Shown: piece after piece, positions 1 through 64,000 of the stretch
How the letters are laid out: each line of letters begins with the position of its first letter
How positions within the stretch are numbered: the first letter of the stretch is position 1
DNA from: Candidatus Bathyarchaeota archaeon
GTDB taxonomy: Archaea; Thermoproteota; Bathyarchaeia; 40CM-2-53-6
Reading direction: 5' to 3'
DNA: 64,000 nucleotides
Assembly (NCBI GenBank): GCA_963733055.1
Contig: CAVTBR010000001.1
Span: 480,001 to 544,000, forward strand
Notes under the pieces: model-generated
The model's database searches: none
What the model was told of the DNA's origin: nothing
Seen by the model: the letters and a program-made list of their open reading frames with translations, nothing else
Position numbers and translations under genes: made by a program

Positions 1-2
1 GC

Positions 3-1673
3 GAAATCATAGAGAATCAAGGAATAGCAATCAAAAACGACAGGATAGCCCTTGTTGGAAATGTGGAAAATACCATTGGGCCTGATACTCACGTAATTGA
101 CGCACATAGAAAATGGGTTGCTCCAGGATTCATTGACGGTCACGTTCACGTAGAGAGCGCTATGGTCGCGGGGACTGAATTTGCCAGAGCTGTGGTACCT
201 CACGGTACAACTACGGTTTTCATAGATCCTCACGAAATGGCAAACGTCCTTGGGATGGACGGCGTTCGGTTCTTCATAAACGAGGCCCGAGGGCTGCCTC
301 TTAAGATGCTTGTCACATTTCCCTCTTGCGTTCCCGCGGCTCCCGGTTTCGAAACGAGTGGTGCTTCATTCGGGCCGAAGGAGATTGAGGAGGCGATGGG
401 TTGGAAGGAAGTCGTGGCCCTTGGCGAAATGATGAATTATCCTGGAGTGTTGGCAGCTGACCCTGATGTACACGCAGAAATTGCTGCGACACTGAAAACC
501 GGGCGAGTAGTGGAAGGCCACGCGGTCGACTTGCTGCACAGAGACCTGGGAGCTTATGCCGCTGCTGGAATAACCTCATGCCACGAATCAACAGAGGAAA
601 TTCAAGCAATCCAAAAACTCAGAAATGGCATGTACGCAATGCTAAGAGAGGCCTCCGGAGCGAGAAACGTCGCAGACACAATCACGTCTGTTACAAGGAA
701 GAAACTTGATTCTCGTCACGCCTGTCTAGTTACAGATGACCGCGAACCGAGCGATCTGCTACATGAGGGACACATGGATCATGTCATTCGCAGAGCTATT
801 CAAGAAGGCGTCGACCCTATCGAAGCAATTCAGATGGCCACCCTCAATGTCGCAGAACATTACGAGTGTGCCAGAGAATTTGGAAACATAGCCCCAGCCC
901 GATTCGCTGACATCGTCATTCTCGATAAACTCGAAACAGTCTCCGTAAACACGGTCATCGCTGACGGAAAAGTCGTAAGCCAAAACGGAAAACTAACTAC
1001 ACACCTACCAACCCCAACTTACCCCAAAACTGTAATGCAATCCATGCACCTCAAGCGCCCACCCAGCCTCAGGGACCTGGCTTTGAAGACTAAGGTCAAG
1101 AAGGGTTCGGTGAGGGTTAGGGCGATTGGGGTTATGCCGACGAACATTCTCACCCACAACCTAGAGTCTGAAGTTCCCGTGAGAGATGGAAATGTTATGG
1201 CGAACCCGCGAGAGGATGTGGCGAAGATAGCGGTCTTCGAGAGACACAGACGCTCGGGGAACGTGGCGGTTGGTTTCATCAAGGGACTGGGGCTAAGGGA
1301 GGGAGCTGTTGCATCCACGGTCGGGCATGATAGTCACAACCTTGTGGTCGCGGGCATGGACGACGCGAACATGATCGCGGCCGCAAATCTTCTAGCGCAA
1401 AGCGGCGGAGGCATGGTCGTAGTCAAAGGCCAAAAGCCACTATCACATCTCCCCCTACCTATAGCTGGGCTCATGTCGGACAAGACTGTTGAAACCGTTT
1501 CAAAACAGATGAAGGAACTCAAGGACGCTTGGGCAAGGTTGGGATCAAAGCTCCCATCCCCAACGATCACGCTCGCGTTCACTACACTCTCAGTTATTCC
1601 GGAGCTTAGAATTACGGACAAGGGAGTCTTGGATACGGTCCACTTCAAGTTCGTGAACCCAATCATTGAGTGA
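3..1673 (+). CDS. ade: Adenine deaminase (5'-truncated by window edge)
   Basis: PGFIDGHVHVES, DPHEMANV, GEMMNYPG, HES, TDD motifs and C-terminal HDSHN; frame is open from the window start. Confidence 0.93.
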   Translation, partial: EIIENQGIAIKNDRIALVGNVENTIGPDTHVIDAHRKWVAPGFIDGHVHVESAMVAGTEFARAVVPHGTTTVFIDPHEMANVLGMDGVRFFINEARGLPLKMLVTFPSCVPAAPGFETSGASFGPKEIEEAMGWKEVVALGEMMNYPGVLAADPDVHAEIAATLKTGRVVEGHAVDLLHRDLGAYAAAGITSCHESTEEIQAIQKLRNGMYAMLREASGARNVADTITSVTRKKLDSRHACLVTDDREPSDLLHEGHMDHVIRRAIQEGVDPIEAIQMATLNVAEHYECAREFGNIAPARFADIVILDKLETVSVNTVIADGKVVSQNGKLTTHLPTPTYPKTVMQSMHLKRPPSLRDLALKTKVKKGSVRVRAIGVMPTNILTHNLESEVPVRDGNVMANPREDVAKIAVFERHRRSGNVAVGFIKGLGLREGAVASTVGHDSHNLVVAGMDDANMIAAANLLAQSGGGMVVVKGQKPLSHLPLPIAGLMSDKTVETVSKQMKELKDAWARLGSKLPSPTITLAFTTLSVIPELRITDKGVLDTVHFKFVNPIIE

Positions 1674-1731
1674 AGCTAAGCGAACCGTAAATCCGCTCTC
1701 ACCATTTCACTGACTTGTGTCGAGTCAGTTT

Positions 1732-2757
1732 CTAAGCGATTAGTGGGCCTGCGGATGGTTTGTCCTCGAAGGCGTCGATCATGGCGTGAACGTTGTCGGC
1801 TAGGGGGTAGAGGATTGGACAGGTGCATCCAGTGGAGTTGTACTCTTCAACTTTCTTGAGGCACTCGTCCGCTGTCCCGCTCGCTGTGATGAGTCGAACG
1901 AGCTTATCGTCTACTAGCTGTTTGGCTTTTTCTAAGCCACCCGGCTTGGCCGGCCAACCACCTAAAGCAGTCTTTACCTCTTCAATCAAGGATTCCTTAA
2001 CTCCGCTTGCTTTCGCGATGTGGGGTTGTTGGCCTAGATATTGGGCGACCAGCGGGCGTGCGCTATCAATGGCCTTGTCGACGTCCTCGTCCAGCGAACA
2101 CACAATCAGCTGAGGCCTGTCAATGCTCTCGAGCTGTCGATCTGCCTTCGCCGCCCCTGCCTTGAGATGTTCGAGGGCTTGTTGGTTGTAGTTAGGGGAG
2201 ACGAGGTAGTTCAGGAGTATGCCGTCGGCTATCTCGCCTGTTAGTTCAATCATCTCCCACCCGGTGGCGCCAATGTAGATTGGAATCTTACGAGGCGTGG
2301 AAGGATCGCCGTAGACAACATCGAGTCGTATGTCCCGTACTTTCACGAATTCTCCTTCGAACGTGACGTTCTCCATCCGGAAGAGGCGTTGGAGGACGGT
2401 GACGTACTCTCGCATCGCTTTCAATGGCTTCTTTCGTTCGATACCAACCTTCGCCGCCAGAGGATCCCACCAAGCACCCACCCCAAGTAAGCTGCGGCCA
2501 GCAGAGAGTTCATCGAGAGTTAGAAAAGATACGGCGGTTAGCGCCACGTTCCGTGTCCAGTTATTTATCACCCCAGTACCAAGTTTGATTTTGTCCGTCA
2601 CGGCCGCCATGGCCGCGAGGGGTGTGAGGGCGTCGCGTGCGAGGCGTGATTCTGCATGCCAGATCGCTTCGAACCCCTTCTGCTCAGCATACTGCACGAG
2701 CTTCATCTCCTCACGAATCGTATGCTTATCCTGAAGGTACAGCGCTACTCGGTCCAT
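1732..2757 (-). CDS. LLM-class (F420-dependent, Mer-like) oxidoreductase
   Basis: [44 protein letters not shown]. Confidence 0.85.
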
Positions 2758-2861
2758 ACCGGAGAATTAGCGCCGGTTGGACAAGAGTGTTTTGCCCCGC
2801 TTCGTTCACTTGTAGGGAAGATTTTTACCTGCACTCTCGAAATGATTAATGAGGTTTAGTT

Positions 2862-3092
2862 ATGCCTGTTTCATATGTTCTACTCAATGTTGACCCAGGT
2901 TCGGAAGAAGACGTGCTCAAGGCGGTTCGTGGGGAGGCGAATGTGAAGGAGTGCCACCGCGTTTACGGTATTTATGACATGATTGCAAAAGTCGAGGCGG
3001 ACTCAATGGACTCCCTGAAACAAATCATCACGTGGAAGATAAGACGACTTCCCGGCGTTCGGTCCACCGTCACAACGATGGTAATAGAATAA
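2862..3092 (+). CDS. Lrp/AsnC ligand-binding domain protein (stand-alone)
   Basis: YVLLNV..VYGIYDMIAKVEA..IRRLPGVRSTVT; GAGGT RBS-like sequence upstream. Confidence 0.85.
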   Translation: MPVSYVLLNVDPGSEEDVLKAVRGEANVKECHRVYGIYDMIAKVEADSMDSLKQIITWKIRRLPGVRSTVTTMVIE

Positions 3093-3296
3093 CTGGTAGA
3101 AAGTTCTCGTTCCCGGTTAAGTAACAACAATTCCTATCGTGGAAACTAGTTCGTTGCTATCCGTTCTGTAATCTGATCGTCTAGGCGGTGCATGGCTGGT
3201 TGTTGAAATTCGTCAAGGGACGCCCTTAACCTTGTCGAAATTCCTCGTCGGTGTAAGAGTGGGATTAAGACTCGGTGTTCGTTATCTTAGCGAAAG

Positions 3297-4265
3297 GTGT
3301 ACAGTTTGATGAAAGCCGTTCGAATCCATTCCCGTGCGGGACCTGAGGGGCTTATCTACGAAGACGCGCCAGTTCCTAAAATCCACAGGGGAGACGCGCT
3401 GATCAAGGTTCAAGCAACCGCGATCACGCCGACCGAATTCACTTGGAACTCCACTTTCACAACCCCCGATGGAAAAGACCGGTTGCCTATCGTGCCAAGC
3501 TTTGAGGTCTCAGGCACGGTTCAGGAGGTAGCCTCCGATGTATCAGACCTGTCCGTGGGCGATGCTGTACACGGGCTGTTGAATTTCTGGCGAGACGGCG
3601 CAGCGGCCGAATACGTTGCATGTCGAGCCGCCGATCTGGCGCCAAAGCCAACCTCACTGGACCACATTCACGCGGCTGCCGTCCCATTGTCGGGACTAAC
3701 GGCATGGCAGGCGTTGTTCGATCATGCGAACTTGTCTGCGGGCGATCGGGTTTTGATCCACGGCGCGGCGGGTGGGGTAGGTACCTGGGCGGTTCAATTT
3801 GCGCATTGGCGCGGGGCACACGTCATTGGAACTGCTTCTCGAACCAAGCATGCCTTCTTACGGGAATTAGGCGCAGACGAAGTACTCGATTACACTGCCG
3901 TTCGTTTTGAAGATGGGATTCGAGATGTGGACGTGATTGTCGATACGGTCGGCGGTGATACGCTGGAGCGGTCTTGGGCTGTCCTGAGAAGAGGTGGTGT
4001 TCTGGTCACAGTTGCAGGTGACGCTCCCGAGGAGAGAGCGACCAAGTACGGTGTGCGTGGTGTATCTTTTCTTGTACAGCCGAGCCGCATTCAGCTTACG
4101 AAGATCGCTCAGCTAATCGACGGGGGCACCGTTCGTCCCATAGTCGAAGCTGTCTTCCCCCTATCTCGCGCCCGCGAGGCATACGAGCGGGGCCTTCTAG
4201 GTCACAACCTTGGGAAACTTGTCCTACAAGTTGCTTCGAACGAATCCCACAAGGTTCAGGTGTGA
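3297..4265 (+). CDS. NADP-dependent oxidoreductase, MDR/quinone oxidoreductase family
   Basis: MKAVRI..GPE, AAAVPLSGLTAWQAL, VLIHGAAGGVG, GKLVL. Confidence 0.9.
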   Translation: MYSLMKAVRIHSRAGPEGLIYEDAPVPKIHRGDALIKVQATAITPTEFTWNSTFTTPDGKDRLPIVPSFEVSGTVQEVASDVSDLSVGDAVHGLLNFWRDGAAAEYVACRAADLAPKPTSLDHIHAAAVPLSGLTAWQALFDHANLSAGDRVLIHGAAGGVGTWAVQFAHWRGAHVIGTASRTKHAFLRELGADEVLDYTAVRFEDGIRDVDVIVDTVGGDTLERSWAVLRRGGVLVTVAGDAPEERATKYGVRGVSFLVQPSRIQLTKIAQLIDGGTVRPIVEAVFPLSRAREAYERGLLGHNLGKLVLQVASNESHKVQV

Positions 4266-4289
4266 CGAATCGAGGCCGGAGGTGAAAAA

Positions 4290-4673
4290 TTGGACAAGGT
4301 AACATTCTTCGAAATACCAGGAGACAATCTAGCGCGGGCAAGGAAATTCTATAGCACAGTTTTCGGTTGGAAGATGAACGAGATTCCAGAGATGCATTAC
4401 ACACAAATCGGAACCGTAGACGCTGACAAACTTGGAATACGGGGGACACCGAAGGAAACGGGTGCAATAAACGGCGGCATGGTGGAGCGGCATGGTTCAG
4501 TGAAGTCACCCGTTATCTACATCAGCGTAAAGAACATCGACCAGGCAGCGGCAAGCATCGAGCAGAACGGTGGCAAAGTCATCCAACCAAAATCACCCGT
4601 CGGAAACTTTGGATTCGCAGCCTACTTCAAAGACACAGAAGATAACGTAGTCGGTCTCTGGCAATTCGCGTAA
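4290..4673 (+). CDS. VOC/glyoxalase family protein
   Basis: FEIPGDNLARARKFYSTVFGW, GAINGG, AYFKDTEDN. Confidence 0.85.
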   Translation: MDKVTFFEIPGDNLARARKFYSTVFGWKMNEIPEMHYTQIGTVDADKLGIRGTPKETGAINGGMVERHGSVKSPVIYISVKNIDQAAASIEQNGGKVIQPKSPVGNFGFAAYFKDTEDNVVGLWQFA

Positions 4674-4848
4674 CCTGCATCGAGGCAGGGTACAGCGAAC
4701 CTACTCGCAGAGAGTATCGGTCGACAATCCTTAACCGCCTTGCTGTCTGTACCTAAAACAACTGGTTAAGGGTTAAGAGTTACGCGCATAGAGACGTTTT
4801 ATCTTCGCCGACATTCGAAATTTGCAATGGTTAGGAGGTAAGGTAGCT

Positions 4849-5325
4849 TTGCGGGTTGAAAGGACAGTGAATTTCAAACTCAACGGGCAACCTATCACTG
4901 TCAACGTCCCACCAGCCTACACCTTACTTGAGGTTCTCCGCGAGGAACTCCACGTTACGGGCCCGAAGGAAGACTGCGCCAAGGGCGAATGCGGCGCTTG
5001 CACTGTGCTCAAGGATGGGGTGCCTGTCTGTTCGTGCCTCGTCCTCGTCTCGCAAGCCGAAGGTTCTGAGATCATAACTTCTGAGGGGCTGGTTAAGGAT
5101 GGAAGGTTGAATCCTGTTCAGGAAGCGTTCTTGGACGAGGGCGCTGTGCAGTGCGGCCACTGCATCCCTGGCATGATCGTTTCCGCCTCCGCCCTCCTGA
5201 TGAACAACTCGAAGCCGACGATGGATGAGATTCGCACGGCTCTCTCGGGTAACCTGTGCAGGTGCACTGGGTATTCTAAGATTATCTCGGCCGTTCAAGA
5301 GGCCGCGAAGAAACGGAGGCATTAG
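4849..5325 (+). CDS. Xanthine dehydrogenase/CODH family [2Fe-2S] subunit 1
   Basis: CAKGECGACT, CSC, QCGHC, CRCTGY; TTG start after AGGAGGT. Confidence 0.92.
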   Translation: MRVERTVNFKLNGQPITVNVPPAYTLLEVLREELHVTGPKEDCAKGECGACTVLKDGVPVCSCLVLVSQAEGSEIITSEGLVKDGRLNPVQEAFLDEGAVQCGHCIPGMIVSASALLMNNSKPTMDEIRTALSGNLCRCTGYSKIISAVQEAAKKRRH

Positions 5326-5332
5326 GGCTTTG

Positions 5333-6202
5333 ATGCGGTCCGAGATCGACGTCCTGACGCCTAAGAGCCTTGACGAGGCGTTGAATATTCTCCACAAAAA
5401 CCAAACTGGGCTCAGGATTGTTGCTGGAGGTTCTGATGTGATTGTTCAACTTCGGGACGGCGTCATCAAGACGGATAAACTTCTCAACATACTCTCACTC
5501 GAAGAACTGAGATTTGTGAGAGAAGACGATGATCGGATCCACTTAGGTGCGCTGGCTACCTACAGCGACATCGTCCACTCTCAACTAACCCGCGATCACG
5601 CTTGGCCTCTTGTCGAGGCGGCGAGGCAGATTGGGGCGATCCAGCTGCAAAACACTGCAACCATCGGCGGAAACCTAGGCAACGCCTCACCCGCCGGCGA
5701 CAGCCTACCCCCACTCTACGCCCTCGATGCAGTCGTAGTTACACGAAGCACAGCCGGACCGCGGGAAATTCCGATAGAGAAATTCTTTCTCGCCTACAGA
5801 AAAACCGCGCTTCAACCTGACGAATTAATCGAGCAAGTACACTTCACCCCGCTCGGTGAGCGGGACCGAGGGGCGTACGTGAAGCTCGGGCTCCGCGAGG
5901 CCAACGCAATCTCAATTGTGGATGTGGCGACGGTACTGCGGGGTAGGAACAAGAATGACACATTTGCTGAAGCTAGAGTTGCATTGGGGGCCGTCGCGCC
6001 CAACATTCTACGAGCGAGGCGAAGTGAAGAGGCTCTGACTAACAAGCCCCTGAACCAGGAGATATTGAAGAGGGCTGGATCCCTTGCAGCTGACGATGCT
6101 AAACCGATAGACGACATACGCGGTTCAGCTCAGTACAGAAGAGACGTGGTGGCTTCTCTCGTCTTCGAGGCGTTGAACCAGGCACTTTACAGAAAAAGGT
6201 AG
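5333..6202 (+). CDS. Xanthine dehydrogenase family FAD-binding subunit 1
   Basis: AGGSDV, QNTATIGGNLGNASPAGDS, PIDDIRGSAQYRR. Confidence 0.92.
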   Translation: MRSEIDVLTPKSLDEALNILHKNQTGLRIVAGGSDVIVQLRDGVIKTDKLLNILSLEELRFVREDDDRIHLGALATYSDIVHSQLTRDHAWPLVEAARQIGAIQLQNTATIGGNLGNASPAGDSLPPLYALDAVVVTRSTAGPREIPIEKFFLAYRKTALQPDELIEQVHFTPLGERDRGAYVKLGLREANAISIVDVATVLRGRNKNDTFAEARVALGAVAPNILRARRSEEALTNKPLNQEILKRAGSLAADDAKPIDDIRGSAQYRRDVVASLVFEALNQALYRKR

Positions 6203-6206
6203 GGGG

Positions 6207-6446
6207 ATGGGTAGGCGGTTGCGGGTCAAGGTGAAGGTTTTCGGTGCCCCGTCTCTCGCGCTGGAAAGAAAGGAGCTCACCGTCGAATTGAAGGACAACG
6301 CAACGACCGAAGACTTACTCCAATCCCTTCCCGTCAAGGACAAGGATTACCTGTACGTTGTTCGGGCGGGAATCAGGCTGAACTCCAGTTCTAAGATTAA
6401 TGATGGCGACGAAATCCTAGTCGTCCCACCAATCGCGGGAGGTTGA
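6207..6446 (+). CDS. MoaD/ThiS (SAMP-like) ubiquitin-like sulfur carrier 1
   Basis: 79 aa beta-grasp pattern ending DGDEILVVPPIAGG. Confidence 0.88.
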   Translation: MGRRLRVKVKVFGAPSLALERKELTVELKDNATTEDLLQSLPVKDKDYLYVVRAGIRLNSSSKINDGDEILVVPPIAGG

Positions 6447-6462
6447 AACAACGACCCAACAA

Positions 6463-8742
6463 ATGACCGTCAAGCGTGAGAAGACGAAGTGGGTAGGAAA
6501 ATCGATTGTACGTAAGGACGGTCGAGGCAAAGTCACGGGTGAGACGAAATTCTTCTCGGACATGGCCCTACCAAACATGCTCTACGCAAAAGTCACTCGA
6601 AGCAAATATCCACACGCGTTGATCAAGAAAATCAGCGTCGATAAAGCGAAAGCCATTCCCGGCGTCGTCGCCGTCCTAACGCACAAGGATATCCCCGCGT
6701 TGAATGCGTTCGGTATCCTGACGCCCGACCAACCCGTTCTCTGCTTTGATAAGGTCAGGTATCTCGGCGACGCGGTCGCCGTCGTCGCTGCCGAAAGCCT
6801 GGAAGCCGCCGAGAAAGCCGCGCTGGCGGTTGAAGTTGAGTACGAGCCGCTTCCGGTCGTGTCTGATCCGCTGGAAGCGATGAAGCCCGAGGCTCCCAAG
6901 ATTCACGAGAAAGGAAACATCCTCCGCCACGCCACCGTCCGGGTCGGAGACGTAGACAAGGCATTCCGCGAAGCTGCGGTCGTTGTCGAGAACACATATC
7001 GAACGGGACGGCAGATGCACATGTATCTTGAGACAGAGGCGGGTGTCGCGATGTTGGACGAGCATGGAGGGCTCGTTCTCTACAGCGGAGGCCAGTCCCC
7101 GTACCGAGATCAAATGCAAATCTCAAGATCGTTAGGAATCAAACCAGAAGAAATCAGAGTCATCTCAACCCCCGTGGGCGGCGCATTCGGTGGTAAGGAA
7201 GAGAACACCGTCCAAATCCACCTCGCCCTGCTAGCGATGAAAACAAAGCGCCCTGTCAGGATGGTTTGGACATGCGAGGAATCCGGCGTGGCGGGCATGA
7301 AACGCCACCCAATGACCGTAACAACGAAGACCGCCGCCGACCGGGAGGGGAGAGTCGTGGCTAATCAGGTTCGAATAGTAGCCGATACCGGCGCTTATGC
7401 ATCTCTCGGCCCCACAGTGCTCGATGTCGCAATTGAAAATTCATGCGGACCTTACCGCATTCCGAACATCGATATCGACGCCTACTCGGTCTATACGAAT
7501 AATGGGGTTGCTGGAGCGTTCCGCGGTTTCGGAGCGCCCCAGGTGAATTTTGCGCTCGAATCCAACATGGATATCATTGCAGAGAAGTTGGGGATCGATA
7601 GGCTGGAAATTCGGAAGAGGAACGTTCTTCGCGAAGGCGACATCGGACCGTTCGGTTACAAGATGCTCGGCAGCGTTGGAATCTACGAGACCCTCCTGAA
7701 AGCCGAGCAATCAGATCTCTGGAAGAACAGAACGAAACACAAAGCGAAAGCCTCCGCCCCCTGGTGTAAGAGGGGGATCGCGGTCACAGTAGCTACCAAG
7801 GGTTTTGGCTTCGGTGCCCTCCCCGACTTCGCCGCCGCCTCCATTCAAATCACCCCGACCGGAAAATTCGTAGTCGGAGTTAGTTGCCCGGAAATCGGCC
7901 AGGGGGCAGTCACAGCCTACTCCCAGATCGCCGCAGACGCCTTACACTGCGACATCGCCGACATATACATCGCCTCCGCCGACTCACAACTCGCCCCCGA
8001 CACTGGAACCTCGTCCGCCTCGATGGCCTTGGTCAGGGGCGGAAACGCAATCCTCGCCGCCGCGCCCAAGATGCACGAACTACTCCTCAACACTGCCAGC
8101 GAGATAACTGGAGAGTCGAAGGGTAATCTTGAATTCGGCGAATCACGAATTTTCAGTAAACGGAAATCTGGGAGATCAGTAACTTACGTTGAGATCGCAC
8201 AGTTTCTCCTTCGAAGAGGCTCGGAGACAAGGATCGTCGCGGGATTCGAGGTCCCGCGCGTCGACAAACCGGTCGAGGGGAGCATAGAGATCCCCCACTG
8301 GTCATACATGTACGCCACCGCCATCGCCCTCGTGGAAGTTGACACATTAACCGGCGCTACGAAAGTTCTACAAATCTACCTCTCACCAGACTCTGGCACC
8401 GTCATCAACCCCCAATCCTACACGGGCCAATGTGAGGGCGCCATCGTGCAAGGGTTGGGGTTCGCGTTGACTGAGGAAACTCAGATCGATAATGGATTAA
8501 TTAAGACAAATAATTTCACAACATACATCATACCCACAATCCGCGACATCCCAGAGATTCAGATTGAACCAGTGGAGACTTACGAAAAAATCGGCCCCTT
8601 CGGAGCCAAGGGGTTGGGGGAGATCGGGATAATACCCGTCGGATCGGCCGTCGCGAACGCAATCTACGACGCCACCGGAACCAGGCTCTTCACGCTACCC
8701 GCAACCCCAGAACGAGTTTTCCAAGCCCTCAAGAGGAATTAG
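6463..8742 (+). CDS. Xanthine dehydrogenase family molybdopterin-binding subunit 1
   Basis: GGAFGGK, AFRGFGAPQ, EIGQG, KGLGE. Confidence 0.93.
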   Translation: MTVKREKTKWVGKSIVRKDGRGKVTGETKFFSDMALPNMLYAKVTRSKYPHALIKKISVDKAKAIPGVVAVLTHKDIPALNAFGILTPDQPVLCFDKVRYLGDAVAVVAAESLEAAEKAALAVEVEYEPLPVVSDPLEAMKPEAPKIHEKGNILRHATVRVGDVDKAFREAAVVVENTYRTGRQMHMYLETEAGVAMLDEHGGLVLYSGGQSPYRDQMQISRSLGIKPEEIRVISTPVGGAFGGKEENTVQIHLALLAMKTKRPVRMVWTCEESGVAGMKRHPMTVTTKTAADREGRVVANQVRIVADTGAYASLGPTVLDVAIENSCGPYRIPNIDIDAYSVYTNNGVAGAFRGFGAPQVNFALESNMDIIAEKLGIDRLEIRKRNVLREGDIGPFGYKMLGSVGIYETLLKAEQSDLWKNRTKHKAKASAPWCKRGIAVTVATKGFGFGALPDFAAASIQITPTGKFVVGVSCPEIGQGAVTAYSQIAADALHCDIADIYIASADSQLAPDTGTSSASMALVRGGNAILAAAPKMHELLLNTASEITGESKGNLEFGESRIFSKRKSGRSVTYVEIAQFLLRRGSETRIVAGFEVPRVDKPVEGSIEIPHWSYMYATAIALVEVDTLTGATKVLQIYLSPDSGTVINPQSYTGQCEGAIVQGLGFALTEETQIDNGLIKTNNFTTYIIPTIRDIPEIQIEPVETYEKIGPFGAKGLGEIGIIPVGSAVANAIYDATGTRLFTLPATPERVFQALKRN

Positions 8743-8749
8743 GTTCGAG

Positions 8750-9025
8750 ATGGCGGCAAAAGTCAAAGTTAGGCTGTTCCATGAACTACGATCCGTCCTC
8801 GGCCAAAGCGAGGTCGAACTCGAAGCCAACACCCTCAACGACGTCGTAGAATCGTTGATTTCCTCAAATGGCTCAGTAAAGGAGCTGATTTTCGACGCAA
8901 ATGGGAAACTGCGCACCTATACCATGTTCTACATTAACAATACGCCCCAAAATCCTCCGGAACTAGCAAGGAAACTAAATGACGGGGACCTAATCCTATT
9001 AGTTCCAACAGCAGCGGGCGGATGA
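8750..9025 (+). CDS. MoaD/ThiS (SAMP-like) ubiquitin-like sulfur carrier 2
   Basis: 91 aa ending DGDLILLVPTAAGG. Confidence 0.88.
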   Translation: MAAKVKVRLFHELRSVLGQSEVELEANTLNDVVESLISSNGSVKELIFDANGKLRTYTMFYINNTPQNPPELARKLNDGDLILLVPTAAGG

Positions 9026-9031
9026 AAATAG

Positions 9032-9916
9032 TTGCGCAGGTTTGACATGTTCGTACCCGAGAACCTACACGATCTACTCCAGTACCTCGACTCACACCAA
9101 ACCGGAGTACACCTGATCGCGAACGGGACGGACCTGATCAATAGGATTCAGCGAAAACAGGTCACCCCGAAAACGCTTGTCGACCTCACTGGATTACTCG
9201 AATTCAGGTACGTGAAGAAAGAGAATGGGATTATCAAGATCGGCGGCTTAACGACCATATCAGACCTTATCGCATCCCACGTCATGGACTCGCAATACGA
9301 TGTCTTCCGAGAGGTCGCCACGAAATTTGGCGGACCATCAATAATTAACATGGCAACCGTTGGAGGAAACATCTGTTCCGCCTCATCATCAGAAGACCTC
9401 CTACCAGTACTACTGGTCCTTGATGCGAAGGTTCAGGTTCGCAACATTCACGGAGAGCGAACGCTTCCCCTGGAAGACTTCGTCAAAGGAAAACGGAAGA
9501 CCGACCTAAAACCCAACGAGATACTGACAGAGACAAGCTTCAAAGAATTGGACCAGCGCTCAGCCTGCGGCTTTGAGAAAGTTGGTATGAGAAATTCACT
9601 GATCATAGCTTTCGTGAATTGCGCAGTCTACCTGAAACTAGCCGAGAACCACGTTTGTGATGACGTTCGAATCGCCTTCAACCGAGTTAACGAAAAGATT
9701 CCGCAACGAGCACGACAGACCGAGAAGATAATGAAAGGCAAGAAAATCAATGAACAATCGTTGTCCGACGCGGTCGCAACCTTGAGAAGCGAGCTCAAGC
9801 TGAGCTCAGACTTTAGAGTCTCGGAACAATACCGACTCGATGTTGCTTGTGCCATCTTCAAGCGTACTGTAGGTAGATGCGTCGATAGGCTTGCCGGAGA
9901 GGAGATACTTGTCTAA
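9032..9916 (+). CDS. Xanthine dehydrogenase family FAD-binding subunit 2
   Basis: ANGTDLI, NMATVGGNICSAS, SDFRVSEQYR. Confidence 0.9.
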   Translation: MRRFDMFVPENLHDLLQYLDSHQTGVHLIANGTDLINRIQRKQVTPKTLVDLTGLLEFRYVKKENGIIKIGGLTTISDLIASHVMDSQYDVFREVATKFGGPSIINMATVGGNICSASSSEDLLPVLLVLDAKVQVRNIHGERTLPLEDFVKGKRKTDLKPNEILTETSFKELDQRSACGFEKVGMRNSLIIAFVNCAVYLKLAENHVCDDVRIAFNRVNEKIPQRARQTEKIMKGKKINEQSLSDAVATLRSELKLSSDFRVSEQYRLDVACAIFKRTVGRCVDRLAGEEILV

Positions 9917-10391
9917 GCATTTACTGAAATTCAACGTCAACGGCAAAGACCAGGCGGTCCTTGTCGAATCACACGACCGACTATTGGATGTGCTGCGGGA
10001 CAAGTTAGGGTTGAAGGGTACGAAGGAAGGCTGCAGTACAGGGGATTGCGGCATATGCGGCGTATTGATGGATGGAAGATTGGTGAACTCGTGTCTGATC
10101 TTTGCCATTCAGGCCAGAAACAAGAAGATCGTGACGATCGAAGGCGTAGGGTCGGCGGAAAATCTTCATCCCATACAACGTGCGTTCATGAAGTGGAACG
10201 CGTCCCAGTGTGGTTACTGCATACCAGCCATGATCTTGGCGAGTAAGGATTTGCTCGAGAGGAATCCCGATCCTTCTATGGAAGATATCAAGAACGCGAC
10301 ACGGGGCATCATTTGCCGGTGCACGGGGTACGTGAAAATCTTCGAAGCCATGAAAACAGCCGCCGCCGAAATGAAGAGGCCCGACCAATGA
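9909..10391 (+). CDS. Xanthine dehydrogenase family [2Fe-2S] subunit 2
   Basis: GCSTGDCGIC, NSC, QCGYC, CRCTGY. Confidence 0.92.
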   Translation: MSKHLLKFNVNGKDQAVLVESHDRLLDVLRDKLGLKGTKEGCSTGDCGICGVLMDGRLVNSCLIFAIQARNKKIVTIEGVGSAENLHPIQRAFMKWNASQCGYCIPAMILASKDLLERNPDPSMEDIKNATRGIICRCTGYVKIFEAMKTAAAEMKRPDQ

Positions 10392-12715
10392 CTGATAAGG
10401 CCGCGGTGAAGAAGCCCATGCAAAGCCAACAGATGCAGGTAGTGGGTAAGAGTGTTGGGCGAGTAGACTCACTCGACAAGGTACTTGGCAAACCAATTTA
10501 CACGATGGACATCGTTCCCGAAAATGCACTCCACTTGAAAGTGGTCAGATCCACCGTCGCCCACGCACTACTCAAACGAGTGGACCTATCGGAAGCGCGA
10601 AAGTATCCTGGTGTCGTAGCTGTAGTGACGGCTCAAGACATACCTGGAATCAACGAGTCAACAGCTCTCCTTCCCGATAAGCCGTTGTTCGCGACGGATA
10701 GGGTACGTTTTGCGGGCGAACCGATAGCCGCAATCGCATCCTACGACCCTTCCATAGCCGAAGAGGCACTTGACCTTGTCAAAATAGAGTACGAACCACT
10801 CCCATCAGTATTCTCACCCATCGACGCAATGAAACCCGACACGCCACAGATTCATGAGAAAGGAAACGTGGCAAAGTATCTGAAGGTTCGAAAGGGAAAC
10901 GTGGAGGAAGGGTTCAAGCAAGCGGACCTGATCGTTGAAGGAACCTACAAGACTCCGTTTCAAGACCCGATACCATTGGAGCCTGAAGCCGGGTTCGTCA
11001 TACCCGAGCCGGATGGTTCGGTTACATGTGTTGGCTCTATTCAGAGCCCTTACCATGTACAGACGGGAATCGCGAAGATCCTCTCGCTTCGGCCCGAACA
11101 GGTGCGAGTCATTCAGGCGGCTACCGGCGGAGCTTTCGGGCCAAAATCGGATGAGATTCCAGTCGATGTTCTCGGGATGGCTGCGTTGGTTGCTATTAGG
11201 ACGGGTAAGCCTGCGGCCCTTGCCTATAATCGGGAAGAGTGTATGATAGGGCACACGAAACGGCACCCATTCGTTATCTCAGTGAAGGTTGGTGTGAAGA
11301 AGAGTGGGAAACTCACGGCTTGGGAGACGAAATTGGTCGCCGACACCGGCGCATATGCGTCGCTTGGCCCGCTCGTCGTCATCCGCGCATGCTTCCACGC
11401 CACTGGTCCATACGTCATACCCAACGTGAAAACCGACGCCTACTGCGTCTACACGAACAACACAATCGCCGGCTCATTCAGAGGATTCGGGGGCCCGCAG
11501 TCCCATTTCGCCGCCGAATCCCACATGGACGAAATCGCGAAGAAGTTGGGCATGGACCCCTTGGATCTTCGCGTAATGAACATGCTTAGGCCTGGAACAC
11601 TTACGGCTACAAGCCAGATGGTTGATGAGGGCTGTGGGCTCGAAGAGTGCGTGAAGAAAGCGACCGCGGAATCGGACTGGTATAACCAACGCCGAAAATT
11701 CCGGGCTCAGAATGGGATTAAGAAACGAGGCTTAGGAATCGCCATCATGTACCACGGCAACAGCCTGGGCCCGGAGGGGAACGATTTTGCTACGGTGCAC
11801 ATGGAAATTGATGGCGAGGGTAAGATCAGAGTAAGAACGGCGCTCACCGAGTATGGGACGGGGGCTCCATCCGGGTTACTTCAGATTGCGGCCGAAACAA
11901 TGCACCTGCCCCTTGACTACTTCACTCTCGACTCTTCGGATACAGAGTATTGCGGTGACTCCGGGCCTACGGTTGCTTCCCGAACGATAACGATTGGAGG
12001 TCGGGCTACGCAGATGGTCGCCGGAAAGCTCGGCCAGAAACTAAGAGAGGTCGCCGCGGCGATGCTCAAGTGCTCGGCGGACGAGGTGGAATCACGTGAA
12101 GGAGTCTTCACCTCAAAATCAGCTCACTCCGTAGCATTCCGTGACGTTATTGCCAACGCCAATACACGGGGCATTTCGCTGAAGGAGTCAGCCACGTTCA
12201 CGGCGCCAAAATGCGACTACGAACCTGAGACCAGCCAGGGAACGGTGTATTTGCAATACACTTACGCGGCGGTTACAGCGGAGGTTGAGGTTGATACTGA
12301 AACTGGACGGGTGCAGGTTCTGAAGATGGTTGCAGCCTACGACGTGGGTAAGGCCATCAACCCGATTTCGGTTGAAGGGCAGATAGAGGGAGGGACGATT
12401 CAAGGGTTAGGCTACGCTTTGATGGAGGATTTGATTCACAAGGATGGGGTAGTCGTTAACCCGAACTTGGGAGATTACTACGTTCCCACATCACTCGATA
12501 TACCCGAAATCAAGACGATAATCGTGGAATACCCCGGCCGCTTAGGTCCTTTCGGCGCGAAAGCCATCGGCGAACCACCGGTAGTTTTGCCCGCTCCTGC
12601 AATCGTGAACGCTATCGACAATGCAATCGGCGTAAGAATCAACGAGATACCCGCCACCCCCGACCGAGTATTGACCAGTTTGAGGACAAAGCTACAAGCG
12701 TCGGGGAAGAATTAG
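10388..12715 (+). CDS. Xanthine dehydrogenase family molybdopterin-binding subunit 2
   Basis: GGAFGPK, SFRGFGGPQ, TVASR, GQIEGG, KAIGEPP; ATGA overlap with upstream gene. Confidence 0.93.
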   Translation: MTDKAAVKKPMQSQQMQVVGKSVGRVDSLDKVLGKPIYTMDIVPENALHLKVVRSTVAHALLKRVDLSEARKYPGVVAVVTAQDIPGINESTALLPDKPLFATDRVRFAGEPIAAIASYDPSIAEEALDLVKIEYEPLPSVFSPIDAMKPDTPQIHEKGNVAKYLKVRKGNVEEGFKQADLIVEGTYKTPFQDPIPLEPEAGFVIPEPDGSVTCVGSIQSPYHVQTGIAKILSLRPEQVRVIQAATGGAFGPKSDEIPVDVLGMAALVAIRTGKPAALAYNREECMIGHTKRHPFVISVKVGVKKSGKLTAWETKLVADTGAYASLGPLVVIRACFHATGPYVIPNVKTDAYCVYTNNTIAGSFRGFGGPQSHFAAESHMDEIAKKLGMDPLDLRVMNMLRPGTLTATSQMVDEGCGLEECVKKATAESDWYNQRRKFRAQNGIKKRGLGIAIMYHGNSLGPEGNDFATVHMEIDGEGKIRVRTALTEYGTGAPSGLLQIAAETMHLPLDYFTLDSSDTEYCGDSGPTVASRTITIGGRATQMVAGKLGQKLREVAAAMLKCSADEVESREGVFTSKSAHSVAFRDVIANANTRGISLKESATFTAPKCDYEPETSQGTVYLQYTYAAVTAEVEVDTETGRVQVLKMVAAYDVGKAINPISVEGQIEGGTIQGLGYALMEDLIHKDGVVVNPNLGDYYVPTSLDIPEIKTIIVEYPGRLGPFGAKAIGEPPVVLPAPAIVNAIDNAIGVRINEIPATPDRVLTSLRTKLQASGKN

Positions 12716-12728
12716 GGATGGAAACGGT

Positions 12729-13544
12729 TTGAAACTCATCCCCATCTACTCCGACAAGGCGCTGCTCGACGAAGCCCACAAACTAATGCAAGACTCACAG
12801 CCCTTCGCCTGGGTCACCATAATCAACCAGGAGGGTTCGAGCGCACGCCATCTAGGCTCATCAATGCTGGTAACTAGCGAAGGAAATGTGATCGGGACGG
12901 TTGGCGGGGCTATTGCTGAGCTTCAACTGATCGATCAGTCGGTGCAGGCGATTAAGGAGGGGAAACCGAGGACGGTTAAGATGCCGCTGCCTGTTTGTGC
13001 GGGCGTCATAACCTGCTTCATAAACGTCTTCCACGCCCCCGAACACCTCATCCTCGTTGGAGCCGGTCACGTCTCCCAACCAATGTCAAAACTGGCGAAG
13101 ATGCTTGGCTTTCAAGTTACGGTAATAGACGATAGAGCTGACTACGCAACTGTTGAACGATTTCCCGAGGCGGACAGGGTGATTGTTGACGACTGGGAAA
13201 AAGCCTTGAAAGAAGTTAGCATAGACTCGAACACTTACATCGTTATCCTAACCTACGCCGGCGAATACGACGAACTGGCCCTAAGAGCCGTCGTTGCTTC
13301 GAAGGCAGCCTACATTGGAATGATCTCGAGCGAAGCCAAAGCGAAAGGTATTCTCGCGAAGCTTAGGCGAGAGGGAATCTCAGACGACCTCTTGCGAAGA
13401 GTTGTAACGCCCATCGGACTCGACATCGGCGCTGAGACACCCGCCGAAGTCGCTGTGAGCACTATGGCTGAGATTGTGATGCGCAGAAAGAAACGGACCG
13501 GCAAACCCCTCTCAATCGCGGAACGAGAGATAACCAAGTCCTAA
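12729..13544 (+). CDS. xdhC: XdhC/CoxI family Mo-cofactor insertion chaperone
   Basis: GSSARHLG, GTVGG, GAGHVS, YIGMI, PIGLDIGAETPAEVA. Confidence 0.9.
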   Translation: MKLIPIYSDKALLDEAHKLMQDSQPFAWVTIINQEGSSARHLGSSMLVTSEGNVIGTVGGAIAELQLIDQSVQAIKEGKPRTVKMPLPVCAGVITCFINVFHAPEHLILVGAGHVSQPMSKLAKMLGFQVTVIDDRADYATVERFPEADRVIVDDWEKALKEVSIDSNTYIVILTYAGEYDELALRAVVASKAAYIGMISSEAKAKGILAKLRREGISDDLLRRVVTPIGLDIGAETPAEVAVSTMAEIVMRRKKRTGKPLSIAEREITKS

Positions 13545-13619
13545 TCAACTCAAAATCAATTCGGATTCTTTGCAGATTCCGGTTACCTCCTTAGGGGCTG
13601 TGGAAGAAACTCTTAGATA

Positions 13620-13631
13620 CTACAGTTATAG
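13620..13631. promoter_or_regulatory. Putative BlaI/CopY-type operator (CTACAGTTATAG)
   Basis: One mismatch to the TACA-NN-TGTA box bound by BlaI/MecI/CopY repressors; 20 nt upstream of the blaI-like gene. Confidence 0.5.
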
Positions 13632-13650
13632 GAGCTTGTGAAGAACACCA

Positions 13651-14025
13651 ATGTCATTAGGCGACCTTCAAGCCGACATACTCGGCGTCTTGCAAAGGCT
13701 CGGCAAAGCGTCCGCTCGAGAGGTAATGAAAGAGATTGGAACAACCCGGCACGTCGCCTACACAACCGTGGGAACCGTTCTCGATCGACTTTACAAAAAG
13801 GGCCTGGTTCGAAGAACTAAGGTCGTTGGGCGCGGCGGTGCAAAATACCTATACTCACCCGCACCGTCCGAGGACATTCAGACGAATCTCGTTCGGAGGG
13901 CGCTCGGCCAACTCGTAAACGCCTTCGGTCCCTCGATCGTCCCGACAATATACGATAACCTCGACCGAATTTCGAAGGAAGAAGCAGATGAACTGAAGAG
14001 AAAGGTAGACAAAGCGAAAAGGTAG
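13651..14025 (+). CDS. BlaI/MecI/CopY family transcriptional repressor
   Basis: LGDLQADIL..ASAREV..VAYTTVGTVLDRLYKKGLVRR. Confidence 0.9.
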   Translation: MSLGDLQADILGVLQRLGKASAREVMKEIGTTRHVAYTTVGTVLDRLYKKGLVRRTKVVGRGGAKYLYSPAPSEDIQTNLVRRALGQLVNAFGPSIVPTIYDNLDRISKEEADELKRKVDKAKR

Positions 14026-14032
14026 GCCACGA

Positions 14033-14935
14033 TTGATCCTACAAATCTACCAGATTTATTTTAGCAGTCTCAGAGTAATAGCCGCAATCATACTGCCCCT
14101 CGCGTCCGTCCTCGTGTTATTCTTGCTTTTCCGCCGAAGCAATAACCCAAGAACCCGCTCTCGGACCCTAGGCATGATGATGCTCTCTTCAATCTTCTTC
14201 TGGCTCTTCATCGGCCTCAGCCTCGTCCTCTGCTACACCCTTTCAGAACTATACGAGTACCAACCGGCGGCTGCGGTTCGAACGGTATTCGGAACCGTGT
14301 TGCTGCTTGCAGTATTGGGCGGTTTGCCGCTATCCATACTCTTAACCCGATTCTCCCCTCGAATAGTTCTTGCAAAAGTGAAGAACCTCTCACCACCCAA
14401 ACCAGAAACCGCAATCGCCTTCGACTCACTACGCAGGACAATGGGAGTAGCAGATGCCGAGCTAATGATATCCAAGACAAGCGTCCCGATCTCGTTCGCG
14501 GTTGAGGTTCACAAGCCAATCATAGTCATGTCGGAGAAACTGCTCTCGCTTCTGAAGAAAGACGAAATTGAGGCAGTAATGGCTCATGAGCTGGCTCACG
14601 TGAAGAACTCGGACACGATCCTGAAAGCCATGGTCACCGCATACAAGACCGCGTTGCCCCAGGACCCAATCATACGGCTGGTTGAAGCGGCTTTTCACCG
14701 AGAAAGGGAGATGGTTGCGGACGAGACCGCCGCCAAGACAACCAAGAAACCCCTCTCGCTTGCTTCGGCACTGCTCAAGATTTACCAGGCGTTTCCAAAG
14801 AAAGAACTTGGTTCCTTTGGGACTCTATCAATCCTAGGAACGGGCAGAACACTCTTCAGCCGCCACCCGCCGATCAAGCAACGAATACAACATTTAGTTC
14901 ATTTAGCGGAAATGTACAGCTCTCGAACACACTAG
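14033..14935 (+). CDS. Membrane zinc metalloprotease, M56/M48 (BlaR1/HtpX-like)
   Basis: Three N-terminal TM segments, AHELAH, REMVAD, HPPIKQRI. Confidence 0.88.
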   Translation: MILQIYQIYFSSLRVIAAIILPLASVLVLFLLFRRSNNPRTRSRTLGMMMLSSIFFWLFIGLSLVLCYTLSELYEYQPAAAVRTVFGTVLLLAVLGGLPLSILLTRFSPRIVLAKVKNLSPPKPETAIAFDSLRRTMGVADAELMISKTSVPISFAVEVHKPIIVMSEKLLSLLKKDEIEAVMAHELAHVKNSDTILKAMVTAYKTALPQDPIIRLVEAAFHREREMVADETAAKTTKKPLSLASALLKIYQAFPKKELGSFGTLSILGTGRTLFSRHPPIKQRIQHLVHLAEMYSSRTH

Positions 14936-14944
14936 TCTATTGCT

Positions 14945-15796
14945 CTAGGTTTTGTCGTCTTTCTTCTGTTTAGTGAGATCCGCAACACTCACTGCCCCTA
15001 ATGGTGGGAATCCCATAGAGACTCCTGCCGTCGGCGTGTTCGTGGGGACCAGCATTAGAGTTCCCTTGCTCTGAAGGCCCAGCTCGTAGAGAATGTTCAT
15101 CCAACGCAATTCCAACGCCCGAATGTTCTTTTCGTACATGTTCGCGGCGTCCACCATCTTCTGTGCTGCCTCAAACTCCGCCATAGCCAACGTCACCCTT
15201 GCCCTTCGCTCGCGTTCTGCCTGGGCTTGCCTAGACATAGCATCCTGCAAAGCTCCCGGTATGCCGATGTCTTTGACCTCTACAGAGGCCACCTTAATCC
15301 CCCAATGTTCTGTTTTCTCGTCGATTATGTTCCGGGCCTCGACTCCTACTTTCTCTCGTTCAGCGAGCAATTCGTCAAAGGTCACTTTGCCTATGACCTC
15401 TCGCAAGGTTGTCTGAGCGGCCAAAGTGGTAGCGTCTAAGTACCTTTCGACGTTCAAAATCACTTTCTCTACATCTATTGCTTGGTAGAACATTATTGCA
15501 TCGACGTTCACGGGAACGTTGTCTTTGGTGAAAGTTTGTTCGGTTCTAAACGGGAACGTTTGAACGCGCGTTGAGACGATGTTTGGAATCCGATCTAAGA
15601 ATGGGATTATGTAGAAAAGACCGGGACCCTTCAAACCGGTATAGCGGCCGAGACGTAGAACGGGTGCCCGTTCCCATTCCTTGATTACCCTAATGCCGGA
15701 CGCGACGATGATTACGACGAAAAGTAGGACTATGACTCCCGCAATGAACCCAGGATCGAACAATATGTCCGTAAGCGCCATGAAACCGAGCCTCAC
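14945..15796 (-). CDS. SPFH/stomatin family protein
   Basis: EWERAPVLRLGR, TKDNVPVNVDA, AQTTLREVIG, QAQAERERRA. Confidence 0.93.
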   Translation of the reverse strand: MRLGFMALTDILFDPGFIAGVIVLLFVVIIVASGIRVIKEWERAPVLRLGRYTGLKGPGLFYIIPFLDRIPNIVSTRVQTFPFRTEQTFTKDNVPVNVDAIMFYQAIDVEKVILNVERYLDATTLAAQTTLREVIGKVTFDELLAEREKVGVEARNIIDEKTEHWGIKVASVEVKDIGIPGALQDAMSRQAQAERERRARVTLAMAEFEAAQKMVDAANMYEKNIRALELRWMNILYELGLQSKGTLMLVPTNTPTAGVSMGFPPLGAVSVADLTKQKKDDKT

Positions 15797-17163
15797 TTCT
15801 GACTTTGTATGGGCTTGACCTTTAAGACTAGCCCTTCTCTTCCAACGATCTCGACCTGCCCGCCCACCTTCACCTCGCCACTAAGGCTCTCAGCCTTCCA
15901 AATCTGACCCTCAACCCTGACCTCACCCTTAGGGGCGAGAGCTGACACCGCTGTCCCAGTCATACCCATGAACTGTTCCGGGCCGCCCTTCACCTTCAGT
16001 CGCCTCGACTGGGCGACTTTGAAAACAACGAAACCGAATATTCCAGACATCACCAACGCGACCGAGATCAGAGTTTCCCGCGCCGATTGAACAGCCGACG
16101 CCGCAAGTAACTCCCAGCCTGGGAGAGGAAATTCCAGGAAACTCCCGGCGATCACCATTCCGATTCCGGCTAAAGCGAAAACTCCAATGTGCGTCTTGAT
16201 CTCTAGCAGAGTAAGGGCTATGCCAAGAATGAAGAGAAGCGTGGCAGCGAGGTTGATTCCTATCGCTCCAAAACCTATCAACGCAAACAAGACCATCAAG
16301 GCGCCGACAATCTCAACGCCGTAGCCTGGCGTTTTGAAGCCAATTATGACTGCGTACATCCCAACGAGGAAGAGAGCGATTGAGATTATGGGGTTCGATA
16401 GGAATGTTAGGAGTTGAACGCTATAGCTAGGTGAGTAATTGTAAGTGGGGGCTTGTGCGATGCCTGAGAAGTCAAAGCTCTTCGTATAAGTTACATTACT
16501 TAATGCCGACGTCAAGACAAGCTTCTGCACCGAAGTGCCCATCGGCGTGGTCGTAGAAACCAGTGTGTAAGGTTGAAGTTGAGAGAGTAGGCTATCAAGA
16601 CTGTCAGCGGCAAATTCAACAATATGAAGTCTGATTGCCTCTTCCGGTCCGAGGTTGATGTTCTGCGTGATGAATTGCTGAGCAGCCGTTTCGTTTCTAT
16701 CGTGAAGACGAGCATTGTCCCGCATCAGTCCGGTTAGAGCGTTGATAATTTTCGTTTCGTTGATGGGCTCCCCCGCCGCTGAAACCGGTTGAGCTGAACC
16801 TATCGTTGTCCCGGACGCCATGACGGCTATGTCCGAGGCCATCAAAATGTACGTCCCGCCACTCCAAGCCGCGGCACCTGAAGGAGTAACCCATACAACA
16901 ACCGGAATCGGCGACCCGTTGAACGAATTCATAATATCCGTGACAGATGTCAGATCTCCGCCGGGAGTGTTGAGCTCGTATACTATGAGCCGAGCGCCCC
17001 CGGCCGTCGCCTCATCAATGGAACGCGTCACCAACTCTACAGTTGGGCCCGCTATATCCGAACTAACGCTAACAACAAGTACGCTGCCCTGAGCTTGAGC
17101 AGCAGGCTGAAGCGCCATGAGCACTACGATTGCGACAATTGCAACGAGCGCTATGGTCTTCAT
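15793..17163 (-). CDS. nfeD: NfeD-like membrane-bound ClpP-class serine protease
   Basis: LNTPGG, AAWSGG, TIGSAQP, TM region, C-terminal OB domain (GEVRVEGQIWKA); upstream of stomatin. Confidence 0.9.
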   Translation of the reverse strand: MKTIALVAIVAIVVLMALQPAAQAQGSVLVVSVSSDIAGPTVELVTRSIDEATAGGARLIVYELNTPGGDLTSVTDIMNSFNGSPIPVVVWVTPSGAAAWSGGTYILMASDIAVMASGTTIGSAQPVSAAGEPINETKIINALTGLMRDNARLHDRNETAAQQFITQNINLGPEEAIRLHIVEFAADSLDSLLSQLQPYTLVSTTTPMGTSVQKLVLTSALSNVTYTKSFDFSGIAQAPTYNYSPSYSVQLLTFLSNPIISIALFLVGMYAVIIGFKTPGYGVEIVGALMVLFALIGFGAIGINLAATLLFILGIALTLLEIKTHIGVFALAGIGMVIAGSFLEFPLPGWELLAASAVQSARETLISVALVMSGIFGFVVFKVAQSRRLKVKGGPEQFMGMTGTAVSALAPKGEVRVEGQIWKAESLSGEVKVGGQVEIVGREGLVLKVKPIQSQK

Positions 17164-17268
17164 TCAGTGGGCGTCTCTTTACTGGGTAGCTGGAAAGCGG
17201 CCTTTAAACTCTGCTTGAGAATAGATGCCAAATGTCCACATTTGTGGTCAGGCGTTGAGAAAGGGGCT

Positions 17269-17922
17269 TTGTCACAACCAACCAAACAATATTCGATGCT
17301 TAGAACAATCTGCCGGAAATTTCCGGTAAAGGTCTGGAAGGCGGGGCGTCCCTTTGAGACGCTGGTTGAGACAATACTATCGCAGAACACGACCGACCGC
17401 AATAGTCACGCGGCGATGTTGAAACTGAGGAAGCGCTACAAGATTAACCCGAGAGCGCTCGCTAAAGCGAGAATTAGAGACTTAACGCCGTGCATTAAGC
17501 AGGCCGGACTGTACAGGTCAAAGGGTCCACGAATAATAGCCGTATCCAGAATTATTCAGGATCAGTATGGTGGACGACTCGCACCCATCCTCAACCAGCC
17601 GTATGAACAGGCGAAGAGCGAGCTGATGACGCTTCCCGGAGTTGGACCGAAGACAGCTGACATCCTCCTCGCATTCGTGGCCAAGAACCCCATAATCCCA
17701 GTCGATACGCACATAGCGAGGGTTACAAAACGGCTCGGAATCGCCAAGCCAAACGCAAACTACGAACAAGTCCGCCTGCCACTAGAAGCCCTGATTCCGC
17801 CTCGAAAGCGCGTCTCCTGGCATCTGTCAATCATCTCGTTCGGGCGGGCAATCTGTCGAGCTCCACGCCCCCGGTGTGCTATCTGTCCCGTAAACAAGCT
17901 ATGCCCAAGCAGCACGGTCTAG
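17269..17922 (+). CDS. nth: Endonuclease III
   Basis: LSQNTTD, LPGVGPKTAD HhH, VDTH, CRAPRPRCAICPVNKLC Fe-S loop; true start uncertain. Confidence 0.9.
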   Translation: MSQPTKQYSMLRTICRKFPVKVWKAGRPFETLVETILSQNTTDRNSHAAMLKLRKRYKINPRALAKARIRDLTPCIKQAGLYRSKGPRIIAVSRIIQDQYGGRLAPILNQPYEQAKSELMTLPGVGPKTADILLAFVAKNPIIPVDTHIARVTKRLGIAKPNANYEQVRLPLEALIPPRKRVSWHLSIISFGRAICRAPRPRCAICPVNKLCPSSTV

Positions 17923-17995
17923 CGCGAAATCAACAACAGACTCGCGTCAACAACTCTTTTTAGTAAAGGCTCGTTTCAGGCGAGAAGGTGACTCG

Positions 17996-18196
17996 TTGCC
18001 GGAAGTTGCGGAAGAGGACATACCCTTCTACGCTGAAGTAACCGCGGGCGGAAGGGTAACCATACCTGAAGAAATTCGCAAGATCTTTGACATCAAAGAT
18101 GGCGATGCAGTATTCTGTAGGCTGAAAATTATTCCCAGCAGAAAGAAGAACAATCTTCCTCCGAAGGAAGCGAAGGAACCAAAACAAACCACTTAG
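17996..18196 (+). CDS. AbrB/MazE/SpoVT family DNA-binding protein
   Basis: VTAGGRVTIPEEIRKIFDIKDGD. Confidence 0.85.
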   Translation: MPEVAEEDIPFYAEVTAGGRVTIPEEIRKIFDIKDGDAVFCRLKIIPSRKKNNLPPKEAKEPKQTT

Positions 18197-18867
18197 GTCT
18201 GCGTTGTTGAAAGTAGCGTTCGCCCGAGTGGCGTCAGTTTAACGCGCAGACGTCCACGTTTGCCCCTCTCAATCTCCACTAACCCCAGCCCCTCCAGTCC
18301 CTTGCTATCTCGCGACCCGCGAATGTGGTAGCTTAGAAGTGGCTTTCCGTAATTCGCGATCGTGCTTAACTTCTCTAAGCTCTCTACGTCGCCGCCGGAA
18401 CGCTCGATCGCACGGAGGATTTCGAGCTTAGGCTCCGTCACCGTTTGAGTATACCCATACTTCATAACCGGCAATACTTCGGCGCGGTCGCCGATGACGT
18501 CGAATGTTCTTATTCCGTGAATGAAACCCGCCGTAACTCCGGCGCAGGTCAAATGTTTGCTAGCCGATCCGACGTTAATGAGAAAATCTTGAAAGCCTTC
18601 GGTTTCTTTCTTCACTAGCTCTCCGACAGCATCGAGCATCGTTTGTACTGTGGAGTCTTGGATCGGCACGATCTCAACCGCGAGCCTGAGAGTATCAGTA
18701 AGCTTTCCCGCGAGTTGTTTCGCTTGGACATTGGAATCGGTTGTCGCGATTAGGGCCAATTTGTGGGCTGGAAAACTTCGAAGCCCAACAAAGACTGCTT
18801 CTTCATTGTCTCCAAGAATCGCCATTTGAAGCGTCTTCAGAGGCATGGGCTCCGCATCCGTTCGCAT
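18193..18867 (-). CDS. Csa3/DUF6293-like Rossmann(CARF-like)-wHTH transcriptional regulator
   Basis: N-terminal alpha/beta domain (LINVGSASK), C-terminal wHTH (KPLLSYHI..LEGLGLVEIE..KLTPLGR). Confidence 0.65.
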   Translation of the reverse strand: MRTDAEPMPLKTLQMAILGDNEEAVFVGLRSFPAHKLALIATTDSNVQAKQLAGKLTDTLRLAVEIVPIQDSTVQTMLDAVGELVKKETEGFQDFLINVGSASKHLTCAGVTAGFIHGIRTFDVIGDRAEVLPVMKYGYTQTVTEPKLEILRAIERSGGDVESLEKLSTIANYGKPLLSYHIRGSRDSKGLEGLGLVEIERGKRGRLRVKLTPLGRTLLSTTQT

Positions 18868-18950
18868 CTAATTAAACGCTTACAAATCGACTTATACCGT
18901 AGGTTCCGGTTTTCGGAGGAAAACTGAATCGGAGAGCTGGAGGAGAGAAG

Positions 18951-20195
18951 GTGGGGTATTCATCGCGGTTCTCGGTGAGCCGCTCAACCCTTTTTCAATC
19001 CCCGCTGTACATCTCCGTATTTCTAATGAGGTTCAGCTTCGGCCTCGTTCTATTCACTCTCCCAATTTATCTTCCAAGGCATGAATTCTCGAACTTCGCA
19101 GTGGGCATAATCGCGGCCGCCTACCCGATAGCTGAAACCATCTGCGGGCCAACGATCGGAATTCTAGTCGACAGGTACGGAAGGCGAAAGTGGATCTACC
19201 TGGGCTTGACGATTTCCACCGTGGCATTATTTGTATTCACGTTGAACACGAACATCGCCTACTTAGCGGCAGTGCATGCAGTGCAGGGTGTCGCGGCGGC
19301 CATGATCATCGTTAGCACGCTCACCATGGTAACAGACGCCACCACTAGCACAACTCGCGGGAAGGAAATGGGCATTTATGATTTCGCGAACCTGGGCGGG
19401 TATATGGTTGGGATTTTGGCTGCGGGAATCCTAACGCATATTGCGTCACGAACGACGCCCTTCTACTTTGCCTCGGCCCTCGCGGCGATCGGCGCCCTCT
19501 TCGCGTATTTCAGAGTCAAGGAAACGAAATGGCAGGGCAGGGATCGCGCGTTCTCCCCCATTCAAACGTTGAAGATTCTGTTGAGTCACCGACGCGCGGC
19601 CGCGATGTTCCCGATCTGGTTGGCTATAACCACATTCGTTGGAGTCGCATTAACATTCGGCCCACGCCTAGGCCCATCGCCCTTCCTGACGAGCATATTC
19701 TTTGGCGGAGTTGTGCTTGTGTTGGCGGTGACGCAGCCACTCTTCGGCCACCTATCCGACAAATACGGTCGAGATAAGCTCATGATGCTAGGACTGCTCT
19801 CGGTTCTGGGTCTGTTCTTTACAGCCATAGAGATGGTTAGGGGCAGGTTGGGGTTCTGGTTTGGCGCCCCATTTCTGGTCTTGTTCGGAATTGGTAGTTT
19901 CGCTTTTCCGCCCGCCGCACTCGCAACGTTAGGTGACCTAGCTCCCGACCGTAGCCGGGGAACTACTATGGGGGTGTATAGTGTTGTGATAAGTTTGGGA
20001 ACGATAATCGGACCACTTCTCGGTGGCTATTTGCTGGACAAATATGGGGTGACGAGCCTGTTCTATTCCGGCCTCGTGATATTGATTGGAGCGTTGAGTC
20101 TCTCGATTCTCATAGCCGGTTCGGGCTTCAGCGTCTCGAAACCTCTCACATTCCGTAGACGAGTCGAGGCTAGGTTTTCTTGGAAAGGTGCATGA
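18951..20195 (+). CDS. MFS transporter
   Basis: About 12 TM segments; motif A in both halves (GILVDRYGRR, GHLSDKYGR). Confidence 0.9.
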   Translation: MGYSSRFSVSRSTLFQSPLYISVFLMRFSFGLVLFTLPIYLPRHEFSNFAVGIIAAAYPIAETICGPTIGILVDRYGRRKWIYLGLTISTVALFVFTLNTNIAYLAAVHAVQGVAAAMIIVSTLTMVTDATTSTTRGKEMGIYDFANLGGYMVGILAAGILTHIASRTTPFYFASALAAIGALFAYFRVKETKWQGRDRAFSPIQTLKILLSHRRAAAMFPIWLAITTFVGVALTFGPRLGPSPFLTSIFFGGVVLVLAVTQPLFGHLSDKYGRDKLMMLGLLSVLGLFFTAIEMVRGRLGFWFGAPFLVLFGIGSFAFPPAALATLGDLAPDRSRGTTMGVYSVVISLGTIIGPLLGGYLLDKYGVTSLFYSGLVILIGALSLSILIAGSGFSVSKPLTFRRRVEARFSWKGA

Positions 20196-21558
20196 TGACG
20201 TCCATTTTCGTTAGGACCCCGACAGCTACCCCATTATGAACAACGACTACGGCGTTGTGGCCCGCCGTCAGGTGCTTATACAGTTCGGAGATTTCGGCCT
20301 TGGAGTCAACGCTAGGTAGGGCTGCGTCCATGACTTCTTGGGTGGGTTGAGACAGCGATGCTTCTCGTGTGAGAAGTTTCTTCATCACCGTATCATCGTA
20401 GATCGTACCGAGGACGTGGCCCTCTTCGACGACAGGAAGTTGGGATACGTCATGGGTTCGCATTAGTTCCACTGCTTTCGAGAGTGGGTCGTTGAGGGTT
20501 ACCGCGATCATAGGCGGCACGCCTAAGGGTTTCGCGCTCAAAATCGTCTCGACCGTAATCTTGCCCTCCTTCTCAGCCTCAATGTAACCCAATTCCAGCA
20601 TCCACTCATCAGAGTACATCTTGCTCAGGTAGTTTCTTCCTGTATCTGGGAATAGGACGACTACGACCTGGTCTTTGGAGAGTTTCTTGGCGACTTGGAG
20701 TGTGGCGTACATCGCCGTCCCAGATGACCCTCCGACCAAAAGCCCTTCCTCCCTCGCCAGACGGCGGGCCGTGATGAACGAGTCTTTGTCGCTGACGCTT
20801 ATCACTTCGTCGACGTAATCCATGACGAGCGTTTTCGGCATGAAATCCTCTCCAATCCCTTCCACCTTGTAAGGGTGAAGCGGTTTGTCGATCTTGTTGT
20901 AGCGCGGATAGAAGATCGAACCCTCAGGGTCCACGCCTATGACTTTGACTTCAGGCTTTTTCTCTTTCAGATACTTTCCAACACCGGTGATAGTGCCCCC
21001 CGTGCCCATGCCCATTACTACGACGTCCACTTTTCCGTCGGTTTGTTTCCAAATTTCCGGCCCCGTGGTCTTGTAGTGAACTAGCGGGTTGATCGGGTTC
21101 ATGTACTGGTTCGGCATGTACGCGTTTGACGTTTCATGAGCGATTCTTTCTGCCACATTGTAGTAGTTTTCTGGCGAGTCCGGGGGAACGTTGGTTGGGG
21201 CGATAACGACCCGACCACCGAGAGCACGGAGTAGCTTACGTTTTTCTTCACTCATTTTGTCGGCCATCGTGAAGATGGCCCTGTAACCCCGAATCGCGGC
21301 GGTGAGCGCTAGCCCCATGCCAGTATTCCCTGAAGTGGGTTCAACGATGGTGCCGTGAGGCTTCAACAGTCCCTTGCGTTCGGCGTCGTCGATCATGGCG
21401 ATGCCGATCCGGTCCTTCACGCTACCGCCGGGGTTTAGGTACTCAAGTTTCGCGAGGATCAGGCAACTAGCACCGTTAGTGACTTTGTTAATCTTCACAA
21501 GTGGGGTATTTCCAATTAGACCGAGGATATTCTCGTGGTACTGCAAGGCTGACGTCAC
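20170..21558 (-). CDS. cbs: Cystathionine beta-synthase with C-terminal CBS domains
   Basis: NPGGSVKDRI, EPTSGNTG, GTGGT, FPDTGRNYLSK, CBS pair. Confidence 0.9.
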   Translation of the reverse strand: MTSALQYHENILGLIGNTPLVKINKVTNGASCLILAKLEYLNPGGSVKDRIGIAMIDDAERKGLLKPHGTIVEPTSGNTGMGLALTAAIRGYRAIFTMADKMSEEKRKLLRALGGRVVIAPTNVPPDSPENYYNVAERIAHETSNAYMPNQYMNPINPLVHYKTTGPEIWKQTDGKVDVVVMGMGTGGTITGVGKYLKEKKPEVKVIGVDPEGSIFYPRYNKIDKPLHPYKVEGIGEDFMPKTLVMDYVDEVISVSDKDSFITARRLAREEGLLVGGSSGTAMYATLQVAKKLSKDQVVVVLFPDTGRNYLSKMYSDEWMLELGYIEAEKEGKITVETILSAKPLGVPPMIAVTLNDPLSKAVELMRTHDVSQLPVVEEGHVLGTIYDDTVMKKLLTREASLSQPTQEVMDAALPSVDSKAEISELYKHLTAGHNAVVVVHNGVAVGVLTKMDVIMHLSKKT

Positions 21559-21629
21559 GTTACAGTCGTGGTTGAAGGCTATATCTTATGGCATAACCGA
21601 TAAATCGCCCTGTACTCTACTCGGCTATC

Positions 21630-21980
21630 ATGGAAGCCGTATTTCTAGTTCAACCCTGGGTTCAGAGCCGGACGGCAATGGACTGTTGCAAACTTTGTTA
21701 TCAAGAGAGAGAAAGCAAGGACCATTTGGAATGTAAACGAGCCCACCTAGCCGCATACAACTCCCTCCTCGCAGTTCTGAGGCTTGAGAAGGGGAAGGAG
21801 TTCGAAGACGCTTTGAAGACTCTGGAAGAAGCGAAAGCAAAATGCCTCGCAACCGTCAAACCGGACAACCAATGCCACAGCAAATCCCAGGAAGCATTAG
21901 GTCAGACGCTTGCGATCTACGACAAGATATTGGAGAATTACAAGAGGATAATTCCGATGCGGGCTGCTCCGAAGCTCTAA
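21630..21980 (+). CDS. Hypothetical helical protein
   Basis: ORF fills the gap and has plausible composition; no family recognised. Confidence 0.45.
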   Translation: MEAVFLVQPWVQSRTAMDCCKLCYQERESKDHLECKRAHLAAYNSLLAVLRLEKGKEFEDALKTLEEAKAKCLATVKPDNQCHSKSQEALGQTLAIYDKILENYKRIIPMRAAPKL

Positions 21981-22079
21981 TATGCGCTAGGCGTGGATCG
22001 CCAGAGATTTCCTAAACCCATCTTCCAAGAAACTCAGTTTATGCTTCGCTAAACGATCGAGAGCAGGAAAGCTGAGGAT

Positions 22080-23812
22080 ATGCCACCTGAACACGAAGCT
22101 CAGATTGCATGGTTGGATTGGACCGATGAGGCCTTTCAGAGAGCGAAGGCGGAGAATAAGCCGGTTCTACTGGACATCAGCGCGGTCTGGTGCCACTGGT
22201 GCCACCGACTCGACCATGACACTTACGCGGTTCCCGACATAGCCGAATACATTCAAACTAATTTCATCCCAATCCGTGTTGACACGGATAAGCGACCGGA
22301 CATCAACCGTAGGTACAATATGGGGGGTTGGCCCACAACCGCCTTCCTCGCACCGGACGGGCGTGTGATTGGCGGCGGCGCATATTTCCCTCCGGACCAG
22401 ATGCGTCAGCTTCTACGTGACATCAGGTCAAATTGGTTGAAATCGCAAGGGAAGCCTCCGGCTGAGGTTCTGCCTCCCGAGGAGGAGAGCGCGCCTGTTG
22501 GTGAATTGTCAAGTTCCATGGTGGACGAGATACTTGGCGAGGTTGCCAACAACTTTGATCCCATCTACGGCGGCTTCGGATCCCAACCCAAGTTCCCCAA
22601 CACAGAAGCCCAAGAATTAGCGCTGATGAAGTACCATTACACTGGCAACCGGGAATTTCTCGGACTCGTAGTCGTGACATTGAACAATGCTGGACGAAGT
22701 GGGACGTATGATAAGGAGATGGGCGGCTTCTTCCGTTATTCAACAGCCCGAGACTGGAGTATCCCACATTTCGAGAAAATGTCTGAGGACAACGCGAAAT
22801 GGCTTCAACTCTACCTGCACGCCTACCAATCCACCGCCGACCCATTCTACGCCGAGGTCTCAAGAGGAATTATCGACTACGTGAACTCATGGCTGAGTGA
22901 TCAGACGCAGGGTTGTTTCTACGGAAGCCAAGACGCGGATGAGGAATACTACAAGCTCAGTAAAGCCGAACGCCTCAAGACCAAACCGCCTTTCGTTGAT
23001 AAGCGAATCTACACGAATTGGAATACGATGATGATATCCGCCTACCTCGACGCCTCCTTCATCCTAGCCGATCCGCTACCACGAGAGTTCGCGCTCAAAA
23101 GCCTCGATAGGCTACTTCAGCTCAATTTCAGGAAGAATGAAGGCATGTACCATTTCTACGACGGCAAACCCCAATTGGAGAATCAACTCGCCGACCAAAT
23201 ACAAACCGTCAATGCTCTATGCCGTGCCTTCGAGTGTACAGGAGAGAGGAAGTATCTCAAGAACGCGACTGAGCTGATGAATCTCACCATAACAAAACTT
23301 CACGATCCGCAACTCGGCGGTTTCTTCGACACTGTAGTTGACCCGAACGCTCCTGGCTTTCTAAGTAAGCAAACAAAGCCGCTGGAGGAAAACAGCGCCG
23401 CAGCTCGCGTTTTAACAAAACTGCATCACCTAATGGGAGATGAGTCGTACCGGAAATACGCGGAAGATACCCTAAGGCGTTTCGCGGATTCCTATCTCAG
23501 CTTCGGATTCTCATCAGCCGAGTTCGCGTTGGGCGTTGACGCTTTCCTGAATGAACCGAGTATGATACAGATCGTTGGATCCCCCGATAGGCCGCAAACG
23601 AAGGGCCTCCTCCGGAAGCCAACCGCATATACGAGCCAAGAAAGATCGTGCAAATCTTTGATCCGCGTCAGGATTCGAAGGAGATAGAAGCGAGGGGTTA
23701 CTCAACGGCTGACACGCCGACCGCCTACATCTGCGTCGGAACAACCTGCACAGCACCCATCACAGAGCCGAAGCAGATTGCGCCGTCGCTACAACAAATG
23801 ATCAAGCACTAA
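22080..23812 (+). CDS. YyaL/SSP411 thioredoxin-domain protein (frameshifted near 23612)
   Basis: WCHWCH, GGWPTT, PKFP, PHFEKM; conserved C-terminus TAYICVGTTCTAP continues in another frame to TAA at 23812. Confidence 0.85.
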
Positions 23813-24221
23813 GCTTCAGATCGTCAACCGCTAGTTTCTTTCTGATCTCCTCCATCTGGTCTGCACGGAGGAGCTTTCTTGCGGTGAATCCCGCGTTGTC
23901 GTTGGGGCTTCGGGGAATTATGTGAACGTGCACGTGGGGTATGAGTTGGTTTGCGGCCGCGCCGTCGTTGGTGGAGATATGGGACGCGGTTGCGCCTAAC
24001 CTGGAGGTTATCACCTGGTTCAGGGCGTGTACGCGGGCGTAGAGCGCCAAGAAATCATGCAGCGACATATTGTTGACGCGCTCGAAATGCGCTTTGGGCA
24101 GGACGAGAGTGTGCCCTATTGAGATTGGATACTTATCGAGAAATGCAATGTGGCCCGCGTCTTCGTAGATTATGTAGGCCGGGGTTGTTTTGCTTATGAT
24201 TTCGCAGAAAACACAGGCCAA
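23802..24221 (-). CDS. HIT family hydrolase
   Basis: CVFC, GHTLVLPKAH, HVHVHIIPR. Confidence 0.93.
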   Translation of the reverse strand: MACVFCEIISKTTPAYIIYEDAGHIAFLDKYPISIGHTLVLPKAHFERVNNMSLHDFLALYARVHALNQVITSRLGATASHISTNDGAAANQLIPHVHVHIIPRSPNDNAGFTARKLLRADQMEEIRKKLAVDDLKLSA

Positions 24222-24323
24222 TCCATCCGCCTCCCAGAGTCCCAGCCATTATCACGAGATAGTACGAAAGTTACATAAAACGACTCGCAACTATAGGAAT
24301 ACCACACCTGTAGGCGAGAAAAG

Positions 24324-24611
24324 CTGGCAAAACGCATAAGGGTTAGACCCAAGAAACGAAGAAGTCGTGCGGCTAGGAGAACAGCGCCGAGGAGAGCATC
24401 TAGAACCAGGCGAAAGCCGGCGGCGCCAAAGGAGACACACTTCAATGCTTTGCTTGTCTTCATGATGTTCCTATACATGCTCAGGCTCGTGGACGAGAAG
24501 ACGCTCAAAAGAATGCAAAGAGACCTATCACCTCAGAAGAAACATGCCGCGAAGCGTAGAAAGAAGCGTAGGGCGAAGCCCAGAGCGAAGCCTCGAAGAC
24601 GCCGAAAGTAA
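24324..24611 (+). CDS. Very basic Arg/Lys-rich small protein (CTG start; absent from the ORF track)
   Basis: Manual translation: (M)AKRIRVRPKKRRSRAARR...FNALLVFMMFLYMLRLV...KRRKKRRAKPRAKPRRRRK*; fills the gap between HIT and the next gene. Confidence 0.65.
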   Translation: MAKRIRVRPKKRRSRAARRTAPRRASRTRRKPAAPKETHFNALLVFMMFLYMLRLVDEKTLKRMQRDLSPQKKHAAKRRKKRRAKPRAKPRRRRK

Positions 24612-24749
24612 AGCCCAAGAGGACGCTCGGGTAGCGGTACCTCACCGGACAGCTCAAATTGGTAAAGGGAACACTGCCGTTCCTCAGTCGAAAAATTCCA
24701 TGAACGGAAATAACTCATAATAGGGTCTGGAACTCCTGTTCGACGCCGG

Positions 24750-25595
24750 GTGCTGGGCTTGAGGCGTGGAATGGCTGGGGTTGGATTACTAGTAGTCTTG
24801 TGTATGTTTCTGTTGGTTTTGGAGCCGTTATCTGTTCACGCGAGTACGTCCATCGTCTTCGATTCATCCGCCACTAACAATTGTGCGGGCTGCCTCACGT
24901 TGTCCTGGTCTCATACTGTTGGGACGGGCAGTAATGGGATTCTAATCGTCGGACTCTCCGGTTATAAGAATGCCCCCGCTACTAGTGTCACGTTTGGCTC
25001 CAAGTTACTCTCACGTGTGGGCAATCACCTGGGTTTTAGTCTTGTGAATGTTGAGTTGTGGGTTCTCCTTAACCCATCGAGCGCATGCGCCCCTTCGCCT
25101 CCTCCTTGCAAGGCAATGGTCACCGTCACCATCACGGCTGACGATATCTTGGCTGGGGGGTCGGTTTCATACTTTAATGTCGGGGGTACCGGAACCGTTG
25201 CCTCAGCCGATGACGGTGGGACCCCGGGAACCACTGGTTCGGTCACAGTGAGCGGCAGCACCTCAGGTGACCTGGTGGTAGACGCGTTAGGGGCATACAA
25301 CAACGTGGGCACAACCACCGCCTCTCCGGGGGCGGGTCAAAGTCAACGTTGGAACACTGGACCAGTTCATCCAATCTCAATCGCGAATTTTGTTGGAGGG
25401 GGGAGCGACCAACCCGCTTCGTCACCCGTAACCATGACCTGGTCATTGTCCACCTCCACCTTTTGGTCGTTAATTGCTGTCCCTCTCACACAAGCCACTA
25501 TCATACCAGAGTACCCGCTTGGACTACCAATACTCGCGATCCTCACGATAATCGCATACGGGGTAATCAGACGAAGAGCGAAGCACGAAACCTAA
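24750..25595 (+). CDS. Secreted surface protein with PEF-CTERM-like tail
   Basis: Signal peptide, Ser/Thr/Gly-rich beta region, IPEYPLGLP-TM-RRR C-terminus. Confidence 0.75.
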   Translation: MLGLRRGMAGVGLLVVLCMFLLVLEPLSVHASTSIVFDSSATNNCAGCLTLSWSHTVGTGSNGILIVGLSGYKNAPATSVTFGSKLLSRVGNHLGFSLVNVELWVLLNPSSACAPSPPPCKAMVTVTITADDILAGGSVSYFNVGGTGTVASADDGGTPGTTGSVTVSGSTSGDLVVDALGAYNNVGTTTASPGAGQSQRWNTGPVHPISIANFVGGGSDQPASSPVTMTWSLSTSTFWSLIAVPLTQATIIPEYPLGLPILAILTIIAYGVIRRRAKHET

Positions 25596-25780
25596 ACACG
25601 CTAACAATTAACTGAACGATAACGATACATGCCTAGGCGATTGTCAACCGTCAACGTAGCCTTGCTGCCTCCTGCCGTCCCTGTCCAAAACAAATCCGCG
25701 TTTCTCAGAGAGAAACGATTAGCTTCACTCAACTCTCTTGCTTATCTTTGCAGGGGGTCTACTGTTCCCGTTGAACAAAA

Positions 25781-26116
25781 TTGCCACTGAGACCTCTAAT
25801 CTTGAAGACCTTGGGGAGCGAGGCCCGGTTAAGAATCCTACTAGTTCTAGCCCGAAGCCGCGGAGAAGATTTGACGATTTACAAGATTGCGAAGTTCAGT
25901 GGGTTGGATAGGAAGGTAATTCGGAAGCATTTGGGGAAGTTAGTTGAAACAAACCTCGTGCACATGAAAAGTTACGGCCCAATATCGGTTTACAGTATAA
26001 ACAGCGACAACGGCCCCGTCCAGCGGGTGATAGACCTATTCAACGAAGCACGCTTACTCGCACAAGCACCCCTAGCAACAATAGAAACAATGCACTGGTA
26101 CGACATCCGCGCCTGA
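25781..26116 (+). CDS. ArsR-like winged-helix regulator
   Basis: LGSEARLRIL..IYKIAKFSGLDRKVIRKHLGKLVE. Confidence 0.75.
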   Translation: MPLRPLILKTLGSEARLRILLVLARSRGEDLTIYKIAKFSGLDRKVIRKHLGKLVETNLVHMKSYGPISVYSINSDNGPVQRVIDLFNEARLLAQAPLATIETMHWYDIRA

Positions 26117-26199
26117 ACCCAAAGACCACTATTTGTCACGCCGGGAAACTTACCGGAATCTTTAGAGTGTCCTCCGGTTTCCAACAATAGGGACTGCCA

Positions 26200-26601
26200 A
26201 TGGCCCTCTGGAAAACGCTCTACGCGATGATCTGGCTTGCTTCCTTACAGATACTTATCATCATACTGCCGCGCTTCAGCCTCTATCTTGTTGATCTGCA
26301 TGCACTCCTGGGCTTGATAATCCTAGGATTGGCGCACTACAACAACACGAAGATGAAACACACCGAAGCACCGAACCGGCTTAAACGGATCACAAAATCA
26401 ACCGCCATTTTGGCAACAGTCCAGATAGTCCTGGGGGTAATACTGTACGCTAACCTCAGAATGAACATGAACATACCCCTAGCAGACGTCATAGTCTTCA
26501 TTCACATCATAATCGCATTGGCCATCATAACACAGGCCGCGTCGGTTGCGACCGCTTACGACATGTGGGAAGACCACGAATATGACTCTCCTAAGAAATG
26601 A
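26200..26601 (+). CDS. Four-TM membrane protein with His residues (possibly heme-binding)
   Basis: Four hydrophobic segments; His in DLHALLG and FIHII. Confidence 0.6.
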   Translation: MALWKTLYAMIWLASLQILIIILPRFSLYLVDLHALLGLIILGLAHYNNTKMKHTEAPNRLKRITKSTAILATVQIVLGVILYANLRMNMNIPLADVIVFIHIIIALAIITQAASVATAYDMWEDHEYDSPKK

Positions 26602-26646
26602 AACTGAGCAGATTCATGCCCGAAGAGTCACCGCTGCGTTAGCACC

Positions 26647-26973
26647 ATGGGCGGACGGATTCATCAGGCGACTCTCGGGAACATGCGAGAGCTTCTCAAA
26701 AGCGAGAAACCGGTGGTTGTGGATTTTTGGGCTTCATGGTGCGGCCCCTGCCACGTAATGACACCTATCATTAGGGACATGGCCAGGAGATTCGAAGATC
26801 GGATAGTCTTCGCGAAAGTCGACACTCAGAACAGCAGGGACTTGGCCCAGCAGTTTAACGTCAGAAGCATCCCCACCCTCATCCTCTTCAAGAACGGAAA
26901 AGAATGGGATCGATTGACTGGGGTTAGGAGTCGATCGGAGCTGAATAAGCTCTTAGAGAAACTATCTTCCTGA
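26647..26973 (+). CDS. trxA: Thioredoxin
   Basis: DFWASWCGPC, RSIPTLILFKNG. Confidence 0.93.
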   Translation: MGGRIHQATLGNMRELLKSEKPVVVDFWASWCGPCHVMTPIIRDMARRFEDRIVFAKVDTQNSRDLAQQFNVRSIPTLILFKNGKEWDRLTGVRSRSELNKLLEKLSS

Positions 26974-27062
26974 GCCTCTTACGCCGCTACCTCGTCACCA
27001 AAACGCAATCGTTCCCTTACGATTAAAAGATCAGTGTGAATTACTCAATAGTGTGAAGGACT

Positions 27063-27449
27063 TTGGTGCAAGGAGCCATCGATGTTAGAGAGGCCATTAC
27101 GGTAATCACGGTAAGCGACCTCCGGAAGTCTCGGGAGTGGTACTCGCGGCTCTTTGGCAAGGAGCCCGATCTGGAACCTTTTCCGGGAAATGTAGAGTTC
27201 AAGGTCGGCGGTGCATGGGTGCAAGTCGTAAGCGGGAAGGTGCAGCCCTCGAGTTGGAGCCTCCAGTTGGAAGTCACTGATTTGTCCCGAGAACGGGAGC
27301 GGTTGCGAAAGAGTGGGATTGCAGCGACCGAGATCAAGACGGTTCCGGATGTAATCAGTTACTTTGACCTCAGTGACCCAGATGGCAATTCGATGAGGTG
27401 GTTCCAGGTGCTCACCTCCGACCCTAAGGTTACTGGCGACCGCGATTAA
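27063..27449 (+). CDS. VOC/glyoxalase family protein
   Basis: VSDLRKSREWYSRLFG, DPDGN. Confidence 0.8.
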   Translation: MVQGAIDVREAITVITVSDLRKSREWYSRLFGKEPDLEPFPGNVEFKVGGAWVQVVSGKVQPSSWSLQLEVTDLSRERERLRKSGIAATEIKTVPDVISYFDLSDPDGNSMRWFQVLTSDPKVTGDRD

Positions 27450-27475
27450 GACGCAAACAAGGTTCAAGAGCAGAC

Positions 27476-27823
27476 TTGACGGATGAGCTTCATCTCGGAA
27501 TAACGATCCTCAGTAGAGGAGGAACAACGATCGTTCCGAAACAGGTAATGAAGATATTGAAACTGGGACACTCACCCCAACAGAGGGAAAAGCTCCTGTG
27601 GACACAAAATGAGGATGAGATTATGGTCAGCAAAGGAACGCCCCAGTCGAGTTTCACAAAAACAATGCTCAGAAGAGGCGGAACGGCGGCTGTCCCTAAA
27701 CATATACAGAAAGCATTGAAACTGAGACCAACATTCCACAACGAGGAAAGACTGCGCTGGATACAAAAGGGGGACGAGATCATCGTCAGGAAAGGAAGCC
27801 CCCAATCGAATCCCACCGAATAG
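27476..27823 (+). CDS. Tandem AbrB-like double-domain protein
   Basis: Internal duplication RGGTTIVPK..LLW..DEIMVSKG / RGGTAAVPK..LRW..DEIIVRKG. Confidence 0.6.
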   Translation: MTDELHLGITILSRGGTTIVPKQVMKILKLGHSPQQREKLLWTQNEDEIMVSKGTPQSSFTKTMLRRGGTAAVPKHIQKALKLRPTFHNEERLRWIQKGDEIIVRKGSPQSNPTE

Positions 27824-27861
27824 GTTAGATGCGCAGAGAATTGAATCATGACTGAAGAATC

Positions 27862-28095
27862 ATGGGTGCGGTTCGTCCCGAGCAGATCATGAAGGTTCTC
27901 GAGTTAACTGATTCACTCAATTTGCACCGTGAATCAGTCTTGATTCCACTGTCGACCGAGCCTGAAGGAAGCGTTACCATCCTTCCCGACCGGCGCGTAC
28001 GTATTGTAGTTCCGAGCAACAGACCATTCGAAGTCTGGCTCATCGAGTTACGAGCTCAGTTGGCGAAGATGAATTTAGCTACCAAGCCTGAGTAA
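27862..28095 (+). CDS. Small hypothetical protein
   Basis: 77 aa ORF with plausible composition, convergent with dinB. Confidence 0.55.
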   Translation: MGAVRPEQIMKVLELTDSLNLHRESVLIPLSTEPEGSVTILPDRRVRIVVPSNRPFEVWLIELRAQLAKMNLATKPE

Positions 28096-28101
28096 GCTAA
28101 C

Positions 28102-29190
28102 TCACTCGTTCGGATTGGCCCAGCGTAGGATGCTTTCCTGCTCTGACCCCAACTCCTTGAGATTGGATACTCTGACGCCAACGAGGCGAATTTTACGCTG
28201 AGAGCTCTCAAATTCCCTGAAGAGTTGCTTCACGTATTCTTCAATGATGGATTTTTCGTTTGTGTACCTCGTATGGGTTCGGGCTCGAGTGAAGGTTTCG
28301 AAATCTTCCAGCCTAACTTTGATGCCGATGGTTCGGAACAGTACGTTTTGAGATTGGACTCGAGCATGGACGTCTTGGATGATTGAGTCAAAAACCTCCA
28401 TGACCTTGTTCCTGTCCAGCTCGTCTTCTTGGAAGGTGCTTTCTGAGCTGATGGATTTGACTGCGTAGCTGGTAACTACCTCTTCTTCGTCTATCCCATT
28501 GGCTATTTGCCAGATTCTTGTTCCGTATTTTCCGAAAATCTCGGTTAACCTGCTGGGATGGGTAGAAGCCAGTTGGCCAATTGAGACGATCCCAGCTTGA
28601 GTCAACAATTCCGAGCTCTTCTTTCCGACTCCACTGATTTTTGTTACAGGGAGTGGATCTAGGAATTCTCGTAGTTTCTCGGGTGGAACGCAGGTCAGCC
28701 CGTCCGGTTTTTTGAAGTCGGAGGCAATTTTTGCGGCGGCTTTGTTCGGGGCGATGCCGATTGAACAGGTGAGCTTCGCTTTCTCACGAATCTCTCGCTT
28801 GATTGTTTCAGCCATTGCGGTGGCTTCTTCGAAACTGGAGGCTTTCTCAGTTATGTCCACGAAGGCTTCGTCTATGCTCATTTGTTCAACTTTGTCCGAG
28901 AACGTTCGAAGTAGTCCTATGATCTCTTCTGAAGCTTGTTCGTATCGGGTGAAGTTGGGTGGGACGTAGACGCCGTTTGGGCAAAGCCTGTAAGCTATGG
29001 AGATGGGCAAAGCAGAACGTACCCCGAGCTTGCGTGCCTCGTACGAGCAACTCATAACGACCCCCCGCCCCTTTCCTTCCTTCGGGTCCGCGCCGACGAT
29101 CACGGGCTTCCCAATTAGGGCCGGATTCTCGCGCTGTTCAACTGAAGGGTAGAATGCGTCCATATCGATGTGCAATATGACCCGGTTCAA
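28102..29190 (-). CDS. dinB: DNA polymerase IV (Y-family)
   Basis: HIDMDAFY, SYEARKLGV, SIDEAF, KIASDFKKPDG. Confidence 0.95.
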   Translation of the reverse strand: MNRVILHIDMDAFYPSVEQRENPALIGKPVIVGADPKEGKGRGVVMSCSYEARKLGVRSALPISIAYRLCPNGVYVPPNFTRYEQASEEIIGLLRTFSDKVEQMSIDEAFVDITEKASSFEEATAMAETIKREIREKAKLTCSIGIAPNKAAAKIASDFKKPDGLTCVPPEKLREFLDPLPVTKISGVGKKSSELLTQAGIVSIGQLASTHPSRLTEIFGKYGTRIWQIANGIDEEEVVTSYAVKSISSESTFQEDELDRNKVMEVFDSIIQDVHARVQSQNVLFRTIGIKVRLEDFETFTRARTHTRYTNEKSIIEEYVKQLFREFESSQRKIRLVGVRVSNLKELGSEQESILRWANPNE

Positions 29191-29444
29191 GGCCTTGCAT
29201 CCCCCGCTGAAATGGCGTTATTCAAGTTTGAGGCGACGGTTATTCCGCCAGTCAGTGCCCATTTACTTTCAGCGACAGGTTAGCGGGACCCGAAATGGTT
29301 ACGATGAAAACTAATATCTTATTGGTTTGATGAGCCAATGGCCTTCGGTGAGGACCCTTTCAGCCAACCGATCCAGACCGTTCGCAGACCTTTGTTCCTC
29401 CCGCATTCTCTTCACGGTCAAGGTTTGACAAACATAGAATTGCT

Positions 29445-30830
29445 GTGTTGCCGCTGCAAAACATTAGCCCTGACCCTAAGGACGAATATTTCGCGGACGG
29501 GCTGACCGAGGAAATGATCTCGACAATGACAAAGATCGGTGGAATGAAGGTGATCGCGAGGACGTCCATCATGGGCTATAAGGGGGTGGAGAAGAAAATT
29601 GATCAAATCGCCCGAGAGCTACAAGTTGGAACTGTAATCGAGGGAAGCGTACGAAAAGCGGGCGATAATCTACGAATTACCGTTCAACTCATAGACTCCG
29701 AGAGCGGTGACCACTTATGGTCGGAATCCTTCGATAGAGAAATGAAAGACATATTCACAGTCCAAACCGAGATCTCGAAGACCGTAGCCGAAGCACTCAA
29801 AGTAAAAATCTTACCCGTAGAAAAAGAACGACTTGACAAGAGACTGACAGGAAATCTCGACGCGTACACCCTCTACTTGAAAGGCAAATTCTTCTGGAAC
29901 GAACGATCTAGAGATTCGCTCCTGAAAGCGGTCAATTATTTCGAAGATGCGATAAAGAGGGACCCTGCCTTTGCACGTGCCTACTCTGGGTTGGCTGATT
30001 GCTACGTTGTACTTGTAAACCACAGATACCTGCCTCAGAAAGAAGGCTACAGTAAAGCAAGGAACGCTTTGACGAAAGCGCTTAGCCTCGACGGAGCCCT
30101 TGCCGAAGCCCATGTTTCCCTAGGAAACATCCTGAGCAACGAATGGAACTGGTCTGCAGCGGAACACGAATTCTCCGAAGCCATAGAGGCCAACCCTAAC
30201 TTCGCGAAGGCACACCACTGGTATTCCATCCACCTCCTAAGCCTTGGTCGAATTGAGGAAGCAATAGATCAAGCAAAAATCGCGGAAGACCTTGACCCAC
30301 TATCACCGATGATACATGCCTACGCGGGGGGCCTTCTCCTTTACGCCCGGCGGTACGATGATGCTATGAAGGAACTTGACCGATCACTGGAGATAGATCC
30401 AAATTTCGTGCCAGCACATGCAAACAGGTCAGATGCCTGCTTGGCTAAGGAGAGGTTTGAGGAAGCGCTCGCGGAATTGCAGTGGGTGATGCGTAGGGTC
30501 CCCGCGACGATACATTGGAGAGTTGAGCTAGGATTCGTTCACGCCCTCTCGGGCAGGAGGAAAGAGGCCGAGCAAATTCTCATAGAATGTGAAAAGGCCG
30601 CTAACCGTGAAGACTTCGACCCTCAGCGGGTGGCGATCATTTATTCAAAGGTGGGCAACATGGACCGCGCATTTGAATGGCTCGAGAATGCCTTCAAACT
30701 TCACTCAATAACCCCTTTCCAGGTCAAACAAGGACCGTTCTACGACAACATAACATCAGACCCGAGATTCGACGAATTGGTAAGGAAGACTGGCGCGATG
30801 AAACAAGTGCCTCATGGCGGTATCAGTTAA
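29445..30830 (+). CDS. TolB-like + TPR repeat protein (type usually fused to a cyclase or kinase)
   Basis: VLPLQNIS..EYFADGLTEE, EGSVRKAG..RITVQLID, DAYTLYLKG, TPRs, DPRF end. Confidence 0.85.
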   Translation: MLPLQNISPDPKDEYFADGLTEEMISTMTKIGGMKVIARTSIMGYKGVEKKIDQIARELQVGTVIEGSVRKAGDNLRITVQLIDSESGDHLWSESFDREMKDIFTVQTEISKTVAEALKVKILPVEKERLDKRLTGNLDAYTLYLKGKFFWNERSRDSLLKAVNYFEDAIKRDPAFARAYSGLADCYVVLVNHRYLPQKEGYSKARNALTKALSLDGALAEAHVSLGNILSNEWNWSAAEHEFSEAIEANPNFAKAHHWYSIHLLSLGRIEEAIDQAKIAEDLDPLSPMIHAYAGGLLLYARRYDDAMKELDRSLEIDPNFVPAHANRSDACLAKERFEEALAELQWVMRRVPATIHWRVELGFVHALSGRRKEAEQILIECEKAANREDFDPQRVAIIYSKVGNMDRAFEWLENAFKLHSITPFQVKQGPFYDNITSDPRFDELVRKTGAMKQVPHGGIS

Positions 30831-30851
30831 GCTAAGATTTAGGTCACGTAG

Positions 30852-31631
30852 ATGAAACGAGGACTTGTTGGAGCAATGACAACTAGGAAATTTGGATGGA
30901 TCCCAGACGATCCGGACCCACGCGATCATGCATACGAGGCGCCACCCGAAATCCTCACAACACTCCCACCGAGTGTTGACCTCAGACCGCAGTGCCCCCC
31001 AGTTTATGATCAGAGTGACCTTAACAGCTGCACTGCGAATGCGATTGCCGCGGCCGTGCAATTTGATCTAATGAAACAGAAGCAAGAGAACTTCATGCCG
31101 TCCCGCCTTTTTCTATATTACAATGAACGAGTCATGGCGGGCACTGCGAACGAAGATTCAGGCGCCCCTCTCCGTGATGGAATAAAAACCGTGGCAAGAG
31201 CAGGCGATTGTCCCGAGTCCCTGTGGCCATACGACCATACAAAATTCGCTGAGAAGCCTCACGAGGCTTGCTATACTCAGGCCAAGAAGTATAGGGCGGT
31301 ACAGTACAAGCGGTTGAACCGTAAGGCCGAGCAACTCAAGGGTTGTCTCGCTTCCGGGTACCCATTCATCTTCGGAATCCAAGCACACGCAAGCTTGCAA
31401 AGCCCAGAAGTTGCGAAGACTGGGCATGAGTCGATACCGAAGCAGGGAGATAAACCGATAGGGGGTCACGCCGTGCTCGCGGTCGGGTACGACGACTCAA
31501 ACCAGTGGTTCATCGTAAGAAACTCGTGGGGCGATTCGTGGGGAATGAACGGATACTTCACTCTCCCCTACGCTTACGTTCTCGACCAGAACTTGGCCCT
31601 TGATTTCTGGACGTTACGGGTGATCACGTAA
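30852..31631 (+). CDS. C1A papain-family cysteine peptidase (xylellain-like)
   Basis: GWIPDDPDPRD, VDLR, Q..LNSCTANA, GHAV, RNSWG. Confidence 0.92.
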   Translation: MKRGLVGAMTTRKFGWIPDDPDPRDHAYEAPPEILTTLPPSVDLRPQCPPVYDQSDLNSCTANAIAAAVQFDLMKQKQENFMPSRLFLYYNERVMAGTANEDSGAPLRDGIKTVARAGDCPESLWPYDHTKFAEKPHEACYTQAKKYRAVQYKRLNRKAEQLKGCLASGYPFIFGIQAHASLQSPEVAKTGHESIPKQGDKPIGGHAVLAVGYDDSNQWFIVRNSWGDSWGMNGYFTLPYAYVLDQNLALDFWTLRVIT

Positions 31632-32268
31632 CGTGTTGTACTTTTACACCTTTAATCAGAAGCCATGATAGAAATGTTACTTCGCCGATAAATGTGAAAA
31701 CGGCAATTGTTGGATTATAGGTCGGGAAGAGAAATTTGCCAAAACTATCTATCACATAGCCAAAACCTGCAACGATCAACAAGATTCCCAAGATTCTTGG
31801 GATATAGCGTGACTTGTAGGCTAGATATCCGAGCGGAAATAACCAAAGGCCGAAAAATATTTGGGCGATGAAGAGTCCGTATCCAAATTGAGAGATGTAG
31901 AACATTATTTGAGAATAGTTGGCTGTGCTCAAGAGGGTGAGGACGGCGAATTGGTTTAGTTGATTGAGCATTGCGATAGGAACGACCATGAGGCCTAATA
32001 CAGCCATAAGCATGGAATATTTTTTGTTAAATGTCTTGAATAACTCGTATAGAGCGAGGGTCATCAATATCTGGAATATTTGTCCAATTAGGTCACTTAC
32101 AATGCCGACGCGGAATAGCATTTCAGAAGCTGTTATGTTGTTGACTGTGGCTGCGGCGTTTCCGGGCATAATAAGACTTGAGCGAACGTATAGTGCAAAG
32201 CCAGTGAATATAGCATTGAGAAGGTACAGTAACCCCGCAACTCGAGCAGCCTTTTTGTCTGGATCCAT
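31624..32268 (-). CDS. DUF4386-like membrane protein
   Basis: ARVAGLLYL, IFFGLWLFPLGYL..KS..IPRILG, GE..WLLIKG. Confidence 0.75.
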   Translation of the reverse strand: MDPDKKAARVAGLLYLLNAIFTGFALYVRSSLIMPGNAAATVNNITASEMLFRVGIVSDLIGQIFQILMTLALYELFKTFNKKYSMLMAVLGLMVVPIAMLNQLNQFAVLTLLSTANYSQIMFYISQFGYGLFIAQIFFGLWLFPLGYLAYKSRYIPRILGILLIVAGFGYVIDSFGKFLFPTYNPTIAVFTFIGEVTFLSWLLIKGVKVQHVT

Positions 32269-32485
32269 TCTATTCTTTCCCTTTTTCTTTCATAACTATT
32301 AGCACTTCTTTCAGCCACGATTAGCCTAAGCATTTAGCGTTAATCGAGGGAGGCAGGTTCTCTTAGATGTTGTAAGAAAAAGTGTTGTCTATGGATGTTC
32401 TCTTGAGACATTTCTGATAGAAGTTGTTTAATCTTCAGAATTTCATACTCTGAATCTGCACAGAATCAGCTAGTCGCATGGAACT

Positions 32486-33415
32486 TTACCGAGCTACCGC
32501 CGTTTCCTGCTCGGCCATGGTTGTGAGCTCCTTTAGTTCAGTTGCGAGACTCTTTCTTATTGCCTGGTCCAGAGGGTAATATGGTGCTCTCGGAGGACCA
32601 GCCTTGAAGCCGCCCAGTTCTGCGCATGCTTTCAACCACGCCACCTCGTTTTCACCTGTAATGTTCCTGAATAGTTCCGTGAACTTGACATGAAACGGAA
32701 CGGCCCTTTCGAGATCCCGCTTCATGCAAGCGTTGAAGAATGCTAGAGTCCCTTTTGGCGTTCCGGGACCTACTACAGACACAATACTGTTACCACCGAC
32801 CATTGTGTCCCCGAGGAGCCAATTCTCTCCTCCTGAGAACACATTGATACGTCTAGAAATATGACTGACCACTCGTGTCCTGTGAACGACTTCTCCGTTA
32901 GATTCCTTCACAGCCTTGATCCTTTCGAGCCCCATCAGTCTGTCCCAAAATTCAGGCGTCATATTGAAACGAAACGAGGATGGATTGTTGTAAACCATTA
33001 TCTGAATCTCATCTGCGGCATCGTTCACCTGACGATAATGCTCATAGGCGGCTTCGATGGTGCAGGGAATCAGGTATGGCGGGCCCATCATAACTCCATC
33101 GCCGCCCGCATCTTCGACATATTTCGTACGCCTTATGCACTCAGCGGTATTGTGGAATGTGGTTCCGAAAACGCATGCAATCTTCTGAGTCACATCGACT
33201 GCGGTGTCAACAACTTTTCTGAACTCTTCGTCGCTTGGAGCATAAAATTCGCCCATACACCCAAAAGCCAAGTAACCTTGAAACCCTGCCTCCTCATAGG
33301 CAGCAATATTGCTCCTGAGACCATCCAAGTCTAGTTCTTGGTTGCTCCTGACGACAAACGGCATCAATGGAAAAACTCCTTTGAGTGCTTTTCTTGGCAT
33401 TTTCTCTTGCCTCAC
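32486..33415 (-). CDS. Dihydrodipicolinate synthase/NAL family aldolase
   Basis: GCMGEF, MVYNNP, AVKES; variant substrate-binding motif. Confidence 0.85.
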   Translation of the reverse strand: MRQEKMPRKALKGVFPLMPFVVRSNQELDLDGLRSNIAAYEEAGFQGYLAFGCMGEFYAPSDEEFRKVVDTAVDVTQKIACVFGTTFHNTAECIRRTKYVEDAGGDGVMMGPPYLIPCTIEAAYEHYRQVNDAADEIQIMVYNNPSSFRFNMTPEFWDRLMGLERIKAVKESNGEVVHRTRVVSHISRRINVFSGGENWLLGDTMVGGNSIVSVVGPGTPKGTLAFFNACMKRDLERAVPFHVKFTELFRNITGENEVAWLKACAELGGFKAGPPRAPYYPLDQAIRKSLATELKELTTMAEQETAVAR

Positions 33416-33639
33416 ATGGTTGGAAGCCTTGTTCTTCTGTTATGCTTGCTGAGCTGGCAGTTTATGTGTACCGGTAGGTTGGGGTCCGAATTCTCCACTT
33501 CACCTTCTATGACTTAGACCGCGTAGTTCTTTGTCGCTGTGGTGGTGAGGTTGCGCACCCGAATCGGGAATTCACCTGATTCCCTCGATCGGCCTGAATG
33601 CGAAATTCTTATCGAAAACATCTCTAGTCTCTTTGAGCC

Positions 33640-33990
33640 ATGCCAATTCCTGTTGCTGAGGCAAGAAAGTTTCGGGTTGCTACGTTATCCCAGAAGAAAT
33701 TCAAGTCGCCCGATTTCATGATTAAGCCTCATATTATTGATTTTCTGGCGAAGAATAAGGGGAAAGCGTTCTCCTCGGATGAGATCTATCAAGCACTCCT
33801 TCCAGCACCATCTAAACCCGATCCAGAACCAGTGGGCTTACCAAGTGACCTCAGCGTGAAAGAGACCGATCAACTTAGAATTAGTGTTGCACGAGAAACT
33901 TTCTTCATTGTCAAACTACGAGAGTTAGCTGATAGAGGCGATATAATCGCCAGCGAGAAGGATAGGGAAACTTACTTCTATGTCGCATAG
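33640..33990 (+). CDS. Hypothetical protein (possible wHTH)
   Basis: IIDFLAKNKGKAFSSDEI..LRELADRGDI..ETYFY. Confidence 0.55.
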   Translation: MPIPVAEARKFRVATLSQKKFKSPDFMIKPHIIDFLAKNKGKAFSSDEIYQALLPAPSKPDPEPVGLPSDLSVKETDQLRISVARETFFIVKLRELADRGDIIASEKDRETYFYVA

Positions 33991-34112
33991 GCAAAGTTTC
34001 GCTTTTCTTAGTCTCTTGCTTTCCAAATCCAGAAAAATGGCGAATTGAATAGCGCCCCTTGCTACCGATAACACCTTACATTCGACGTTTACTTTGTATT
34101 AGTGAGATTAAG

Positions 34113-34661
34113 ATGAGAATTCTTGGCGTATCAGGTAGTACTCGAAAACGGTCCTTTAACACCGCGCTGTTAGAGGAAGCGAAACGCATGTTGCCGGACA
34201 ATGCGACGCTCGAAATTGCCAACGTATCCGATCTCCCACTGTACAACCAGGATTTGGAAGCTCAGCCGCCGGAAAGTGTGCGTGAATTCAAAGGAAAGAT
34301 TAGAGATGCGGACGCCGTACTTTTCGCCACGCCGGAGCATAATTTTTCCATCACAGCAGTTTTGAAGAATGCCATCGAATGGGGCAATCGGCCGGACGAT
34401 GACAATGCATGGGACGGAAAACCCGCGGCCATCATCAGCGCCTCAAGCAGCCCAAGAGGCGGAGTGAGGGCGCAGCTGCACCTCAGACAGATACTCGTCG
34501 ACCTGAACATGTACCCCATCAATGAACCAGCGCTTCTCTTGGGAGTCGCCGGACAGGCGTTTGACAGTGACTTTAGGCTGACGGATGAACGAGCAAGAAA
34601 GAATTTGAAGGCTGTGCTAGAGGCGCTCATTGCTTGGACAACGAAGATTCAAGGTAACTGA
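34113..34661 (+). CDS. NADPH-dependent FMN reductase
   Basis: GSTRKRSFN, LPLYNQD, TPEHN, LKNAIEW, GGVRAQLHLRQ. Confidence 0.92.
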   Translation: MRILGVSGSTRKRSFNTALLEEAKRMLPDNATLEIANVSDLPLYNQDLEAQPPESVREFKGKIRDADAVLFATPEHNFSITAVLKNAIEWGNRPDDDNAWDGKPAAIISASSSPRGGVRAQLHLRQILVDLNMYPINEPALLLGVAGQAFDSDFRLTDERARKNLKAVLEALIAWTTKIQGN

Positions 34662-34686
34662 ATCTGCTACGACACGAAATTCTCCT

Positions 34687-35448
34687 TTAGGTGTACGCGG
34701 TCGGTACTCGTTGAGATAGTCTCTCTGACCGGAGCTTTCTCGACTTATCAATGTCCACGTCTGCCACGATAACAGCCTCTCCGCTTCCGGCCGACGCGAC
34801 AACTCTAGGCAAGATCACGGGGCCGGCAGTTTCCTGGAGGTCGATAATTATGCTTCCTCCCATGTATCGAGGAGGATGAAGAATGTTCGGGGCTATGATT
34901 GGAAGGCGATTTTCTAAGGCACGGGCTCTCAAATACAAAAGCCAGGGATCGAGGCCTTCCGAGACAATTCTCGAGGGAACGAAAAGCATGTCCGCTCCCT
35001 GTAAGGTCAGAGTTCTCGCGGCTTCAGGAAAGACATTGTCATAGCATATTGTGATTCCTACATTGCCGAATGGCGTTTGAAGAACATTGTACTTTCCGCC
35101 CGGAACCGCGACTGATCGTTCATCACGGAAGAGATGAACCTTATCCTGCCATCCAAGGATTATCCCATTCGAGTCGATGATAGTGCTTCGTACATTAGCC
35201 TTGGATTGATTGGGAACATAATTTGCTCCCGTGATTACGAATATTCGCTCTCCCTTTGCCGTCTCGGCTAGCCTCTCGTCAGAATCAGCTGATTCCTTCC
35301 AGAATTCAAGGAGCCAGTGTTCAGGAAGACATACGATTTGGGCCTTAGCTTTCGATGCTTCTCGTATGAGGACCTGGGCGGCTTCCATTGTCTTCTCGTA
35401 AGATCCCTTGCCTAAGCGTAATTGTGCAGCAGCTACTCGGCATGGCAT
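34687..35448 (-). CDS. Carbon-nitrogen hydrolase (nitrilase family)
   Basis: LPE, KVHLF, ICYD..FPE, RARALEN. Confidence 0.9.
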   Translation of the reverse strand: MPCRVAAAQLRLGKGSYEKTMEAAQVLIREASKAKAQIVCLPEHWLLEFWKESADSDERLAETAKGERIFVITGANYVPNQSKANVRSTIIDSNGIILGWQDKVHLFRDERSVAVPGGKYNVLQTPFGNVGITICYDNVFPEAARTLTLQGADMLFVPSRIVSEGLDPWLLYLRARALENRLPIIAPNILHPPRYMGGSIIIDLQETAGPVILPRVVASAGSGEAVIVADVDIDKSRKLRSERLSQRVPTAYT

Positions 35449-35458
35449 CCAACTGCAG

Positions 35459-36712
35459 CTACCTAACGCGATTGTTCCGTGTGAGCTTCTCGGAAACTTC
35501 GTCAAGAATCTGTTTAGCGATGACGCGCTTCGTATTTCTTTGAAGAACCTTTGCTTTTCCCTGAACGTCGATTAGGGTTACTTCGTTGAAATCCGATCCG
35601 AAACCTATGTCCCGACGCCCCACGTCATTTACTGCAATCAGGTCTGCCGATGCCTTTTGAAGCCGCTCGTACGCATCCGAAATCAGCCCATCCCTGGATA
35701 GCCCGGATTGTGCTCGAAACGCTAGCAGGAAGGTGTTTGGACTAACTCCTTTGATATTATCGATTATCTTTGGCGTTGCTTTCAATTGGAGGGTTATTTG
35801 TGAATGGTCTGTGGTCGCGATCTTTCTGTCACTCGCAATCGGTGCGTAGTCTGCTGGCGCGGCGGTTGCGATTATGAGATAATAATTGGTTGACTGCAGT
35901 TCTTTCATAACTTCATCGTACATTTCCTTGCTCGATTTCACTGAGATTGCCTTTGCATGAGTTGGGAGAGGGATTGAAACGGGGCCGTGGATGATAGTGA
36001 CTGAGGCGCCGCGTTTCTGCGCTTCGAACGCGAGGGCGCTACCCATCTTTCCGCTGCTTGGATTAGTGATGATTCTAACAGGATCTATCTGTTCGATCGT
36101 TGGTCCAAGGGTTATCAGGACGCTTCGGCCGACGTAATCTTGCTTGGGTAATGCCTCAATTACTGCTTGTAAAATGTTTTCGGGGGAAGCGAGTTTCGCC
36201 TTTTTTTCTTCTTGAGTCGGTTCCACGAAAATGACGCCTAGTTCGGTTAACTTGCGGATGTTCTCTTGTACAATGGGTTGGGCGTACATTGTGTCGTGCA
36301 TGGCGGGGGCGATCACGATTGGTATACCGGCGCCTAACGCTGAGGAGACGAATGACGTGATAACCGTGTCATCAATCCCTGAAGCGATCTTGCTGACTGA
36401 GTTGGCGGTGCAGGGAGCTATCAGTAACACGTCAACCCTGGAGCTTCCGGTCGTATAGTGTACGTGCTCAATCTTCCCAGTCAGTTTGGTTACGACGGGG
36501 TTTCCGGTAGCCCATTCAAGCAGGTTCGGGTGAATGATCTGTTCAGCCATGTCGGACATTACTGGGTATACTTCGGCGCCATGGCGCATTAACAACCTGG
36601 CCACATCAGGTGAACGGTAGGCTGCTACGCTTCCAGTAACTCCAAGCAGGATTCTCCGTCCGCTTAGTTCGTTGCCATCCGTGCCGACTATATCGCGGAA
36701 GGTATCACTCAT
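35459..36712 (-). CDS. coaBC: Bifunctional phosphopantothenoylcysteine decarboxylase/synthetase
   Basis: GVTGSVAAY, APCTAN, APAMH, IDPVRIITNPSSGKMG. Confidence 0.95.
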   Translation of the reverse strand: MSDTFRDIVGTDGNELSGRRILLGVTGSVAAYRSPDVARLLMRHGAEVYPVMSDMAEQIIHPNLLEWATGNPVVTKLTGKIEHVHYTTGSSRVDVLLIAPCTANSVSKIASGIDDTVITSFVSSALGAGIPIVIAPAMHDTMYAQPIVQENIRKLTELGVIFVEPTQEEKKAKLASPENILQAVIEALPKQDYVGRSVLITLGPTIEQIDPVRIITNPSSGKMGSALAFEAQKRGASVTIIHGPVSIPLPTHAKAISVKSSKEMYDEVMKELQSTNYYLIIATAAPADYAPIASDRKIATTDHSQITLQLKATPKIIDNIKGVSPNTFLLAFRAQSGLSRDGLISDAYERLQKASADLIAVNDVGRRDIGFGSDFNEVTLIDVQGKAKVLQRNTKRVIAKQILDEVSEKLTRNNRVR

Positions 36713-36851
36713 GAATCTGCACCATTAACATGGTAATCGAAGTGTTCACCACAGAAACGCAACCTGGTGACATTTAATCGCAACCTTAGTGAGGGGGAGT
36801 TGGAACCAGCTAATTGAGAGTTAATGTCCCCATACAAGACTGTGCGCCTCT

Positions 36852-37190
36852 TTACTGGGGTAACTGGTCCGTTTTTGCTGCCATAATGAAGTCGTTCCTA
36901 TGTAACCCTTTGATCTTATGCGTCCACCACGAGACGGTGACTCTTCCCCACTCAGTGAGAATTGCTGGGTGATGCCCCTCTGCCTCCGCGAGTCCGCCAA
37001 CTTGATTGGTGAACTCCAGGGCTCCTGTGAAGTTCTTGAAGTTGAAAACGCGCTCTAGGCGTTTGATGTGATCTATCTCCAGGATTTCCCATTCGGACAC
37101 TTGGAGGCGCAGCTCTGCGATCTCGTCTTCGGTCGCTGTGGGCTCCCCTCCGCGGCAGGCGACACATTTCATCTCAGTCAAAGACGCCAT
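36852..37190 (-). CDS. phhB: Pterin-4a-carbinolamine dehydratase
   Basis: [31 protein letters not shown]. Confidence 0.92.
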
Positions 37191-37304
37191 CGTGATTCCT
37201 TCAACCCCAGAAAGCCATTCTCCCTCTCTAACCTTACGTTTCGAGCGCGCCGAACCTCAGATTGGAATCAAGTATTTTGGGAATGTGCCCACACATATTT
37301 CGGA

Positions 37305-37323
37305 CGCGCCATTAGACACACAC
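37305..37323 (-). repeat. Intergenic GTGTGTG-palindrome family, partial copy
   Basis: Reverse strand GTGTGTGTCTAATGGCGCG. Confidence 0.5.
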
Positions 37324-37339
37324 TGAGAAACAGGGGGCT

Positions 37340-38041
37340 TTACTTCGTCAGTGTTGCGTGTGGTCCATCTAACTTGACGTATCGCCAAGAACCATCAAAC
37401 TGCCCTGCTTTGAAGGCCCTGACACGCAACCTCGTCCGTGGTTTACCCTCTGAATCGTCGAACTTGACATCAATTACTCCGTCGCACATGTCTTCTAGAC
37501 TCTTGTAAAATGCTGCGGAATGAACTCCGCTTACGAACGCACTGAAAGAAATTCGATCATGTAGCTTGACCCTCGGTATTACGCGGGTTGCGTACCAATC
37601 CAGAAAAGCCTTCTCCTCGTTATATCGCAAAGCGATGGTACCGTTGTCGCTGAAGCCCACGTCGTTTCTTGTTGGATTCTCATCTTTCGTCATCTTCAAA
37701 AAGTAGAGACTCATGTCGGCAACTTTGAGGGAGTCGAAAGCCAATTTCTCTTTAGACTTAATCCCCAGGGTGGCGGAGTATCCGTCATAGAGGTGGAATT
37801 TTCCCTTCGCTTCAAGCGCATCGACATCCGTTCCCAGCGCCTTCAACTCCTGTCTAACTTGATCCGGGAATCGGGTGTAGTCAAAGAAGCTCACGACCTG
37901 ACCTGCGCTCAGAAGGTCATGAACTGTTGATTCAAGAATTTGGTAATAGTTCGAGTCAGGGTCATATTCGATAAGGACCGCAGTTCGATAGGGAACCCCC
38001 GCTGGTATTAGGTCGGCGAGTATGGGTATTCGGACGCTCAT
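37340..38041 (-). CDS. KaiC/RAD55-like protein lacking Walker A (paralogue 1)
   Basis: GVPYRTAVLIEYDPDS in place of the P-loop; DGVIDV..RLRVR C-terminus. Confidence 0.75.
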   Translation of the reverse strand: MSVRIPILADLIPAGVPYRTAVLIEYDPDSNYYQILESTVHDLLSAGQVVSFFDYTRFPDQVRQELKALGTDVDALEAKGKFHLYDGYSATLGIKSKEKLAFDSLKVADMSLYFLKMTKDENPTRNDVGFSDNGTIALRYNEEKAFLDWYATRVIPRVKLHDRISFSAFVSGVHSAAFYKSLEDMCDGVIDVKFDDSEGKPRTRLRVRAFKAGQFDGSWRYVKLDGPHATLTK

Positions 38042-38131
38042 AAGATTCTTGTAAAATCATGTTGGAACCCGCACAAATAGATTTCAGTAATCAGGGGACG
38101 CAGAAATCTGAACCGTCGTGGCTCGTCGTCA

Positions 38132-38159
38132 GAGTGGGTCAAGTAGGACGCACACACAC
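38132..38159 (+). repeat. Intergenic palindrome family, degenerate copy
   Basis: GAGTGGGTCAAGTAGGACGCACACACAC. Confidence 0.55.
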
Positions 38160-38204
38160 GAAAACTACAAATCTACTAGAACATAGGATTCTCATGTGTT
38201 CTAA

Positions 38205-38936
38205 TTGCCAAGGATGCCGTTAATCGAAGATTTGACTAAGGGGCCTGTACCCCCTGGATCGAATATTCTCGCTGAGTTTGATCCAGCCTCTCAATGGTAC
38301 AATACATCACTCACAATCGCGGCGGGATGGATAAGGAGTGGCGGCGTAGCCAGCTACAACGTGTACGACCACCCGCCTGATAACGTCAGGTTGCAGCTCA
38401 AACACCTCGGACTAGACACCGAGAGATTAGAAAAAGAGGAGAAATTTAGGATCGTAGATTGGTATACTTTCCAGCTAGGTCAGAAATCCAAAGAGAAATA
38501 TGCGAACGATTCCTTGAAAGTCGCGGACCTGAGCCTATTTTACTCTAGAACAGTGATTACCGCTACCCGCTCACCTTACCCCGGCACCCGATACCAATTG
38601 GGACCTGACGTCCTCAGAATCGCAGATGACGAGATGGTTGTCCTAAGATTCAACGACGAGAAAAGCTTCATCGACCTCTGGCGAACGCGAGAGATTCCAA
38701 CTGCGCCTGCGACGAAGTCGACGCAAATCTTGGGTGCGGTTAAGGGAGTTCATTCCGAGCACATCTACAAGAATCTGGAAGCCTCAGTTGACGGTATCAT
38801 TGACCTCAAGATTGACGAAGAGGAGGGTGAGGTAAAGAACCTGATGCGGATTAGGAATATGCGAAGCGTAGGTTATGACTCTCGCTGGCATCGTCTGAAG
38901 ATCGACGAGAACTTCGAAGTCACGTTAGAGAAGTAA
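38205..38936 (+). CDS. KaiC/RAD55-like protein lacking Walker A (paralogue 2)
   Basis: PPGSNILAEFDPASQWY; DGIIDL..MRIRNMR..DSRW. Confidence 0.78.
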   Translation: MPRMPLIEDLTKGPVPPGSNILAEFDPASQWYNTSLTIAAGWIRSGGVASYNVYDHPPDNVRLQLKHLGLDTERLEKEEKFRIVDWYTFQLGQKSKEKYANDSLKVADLSLFYSRTVITATRSPYPGTRYQLGPDVLRIADDEMVVLRFNDEKSFIDLWRTREIPTAPATKSTQILGAVKGVHSEHIYKNLEASVDGIIDLKIDEEEGEVKNLMRIRNMRSVGYDSRWHRLKIDENFEVTLEK

Positions 38937-38957
38937 CCATTCACCAGTCCCCTTTCG

Positions 38958-38980
38958 GTGTGTGTGGGTCTAGTGGTGCG
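38958..38980 (+). repeat. Intergenic palindrome family, left arm plus core
   Basis: GTGTGTGTGGGTCTAGTGGTGCG. Confidence 0.65.
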
Positions 38981-39082
38981 AACGACCAGATTTGAACCCG
39001 GTTGAATGTGCCCGGTAAATTGCGGTCAGGATCGGTTGGCAGGATTTCAGAGTGAAGTTGGACCGCGCGTTCGTTCGGCTGT

Positions 39083-39661
39083 TCAGCTGTATGTCTTTAC
39101 GAGGGTTTCGAGTTTCTGGGTGGCTTGTGTGGTTACGGCTTTCTTCAGGTCGTTTCCCTGATGGTCCTGGGTTACTAGTACTGGTCCGAAGTCTTTTACT
39201 TCCCATATCCAAACGAGTTCCGTTGGGCCAAGTTGTTCAAGCAATCGTTTCTTCACTCGTACGATCTTTGAGACGGCTAGGGCGGAGGCTCCGCCGGTGA
39301 ATTCGGAGTAGACGGCGCCGAATGTTTCCAGCCCCTTCTTCCCTTTCTCTCCTAGACCGCCTTTTCCGATGATGATTTTGGTTTGATACTTTTCTAGGAT
39401 GGGTGGGGTTAGGGCGTCCATGCGTGTGCTTGTGGTTGGGCCGCCGGCTAGGATCCTCCATTCGTCGCCGACCTTTTGTGAGATTGGGCCGCAGTGGAAG
39501 ATTGGTAGGCCGATTAGTTCTGGGAGGAATGTTTCGATTAGTTTCTTGTGGGCTTGATCTCTCGCGATTGCAATGTCGCCTGTGACATAGAGTACGTCTC
39601 CTGCACGAATGTCAACGACTCGGCTGTTGTCTTGTGGGACGTGGAGTCTTAATTCTACCAT
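39083..39661 (-). CDS. Class I fumarate hydratase/tartrate dehydratase beta subunit
   Basis: ARDQAHK, HCGP, GPTTSTRM, IGKGG. Confidence 0.92.
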   Translation of the reverse strand: MVELRLHVPQDNSRVVDIRAGDVLYVTGDIAIARDQAHKKLIETFLPELIGLPIFHCGPISQKVGDEWRILAGGPTTSTRMDALTPPILEKYQTKIIIGKGGLGEKGKKGLETFGAVYSEFTGGASALAVSKIVRVKKRLLEQLGPTELVWIWEVKDFGPVLVTQDHQGNDLKKAVTTQATQKLETLVKTYS

Positions 39662-39667
39662 TGTATC

Positions 39668-40531
39668 TCACCTTGTGATCTTGAAGTGTCCGTCGGTTAG
39701 TTCGGCTTCTGAAACTCTGTTTGCCCAGCATCCGAAAGAGATCGCTATGGGGAGGCAGGCGGTGTGGGTTCCGGCGGTTTCGATGTGAGCGTCGAGAAGG
39801 GTGGTGTCGCCCCCTAGGCCCATGGTCCCTATTCCAAGCTCGTTAGCGGCTTTCACGATGTTCGTTTCGAACTGTGCTACTTCGGGGTCGGGGTTGCGTG
39901 CGCCAATTTTTCTGAGTAATGCGAGTTTTGAGTTGACCATCGCTTGAACGGCGGATCCGCCGATTCCGATGCCTAGGATGTTGGGCGGGCAGGTTTTTCC
40001 TCCCGCGTCTATCACGGCTTGGAGAATATGCTTCATCATGTCTTGTCTGCTGGCGGTTGGGACCATCATCTTCAGGTTGGTGAAGTTCTCTGAACCAGCT
40101 CCCTTCAAAATCATCTTCATAGCAGTTTTGTCTGTAGACTTGTCTATCAGAACTTCCGGCTCGCCAAGTCCGGTGTTGGTGCCCGTGTTCTTTCTCGTGA
40201 GTGGGTTGACGACGTTCGCCCTCATACCGCCCTTAGAGGTGAGGCCCTGAATCGCCTCGCTCAAAGCGTTCTCCACCTCACCCATATGCTCGATCAAGTC
40301 CCCTGAAATGAAGAGCGTAACTAAACCCGTGTCTTGGCAGAGGGGAAGATGCCGTTCGTAACTCAGGTTAGCGCTGTTCAGGATGGCTTCGAGTTGTTTC
40401 TTGGCCAAGTCTTTTGTCTCATTCACATGAGCCTCCTTGATAGCGCCCATAATGTCCGACGGAAGCCCCATCGTAACCTGCGCGAGCATCTGATTCAATA
40501 TTGGAGGCAAATCATTTGCAGTAAATACCAT
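39668..40531 (-). CDS. Class I fumarate hydratase/tartrate dehydratase alpha subunit
   Basis: PLCQDTG, KGAGSEN, CPP..GIGIGG, GLGG, CWA. Confidence 0.92.
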   Translation of the reverse strand: MVFTANDLPPILNQMLAQVTMGLPSDIMGAIKEAHVNETKDLAKKQLEAILNSANLSYERHLPLCQDTGLVTLFISGDLIEHMGEVENALSEAIQGLTSKGGMRANVVNPLTRKNTGTNTGLGEPEVLIDKSTDKTAMKMILKGAGSENFTNLKMMVPTASRQDMMKHILQAVIDAGGKTCPPNILGIGIGGSAVQAMVNSKLALLRKIGARNPDPEVAQFETNIVKAANELGIGTMGLGGDTTLLDAHIETAGTHTACLPIAISFGCWANRVSEAELTDGHFKITR

Positions 40532-40681
40532 TCACTATCAACCGTATGCACCATGAGGAAGAGGTAACTTATGGAACGCGCTCTTACTGCCACTAGAATA
40601 TATTCTCATTAACCTGAATCAGCAGAATTAACTACGTTATCGTTTCGTATTGAGACTATCCAAAGCAAAAGAGGAATTCAT

Positions 40682-41086
40682 ATGGACATCAAAAGAAGTG
40701 GCTCACAGCCTTCAACCAAACTACCGGCCGAGTATTTCACCGGCACCGTGCGCATTGACCCCCTATTCGAAGCGCACGATCCGTCACGCGCAACCGGCCT
40801 CAGTGTCACGTTCGAACCCGGAGCCCGGACCGCATGGCACAGCCACCCGCTGGGCCAGACCCTGATCGTGACAGCTGGCTGCGGACTTGTACAGCACTGG
40901 GGAGGCAGGATCGAGGAAATTCGGCCTGGGGACGTGGTTTCGATTCCGCCGGGCGAGAAGCATTGGCACGGCGCCACGCCGACCACGGCCATGACCCACA
41001 TCGCCATTCAAGAACGGCTTGACGGCAAGACCGCCAACTGGATGGAAAAAGTCAGCGACGAACAATACCGTACCTACAAGGGTTGA
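40682..41086 (+). CDS. Cupin domain protein
   Basis: [24 protein letters not shown]. Confidence 0.92.
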
Positions 41087-41116
41087 GTAGCTGATAGCAG
41101 CTACCTCCTAGGCGCA

Positions 41117-41755
41117 CTATTCTCGAAACTTACGTTCGGAAACTCGTCTGATAGATGATAGGATGAGTGGGATGAACCAGAAGTAGAATCGTATCGGTTG
41201 GTTCAGGAGTTTAATGTCCCAGAATACTGGCAGTACGGTGATAGCAAATAGGGCTGTGGATATGAAGTAAATGTTCCTAACTCTCGTGTATTTCGCGAGT
41301 GACTCTTTTGGAACTAATCCCTTCTCTTCCGTGGCTAATTGCTGCGTGAATAACGCGAGAATCAGCATCAGCCCGGCCATGTCTAGGGCGTAGAGTATTG
41401 AAGCGTAGTAGAGGAATATTTCATGCGTTAGAAGGTCGAAGGTTATGTTCAGGTAGAATAGGTAAGGTTCGATCGAGACCAGAAAGAGCAATACGAGGTT
41501 GAGGGTAACGGTCCTGCTATCCTCCAATGGAAGAACCGACATTACGTTCGTATAACTCAACCAGACAGAGATCAAAATCAGGAAACCGAACCCGAACTCC
41601 GCAATGTCGATAAGGATTCCGAGTGGCTTCGGGGGAAGCCGGGTTATCAGGGGAATAGTGCTGATCGCAAGAGCAAGCCCGAATATGATGTCGGAGAGCG
41701 ACTCAATTCGGGACCTAGCAATTCGCGGCCCAGCTCGTCCCACTTTTTCGTCCAA
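41117..41755 (-). CDS. TMEM175-like (DUF1211) K+ channel, copy 1
   Basis: RIESLSDIIFGLAL signature helix; about 6 TM. Confidence 0.78.
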   Translation of the reverse strand: MDEKVGRAGPRIARSRIESLSDIIFGLALAISTIPLITRLPPKPLGILIDIAEFGFGFLILISVWLSYTNVMSVLPLEDSRTVTLNLVLLFLVSIEPYLFYLNITFDLLTHEIFLYYASILYALDMAGLMLILALFTQQLATEEKGLVPKESLAKYTRVRNIYFISTALFAITVLPVFWDIKLLNQPIRFYFWFIPLILSSIRRVSERKFRE

Positions 41756-41874
41756 GGAGCAATCAGAGTTAGTGGCCGGACTGTGTTGAAAAGATTATTG
41801 TTAACTTGACAGCTCATGGGTTCTAAGGTTTCGGTGTGAGTAGTTAACCGAACCAATACGTGAAATACAGCGGT

Positions 41875-42051
41875 TTATTGCGGCGTTGTTTCTTTCGCTC
41901 CATTCCAAACCCAATTACAGGTACAGTCTTTCTCTAAGCAACGCTTTCTTAATGGAGAAGTATTTGCGAAGTGATTGATGGCGGGGTGCCCGCAATTCTT
42001 GCAGGTCACATATTCGAGAGCTTGGATTTGAACGCTGGCTTGAGGCGACAT
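41875..42051 (-). CDS. Cys/His-rich 58-aa zinc-finger microprotein (below the ORF-track cutoff)
   Basis: MSPQASVQIQALEYVTCKNCGHPAINH...RCLEKDCTCNW... Confidence 0.55.
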   Translation of the reverse strand: MSPQASVQIQALEYVTCKNCGHPAINHFANTSPLRKRCLEKDCTCNWVWNGAKETTPQ

Positions 42052-42259
42052 GACAGATAAGCTTGCAGGGGTGTTTAATGAATTCGCACGACATCTTCAC
42101 CATAATTCAGTCGCAGAAACTCGTCACGATTTACAAATTCGTTTATTCGCGGACGCCTGTGTCAACTGGAGAAACGAGACGAAAATACGGAAGGCGGTAA
42201 ACGCTTCCGAATACTCTTATCAGTGACACGGATGCGATATCATTCAACACGGTGTTTGT

Positions 42260-42676
42260 ATGGTGTACATTTTCGACGAGGGTAGCGCCTTTGACGCTCC
42301 GATCGACAAGGTTTGGGCGTATCTCAAGTCAGATGGGCATCGGCACGACAGCCTGAAGATGCTAAGCAGGGAGATGGAAGGCAGCAATGCTGTTGTTATC
42401 ACGGCTGAAAGGAACCTTATGGGAAAAACGGTACGTAGTAAGATAAGGAATATTTTGTATCCTCCATTCGGTTTCGTACAGGAACACCTCGAAGGACCCA
42501 CGGCCGGCTCAAGGGCTTTCGTCTATTACGTTCCAAAAGGCAACAAGACGGGAGTAAGCGTGGTCGGGGATTATGTCGTTAGCGGAGCTGATGAGAAGAC
42601 AACCAAAGACGCGATCATGGCCCAATTACAAGTGTCGTTCGACGAAGACAATGCAAACTTGAAGAACATGAAATAG
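42260..42676 (+). CDS. Hypothetical protein, SRPBCC-like
   Basis: FDAPIDKVWAYL N-terminus and amphipathic C-terminal helix. Confidence 0.6.
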   Translation: MVYIFDEGSAFDAPIDKVWAYLKSDGHRHDSLKMLSREMEGSNAVVITAERNLMGKTVRSKIRNILYPPFGFVQEHLEGPTAGSRAFVYYVPKGNKTGVSVVGDYVVSGADEKTTKDAIMAQLQVSFDEDNANLKNMK

Positions 42677-42710
42677 ACCTGCTTCCTACCCTTTCTCAGC
42701 GAGAATTAGC

Positions 42711-42730
42711 GTCGCTCGAGCTCGAGCGAC
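42711..42730. repeat. Perfect 20-bp palindrome GTCGCTCGAGCTCGAGCGAC
   Basis: Direct inspection; intergenic. Confidence 0.7.
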
Positions 42731-42862
42731 CCACGCAATCGAGGACAAACAGAGTCTGTGGCGGTGTAGGGCTGTCCGGTAGACGCGAAGAGGGGAGGCA
42801 TTGTTGCGTGCGGTAAACAAGTCTTATAGCGGGTTCAATAACGTGAAGTTTGGCTTTGAACG

Positions 42863-43696
42863 TTGGGTCGAGGACGAGTCGGAGCATGGGCAGCAATATT
42901 GTTCGTAGTAACGATTCTATTGGTCCAAGTTACTGTCAGAAACGTGTACGCAACTCCGATGATTGTCGTGACACCTACCACTGTGACGCAAGGCAGCAAT
43001 TTTCAAGTCTCGGGAAACGGATTCAGCGCGAACAACAACTTTGGGGCAGTCGTTGTCTATGACAACACGGCCGATATGTGTAGCGGACTTGATATTGGCC
43101 AGTTCGTTTCGTCGGATGGTTCGGGCAACGTTGCTGCTGTAACTTTCTCTGCGAGTAGCTTCGGACTGGGAACACATTGCGTCGAAATGTCATTTACTTC
43201 CCCCGCCCAGCTGGTTGACAGCTCGGTCACCGTCAGAGCCCCGTCAACGACTAGCACATCAGTTCTCTGTTCACCCGCAACAATCGATGTCGGTTCCACA
43301 AGTTCCTGCACCGCGACAGTCTCGGGAGCGTTCGGAACAATCACTGGTGAGACGATTTCATGGTCAAGCTCCGGTGGAAACCTATACTTTTCCCCAACCA
43401 CCTGCACTTTGTCCGGGGCAACTTGCGCAGTCCAGGTTACCGGGACCCCACCTGGAGGCGGCTCTGTGTCAGCCTCGTACCCGGGTGACCCAAACAATAA
43501 CCCAAGCCAAGGCACCTCCCCCCTGACCATCGACCCCGCGCCCGCCGTCACCGTCACCGTTACGGTATTCGCAACCACGACGACCACCGTAGCGAACACA
43601 CCTGAATATCCCTTAGGCCTCCCACTACTCGCCATCTTCATGATAATCGCATACGGACTAATCAAACGCGAAACTAGAAATCAAAAGAATATGTGA
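42863..43696 (+). CDS. Secreted Ig-like surface protein with PEF-CTERM-like tail
   Basis: Signal peptide, Ig-like repeats (ASYPGD), Thr-rich linker, TPEYPLGLP-TM-KR. Confidence 0.75.
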   Translation: MGRGRVGAWAAILFVVTILLVQVTVRNVYATPMIVVTPTTVTQGSNFQVSGNGFSANNNFGAVVVYDNTADMCSGLDIGQFVSSDGSGNVAAVTFSASSFGLGTHCVEMSFTSPAQLVDSSVTVRAPSTTSTSVLCSPATIDVGSTSSCTATVSGAFGTITGETISWSSSGGNLYFSPTTCTLSGATCAVQVTGTPPGGGSVSASYPGDPNNNPSQGTSPLTIDPAPAVTVTVTVFATTTTTVANTPEYPLGLPLLAIFMIIAYGLIKRETRNQKNM

Positions 43697-43760
43697 GTCA
43701 ACTTTCCCTTCCAAGAATCGTCGTTCGCAGGTCACGAAGAGGTACCGTTGCTAACGAGAG

Positions 43761-44714
43761 TTAGTGGCGTCTGTAGGGTTGTCCGGTGAAGGTGAAGGTT
43801 TTGAAGAGTTCGTAGACTTTGTCTGGGATGCCTTCGACGACGTTGAGGCCTATGGCTCGGGCTACGTCGAGGGTGATGGGTGTTGCGTGGGACATGTAGC
43901 CGCGGGCTAGGAAGTCTGCGACGCGTTCCGCCTGTTCCTTATCCATCTTCCCCTGCAAGAGCCACATTACGAATGCTTTTGCGTTCTCTATTTCCAAGTT
44001 GGCCACATCCGACATTATGACCATGCGGTCGGTGATGTTCTGGATCGGTTTCGTCTTCGCTAGGGTGGTGATGGAGCCGGCTGGGTACATGCCGTCGGGG
44101 GTTGGAATCTGGGGGTCCACGGGCCCGAGAACGCTGTACTTCTCCATGCGAATTTCGCCGGCTGCCAGGGTCATTAGTGAACCGCCGGACATGGCGTAGA
44201 AGGGGACCATGACGGTAACTTTGGCTGGATGGAATTTAATTGCCATAGCCATCATCTGAGCCGCTAACGCGTAACCTCCGGGGGTGTGGATGATGAAATC
44301 CACGGGGGTGTCGGGTGGAATTTTACGCATCTTCTGAAGAATCGTCTCAGTATCCTCAATCCCAATCTCCACGTCTCCGCCCGGCTCGGTCCAAAGTTCC
44401 TTCTTGTGAATCATCGTAAGAACCCTAGTCCCACGCTCCTTCTCCAGGTCCTCAATGATTCTCTGACGCCACGCTAAGATTCCTGCTTTGGTGGTGGGCC
44501 GTTTGAATTCTGTCGGAGTTTCCCTTGGGCTTAACGCTCCCTCCACTTCCTCAGATGATTCCGTTTCTTCTTCTTTCTCGTCTGCTTCCTCGTCTTCGGA
44601 TCCACGCTTTCCGCTGGGTGGGTTGATTTTGCGAAGCGTATAGAGGAGCGCGGCTGAATTGATGGTGGTTATTGCTAGTAGGCCTAGTCCGAGGAAAAGC
44701 TCCGCATCATCCAA
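43761..44714 (-). CDS. SDH-family Clp-fold serine protease (predicted active)
   Basis: HTPGG, AMSGGS, LGPVDPQ, SHATPI; N-terminal TM and acidic linker. Confidence 0.85.
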   Translation of the reverse strand: MDDAELFLGLGLLAITTINSAALLYTLRKINPPSGKRGSEDEEADEKEEETESSEEVEGALSPRETPTEFKRPTTKAGILAWRQRIIEDLEKERGTRVLTMIHKKELWTEPGGDVEIGIEDTETILQKMRKIPPDTPVDFIIHTPGGYALAAQMMAMAIKFHPAKVTVMVPFYAMSGGSLMTLAAGEIRMEKYSVLGPVDPQIPTPDGMYPAGSITTLAKTKPIQNITDRMVIMSDVANLEIENAKAFVMWLLQGKMDKEQAERVADFLARGYMSHATPITLDVARAIGLNVVEGIPDKVYELFKTFTFTGQPYRRH

Positions 44715-44726
44715 CCTAGGTCCCTT

Positions 44727-45647
44727 TCACTGGTATTGTTTGCCTGGCCTGAGGCCGCCTGTGAATTCGATGGTCTCGAAGAGTTGGTGAACTTTCTCAG
44801 GCACACCCTCCACAACGTTCAACCCGATAGCACGCGCCACGTCCAACGTGATGGGTGTGCTACTGGACATGAAGCCTCCAACTAGGAAGTTGGCTACCTG
44901 TCCCGCTTGTTCTTCGTTCATGTGATCGCTCAAGAGCCATTTCACGAATTCTCTTGCGTTTTCCTCCTCCATGCGTGCGGATTCGGCTAGGAGGATGGTT
45001 CGGTCGGAGATGGTTTCGATGGGTTTACGCTTCAGGATGCCCATGACCGAGGTGGCTGGCATGTCGTCGATTAGGGGCTCTAGGGGGGCTAGGATGCTGC
45101 ATTTCTCCATCATGATCTCGTCCGCGGCCAAGACGACGTATGTGCCGTCGGACATGGCATAGAACGGAACCATAACCGTCACCTTCGCCTTATGATACCT
45201 CAACGCCATGGAAATGAGGTCCGCAGCGAACGTTAACCCGCCTTCCGTGTGTACGATGAAGTCTATCGGCTTATCCGGCGGAGTCTCCCGCACCTGTTGA
45301 AGTATTAATTCTGAATCCTCAAACCCAATCTCGGGCTCATCATCGCTAGCGCTCCAAGGCTCCTTACGGTGAATCAGAGTCAGAACTCTGGACCCACGCT
45401 CCTCCTCCAACTCATGAACCAACTGAGCCCTCCGAGCAAGAATCGCCTCTTTCGAAGGAGCCTTGTCTGCTTCATCACCTTCAGCCTCATCCTCATCCTC
45501 GTCTTCATCATCACCCCCCTGTGTCGCAGGGCTAGGTGCTTGTGGGATCTGCCAGAAACGGCGAATCACAAAGAGATTCGTCAACGAACTAAGTGAAGCC
45601 ACTACGACTATCGCTACAGCAAGCAGAAGGTCCAGCTCTTCCATCAC
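44727..45647 (-). CDS. SDH-family Clp-fold protease paralogue (degenerate triad)
   Basis: HTEGG, AMSDGT, LAPLEP, SSSTPI; same architecture as its neighbour. Confidence 0.82.
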   Translation of the reverse strand: MMEELDLLLAVAIVVVASLSSLTNLFVIRRFWQIPQAPSPATQGGDDEDEDEDEAEGDEADKAPSKEAILARRAQLVHELEEERGSRVLTLIHRKEPWSASDDEPEIGFEDSELILQQVRETPPDKPIDFIVHTEGGLTFAADLISMALRYHKAKVTVMVPFYAMSDGTYVVLAADEIMMEKCSILAPLEPLIDDMPATSVMGILKRKPIETISDRTILLAESARMEEENAREFVKWLLSDHMNEEQAGQVANFLVGGFMSSSTPITLDVARAIGLNVVEGVPEKVHQLFETIEFTGGLRPGKQYQ

Positions 45648-45749
45648 GCTTCACTTGTAACCGCGTCGCAAAATCTAGGTGAGAGTGTACCCTTGGAATC
45701 TAAAGGTTTTCGTGTATGGAGGACTATTACCTGCTGGAGAACCGCGGCC

Positions 45750-45771
45750 ATCTGATGTTGCGCACACACAC
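45750..45771 (+). repeat. Intergenic palindrome family, core plus right arm
   Basis: ATCTGATGTTGCGCACACACAC. Confidence 0.6.
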
Positions 45772-46105
45772 TACAATCACAACCGCAGAACTCAGTCTTG
45801 TCGTAGTCCTTTCAAACTACGCTGTGCGCCGGACGCTCGCGTAGAAACCTCCACTTCGGTTTGGCGGTTGGGATTCTCGTTGTTTAGCGCAAAACTAATG
45901 GCTTTCACCATACCAATACTGTGGCTGATGACAGGCGCATCTATGGAGAAGGCAATGTTACTTCTATCTTGTGTCCTTTGGGTAGAAATGACTCTGTCGA
46001 AAAGCGCGGACTTCAAGATTTGCCATGATACCCAGCGTAGTTCTTTCAGACTATGCTGAGTGAAAATAGTTCATTCCGAATGTTTACATTTCTGGGAAAG
46101 TCGTC

Positions 46106-46621
46106 ATGGACGAATCAACTCTTGCTGGACTTTCGATAATTACTGGATTTTTGGCGACCTTCTTAGGTGTAATTCTTGGCTTCGAACTAGAACGTTATCG
46201 TGATGCGCAAGCTCGGAAGGAAAGGCTCATGGGAGCTCTGCAAATGATGCGGGACGAGATAGAGCGCAACATCTCATTATGCAATCAGATTCATGACGAA
46301 CTATCCGCCAATGGCGCCTTTGTCCAATACTACAACCTGAAGACTACTACTTGGCAGGCTGTTTCAAGCGCTCTAATAGATCTCAAATCACCCGATCTAG
46401 CAAAGCAAATAGCAAATGAATACTTCGATTACGAACATCTCAAGAGAAGAATTGATGCAAGATTCGAATTCTTCAAATCGGGTGACCCCTCAAATGTACT
46501 CCAATCCAAAGCTTTCGCGGTGCTAACTGGCTCTGTGATGATAGGGGTAAAATCTCTCCAAGTCAGCGGCAAGAATGTGTTGGACGCAATCGATAAACAG
46601 CTTACCGAATTGAAATCCTAA
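46106..46621 (+). CDS. Hypothetical protein with N-terminal TM
   Basis: Hydrophobic N-terminus followed by a helical domain; no family recognised. Confidence 0.7.
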   Translation: MDESTLAGLSIITGFLATFLGVILGFELERYRDAQARKERLMGALQMMRDEIERNISLCNQIHDELSANGAFVQYYNLKTTTWQAVSSALIDLKSPDLAKQIANEYFDYEHLKRRIDARFEFFKSGDPSNVLQSKAFAVLTGSVMIGVKSLQVSGKNVLDAIDKQLTELKS

Positions 46622-46636
46622 GCAATCAGAACTGCA

Positions 46637-46665
46637 TGTGCAGGACTACATTATGATGCACGCAC
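46637..46665 (+). repeat. Intergenic palindrome family, degenerate copy
   Basis: TGTGCAGGACTACATTATGATGCACGCAC. Confidence 0.4.
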
Positions 46666-47228
46666 TATGTTTCATTACTTATTTCCTTGCGTCGCGCAAA
46701 GAATTCGGTTCCCACATCCCATCCTTTACCCTCGTCCTTAGATGACCGCCCTCTCCAGTGAAAAGACTTGGGAGTGATTTCCGAGAAGATCCATTGGTTC
46801 AACGTTCCATCTGCTTCGCGGTATTCCTGGACGATGTCATCCTCGACCTTGCGGCCGATCATGGTGTTGTAGATTTGCGTGATCGGGTTGACCCAGAAAA
46901 TGTGCCAAGCATTGATGTTCGGGTCGTAGACCCGTAGCGTTGTGCCGTAGGTGTTGCGTGTTGTCGTAATGGTTTTCCTTGCGTTTCGTGGTGGGGATAT
47001 CCAGACGTCTTGAATTGCGCGCCCTTCCAGTACCCATCCGAAATGCACCTCCCCGACTCCCTCCTCTCGCGTACCATCTGGGTCGCAATCGACGAACCGT
47101 AGGTCCCATGAACCCACGAATTGTCCGTAGAGCATCATTTTCTCCGCCCGGTCAGACGCGGCACCCTCAAAGCTGAGAGCTTCCAGGAAACGGTTGACGT
47201 GGACCGATTGTTCAGCCATGTCGGCCAC
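46665..47228 (-). CDS. DUF1579-like beta-barrel protein, copy 1
   Basis: GQFVGSWD, FGWVLEGRAIQDVW, GTTLRVYDP, WIFSEI..SFHW. Confidence 0.7.
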   Translation of the reverse strand: MADMAEQSVHVNRFLEALSFEGAASDRAEKMMLYGQFVGSWDLRFVDCDPDGTREEGVGEVHFGWVLEGRAIQDVWISPPRNARKTITTTRNTYGTTLRVYDPNINAWHIFWVNPITQIYNTMIGRKVEDDIVQEYREADGTLNQWIFSEITPKSFHWRGRSSKDEGKGWDVGTEFFARRKEISNET

Positions 47229-47609
47229 TTAGGCGAAGAGTTCGATCCATATCCCGTTCGGATCCTGAATGTACGCCCACCTGCTCGACGGAGTCTTCAT
47301 GTCAAGAACGAGGGGATATCCGGCTTTCCCAGCCTCCTCCGCGGCCTTGTCCAAGTCGTCCACTTGGAAAGCGAGGTGGTCCACACCCTCCCCGACCAGG
47401 TATTCCGTGTTGAACTTACTACCCTTACCGTAGTAATTCAACTCCAGAACGGGCCCGCCTTCATCCGTCGTCAACGTTACGGTTTCCCCATTCGTCTGCT
47501 CGATCTTACTTCTCCCGCCCTCCTTCATACCTAGAACCTTCGTGTAGAAATCAACCGACTTCTCCAAGTCCTTCACTCGGATGCCAGTGTACGTGAATTT
47601 GGTTTTCAT
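47229..47609 (-). CDS. VOC/lactoylglutathione lyase-like protein
   Basis: GIRVKDLEKSVDFYTKVLGM, LELNY, DHLAF, DPNGIWIEL. Confidence 0.88.
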   Translation of the reverse strand: MKTKFTYTGIRVKDLEKSVDFYTKVLGMKEGGRSKIEQTNGETVTLTTDEGGPVLELNYYGKGSKFNTEYLVGEGVDHLAFQVDDLDKAAEEAGKAGYPLVLDMKTPSSRWAYIQDPNGIWIELFA

Positions 47610-47692
47610 TTCACATCAACAGCCCGCTTATGGGTTGTTCTCAGCATAAGCCTACTGCCGTCAAACATCGGTACTCTCGACCCATCTGTCGG

Positions 47693-47710
47693 GTGGTGCG
47701 TGCGCACACC
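47693..47710 (+). repeat. Intergenic palindrome family, right half
   Basis: GTGGTGCGTGCGCACACC. Confidence 0.5.
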
Positions 47711-47784
47711 CAAAGGTACTCACGAACGGCCGGTTCGAGGAATCCTAACCGATTTGAAGCGCGGCTCCTCCTAGGAGTCTGAAG

Positions 47785-48075
47785 TCATCTCTCAACTCTT
47801 GTAATTACTAATATGAGCAGTATGGTTGTGGCAATTACGAGGAGTACTAGTAGGATTCGGTTTCTTTCCCATATCACGAATTTCGCGTTGAGTCGCGTGA
47901 AGGGATTGCGTGACTTTAGCATTCGAAAGAGTATGATGGCCTCTTCTCTATTGAATACTCCGTTGTCTACCCGAATCTCACCAGTTGTGCTCTTTTCGAA
48001 TCGATGGTGCCCGACCCAAAAGGGATTGGGGTACTTGCTGTTTACCCATAGGTCAAATTCGTCTTGCAGTGACAA
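47785..48075 (-). CDS. Small protein with C-terminal TM
   Basis: 96 aa with a hydrophobic C-terminus; directly downstream of the UPF0182 gene. Confidence 0.6.
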   Translation of the reverse strand: MSLQDEFDLWVNSKYPNPFWVGHHRFEKSTTGEIRVDNGVFNREEAIILFRMLKSRNPFTRLNAKFVIWERNRILLVLLVIATTILLILVITRVER

Positions 48076-48086
48076 CGTACTTGCGC

Positions 48087-50835
48087 CTACGTGATCCGGA
48101 CGCTAATGTAGTAGAGTTTTACAACCCCGCTTGTTGCGACGAGCACGCCAAAGTTGAGATTGCCATCTGAGGTAGTCCAGTAGTAGACCTCCGACACGTT
48201 GTACTTCTGACAATAATTGGTGATGAAATGGTTGACCGTGGCGTTGATGGAGGTCCACTGTGTTTCGTCTGTGTAGGTGATGTTGGCGATTCGGATTTCG
48301 ACGTTGGCGTTGATCTGGCTTGGGTTGATTAGTGAATATCCCTTCTCGGTGAATAACGAGTCAAGCTTGTTTACACGCTCCCCAGAACCGAGTATGAGGG
48401 GAGTTCCGCCGGAGATCGCGGAGTATGCTTGCGATGAATCCTGCGCCAACCGCAACTTTGGCGCCGGTCGTGGCGTCGACTACTGCAATAAACGCCATTT
48501 TCGTGATTACAGCGTTCTCGACTTGAGTGTTGATGTAAACGGGGATGAAGTAGTAGAGGTGGTTGCCGATCAGATACAGCAGTATGTTGCCGAGCCTATA
48601 GTTCGGCAGCAGGGTTAGCTGTGTCCGCACGTAATCGTCTGTCTCAACCGCTTGCAGGGCGGCAGACGGCCCGATAAGTTGAGTCGTCGAGTTGGATATT
48701 CTGTAAAGATTCAACCTGCCAAGTTGGTCGCTTCCGTATGCTATGAACATCCCTGCGAGGTTCTTGCCGGGGGATGATTGATACTCTACCAGTTGTAGTC
48801 CTACGAAGTCTGTGCGGTTTCCGAAGGTTTCAAGGACGTATAGTACTTCTGTGGATGCTGGCCGCTCGTAGAAATCAGATCCTGATCGCCAAATGAACGG
48901 GTCGCTCACGTGATACTGGAAAGCCACGTCCAGTTGTCCGGGGTTAGTGGAGGTTCCAAGTAGATCCTCAGGGTAACGGAGTTGACTAACGAGCCAGTTC
49001 GGCGGCGCTTTCCAGGAGGAGTAGTATTGTCTGTAGAAGTCGACCAGGAAGCCGTATGGTTTCGCAACGACGTAGGGATACATTTGACCGTTCTCCATAT
49101 CAACAAGAACCACGCCGAAGAATCGGAGGTAGTTACTCCCGGAGAATCCGGATTGGATCGGGTAGTTCGTATAGACTTGCACGCAGTAATAGATGCGGCT
49201 ACCGTCTGTGACGAGGTAGCTTGCGCTGTCCGTAGTTAAGCCACTGATCAGGATGTCTTGGACCCTCTGGTAAACATCGCGATTGTGCAGCATCATAATA
49301 CTATCCTGGGGAGGGCTGAAGGCGAAGCCGACTTGGCCTTCTTTCACGAGGAACCACAACATCCGTTGCCAGCCCGAGAGTGTATAGTCAGGAGCGCCTG
49401 TATAGGAGGCATTTCCGATCTCATCGAATCCTTTGACGTGAACGTAGACATCGTCAGATAATGCCTCGCCATAGTAGATCAAAGGCTCCTGTTTGACACC
49501 GAAGGCGTCCGGTACTGATGTGTAGTCGCCTGTGTGGCTGTCGATTACAATGATTCTGGCTGCATGAGTGTAGATCAGGTGATGGCTAATCCAGTCGCTG
49601 GTTGGATAGTTGATTGTTGTGGGGGCAGCCCAGTACTCGTGGCCGTTAAGGTAGATTATCTGCGAAGCGCTGAGCTGCATCCAATTGACGCCTATCTGGT
49701 TTATCATCTTCGTGTACGATGCGTCGTGATCCCACTGTCGTACGAGCGAGACGATTGTGCTAGTGTTCCCTGAGGGAAGGCTTGAGAGGGGCTCAGTTGT
49801 GATGTTCTGGATACCTGCCGCCCATCGCGTCACGTCGATTTGCTTATTCGTCATAGGAATCCATTCATAGCTGGTCCAGTTGTTGTTCCAGTTGAGCGAG
49901 TAGCCTGCGACGAATCCCATGTTCACGATGAGTGTGCCGAGTAAGAGCACGGTGACGAGGTATAGGATCCATCGTTTGCGTCGTGCCATGCCGATTGTTC
50001 GTCTAATGAATCCGAAATGGAAAGACGCTGCGATAACCAGGAAGCTGACGAAGATTGTGACGGCGATTAGATAATCGTTGGGTGTCGCAATATTCATTGC
50101 CCAATAGGGTGCGCCCGCGATCGCTACAAGCACAATTAGGGCGAGGATGAGGAATAGGTCTCTCGACCACGCATTCGTCTTGAGTCGAGTGAAGTCGCGG
50201 ATGAACATCAAAATAAGCCTGAGGGTTGCTACGAGGACGATTGCAGCTACGATTTCGTAGATGAGGTGGTACTGAACCTCCATTGTGGGCATCAACGCCA
50301 CAAGCTCGGGCCCGGAAGCAGGAGACAATGGGAGTTGAAACACCCTCAGGACCTGGCCCCAGTTCCCCATCCCACTCTGAAGCATCGTGATCACAATCGT
50401 AAAATTACCAAGGCCCGGGATCCCATTCGCTGACGCGATCATCACGAAGGCAACAGCCCACTTGATCACCTGCCAAAGCAGCCATGCAACTTTGCCAGGG
50501 CCCAGCGAGACGGTCTTCTCTTCACCTCTGGCACGCGCGAACGTTCCTCCAAGTGCTGAAAGTGCCTCGAAGAGATGGCTTCTCCTTGGTATTGGATTGA
50601 TGAAGAGAAGCGCGAGAACACCGGCTACTATGAAGGTGCTATTGTGATAGAAGTCAATCGTGAACCAGTTGAGGCCTGCCTTAGAAGCGTACATGGACTG
50701 GAGAACGATCCAGTTCAAGTAAACCGACAACCCAGATACTATCACGCCCACGAAAACTACGGCTACAATGCTCCAGCCAATGAACCCGAAGAGACGCGGA
50801 GGCGGCGTAGATCTTTCCATAAACGCAGACCGCAA
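48087..50835 (-). CDS. UPF0182 family membrane protein (frameshift near 48440)
   Basis: N-terminal TMs, HLIYTH, IYYGE, LRYPEDL, GNILLY..LYYFIPVY; 48087-48455 continues it in the adjacent frame. Confidence 0.82.
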
Positions 50836-50945
50836 TTAGAATTAGCAAAACACGGCTATATCAACTTGAACGCATTACTTGACAACCAAGGGGAGATTGA
50901 ATTGTTCACGAAAATAACTCGGAGGTTGGAGCATGTGATGCACGT

Positions 50946-51070
50946 TCATCGGTAGTCAGGGTTACGGTTTCCTCTTTCAGCTGTTCGATCTTTCTTCAAG
51001 CGTTCTCCTTCATACCCAGAACTTTGATGTCGAAGTTGACGGATTTCTCTAGGTCCTTCACTCTGATGCC
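50946..51070 (-). pseudogene. Decayed duplicate of the 5' part of the VOC gene at 47229-47609
   Basis: GIRVKDLEKSVNFDIKVLGMKENA*RKIEQLKEETVTLTTDE versus GIRVKDLEKSVDFYTKVLGMKEGGRSKIEQTNGETVTLTTDE; internal stop and start codon deleted. Confidence 0.85.
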
Positions 51071-51114
51071 TGCTGCCGTCAAGCATCGGTACTCCCTATC
51101 GACTCCGCTGACGG

Positions 51115-51129
51115 GTGGTGCGCACGCAC
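51115..51129 (+). repeat. Intergenic palindrome family, right half
   Basis: GTGGTGCGCACGCAC. Confidence 0.55.
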
Positions 51130-51198
51130 GCTAAGAATCAGTAAACCTTTCGGACTTTGGAGCGTTAGCTATAGAGTTGAATCACTGTTAGCTTTTAA

Positions 51199-51516
51199 AT
51201 GCAAGACTACTCTGAACCAGAATATGTGATGGGAATGTCGAAGAAGATTAAGGTTCGGTGTGTAGGTTGTGGAGCGATTATTCGCGGCCGATCGACTCCA
51301 ATGATGTTGCAGATTACTCATAGCCAGCAAAGCCTGCTAGAGTCGGCCAGAGCGTTGGGTTTCACGTCGTCAAGCTGGCGGATTGGAGGGGTTATGAAAG
51401 CTCCAATGCATCGTAAATGTTTCATATTTGCTACCCGCGTGTGGAAGCTTGCCTTCATCACTCGGGCTCTCAGTCCGCGTCGTCACCCTGGCGAGCCGAC
51501 TCATCCATCAGTCTAG
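51199..51516 (+). CDS. Small hypothetical protein with CxxC...HxxC (possible Zn-binding)
   Basis: RCVGCG..MHRKC; lies between two repeat copies; start may be 51235. Confidence 0.45.
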   Translation: MQDYSEPEYVMGMSKKIKVRCVGCGAIIRGRSTPMMLQITHSQQSLLESARALGFTSSSWRIGGVMKAPMHRKCFIFATRVWKLAFITRALSPRRHPGEPTHPSV

Positions 51517-51614
51517 AGTAATTAGATCTGCACTTCCTTGCATACACGCAGAGAAGCGTGTGTTATAGCTTGTCCGCGATGGGAATTTGAACTGTTGTCG
51601 TTCATGTAATTTTT

Positions 51615-51645
51615 TGTGTGTGAGATCAATGGTGCGCACACACAC
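51615..51645 (+). repeat. Intergenic palindrome family, full copy
   Basis: TGTGTGTGAGATCAATGGTGCGCACACACAC. Confidence 0.9.
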
Positions 51646-51699
51646 TTCCACGGTGTCAACCGATTTATAGCGCGGTGACTCTTACTCGCTTGATTGCAA

Positions 51700-52608
51700 A
51701 TGAAGATCGGGTTCTTCCTTCCGCAGATCGGCCCTGCCGCTAATGTTGATTCGATTGTTAAGGTTGCGAAGCGGGCTGAGGAGTTGAAGTATGATAGCGT
51801 TTGGGTGACTGATCGATTGCTGTACCCTACGAATCCTCAGACAGCATACTTTGGCGGTCCGCTACCCGACCCATACAAACGTGTTTTCGACCCTTTGGAA
51901 ACGTTGACGTTCGCTGCTGCGCATACGAGCCGAGTAACGTTAGGAACAAGCGTCTTGGACATCCCCTTCTACAATCCAGTGACCCTAGCCCGCCGCTTAA
52001 CCACAATGGATGTTTTGTCCCGTGGAAGGCTGAGAGTTGGGTTCGGGCTCGGTTGGTCGAAGGATGAGTATGACGCCACTGGAGCGGAGATGAAAACTCG
52101 CGGCAAACGCGCAGACGAGTTCCTCAGCGTGCTTCATGCAATATGGACCACGGACCCCGCCGAGTTTCACGGCAAATACTTCCAACTTCCAAAATCCACA
52201 ATCCAACCGAAACCAACCCAGAAACCCCACCCTCCAATCTACCTAGCCGCATTCTCCCCAGGCGCAATGAAACGCACAGCCAAGCTGGCCGACGGATGGA
52301 TGCCGGTAGGCATGACGGTTGAGCAACTCAAATCCACATCAACCCAACTCCGAACCATGGTGAAAGAGGCGGGACGCGATCCAGCTAGTGTGAAGGTTAT
52401 CGCGCGATACAACTTCGCCGTAACTCCACAACCACAAGGCAAGGATAGAATGTTCTTCTCGGGAACGCTTGCACAGATCAAGGAGGATGTGGCAGCAATC
52501 AAAGCATATGGACCTGACGAGCTAATTCTAGACCCTACGTTCTCACCAGACACTCATACCGAGCAGGACTTCCTCCGAAACATGGAAGAACTCCGCAAAA
52601 TGCTCTAA
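51700..52608 (+). CDS. LLM-class F420-dependent oxidoreductase
   Basis: YDSVWVTD, DPLETLTFAAA, LGTSV, GRLRVGFGLGW, PKPTQKPHPPI. Confidence 0.9.
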   Translation: MKIGFFLPQIGPAANVDSIVKVAKRAEELKYDSVWVTDRLLYPTNPQTAYFGGPLPDPYKRVFDPLETLTFAAAHTSRVTLGTSVLDIPFYNPVTLARRLTTMDVLSRGRLRVGFGLGWSKDEYDATGAEMKTRGKRADEFLSVLHAIWTTDPAEFHGKYFQLPKSTIQPKPTQKPHPPIYLAAFSPGAMKRTAKLADGWMPVGMTVEQLKSTSTQLRTMVKEAGRDPASVKVIARYNFAVTPQPQGKDRMFFSGTLAQIKEDVAAIKAYGPDELILDPTFSPDTHTEQDFLRNMEELRKML

Positions 52609-52638
52609 ACCATCCCCCCAGTTCTCCGTCAATTGTAC

Positions 52639-52653
52639 GTGTGGAATCAATAG
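52639..52653 (+). repeat. Intergenic palindrome family, left half
   Basis: GTGTGGAATCAATAG, matching the left part of the 56911 copy. Confidence 0.45.
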
Positions 52654-52679
52654 AAGACAAGATTTGTGAGTGATTTCCG

Positions 52680-53153
52680 GTGGAAACAGAGCTAAAGGTT
52701 GGTGACGCGGCACCTGATTTCGAAGGCCAAACGTCCAAAGACACACAGGTTCGTCTGAAAGATTACATTGGAAAGAAGAATGTGGTGCTTTACTTCTACC
52801 CGAAGGATGATACCAAAGGTTGCACAATAGAAGCCTGCAGTTTCAGAGACAAGCTCCAATCGATAGCGGCTCTCTGGACAGAGGTTGTAGGCGTTAGCGT
52901 GGACACCGTTGAATCTCACAAAAAGTTCACCGAGAAGAACAGTCTCAACTTCCCATTGATCAGCGACCAAGACAAGCAGATTTCGAAGACCTACGGAGCC
53001 TTAAGCGAAGACGGCTCGCATGCGCAAAGAATGACTTTCATAATCGACAAGGAAGGCAAGATTGCCAAAATCTTCCCGGACGTCGATATCACAAAACACG
53101 CGCATGAAATCATCACCGCACTGAAACAACTTCCACTCAAGAAGACGAACTGA
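52680..53153 (+). CDS. bcp: Peroxiredoxin, BCP/PrxQ type
   Basis: YFYPKDDTKGCTIEACSFRD. Confidence 0.92.
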   Translation: METELKVGDAAPDFEGQTSKDTQVRLKDYIGKKNVVLYFYPKDDTKGCTIEACSFRDKLQSIAALWTEVVGVSVDTVESHKKFTEKNSLNFPLISDQDKQISKTYGALSEDGSHAQRMTFIIDKEGKIAKIFPDVDITKHAHEIITALKQLPLKKTN

Positions 53154-53197
53154 AGAAAAATCCCAAGGCACCCGTGAGCCACTCGATCATCCGACTA

Positions 53198-53226
53198 TGT
53201 GTGTGCGATCAATGATGCACACACAC
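53198..53226 (+). repeat. Intergenic palindrome family, full copy
   Basis: TGTGTGTGCGATCAATGATGCACACACAC, a near-perfect hairpin with one bulged G. Confidence 0.9.
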
Positions 53227-53302
53227 CTGAAGCCGAAAAGAACTGCGCGAGGCATGCTTAACGCTGCTAGCGCAGTTTACTCCGATGGCTGTTCGGGTTT
53301 CG

Positions 53303-53596
53303 TTAAGGTGTTTTCTTTAGGGCCTGTTTTACCTGATCTTCTGGAAAGGCTCTGAGGCTCATGATTTTCACAGCGTCTGCGGAGAGCGAGCTTAGAAGCG
53401 CTACGAGCGCAGCATCGTCGTTAGGCATGTCCAGTATTTCCACAGCGTCGTACGGTCCGGCGGTTACGTAGCCGGTAAGCTTGCCCCCGGCCTGTTCGAC
53501 ACCTTTCTTGATCTGATCGCGGGTCGAAGTGTATTCTTGTTTGAAATTCTTCTTGCCTTTCTCCGTGAAGTTAACTAGTAATACGTATGTTGGCAT
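53303..53596 (-). CDS. GYD domain protein
   Basis: MPTYVLLVNFTEKG..GGKL..GPYDAV..LRAF. Confidence 0.85.
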   Translation of the reverse strand: MPTYVLLVNFTEKGKKNFKQEYTSTRDQIKKGVEQAGGKLTGYVTAGPYDAVEILDMPNDDAALVALLSSLSADAVKIMSLRAFPEDQVKQALKKTP

Positions 53597-53669
53597 AACC
53601 TCATCCTATCCATCGTGCCTCTAAAGGCCTTTGGAAAGGATATTCCAGAATTGCGTCCTATGTTTGCTA

Positions 53670-53698
53670 TGTGGTGGATCTACTGGTGCGCACCCACA
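53670..53698 (+). repeat. Intergenic palindrome family, full copy
   Basis: TGTGGTGGATCTACTGGTGCGCACCCACA. Confidence 0.85.
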
Positions 53699-53805
53699 AG
53701 ATATGAAAGCCAAGCTAGTGGGCAAAGTGGCATTAGCGAATAATCATAACCTAGAAATCGTACAGACCACAAACATGGGTTTGTTTTGTTAAAGGGGACT
53801 GGCGC

Positions 53806-54531
53806 TTGTCTACTGTTATGGTTCCTCCATTCCTAAAGGAACTAGTTCCTGGCGGGTTCGAATATGGTGCGAATCTTCTTGTTGAATTTGACTCCGACTC
53901 CGTCTGGTACGAAACGTCGCTCACAATCGCGGCTGACGCAATAAGAGCGGGGATAAAGATTGACTACCACAATTTCCAGCACACTCCTGACGACATTAGG
54001 AAAGCCCTCGACCGACGCGGATTAGATGTGAAGATGCTCGAAGAGAGTGACATGCTTTGGATCGTTGACAGCTACACGGTACAAACAGGACTCGATACCT
54101 CCAAAGGCCAATCCGATGTTACTGAGATCTCCGTGAAACTGCCGGATTGGAGCATCGCTCTGGCTAAGGATCTTAAGGCAGGCATCTCGGAAGTCATGAA
54201 AAGGCGCCTGCATATTGACGATAACACTGGCATCCTGCTTCAGTACAACGAGGAGAAAGCCATCATAGACTTCTGGCGTACGCGGTTTATCCCTTATTCA
54301 AGGGCACGCGAATGTGTCACGATACTGTCACTCTTGAGAGATGTCGCCTCCTCCTCATTCTACAAGCAGTACGAATCGCTATGCGACGGAATAATTGATT
54401 TCAAGAGCGAAGAACGAGAGAACGAAATTCAGCATTATGTGAGGATCAGAAGTCTCCGCGGCAGAGGATGCGATTCTCGGTGGAGAAAGCTCCGATTGTC
54501 GGATAATGGCGAAGTCACACTAGTGGACTAG
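53806..54531 (+). CDS. KaiC/RAD55-like protein lacking Walker A (paralogue 3)
   Basis: GFEYGANLLVEFDSDSVWY, HIDDN, DGIIDF, RIRSLRG..DSRW. Confidence 0.78.
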   Translation: MSTVMVPPFLKELVPGGFEYGANLLVEFDSDSVWYETSLTIAADAIRAGIKIDYHNFQHTPDDIRKALDRRGLDVKMLEESDMLWIVDSYTVQTGLDTSKGQSDVTEISVKLPDWSIALAKDLKAGISEVMKRRLHIDDNTGILLQYNEEKAIIDFWRTRFIPYSRARECVTILSLLRDVASSSFYKQYESLCDGIIDFKSEERENEIQHYVRIRSLRGRGCDSRWRKLRLSDNGEVTLVD

Positions 54532-54547
54532 GAAAATCAGGTTTTCC

Positions 54548-54579
54548 TGTGTGTGGATCTAATGGTGCGCGCACACACA
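54548..54579 (+). repeat. Intergenic palindrome family, full copy
   Basis: TGTGTGTGGATCTAATGGTGCGCGCACACACA. Confidence 0.9.
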
Positions 54580-54642
54580 AGAAAGAAATAGGAAGTTGCC
54601 GCCACCGAGGGTGCAATTCTACCGTTTCAGAGTGTTATTTCC

Positions 54643-55089
54643 TTACATGACGCCGATTTGTTTTAGCATTCCCAGCAAGTCGTAGTTTAATCTCTCCTCG
54701 ACGATCTCGCCGTTCTTCCATGTGGCTACCGTGCAGAACTCAATATGGAACTTTTTGTTTGTCGCAGGAATCATGTTCCCGTCAGCGCCCTTCATAGGCC
54801 CCTTCATCGTGCCTGTAAAATCGGCTACCGAGCAAGTATAGTCGCCTTGCCCGAATAGAATCTTGTACGGATTGTTCACTAGATGATTGTCAGGAAATAT
54901 TTTGAAGAATGCTGCAGATTCGACATCATGGTTATGCCGTCCTCTTGTTGGTTCGGGTTGACCGGGCCAGTATACGGCAACATTGTCAGTATGGCGCTTC
55001 CTGAACGTCTCCCATTCCGAACTTCCAGGTCCCGCATTCCAAGCGTCATCCAAAGTTTTCATCAGTCGTAGGTTATCTTCAACGCCCAT
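54643..55089 (-). CDS. SnoaL-like ester cyclase
   Basis: FPDNH, FTGTMKGPM..IPATNKKF, GEIVEE..YD..GMLKQIG. Confidence 0.85.
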   Translation of the reverse strand: MGVEDNLRLMKTLDDAWNAGPGSSEWETFRKRHTDNVAVYWPGQPEPTRGRHNHDVESAAFFKIFPDNHLVNNPYKILFGQGDYTCSVADFTGTMKGPMKGADGNMIPATNKKFHIEFCTVATWKNGEIVEERLNYDLLGMLKQIGVM

Positions 55090-55133
55090 TCAAACAGCCC
55101 CCTAAGGTATCTCTGTAATTGGCCGCAATAATA

Positions 55134-55159
55134 GTGTGTGTGCGCACCAGCTGCCCCAC
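55134..55159 (-). repeat. Intergenic palindrome family, inverted copy
   Basis: Reverse strand GTGGGGCAGCTGGTGCGCACACACAC. Confidence 0.8.
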
Positions 55160-55200
55160 CTCTCCGTAAACTCGCTTCCTTGTGAACTTTCTAATTGAAA

Positions 55201-56214
55201 CTACAACCTCGGTCCGGCGTCTCGAATGAGCGGCGCTGTAGCGCAATGCGGACCTCCCCCGCTTTTTATGAACTCACTCATATCGACTGTTATGACATCT
55301 ACGCCCTCTCTTTCTAGCCTCTTCTGCGATTTACCAAATCCCTCAAGCATCATGACCTTTCCAGGTTCAAGGGCAAAGGTATTGCAGGCGTAGTCCTTTG
55401 CTTCCTCCGGCTCTACTTCTATGATATTGATACCTCGCCGTTTTAGGTATTCCAAGAAGTCGAACGGCACTCCGGCAGGGTAGACCATGGCGAGCCCCGA
55501 GTCAACATAGCCAAAGACGCAGTCTAAATGCGCGAATCCTCCAGCAGGCCAATTAATATTCTCAATCCAACCCGGTAGAGGCACTGTGACGATATCTTCC
55601 ACGCCTACCGACCTGAGTACACTCGATACTTGGTCTATGCCGTCTTGATTCGTCCTAATGCTTTTGCCTATGCATACGTGCGTCGGGTCAAGCCAGATCA
55701 CATTTCCTCCTTCGATCGTACCCCGACCGTGTACGGTATACAAGATGGGACATCCCAATTCCATGACCCTTTTAGCCCACCAATATTCTGCCCCCCTGTC
55801 CCAGGGTAATGAAGTGCGGTTTACTATTGCTCCTCCGTTAACAACGAAACCGTAGTCCCTCGTTCCCCAGATACCTTGTAGTTGAGCGTATAGACCTGCA
55901 ACGCCTGGCGGGGCTTTCATGTCATGAACTACTATTCTCTCCTTTCTCAGAATCTCGACAAAGCTATCGTGTTGCTTGCCAGCTTTCTCTGGGTGAATCT
56001 TCTTGGTTATGCCGTGCCATCGCAAGTTCTTCTTGGGGGCTATCTCAAGTCCGGGTCTCTGAACCAGTACTTCTCTGAGTTTTCCGATCTCGCTCTGTGC
56101 ACCCCACTTCTTCCCCCAGATTAGGGCTAGCTCATCATCGTAAGTAGAAGCGAGTGGAAGCGCAGGTTTCGTTTTGTCTATTTCCATCAAAGCCTTCTTT
56201 TTGCTCATCCTCAA
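55201..56214 (-). CDS. Amidinotransferase/dimethylarginase (pentein) family hydrolase
   Basis: SEIGKLREVLV..P, TRD, IEGGN, RTN, HLD, GGGPHC. Confidence 0.88.
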   Translation of the reverse strand: MRMSKKKALMEIDKTKPALPLASTYDDELALIWGKKWGAQSEIGKLREVLVQRPGLEIAPKKNLRWHGITKKIHPEKAGKQHDSFVEILRKERIVVHDMKAPPGVAGLYAQLQGIWGTRDYGFVVNGGAIVNRTSLPWDRGAEYWWAKRVMELGCPILYTVHGRGTIEGGNVIWLDPTHVCIGKSIRTNQDGIDQVSSVLRSVGVEDIVTVPLPGWIENINWPAGGFAHLDCVFGYVDSGLAMVYPAGVPFDFLEYLKRRGINIIEVEPEEAKDYACNTFALEPGKVMMLEGFGKSQKRLEREGVDVITVDMSEFIKSGGGPHCATAPLIRDAGPRL

Positions 56215-56397
56215 GCACCTCTGTTGGTTAGATTGCGGCTAGGTCAGGATCATGTGCTAATAGATTTCTGCATAGATTATTGAAAACGAATACAACAGAA
56301 GGCAATGGCATCGGACCTTCGGCATCATCAGCGGCGGCTAGTGTTGCGAGAAACTAGATGAAAGCTTGCTGGCGTCGAAATTTGAACCGTCAAAAAA

Positions 56398-56428
56398 GTG
56401 TGTGTGTGCGCACCATTAGCCCCACACA
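56398..56428 (-). repeat. Intergenic palindrome family, inverted full copy
   Basis: Reverse strand TGTGTGGGGCTAATGGTGCGCACACACACAC. Confidence 0.88.
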
Positions 56429-56483
56429 GACGCACCAGCATACCCACCCCCCAGAAAATACGAATCAAATGACGGTTATGTGA

Positions 56484-56840
56484 CTAGGCTGGTAAGCTTA
56501 AACACTTTGCAACACTATCGGCGACTTCCGTTGGATTTGCATTCAACTCTACTCCGATTGAAAGATGTCCATCCTTGAAAGGAAAAATAAGTTCATACAT
56601 TGTGCCATACCGAACGACTAGGTATCGCATTCCGTTCATGTCGAGATTTCCTCTTCGCCGAGTCAGTTCAAGAAGTATAGGGTTCACTATGAGTTCCTCC
56701 ATCCGATCAGTTTCTGTGGGGTTAAGGCTCGGCCGCTTCGGGTTCTGTTCCATCTCGACGATCAGCCCTCTCTGATTTATTGCAACATAGCGAATATTCG
56801 GATTAAGGTCAAACAGCCTAGCACTAGTCTTCTCACTCAT
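56484..56840 (-). CDS. Hypothetical protein (roadblock/profilin-like fold suspected)
   Basis: NIRYVAI..YLVVRYG..LIFP..HLSIGVE pattern. Confidence 0.6.
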   Translation of the reverse strand: MSEKTSARLFDLNPNIRYVAINQRGLIVEMEQNPKRPSLNPTETDRMEELIVNPILLELTRRRGNLDMNGMRYLVVRYGTMYELIFPFKDGHLSIGVELNANPTEVADSVAKCLSLPA

Positions 56841-56910
56841 CGGCGGCGTCCTTCGGCAGAACCAGCCCTACACACCTAAACTTCAAGTTTACCTGATGCA
56901 CCCGTTTTCA

Positions 56911-56938
56911 GTGTGTGGTATCAATAGTGCGCACACAC
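56911..56938 (+). repeat. Intergenic palindrome family, full copy
   Basis: GTGTGTGGTATCAATAGTGCGCACACAC. Confidence 0.9.
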
Positions 56939-57056
56939 TTTTCCTAACGGCCCCGGAGTGCACTGAGGGCACGCTCCCAATCTACCGAGAGACTCGTCAT
57001 GCCATATGCGCTACAGAACGCGGGCTTGTCAGAAGACTTCGGGGGTCACCTATCTC

Positions 57057-57707
57057 TCACATGTTTTTTGCTTTGCGACTCAGGAGCAATAAATGCTGAA
57101 GTCCACGACTTACCCAGAGGCTTGCCAGAATCGCATACCAAAGGTAGAATCGCAGTGGAGTGCCTTGGATCATCCAGGACCAAAAGATTGGAAGAGCGGA
57201 TAACCCAAACAACCCAGCGGATATAAACTGCGTATTACGGAGCCACGTATACCCACCAATTAATTCCGGCTCGACCATTTCCTCTTTCCTCGTCAACATC
57301 TGTGCAAACAACCCCAAAATTCCAGTCAGGCCGGTCAAGTCGAGAGCGTAAATTTGAGATGTGAATGCAAGCATAGCGTGGTTTGCGGTGGCTGGGCCGA
57401 AAGTGATGAGGCTAAGCAGGTAGGGCTCGATCGAAACGAAGAAGAGCAGGAGGATATTCAGCCACATCATCATCCCCCTCTCGAAGCGGTCTCGCGGCCA
57501 GGCAGTTACCATACCAGTGTATCTGGACCAAACAGAAATCAAAATGAAGAAACTAAAACCGAATCCGAAAATGTCAGCCACAACGTCACTTGGATTGACG
57601 GCCGGTCGACTCAGCAACGACAACGATCCAATCGAGAGAGCCAGGCCGAATATCAAATCAGAGAGGGATTCGATTCTAGGTTTCGGAATTCGTACACCGA
57701 ACGTCAA
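57057..57707 (-). CDS. TMEM175-like K+ channel, copy 2
   Basis: RIESLSDLIFGLALSI; FVSIEPYL and IYALD shared with 41117-41755. Confidence 0.78.
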   Translation of the reverse strand: MTFGVRIPKPRIESLSDLIFGLALSIGSLSLLSRPAVNPSDVVADIFGFGFSFFILISVWSRYTGMVTAWPRDRFERGMMMWLNILLLFFVSIEPYLLSLITFGPATANHAMLAFTSQIYALDLTGLTGILGLFAQMLTRKEEMVEPELIGGYTWLRNTQFISAGLFGLSALPIFWSWMIQGTPLRFYLWYAILASLWVSRGLQHLLLLSRKAKNM

Positions 57708-57831
57708 TCACCCACGTAAATGTCCAGCGAGTTAACAGTGAATTTTCGCTAATAAGCTCCTTTTTCCCGACCAAACGTGGACAATCAGTCTGGTCAAACA
57801 GCGAAGGAAGCAAGAGGATGTTCAGTGGAAA

Positions 57832-57861
57832 GTGTGTGTGGATCGAATCGTGCGCACACAC
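57832..57861 (+). repeat. Intergenic palindrome family, full copy
   Basis: GTGTGTGTGGATCGAATCGTGCGCACACAC. Confidence 0.9.
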
Positions 57862-57885
57862 TAGCGGATCCTAGGGTCGCTCGTA

Positions 57886-58083
57886 TTATGGAGGCATTAC
57901 TCTTTTGCCGCTTCTCTTATCGAACATAACCGTCCACCCGCCCCTTGGAGAAACGCCTCTGATAACATAAAAATCCGCATCTTCGAACTTTTCAGTAACC
58001 GCTGCCTGATGCCACGCGGTTCTAGCGAATAGCTCCGCACGCCTAGAAGCCTCATTCAAGTCCAAAATCTTCTCAGGTTCCAT
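57886..58083 (-). CDS. Small hypothetical protein (PepSY-like pattern)
   Basis: MEPEKILDLNEASRRAE...WTVMFDKRSG; AGGAG upstream of the ATG. Confidence 0.5.
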   Translation of the reverse strand: MEPEKILDLNEASRRAELFARTAWHQAAVTEKFEDADFYVIRGVSPRGGWTVMFDKRSGKRVMPP

Positions 58084-58266
58084 TCTCCTTTCGGGCATTC
58101 TGCGCCGGTTCCTCTGCCACTCACGCCTAGCCAAGACAGTCCCCAATGGCGATAACTTGGACACGTGAATAGAACTTTTCCCGCGGCGGCTAGAACTAGT
58201 ATAGGGTATTGGCGCAGGTTGTTGTGTCGATGCGGCTGTGTGAGTACCTGAATTTGAATCGACGTC

Positions 58267-58290
58267 GGTCCTAATGGTGCGCACACACAC
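58267..58290 (+). repeat. Intergenic palindrome family, core plus right arm
   Basis: GGTCCTAATGGTGCGCACACACAC. Confidence 0.8.
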
Positions 58291-58364
58291 TTACCACGCT
58301 AAACGACGGCGGTTCAAATCATCGTGCTCGCACCAGCTGTAACACTCCCGAAGAGGATTAGGAA

Positions 58365-59084
58365 CTATTGACTCAATGTAACTTCGCCAGTGTCTAACAG
58401 GCGGATTTTTCGCCAAGAGGAGTCAAATGGCTTACCTCGCAGTAACCTTACCCGTACACGCTGCTCCATTCGGCCTTCCGTCTCTTTACCCTCGAAATCG
58501 ATTATCCCATCAGACAACGATTCGCATTGCCTATAGAAAGACTCCGAAGCCACTCCAGTCAAAAGAGAAAATATCCACAAAGATCCTGAGGCTTTGGTGT
58601 CGGGGATTCCTCGGGTCCTGAGCCAATCGACAATCGCGTTTTCCGAGTTATACCTGTTAAGAACCGAAAGATTATCGTCGATGTGCAACCAGCCCTTTTG
58701 TTCCTCCGCGTAGCCTTCCTTCAACAGTCGGGATTGGGTGAGGCTCATGTCGGCAAGCTTCACGCTCTGAGTCTCTTCCGTTACGCGTAATCCAAGTTGA
58801 GTGGTGTAGCTATCCTTGATTCTTAGAGCGCCCTCTTCCTCAAGTTTCTTAGCATTCAAACCGAGATTGGTGAGAGCGTTTCTAATCTCGTTAGGATTAC
58901 GTTCGAATGTATGGTACTCAGTTTTCAGACCATCTCTCAAAGCACCAGCTGCAATTGTAAACGACGTTTCATACCAGATAGAGTCCGGTGCGAATTCGAT
59001 GAGTAAATTCGTCCCATATTGGATTCGACCTTGAATTGAGCCCTTCAGGATAGGCAAGGCAGCAGCTCGGGACAAGCGGTTCAT
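58365..59084 (-). CDS. KaiC/RAD55-like protein lacking Walker A (paralogue 4)
   Basis: IQYGTNLLIEFAPDSIWY, HIDDN, DGIIDF, RVRLLRG..DSSW. Confidence 0.78.
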   Translation of the reverse strand: MNRLSRAAALPILKGSIQGRIQYGTNLLIEFAPDSIWYETSFTIAAGALRDGLKTEYHTFERNPNEIRNALTNLGLNAKKLEEEGALRIKDSYTTQLGLRVTEETQSVKLADMSLTQSRLLKEGYAEEQKGWLHIDDNLSVLNRYNSENAIVDWLRTRGIPDTKASGSLWIFSLLTGVASESFYRQCESLSDGIIDFEGKETEGRMEQRVRVRLLRGKPFDSSWRKIRLLDTGEVTLSQ

Positions 59085-59180
59085 CTAAGCTCGCAATCGA
59101 ATTAGGCTTGATATCTGTCTTGCGAAGCGGTTGGTATGCGGTCGGCTGAGGTAAGCGTCTGAAATTGAATCACGGGTTTA

Positions 59181-59190
59181 GTGTGTGTCT
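59181..59190 (+). repeat. Intergenic palindrome family, left-arm remnant
   Basis: GTGTGTGTCT preceded by GAAATTGAATC; short, so weak evidence. Confidence 0.35.
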
Positions 59191-59191
59191 G

Positions 59192-59890
59192 TTAGGTCTC
59201 GGTCGGGCTCAGGCGTAGGTAAGTTCCAACCGATTGCAGCACCTTGTTCTCGGCCTTGCGAAGATGGTCAACGTAACTAGTTCGAGGAACGCCGAGCTTC
59301 CCGGCGATATCTCCCGCGGTCGCCCTTCTAGGCATATGGTAGTAACCGTTGTCAAGCGCCGATATCAGGGCCCGCCGCTGTTTCCCTGTCAAGCTACCGA
59401 ACAGCGTTCCAGTGGAGACAAGGAAGGTGTCACGAATCGATTCGTCAGAGATCGTTCTCCGAGAGGTTACCTCAACCTTGCAGTTCCGGTCTAAATCCTT
59501 GAAGAGGTTCTTGAGGTCCCTCGCGGAAAACGCTATCACACGATACCACTCCCAACCCTCCGTGTAGACCGCTGGCTGTAATTCGAGGCAATTCCGACCT
59601 TCTATCATGGGCAACGTTGGTGGCGGTATCTTATCACACGCGCAATGCTGCAGCACGACCTGTAAACTCGAACTTGCGTATGATCTGCGAATGATCCTTG
59701 TCCCCAACGCCCTCGTCAACTCATGAATACCCCTCTGAATCCTTTGATCGCGCAAATCTCTGTGAGCAATCTCCAGAACGTCCCTACTCCAATTACACCA
59801 ATGAGAAATGACAACGGCAGGGTGGGTCTTGGAGAAAGCGTTGTACGGGCATTCATGCTGAAGTTTGAACGAGACTTCGAAGTGAGGCAT
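59192..59890 (-). CDS. Bat-type (HTH_10) transcriptional regulator
   Basis: LTGKQRRALISALDNGYYHMPRRAT..IAGKLGV..DHLRKAENK; start MPHF at 59890. Confidence 0.88.
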   Translation of the reverse strand: MPHFEVSFKLQHECPYNAFSKTHPAVVISHWCNWSRDVLEIAHRDLRDQRIQRGIHELTRALGTRIIRRSYASSSLQVVLQHCACDKIPPPTLPMIEGRNCLELQPAVYTEGWEWYRVIAFSARDLKNLFKDLDRNCKVEVTSRRTISDESIRDTFLVSTGTLFGSLTGKQRRALISALDNGYYHMPRRATAGDIAGKLGVPRTSYVDHLRKAENKVLQSVGTYLRLSPTET

Positions 59891-59999
59891 AGTCAATCTG
59901 AGAGCTAACTCGATTAAATGCGTATAGCCGTAGAGTGACGGCACCATCAATATACCGTACAAAAGATGGGATGGGTTAGTCGTTGGAGCATTAAAGCCA

Positions 60000-60536
60000 A
60001 TGATCACCCGACCAAACGACGAACCAAACCAGAAATCAGTGATCAAAGGTCTGGGAGCCGCAGGTCCTAACCCCGAAATGAAGGAGAAGCTGATGCTTTT
60101 CGGCCAGTTTGTGGGAGACTGGGACATCATAGAAGCCCGCTACCCGCAACCGGACGGAACTGAGACGAAACAAACGGGAGAGATACACTTCGGATGGATT
60201 CTTGACGGCAGAGCAATACAAGACGTTTGGATGACACACAAAGAAAATCCTCCCCGAGCCGTACCTGCAGGGACAACCATCCGGTTCTATGACCCAAAGA
60301 TCGACGCTTGGCACAGCATTTGGATCTCTCCCAAGAATGGAGTCATACAAAGCTTCGTGGCACGAAGAGTTGGGGATGAAATCGTACTGAAAGGTCAGAC
60401 TAAGGTAGGTCATCCGGAGCACTGGATTTTCTCTGAAATCTCATCTAACTCGTTCCGCTGGCGCGCAGTCGAATCCCTCGACAACGAGAAGACATGGCAG
60501 CTCACCGAAACGATGCTGGTCCATCGGAAACTTTGA
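60000..60536 (+). CDS. DUF1579-like beta-barrel protein, copy 2
   Basis: GQFVGDWD, FGWILDGRAIQDVW, GTTIRFYDP; paralogue of 46665-47228. Confidence 0.72.
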   Translation: MITRPNDEPNQKSVIKGLGAAGPNPEMKEKLMLFGQFVGDWDIIEARYPQPDGTETKQTGEIHFGWILDGRAIQDVWMTHKENPPRAVPAGTTIRFYDPKIDAWHSIWISPKNGVIQSFVARRVGDEIVLKGQTKVGHPEHWIFSEISSNSFRWRAVESLDNEKTWQLTETMLVHRKL

Positions 60537-60763
60537 AGCGTGTGGGCACAAGAATTGGAAGGTATTTGCCCGAGCGTACGTTAGCTAAACTCGGATCCAG
60601 TTGGTATGAACTGTGTCCCATTTCGTTCCCAACTGCCGAGCCTGTGCGGAATCATGAGCAGAAGCCGCCCCCTCAGGACGGGCAAAAATCAGGGTAACGG
60701 ATAAAGTGGCGGACACCAAGAGAGTTAAGCGTCCGTGTTTACCGTTACGGCACCGTATCCGTT

Positions 60764-61063
60764 ATGAAGACAACGGTGTTGCTCAGGGAAGACCTCTACG
60801 AGATTTTGAAGAAGAAATATGGACCCAGAGGCATATCCGAGGCTATCAACGCAATTCTTGCCGAAGCGCTTTTGAAGCGAGAGGGAATGTTCGGCACAAT
60901 GAGAAAGACTCCGCTGAAGGATATTCGCGACCACAGGAACCGCCTACCTTCGAGAAAGAGTTCGAGAAGAATCATCAGTCGTCTGAGGGAGCGACAGAAA
61001 TCTCCGATTCGAAGCACAATTCAAGACGATCTGCAGTTGATAAGAGCGGATCGCGACCGTTGA
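60764..61063 (+). CDS. VapB/CopG-like antitoxin with aberrant C-terminal extension
   Basis: MKTTVLLREDLYEIL..RGISEAIN..MFG..DIRDH; no intact toxin downstream. Confidence 0.55.
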   Translation: MKTTVLLREDLYEILKKKYGPRGISEAINAILAEALLKREGMFGTMRKTPLKDIRDHRNRLPSRKSSRRIISRLRERQKSPIRSTIQDDLQLIRADRDR

Positions 61064-61152
61064 AAGTGGCTATCTCACCGAGGGAATTATCAGGGACGCT
61101 ATGCTCGAAAACGAGAGCTTTGTGTCATCGGATCTTGTTTGGTACGATGTTG

Positions 61153-62559
61153 TCATTGGACTAGTTTTGGGACTTCTATGTGGGTTGGTTCGTAGTCTTG
61201 GAGTTTGCCGGCTAGGAATGCGTCGTATGCTTGAAGGTCCAGTAGGCCGTGCCCGCAATTGTTGAACGCTATAACTTTCTTCTCTCCGGACTTCTTGCAG
61301 CGTAGGGCTTCATCGATCACGTATTTCACGATGTGCGCCGTTTCGGGCGCGGTTATCATGCCCTCAGTCCGTGCTAGGGTTTGTGCTGCTTCGAAGACTT
61401 CGGTCTGTGAGTACGCGATGGAAGTCATGTAACCCTTGTTGATCAGGTAACAGAGGGATGGTGCTTTCCCGTGGTAACGTAGTCCGCCCGCGTGGATGGG
61501 AGGCGGTTGATACTTGTGCCCAACAGTGTACATTTTGAGTAATGGCGTCATCTCAGCGGTGTCACCATAATCATACGTGTAGGCCCCACGCGTGGTTGAT
61601 GGGACGGCTTTCGGTTCACAGGCTACATACTCAGTCTCGGACTTTCCCTTCAGCTTGTCCGCCATGAATGGGTAAGCAAAGCCGGCGAAATTCGAGCCCC
61701 CGCCGATGCAACCGCCGATTATATCGGGCGTAACATCGATCATTTCGAACTGCTTCTTCGCCTCCTGTCCAATAATCGTCTGATGAAGTAGAACGTGGTT
61801 GAGGACTGAGCCAAGGCAATATTTGGTATCCTCATGACTGACGCAGTCTTCGATGGCTTCGCTAATGGCTATGCCCAACGATCCCGTGTTGTTCGGATCA
61901 GTTTCGAGGAGGGTTTCCCCATATTTTGTGTTCTTGCTAGGCGATGCAACCACATCAGCGCCGAAGGTTTCCATAATCGTCCTCCTGCCCGGTTTCTGGT
62001 CGTAGCTAGCGCGAACCATGTAGACGCTACATTTCAATCCGAAAATCGCCGAAGCCATGGCTAAGGCGGAACCCCACTGTCCCGCGCCCGTTTCCGTTAC
62101 GAGCCGTTTCGCGCCCTCGACCATGTTGTAGTATGCTTGGGCTATCGCGGTGTTGGGCTTATGGCTACCAGTAGGGTTGACGTACTCACATTTGTAGTAA
62201 ATTTGGGCCGGTGTGTTGAGAAACCTCTCAAGCCTCCTCGCTCGAAGCAACGGCGTGGGACGAGGGAGACGAAGGTACGCATCGTAGACTTCGTCGGGAA
62301 TCTTGATGAAACGCTCTGAAGACACTTCCTGCATTACGACCTCTTTCGCGAAAAGTCGCAGCAACGGCTCGGGCGACATGGGCTTGAGGGTTCGCGGGTC
62401 AAGAGGTGGCGGGAGTTGCTCGGGAAGATCGGCGAGAATGTTGTACCAGTGCGTCGGCATTTCGTCTTGGGGGAGGTAGACTGCGTGTTCCTTATCGATC
62501 GGACCTGGCTTGCTCATGGGTGCACTATCCTGTTGGGTAGTGTCCATTTGAAGCTCCAT
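61153..62559 (-). CDS. trpB2: TrpB2 (tryptophan synthase beta-like PLP enzyme)
   Basis: WYNILADL, GSHKPNTA, TETGAGQWG, GGGSNF, IHAGGLRYHG. Confidence 0.93.
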   Translation of the reverse strand: MELQMDTTQQDSAPMSKPGPIDKEHAVYLPQDEMPTHWYNILADLPEQLPPPLDPRTLKPMSPEPLLRLFAKEVVMQEVSSERFIKIPDEVYDAYLRLPRPTPLLRARRLERFLNTPAQIYYKCEYVNPTGSHKPNTAIAQAYYNMVEGAKRLVTETGAGQWGSALAMASAIFGLKCSVYMVRASYDQKPGRRTIMETFGADVVASPSKNTKYGETLLETDPNNTGSLGIAISEAIEDCVSHEDTKYCLGSVLNHVLLHQTIIGQEAKKQFEMIDVTPDIIGGCIGGGSNFAGFAYPFMADKLKGKSETEYVACEPKAVPSTTRGAYTYDYGDTAEMTPLLKMYTVGHKYQPPPIHAGGLRYHGKAPSLCYLINKGYMTSIAYSQTEVFEAAQTLARTEGMITAPETAHIVKYVIDEALRCKKSGEKKVIAFNNCGHGLLDLQAYDAFLAGKLQDYEPTHIEVPKLVQ

Positions 62560-62652
62560 AGCTACAGTTAAGACTTTGTTGCACAGATATGTACGTCAGA
62601 AGACTGTAGCACAGTTCTTTGCATGAATGCGTACTCGTAGGTCAGGCTACAA

Positions 62653-63157
62653 ATGTGGAGGCATATCTCAGACCGGCTCAAAGAATATCCCGGGCGGCAG
62701 AAGGTCGCACGAGTACTCGTGGAGTCCGGGTTAGCCATCAGGGAAGGCAACAAAATATACTGTGGAGGCATCGAACTCTCGGACGTCAAGATTGCTCGAT
62801 ACCTAGACGTAGATCGAAGAACCGTAAGGGACACAGCACAACTCATTACCTCAGACCCGGAACTCAAATCTGTTTTTGAAAGGCTCAAACCGGCCGGTCC
62901 GTTCCTAGCCGACATCGCGAAGTTCCTCGGCTACAGTGTGATCGAAATTTACCGCGGATCCTCACACAGTCGGCATCGTGGCGCAGGCCGCGGCTTTAGT
63001 TGCCCAAGAGAACATCGCCATAAGACAAGCAGTCGCCGACGACCCCGACCTCACGCCTGAACCCAAGCTTACACTAGTCGTTGAGAAACAGCCCAGTGGG
63101 ACAACGTTACAGAAACTGCTGAAGATTCCTGGCGTGATCAAGATTTCAACGTACTAG
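62653..63157 (+). CDS. HTH-ACT regulator of amino-acid metabolism (frameshift near 62952)
   Basis: KIARYLDVDRRTV; second frame gives ADPHTVGIVAQAA..NIAIRQAVADDPDL..PKLTLV to TAG at 63157. Confidence 0.8.
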
Positions 63158-63656
63158 ACGGCTTTCCGAACCTCTCGTAATGAACTATTTCGTTCAAAGG
63201 TTTACGAGTCTTCTTACGCTTCGTGTTTGCTTCGACGGGGTAGCCAAACGGCATAACGGTAACCAGCTTCATCATCTGAGGAGCACTGAGTAGGTCTTTC
63301 ACGCCGTCCTCATAGAAGTTCGTGACCCAACATGAACCGATTCCCATATCCCACGCCGCGAGCACCATATTCTGAACGGCACGCGCTCCATCAATCTCAG
63401 GAAGTTTTGCAGCATCCATCAGGATAGCGATTGCAAGCGGTGCCCTAGCGATGTGTGCTCCGGTAGGTGTCAGTTCAGAGATTTTCTTGAGCGTCGTTTG
63501 GTCCCTGATTACTATGAAGTGCCACGGTTGAGAGTTCTTCGAACTCGGCGCCAGTCGACCAGCTTCTAGAATCTGCTGGAGGCTTTCGTCGGGGATTGGT
63601 TCGTCGAGGTAGTCTCGGATTTCGCGACGGGTCCTGATGCAGGTGAAAGTGTCCAT
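63138..63656 (-). CDS. Nitroreductase family protein
   Basis: RREIRDY, APSSKNSQPWHF, QNMVLAA..GIGSCW, RKPL. Confidence 0.92.
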   Translation of the reverse strand: MDTFTCIRTRREIRDYLDEPIPDESLQQILEAGRLAPSSKNSQPWHFIVIRDQTTLKKISELTPTGAHIARAPLAIAILMDAAKLPEIDGARAVQNMVLAAWDMGIGSCWVTNFYEDGVKDLLSAPQMMKLVTVMPFGYPVEANTKRKKTRKPLNEIVHYERFGKPSSTLKS

Positions 63657-63673
63657 TGGGATCCTGCGATGGG

Positions 63674-64000
63674 TTAGGTTGCCTTCTGTGAATTCTTTTC
63701 GATGATTTGCCACAGTTCCTCTTCGATCGTACCGGCGTGCTGTGGTCTTTCGACGAACCGGCCAATTTCTCGCCATGCCCGGTCATGAACTATCACAGTA
63801 GGGATTCGTAGAACTCTCATTTCATCCGCAATATCCCGGTTCTCATCAAAATCTATCACTTTAATGTTCAATGCGGCGTTGTTCGCCGCCATGAAGACTT
63901 TAGCCAAATCGGGTAGTTGTGCTCTACATTCGACGTTCCATTCTGTGGCGAAAACAACAAAGAAGAATCGATCTGTTAGGCTTGAGAACTTCCCAATTAC
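63674..64000 (-). CDS. Thioredoxin-fold protein (5'-truncated by window edge)
   Basis: RIPTVIV..EIGRFVERP; upstream WNVECRAQLP in frame. Confidence 0.65.
   Translation of the reverse strand, partial: VIGKFSSLTDRFFFVVFATEWNVECRAQLPDLAKVFMAANNAALNIKVIDFDENRDIADEMRVLRIPTVIVHDRAWREIGRFVERPQHAGTIEEELWQIIEKNSQKAT

Follow-up and report, generated by a model that had tools for sequence, protein, structure and literature searches.

What is the short repeat that separates single genes along a Bathyarchaeia chromosome, and which activity put it there? The window analysed here, the whole 64,000-nucleotide stretch, comes from a 96% complete genome, referred to below as G000. A preliminary description had reported about 17 full or partial intergenic copies of a ~30-nt palindromic repeat and proposed that they are the recombination junctions of a gene-acquisition array. 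Our analysis suggests, with a probability of about 0.72, that the repeat is the junction between neighbouring casposon-type elements, that is, cassettes which a Cas1-type integrase added in succession.

Distribution of the repeat

All 18 positions listed in the preliminary description were checked in the sequence, and each carries the motif in full or in a part that can still be recognised. The core GGTGCGCACACAC (at most one mismatch) occurs 10 times in the window, against a mean of 0.07 in 100 shuffles, none of which reached 10; the centre as first printed, GATCNAATGGTGCG (at most two mismatches), occurs six times where 1.88 are expected, a count reached in 0/100 shuffles. Upstream of 37 kb, a scan of the window with a position-weight matrix (PWM, scores in bits) gives no score above 12.1, in agreement with the reported absence of the motif from the first ~33 kb. 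Scanning the whole genome yields 56 copies of at least 20 bits, and 53 of these lie outside called genes in a genome that is 82% called coding sequence. The 53 gaps comprise 27 tandem, 14 convergent and 12 divergent cases, and the orientation independence noted earlier is thus real. Copies are often found 5-70 nt downstream of stop codons. The repeat is present in 21 of the 22 genomes searched from the same Bathyarchaeia genus; it occurs only in variable islands, and in other species the same genes are not accompanied by it.

Anatomy of the junctions

The repeat is not one palindromic site, as had been supposed, but two transposon ends around a target-site duplication (TSD). Read on the strand that was first printed, it is a composite: the right terminal inverted repeat (TIR) of one element contributes its (GT)n tip, a 14-15 bp TSD with the consensus GGTCTAATGGTGCG follows, and the next element's left TIR adds its (CA)n tip. 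In relatives this TSD is duplicated around Cas1 elements (see below). The enclosed genes are those described before, from the luciferase-like monooxygenase (LLM) to small ORFs of no family. Features are listed with their evidence in brackets.

Outlying sites
37292-37332 (-), degenerate junction, TSD-like 37305-37319, left edge of a small two-cassette array (PWM 12.9 bits)
37340-38041 (-), cassette gene, KaiC-like ATPase paralogue, 233 aa, member of a 28-copy family (weak Pfam KaiC/MEDS matches)
38123-38163 (+), junction of TIR tip, TSD 38136-38150 and (CA)n TIR tip (PWM 25.1)
38205-38936 (+), cassette gene, KaiC-like ATPase paralogue, 243 aa (Pfam PF06745, E 2.3e-11)
38953-39001 (+), type B junction of (GT)n TIR tip, TSD 38966-38980 and tRNA-like leader, the leader being 8 nt plus GATTTGAACC, the reverse complement of a T-loop; adjoined by core fumarase genes (PWM 39.6)
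45735-45775 (+), half junction, TSD-like 45748-45762 and (CA)n left TIR tip (core and PWM scans)
46637-46665 (+), strongly degenerate junction (by eye only; under the PWM threshold)
47693-47741 (+), TSD remnant and long left TIR (CA-rich tip, ACGAACGG, GGTTCGA) resembling the one that the LLM cassette carries in G019 and G014 (sequence)

Main array
51115-51135 (+), left boundary, TSD remnant and TIR tip (synteny with G019, 97% identity, stops at 51129)
51615-51645 (+), junction, TSD 51622-51636 (core and PWM scans)
51694-52608 (+), cassette gene, LLM (family match), with its own TATA-type promoter at about 51660-51675, conserved in five genomes
52639-52660 (+), degenerate junction (PWM scan, sequence); G019 has here an intact junction and two additional cassettes
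52680-53153 (+), cassette gene, AhpC/TSA (Bcp) peroxiredoxin (family match)
53198-53227 (+), junction, TSD 53205-53219, left breakpoint of a 3.7-kb segment absent from G019 and peat contigs
53303-53596 (-), cassette gene, GYD domain protein (family match)
53670-53698 (+), junction, TSD 53676-53690 (centre and PWM scans)
53806-54531 (+), cassette gene, KaiC-like ATPase (family match); its two flanking 15-nt TSDs agree at 14/15 positions
54548-54578 (+), junction, TSD 54555-54569 (centre and PWM scans)
54643-55089 (-), cassette gene, SnoaL-like (family match)
55134-55160 (-), junction, inverted TSD 55143-55157 (core and PWM scans)
55201-56214 (-), cassette gene, arginine deiminase/amidinotransferase fold (family match)
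56398-56428 (-), junction, inverted TSD 56409-56423 (PWM scan), with many differing neighbours in peat contigs
56484-56840 (-), cassette ORF, 118 aa, no family (ORF, family search)
56911-56940 (+), junction, TSD 56917-56931, right breakpoint of the 3.7-kb segment (PWM scan, peat contigs)
57057-57707 (-), cassette gene, TMEM175-like membrane protein, ends forming inverted repeats (local score 11)
57832-57861 (+), junction, TSD 57840-57854; G019 synteny breaks at 57861 (PWM scan, peat contigs)
57886-58290 (-), cassette ORF, 134 aa, no family (ORF, family search)
58267-58356 (no strand assigned), TSD 58267-58281 (+), TIR-only unit (CA tip, ACGACGG, GGTTCAAAT, 8 nt) and inverted TSD 58329-58343 belonging to a type B site on the minus strand
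58365-59084 (-), cassette gene, KaiC-like ATPase paralogue (family match)
59160-59200 (+), right boundary, right TIR (AAATTGAATC..GTGTGTGT) and degenerate TSD (G019 synteny restarts at 59154)

On the other strand the TSD reads CGCACCA-YTAGACC, a tRNA 3' end (acceptor end, discriminator A and encoded CCA) plus seven bases, and starts with CGCA, the motif of the Methanosarcina mazei casposase target. It had been overlooked that TGGTGCG, read on the complementary strand, gives the 3' end of a tRNA, and that the copies at 38958 and 58316 (-) run into a T-loop-like stretch instead of CACACAC. Type B junctions of this kind carry a tRNA-like leader beside the TSD, with the T-loop-like GGTTCAAAT at exact tRNA spacing; a distance of 9 nt separates TGGTGCG from ATTTGAAC in 77 of 128 matches, as it does in real tRNA genes. 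In addition, a TIR-like trailer directly follows two real tRNA genes, and of the 22 clusters, five have a detected tRNA gene no more than 500 nt away, where 0.6 would be expected (P about 5e-4).

The cassette ends score higher as inverted repeats than a control (median local score 8 versus 6, Mann-Whitney P 1e-9; scores of at least 12 in 6/65 versus 0/65), and in most window cassettes the common TIR is only a 6-9 nt (CA)n tip of low-complexity sequence. Neighbouring TSDs resemble each other slightly more than randomly paired ones do (77 pairs; 3.45 versus 3.81 mismatches across 8 nt, P 0.02), a weak signal in which only 11 of the 77 pairs have at most one mismatch. Relatives also contain gene-less tandem units of 47-62 nt.

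Cas1 elements in relatives and the search for an enzyme

Three elements of 7-11 kb in related genomes are bounded by the same junctions, with identical duplications of 13-15 bp on their two flanks, and each encodes a Cas1 protein of 405-410 aa. The element at G004:C45 (7,144 bp) has the 14-bp TSD GGTCAGCTGGTGCG on both sides and that at G015:C3 (10,966 bp) a TSD of 13-14 bp, the TIR tips agreeing at 17/17 positions in both; the element at G014:C3 (8,614 bp) has a 15-bp TSD and (CA)n/(GT)n tips like those of the window. On one side of all three lies a type B (leader) site. The Cas1 proteins match PDB 6OPM over nearly their full length (E 9.5e-79 and 6.9e-71) versus E 6e-24 for the best CRISPR Cas1; 6OPM, their closest solved homologue (E 1e-79), was deposited along with the paper on the M. 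mazei casposase. PolB is absent from all three delimited elements, which are thus not textbook casposons.

No Cas1 was found in the window or the whole host genome (best tblastn E 0.09), nor in six other repeat-rich congeners; G000, G018, G019, G011, G013 and G021 lack it with 27-48 core matches in each. Current mobility here is therefore putative. PolB was likewise not found in the window modules or the host genome. The preliminary description had placed the responsible enzyme outside the window, acting in trans, and the Cas1-free window and the matching casposases of relatives agree with this. The class it had named, a HUH or tyrosine enzyme, does not hold up: the search that it suggested for a co-occurring tyrosine recombinase or Y1/RAYT transposase found no Y1 in G000, no tyrosine recombinase in the 98% complete congener G018 despite its 38 repeat copies, and no PF00589 match (E up to 1e-5) in G018, G006, G007, G012, G020 and G034, and the matching enzyme is a Cas1-family casposase. 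Serine and IS110 recombinases were not found in the five genomes searched, and no protein reaches the cut-off for an integron-type integrase. The six tyrosine recombinases that G000 encodes elsewhere, none near an array, score 45-69 bits versus an XerA cut-off of 220.

Cassette gain, loss and inversion

Relative to G019, the closest relative, the flanks are syntenic, the cassettes differ and the breakpoints coincide with junctions. In one place G019 has a lone junction where the window holds five cassettes; unrelated new cassettes lie between conserved junctions. Peat metagenome contigs (three runs of one study; assemblies, not reads) skip the same segment and contain joints between opposite strands at junctions, and may come from the same population as G019. 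The comparison of breakpoints between close relatives that had been proposed earlier bears out the idea of a gene-acquisition array, since those of gain, loss and inversion fall within the repeat. All three mappable crossovers are located between the (GT)n tip and TGGTGCG. Exact 14-mers are kept across species whose common cassette genes are 66-93% identical in DNA. Among 29 mapped loci of relatives with homologues of several cassette genes, 11 have no junction nearby. Of the 39 intragenomic duplicate pairs, a single one begins at a junction; the host genome thus shows no trace of recent copy-and-paste.

A casposon-type model and its alternatives

We read the single-gene modules of the window as putative non-autonomous casposon-like cassettes inserted in tandem. 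A casposase from the autonomous elements of related genomes would insert TIR-bounded DNA into a tRNA-end target and duplicate it, and each new TSD copy could be used again, leading to a tandem pile-up. As the window modules have neither Cas1 nor PolB, only casposase supplied in trans could have moved them, and each small cassette would itself have been its substrate. Since all three Cas1 elements adjoin a leader, insertion is probably polarised, and arrays may be extended on the side next to the leader. Within the window array the TSDs point in both directions; simple repeated insertion does not predict this, which counts against our explanation, and inversion between inverted TIR tips may be the cause. 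The Cas1-free host genome and congeners, the short low-complexity tips, the weak likeness of neighbouring TSDs, the relatives' loci with no junction nearby, the near absence of duplicate pairs that begin at junctions and the missing PolB count against it as well. The Cas1-type integrase (casposase) family gave rise to CRISPR; here it would have made a gene-capture array of integron-like build.

An alternative that we regard as unlikely, though it deserves weight, is that the junctions are old casposon scars and that present shuffling is homologous recombination between 30-bp repeats, within or between co-existing strains, with no casposase acting on the small cassettes. The lack of Cas1 in the six repeat-rich genomes named above and the very short TIRs of most cassettes are in keeping with it, and deletions between direct copies and inversions between inverted copies are what homologous recombination predicts. 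However, neutral scars should decay, yet the exact 14-mers persist across species; the three crossovers all map to the same interval; and new unrelated cassettes between conserved junctions need an insertion mechanism. Scars would thus account for maintenance and shuffling, not for origin.

It is highly improbable that a chromosomal, XerA-like tyrosine recombinase moves the modules in trans at a dif- or pdif-like site. The palindrome is imperfect, spans about 28-30 bp and has an asymmetric centre, and this, the modules in both orientations, the lack of a linked enzyme and the tyrosine recombinases elsewhere in G000 would all suit such a site, but those proteins fall far below the XerA cut-off, the six genomes listed above have no PF00589 match, and the 14-15 bp centre is duplicated around inserted elements, which to our knowledge tyrosine recombinases do not do. 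We give equally little credence to a transcriptional signal (stress-regulon operator, insulator or bidirectional terminator). The palindromic, intergenic repeat often follows stop codons, and stress-type enzymes and KaiC-like ATPases are over-represented in the cargo; against this stand the mixed gap types, the gene-less units, the tRNA-end geometry, the duplication around Cas1 elements and the restriction to variable islands. The junctions may have a secondary transcriptional role. Least probable of all is an integron-like array (attC, cluster without integrase) or a REP/BIME-like hairpin spread by RAYT/Y1, for which the cargo of single accessory genes typical of environmental cassettes (glyoxalase, DinB, peroxiredoxin) and the integrons reported in archaeal MAGs (PMC9668308, accessible text) might speak, but no Y1 was found in G000 and no integron-type integrase at its cut-off, the repeat of about 30 bp has no GTTRRRY/RYYYAAC boxes on reading the sequence, and both strands carry genes, with a promoter of its own for the LLM cassette at least. 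The data thus do not support identity with a known integron, with pdif/Xer or with REP/RAYT.

Comparison with known systems

The junctions most resemble family 2 casposons of M. mazei (MetMaz-C1 and relatives). According to the accessible text of PMC6977970 and PMC4779613, these produce TSDs of 14 bp that invariably start 5'-CGCA and overlap the 3' end of tRNA-Leu, require up to 30 bp of upstream tRNA sequence for targeted integration, and also occur in tandem with a common TSD between them. Both systems have a Cas1-family casposase with a C-terminal extension, a 14-15 bp TSD starting with CGCA over a tRNA 3' end, TIRs, upstream tRNA sequence (needed in M. mazei, present here), reuse of one target by elements separated by a common TSD, and solo TIRs. 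Unlike in M. mazei, the host belongs to Bathyarchaeia, the three delimited autonomous elements lack PolB, the TIRs terminate in simple repeats, (CA)n, (CCG)n or Cn, with a 3' end of G rather than C, and the TSD also covers the encoded CCA. Cas1-less TSD-TIR-cargo-TIR-TSD units have a counterpart in engineered mini-casposons, which, as the accessible text of PMC10359463 describes, are moved in trans into a resident TSD, forming a tandem, and leave a single clean target site on excision. The literature searched contained such laboratory constructs only and no natural mini-casposons; here, natural non-autonomous single-gene units form arrays of 9-12 junctions, in contrast to the pairs of M. mazei.

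CRISPR arrays likewise combine a Cas1-family integrase, a repeat that is the duplicated target, a leader-like sequence beside the used site and apparently polarised insertion, and the short tandem units of relatives add to the likeness. However, the repeat here is 14-15 bp, the inserted genes measure 0.4-1.5 kb and carry TIR tips, and there are no linked Cas2 or effector genes and no evidence of an immune role. The pdif modules of Acinetobacter plasmids are also small, flanked by short imperfect palindromes in varied contexts and served by an enzyme in trans, but searches of several hosts here found no Xer-type enzyme, the site centre is duplicated on insertion and the sites do not alternate in orientation. 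Integron cassette arrays and CALINs, finally, are also made up largely of single accessory genes with a conserved recombination signal between them, differ in cassette content from one close strain to another and often have their enzyme elsewhere. They differ in having attC structures and IntI, whereas here genes with promoters of their own occur on either strand, a TSD between two transposon ends serves as the signal, and a Cas1-type enzyme takes the place of the tyrosine recombinase.

Distribution and anatomy of the repeat

The repeat is strongly over-represented in the window, which spans 480001-544000 of host contig C1. GGTGCGCACACAC occurs 10 times with at most one mismatch, against a mean of 0.07 in 100 shuffles, none of which reaches 10, and the motif or a recognisable part of it is present at all 18 positions listed in the preliminary description. 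The same search gives 35 matches in the complete host genome (2.88 Mb in three contigs, 50.5% G+C), in which one core protein has close relatives in Bathyarchaeia MAGs from peat and soil. An iterated weight-matrix scan of this genome yields 68 copies of at least 14 bits; at 20 bits and above, 53 of 56 copies lie outside called genes, and these 53 occupy tandem (27), convergent (14) and divergent (12) gaps. The copies occur in clusters. In the window there are a nine-junction array and, at 37-39 kb, a small one, and a second large array of 12 junctions, likewise with one gene per gap, lies on contig C2 at 519-533 kb. TGGTGCGCACACAC, with at most one mismatch, is found in 21 of the 22 other genomes of the genus, in up to about 50 copies each, and the reversed pattern has 0-1 matches. 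Outside the genus, two genomes have 11 and 19 matches and the other 16 have 0-3. Viral contigs scanned with a 22-base pattern gave no match, and the window itself gave no Rfam match at the gathering threshold and no tRNA with ARAGORN.

The repeat had been described as a single palindromic site. This description has to be revised, as only the centre is duplicated and the GT and CA arms are parts of the two neighbouring elements. Each junction thus consists of the (GT)n right TIR tip of one element, a TSD of 14-15 bp and the (CA)n left TIR tip of the next; the arms are dinucleotide repeats, in which register slips are possible. Many copies have an ACGACG-rich stretch and GGTTCAAAT on both flanks, one flank being inverted relative to the other, so that the 30-nt motif sits in the middle of a longer inverted structure whose own centre, of 14-15 nt, is asymmetric. 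Ends placed around such an asymmetric centre suggested a transposon with TIRs and a long TSD, which is the signature of a casposon.

The TSD also resembles the 3' end of a tRNA. Its TGGTGCG is the reverse complement of CGCACCA, the tRNA 3' end, and on the tRNA-sense strand the TSD of the Bathyarchaeial junctions reads CGCA-CCA-N7; TGCG, itself part of the scan model, is found in 118 of 135 junctions. About one fifth of the copies (28 of the 135 classed junctions) are type B sites, which lack the CACACAC continuation and instead carry a tRNA-like leader, composed of 8 variable bases and GATTTGAACC, the reverse complement of a T-loop. This T-loop-like block lies 9-17 nt upstream of the TSD, its spacing from TGGTGCG being 9 nt in 77 of 128 matches, and real tRNA genes in the same pattern match have the same spacing. 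Two real tRNA genes (C1:343234-343392 and C3:367674-367766) directly abut the rest of the motif downstream, and the 3' end of the second recurs behind it in degenerate form. For 5 of the 22 clusters a tRNA gene was detected within 500 nt, where 0.6 would be expected.

The tRNA genes of the host encode their 3' CCA and are intron-rich (for example, C1:343231-343392 and C2:201861-201977), and the tools disagree on their number: plain ARAGORN reports 7, its search with introns 33, of which some are spurious, and Infernal with RF00005 13 over the cut-off. Poor tRNA annotation is therefore to be expected in such MAGs. One tRNA 3' end, from T-arm to CCA, is present in five copies on C1, at about 211215, 583014, 1332585, 1423415 and 1428504, with a truncated tyrosine integrase (C1:1427652-1428236) beside one of them; they look like ordinary att duplicates of a different, integrase-type family of elements.

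Cas1 elements at the same junctions in relatives

Cas1 (PF01867) matches occur in 12 of the 22 congeners, often in several copies (11 in genome G017), in ORFs that measure about 405-440 aa. The boundaries of three Cas1 elements could be determined.

Delimited Cas1 elements in congeners of the host (genome:contig)
G004:C45, 7,144 bp: identical 14-bp TSD GGTCAGCTGGTGCG on both sides; (CCG)n TIR tips matching at 17/17
G015:C3, 10,966 bp: TSD of 13-14 bp; TIR tips matching at 17/17
G014:C3, 8,614 bp: TSD of 15 bp; (CA)n/(GT)n tips like those of the window

All three have an identical TSD of 13-15 bp on both sides, and outside the TSDs lies a neighbour's (GT)n tip on one side and a tRNA-like leader on the other, so that of the motif itself no more than the 14-15 nt centre is duplicated. 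In G004:C45, ACGACG-rich subterminal repeats lie inside of the (CCG)n tips. The Cas1 proteins match PDB 6OPM, the accession deposited with the Methanosarcina mazei casposase paper, over nearly their full length (E 9.5e-79 and 6.9e-71), the best CRISPR Cas1 match being 6e-24. There is good support for the repeat being composite and for its being identical with a casposase target and casposase ends.

No PolB was found among 20 ORFs scanned in Cas1 elements. The G014:C3 element has no ORF longer than 410 aa, and none of the PF00136 or PF03175 matches of G014, G015 and G004 lies on the contigs that bear the three elements; in G017, one PF03175 match lies 11 kb from a Cas1 fragment. The three delimited elements thus lack the PolB of self-synthesising elements, which is one of the defining features of casposons. 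They carry defence-like genes (AIPR, TIR domain, DUF4365, methylase). The wider set of Cas1 elements at loci L050-L058 (in G014, G015, G004 and G002) encodes AIPR, a TIR-domain protein, DUF4365, an N6/N4 DNA methylase and Hypoth_Ymh, again with no PolB, and on G014:C8 one Cas1 gene occupies a unit of about 2.8 kb between two junctions.

Neither the window nor the rest of the host genome has a PF01867 match or a tblastn match to Cas1 better than E 0.09. At about 1506449 on C1, the remnant of a casposon end of the (CCG)n type lies directly against a TSD and type B leader, which indicates that this Cas1-less genome once held such an element.

Arrays and their cargo

Both arrays in the window are made of small TIR-tipped units that contain neither Cas1 nor PolB.

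Arrays and KaiC-like genes in the window
37.3-39.0 kb: small array; two KaiC-like cassettes, ending in a type B site
37340-38041: KaiC-like ATPase paralogue
38205-38936: KaiC-like ATPase paralogue
51.1-59.2 kb: main array; ten modules, left TIR start at 51115, right TIR end at 59160-59200
53806-54531: KaiC-like ATPase paralogue
58365-59084: KaiC-like ATPase paralogue

The type B leader at the end of the small array abuts core fumarase genes. The gene contents of the modules, listed earlier as unrelated accessory functions (LLM, Bcp, GYD, KaiC-like, SnoaL, amidinotransferase, TMEM175 and small ORFans), are as stated there, and other arrays carry glyoxalases, DinB, an EamA transporter, oxidoreductases, glycosyltransferases and ORFs without a family. 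The commonest cargo is the KaiC-like ATPase (paralogues of about 240 aa), 15 of whose 28 genomic copies adjoin a junction, often on both sides. The LLM cassette has its own TATA-type promoter, which is kept in five genomes.

Inverted repeats are commoner at cassette ends than in the control (P 1e-9 for 65 cassettes), the TIR of most cassettes being a CA/GT tip of only 6-9 nt. The TSDs that flank the KaiC cassette at 53806-54531 are identical at 14 of 15 positions, the best case in the window; other pairs there differ at 3-4 positions, and neighbouring TSDs overall are slightly more alike than random pairs (P 0.02). The TSDs at 55143 and 56409, with one cassette between them, are inverted, an arrangement that a single inversion between inverted TIR tips on either side would yield.

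Tandem units of 47-62 nt without a gene occur in relatives' loci, namely L002 (8800-9150, on G019:C10), L005 (700-1330), L023 (3150-3430) and L003 (2480-2640), and in the window at 58267-58343. They are composed of a TSD, a TIR tip, an ACGACG-rich stretch, the T-loop-like block and 8 variable bases, and may be either repeated insertions of TIR-only fragments or products of deletion. Elsewhere in the window, two tandem paralogous genes (43761-45647, minus strand) encode ClpP-like SDH-type serine proteases of 317 and 306 aa. The contig ends C2:5-2111 and C3:5571-7685 are 98.5% identical over 2.1 kb, which may reflect an assembly overlap or a large repeat.

Cassette mosaicism among close relatives

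In the closest relative, G019, the flanks of the main array are syntenic with the window (97% identity over 47758-51129 and 86-89% over 59154-64000), and inside the array only three modules (LLM, Bcp and TMEM175; 91-93% identity) are common to both. The five modules at 53227-56911 are replaced by one junction in G019, two additional modules lie between LLM and Bcp, a different 3.9 kb follows TMEM175, and the small-ORF module at 51129-51658 is absent. All breaks of homology in this comparison fall at junctions, which bears out the expectation that gene gain and loss would break in the repeat. The lone junction in place of five cassettes looks like a clean excision site.

Contigs from peat (three runs of one study) show similar rearrangements, and as assemblies, possibly including the G019 population, they are not fully independent of this comparison. 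The skip seen in G019 recurs in them, from 53200 to 56911 (the shorter side of this joint has 255 letters) and, in two runs, from 53205 to 56932; the small-ORF module is also skipped, two opposite-strand joints lie at junctions, and loose ends at junction edges have several different continuations. Every run examined consisted of contigs, the best-matching DNA run containing 26% of the words, and a joint from 55159 to 58966 was set aside because one of its sides has only 26 letters. In more distant species the same genes are often found elsewhere, with or without junctions around them, and 11 of the 29 mapped loci of relatives have no junction within about 3 kb.

Directly left of the main array, at 48361-50835 on the minus strand, a gene encodes a multi-pass membrane protein of 824 aa. 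Its region is 97% identical in DNA to G019, against 86-93% in the surroundings. The protein, which belongs to no Pfam family, was considered as a recombinase and rejected as such.

Origin and mobility of the modules

The shared junction anatomy and the published behaviour of mini-casposons suggest that the single-gene modules were each mobilised by a casposase. Other observations speak against this: Cas1 was not found in the host or in six further genomes rich in the repeat, the TIRs are short, and recent copies within the genome are lacking, since a self-BLAST of the host genome for recently copied cassettes gave 39 duplicate pairs of which one begins at a junction. Part of the shuffling is probably due to homologous recombination between the conserved junctions, and this could be the sole process now active.

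The broader reading, in which the arrays form an active system of gene capture driven by Cas1 (a 'casposase integron') and a living structural intermediate between casposons and CRISPR arrays, is tentative, and we put its probability at about 0.3. Under this reading, short pieces of TIR-tipped DNA would be inserted again and again by a PolB-less casposase. Most of them would be single genes and some TIR-only fragments of about 40 nt, and they would enter at the leader-proximal copy of the 14-15 bp repeat, which would regenerate itself. Such a system would stand between casposons and CRISPR arrays because it would combine a leader, a repeat that is the duplicated target, and polarised growth.

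Other enzymes fare less well. The preliminary description had proposed a tyrosine or HUH enzyme acting in trans. The host has six tyrosine recombinases, with scores far below the XerA cut-off and none near an array, but G018, which is 98% complete and has 38 core matches, is without a PF00589 match, as are five more genomes that bear the repeat, and this speaks against a tyrosine recombinase. An early idea, that the junctions are att sites of tyrosine-integrase elements in tRNA genes, was dropped because the six host integrases are located elsewhere and G018 has none. Y1/RAYT transposases (PF01797) have no match in the host genome, which is 96% complete, and a REP/RAYT system is thereby disfavoured. 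Serine recombinases and IS110 were found in none of five genomes, and TnpB was found in four of five genomes but not in the host.

What is seen genus-wide in soil and peat Bathyarchaeia is dozens of casposase target junctions per genome; most of these junctions delimit single accessory genes, and the arrays vary from one close strain to another. The junction arrays explain contig breaks and hypervariable islands in these MAGs and provide a search model. If the small cassettes are moved by casposases, then Cas1-family integrases can run an integron-like exchange of genes, and arrays of duplicated targets beside a leader arise naturally from casposition. This origin of leader-adjacent arrays is the least documented step of the casposon-to-CRISPR scenario, and the step becomes testable with defined sequences.

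Comparison with known systems

The arrays differ from integrons in that the genome has no integrase at integron-integrase cut-offs, and none near an array; the repeat, at about 30 bp and with no GTTRRRY on reading the sequence, is also unlike attC, a folded site of 57-141 bp with R and L boxes. A host Xer-type tyrosine recombinase accompanies pdif sites wherever they occur, whereas six repeat-bearing genomes, G018 among them, have no PF00589 match. CRISPR arrays have unique spacers, identical repeats of 24-47 bp and cas genes, a combination that was not found; here the inserted units are genes of 0.4-1.5 kb, the core of the repeat measures 14-15 bp, and the tandem units of 47-62 nt in relatives are repeated TIR and leader sequence, unlike unique CRISPR spacers.

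The CRISPR adaptation module is proposed to descend from casposons. Only a few casposons are known, and those are large, contain Cas1 and PolB and stand at most two side by side. Literature on Bathyarchaeia cassettes and Bathyarchaeia MGEs yielded nothing specific to the repeat. In the open literature, neither Bathyarchaeial casposons nor non-autonomous casposon cassettes of natural origin nor arrays of more than two were found described; mini-casposons and non-autonomous casposons appeared only in the M. mazei work. The arrays depart from casposons in two respects: the window and the host genome are without Cas1, which is encoded by elements bounded by the same junction in relatives, and the three delimited Cas1 elements have no family B DNA polymerase.

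According to two reports (PMC4779613, PMC6977970), M. mazei casposons have TSDs of 14 bp with an invariant 5'-CGCA, the TSD overlaps the last 4 bp of tRNA-Leu, targeted integration in vitro requires the TSD and 30 bp of upstream tRNA, and natural tandem casposons that share one TSD between them occur, as do solo TIRs. Engineered mini-casposons (TSD-TIR-cargo-TIR-TSD) are described in PMC10359463 as moving in trans in vivo into a resident TSD, with a tandem as the result, and as leaving a single clean target site on excision. The Bathyarchaeial junctions share with casposons the TIRs, a TSD of about 14-15 bp, and a tRNA 3'-end target with CGCA of the family 2 type, and the mechanism that they suggest is a close match to casposition in M. 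mazei.
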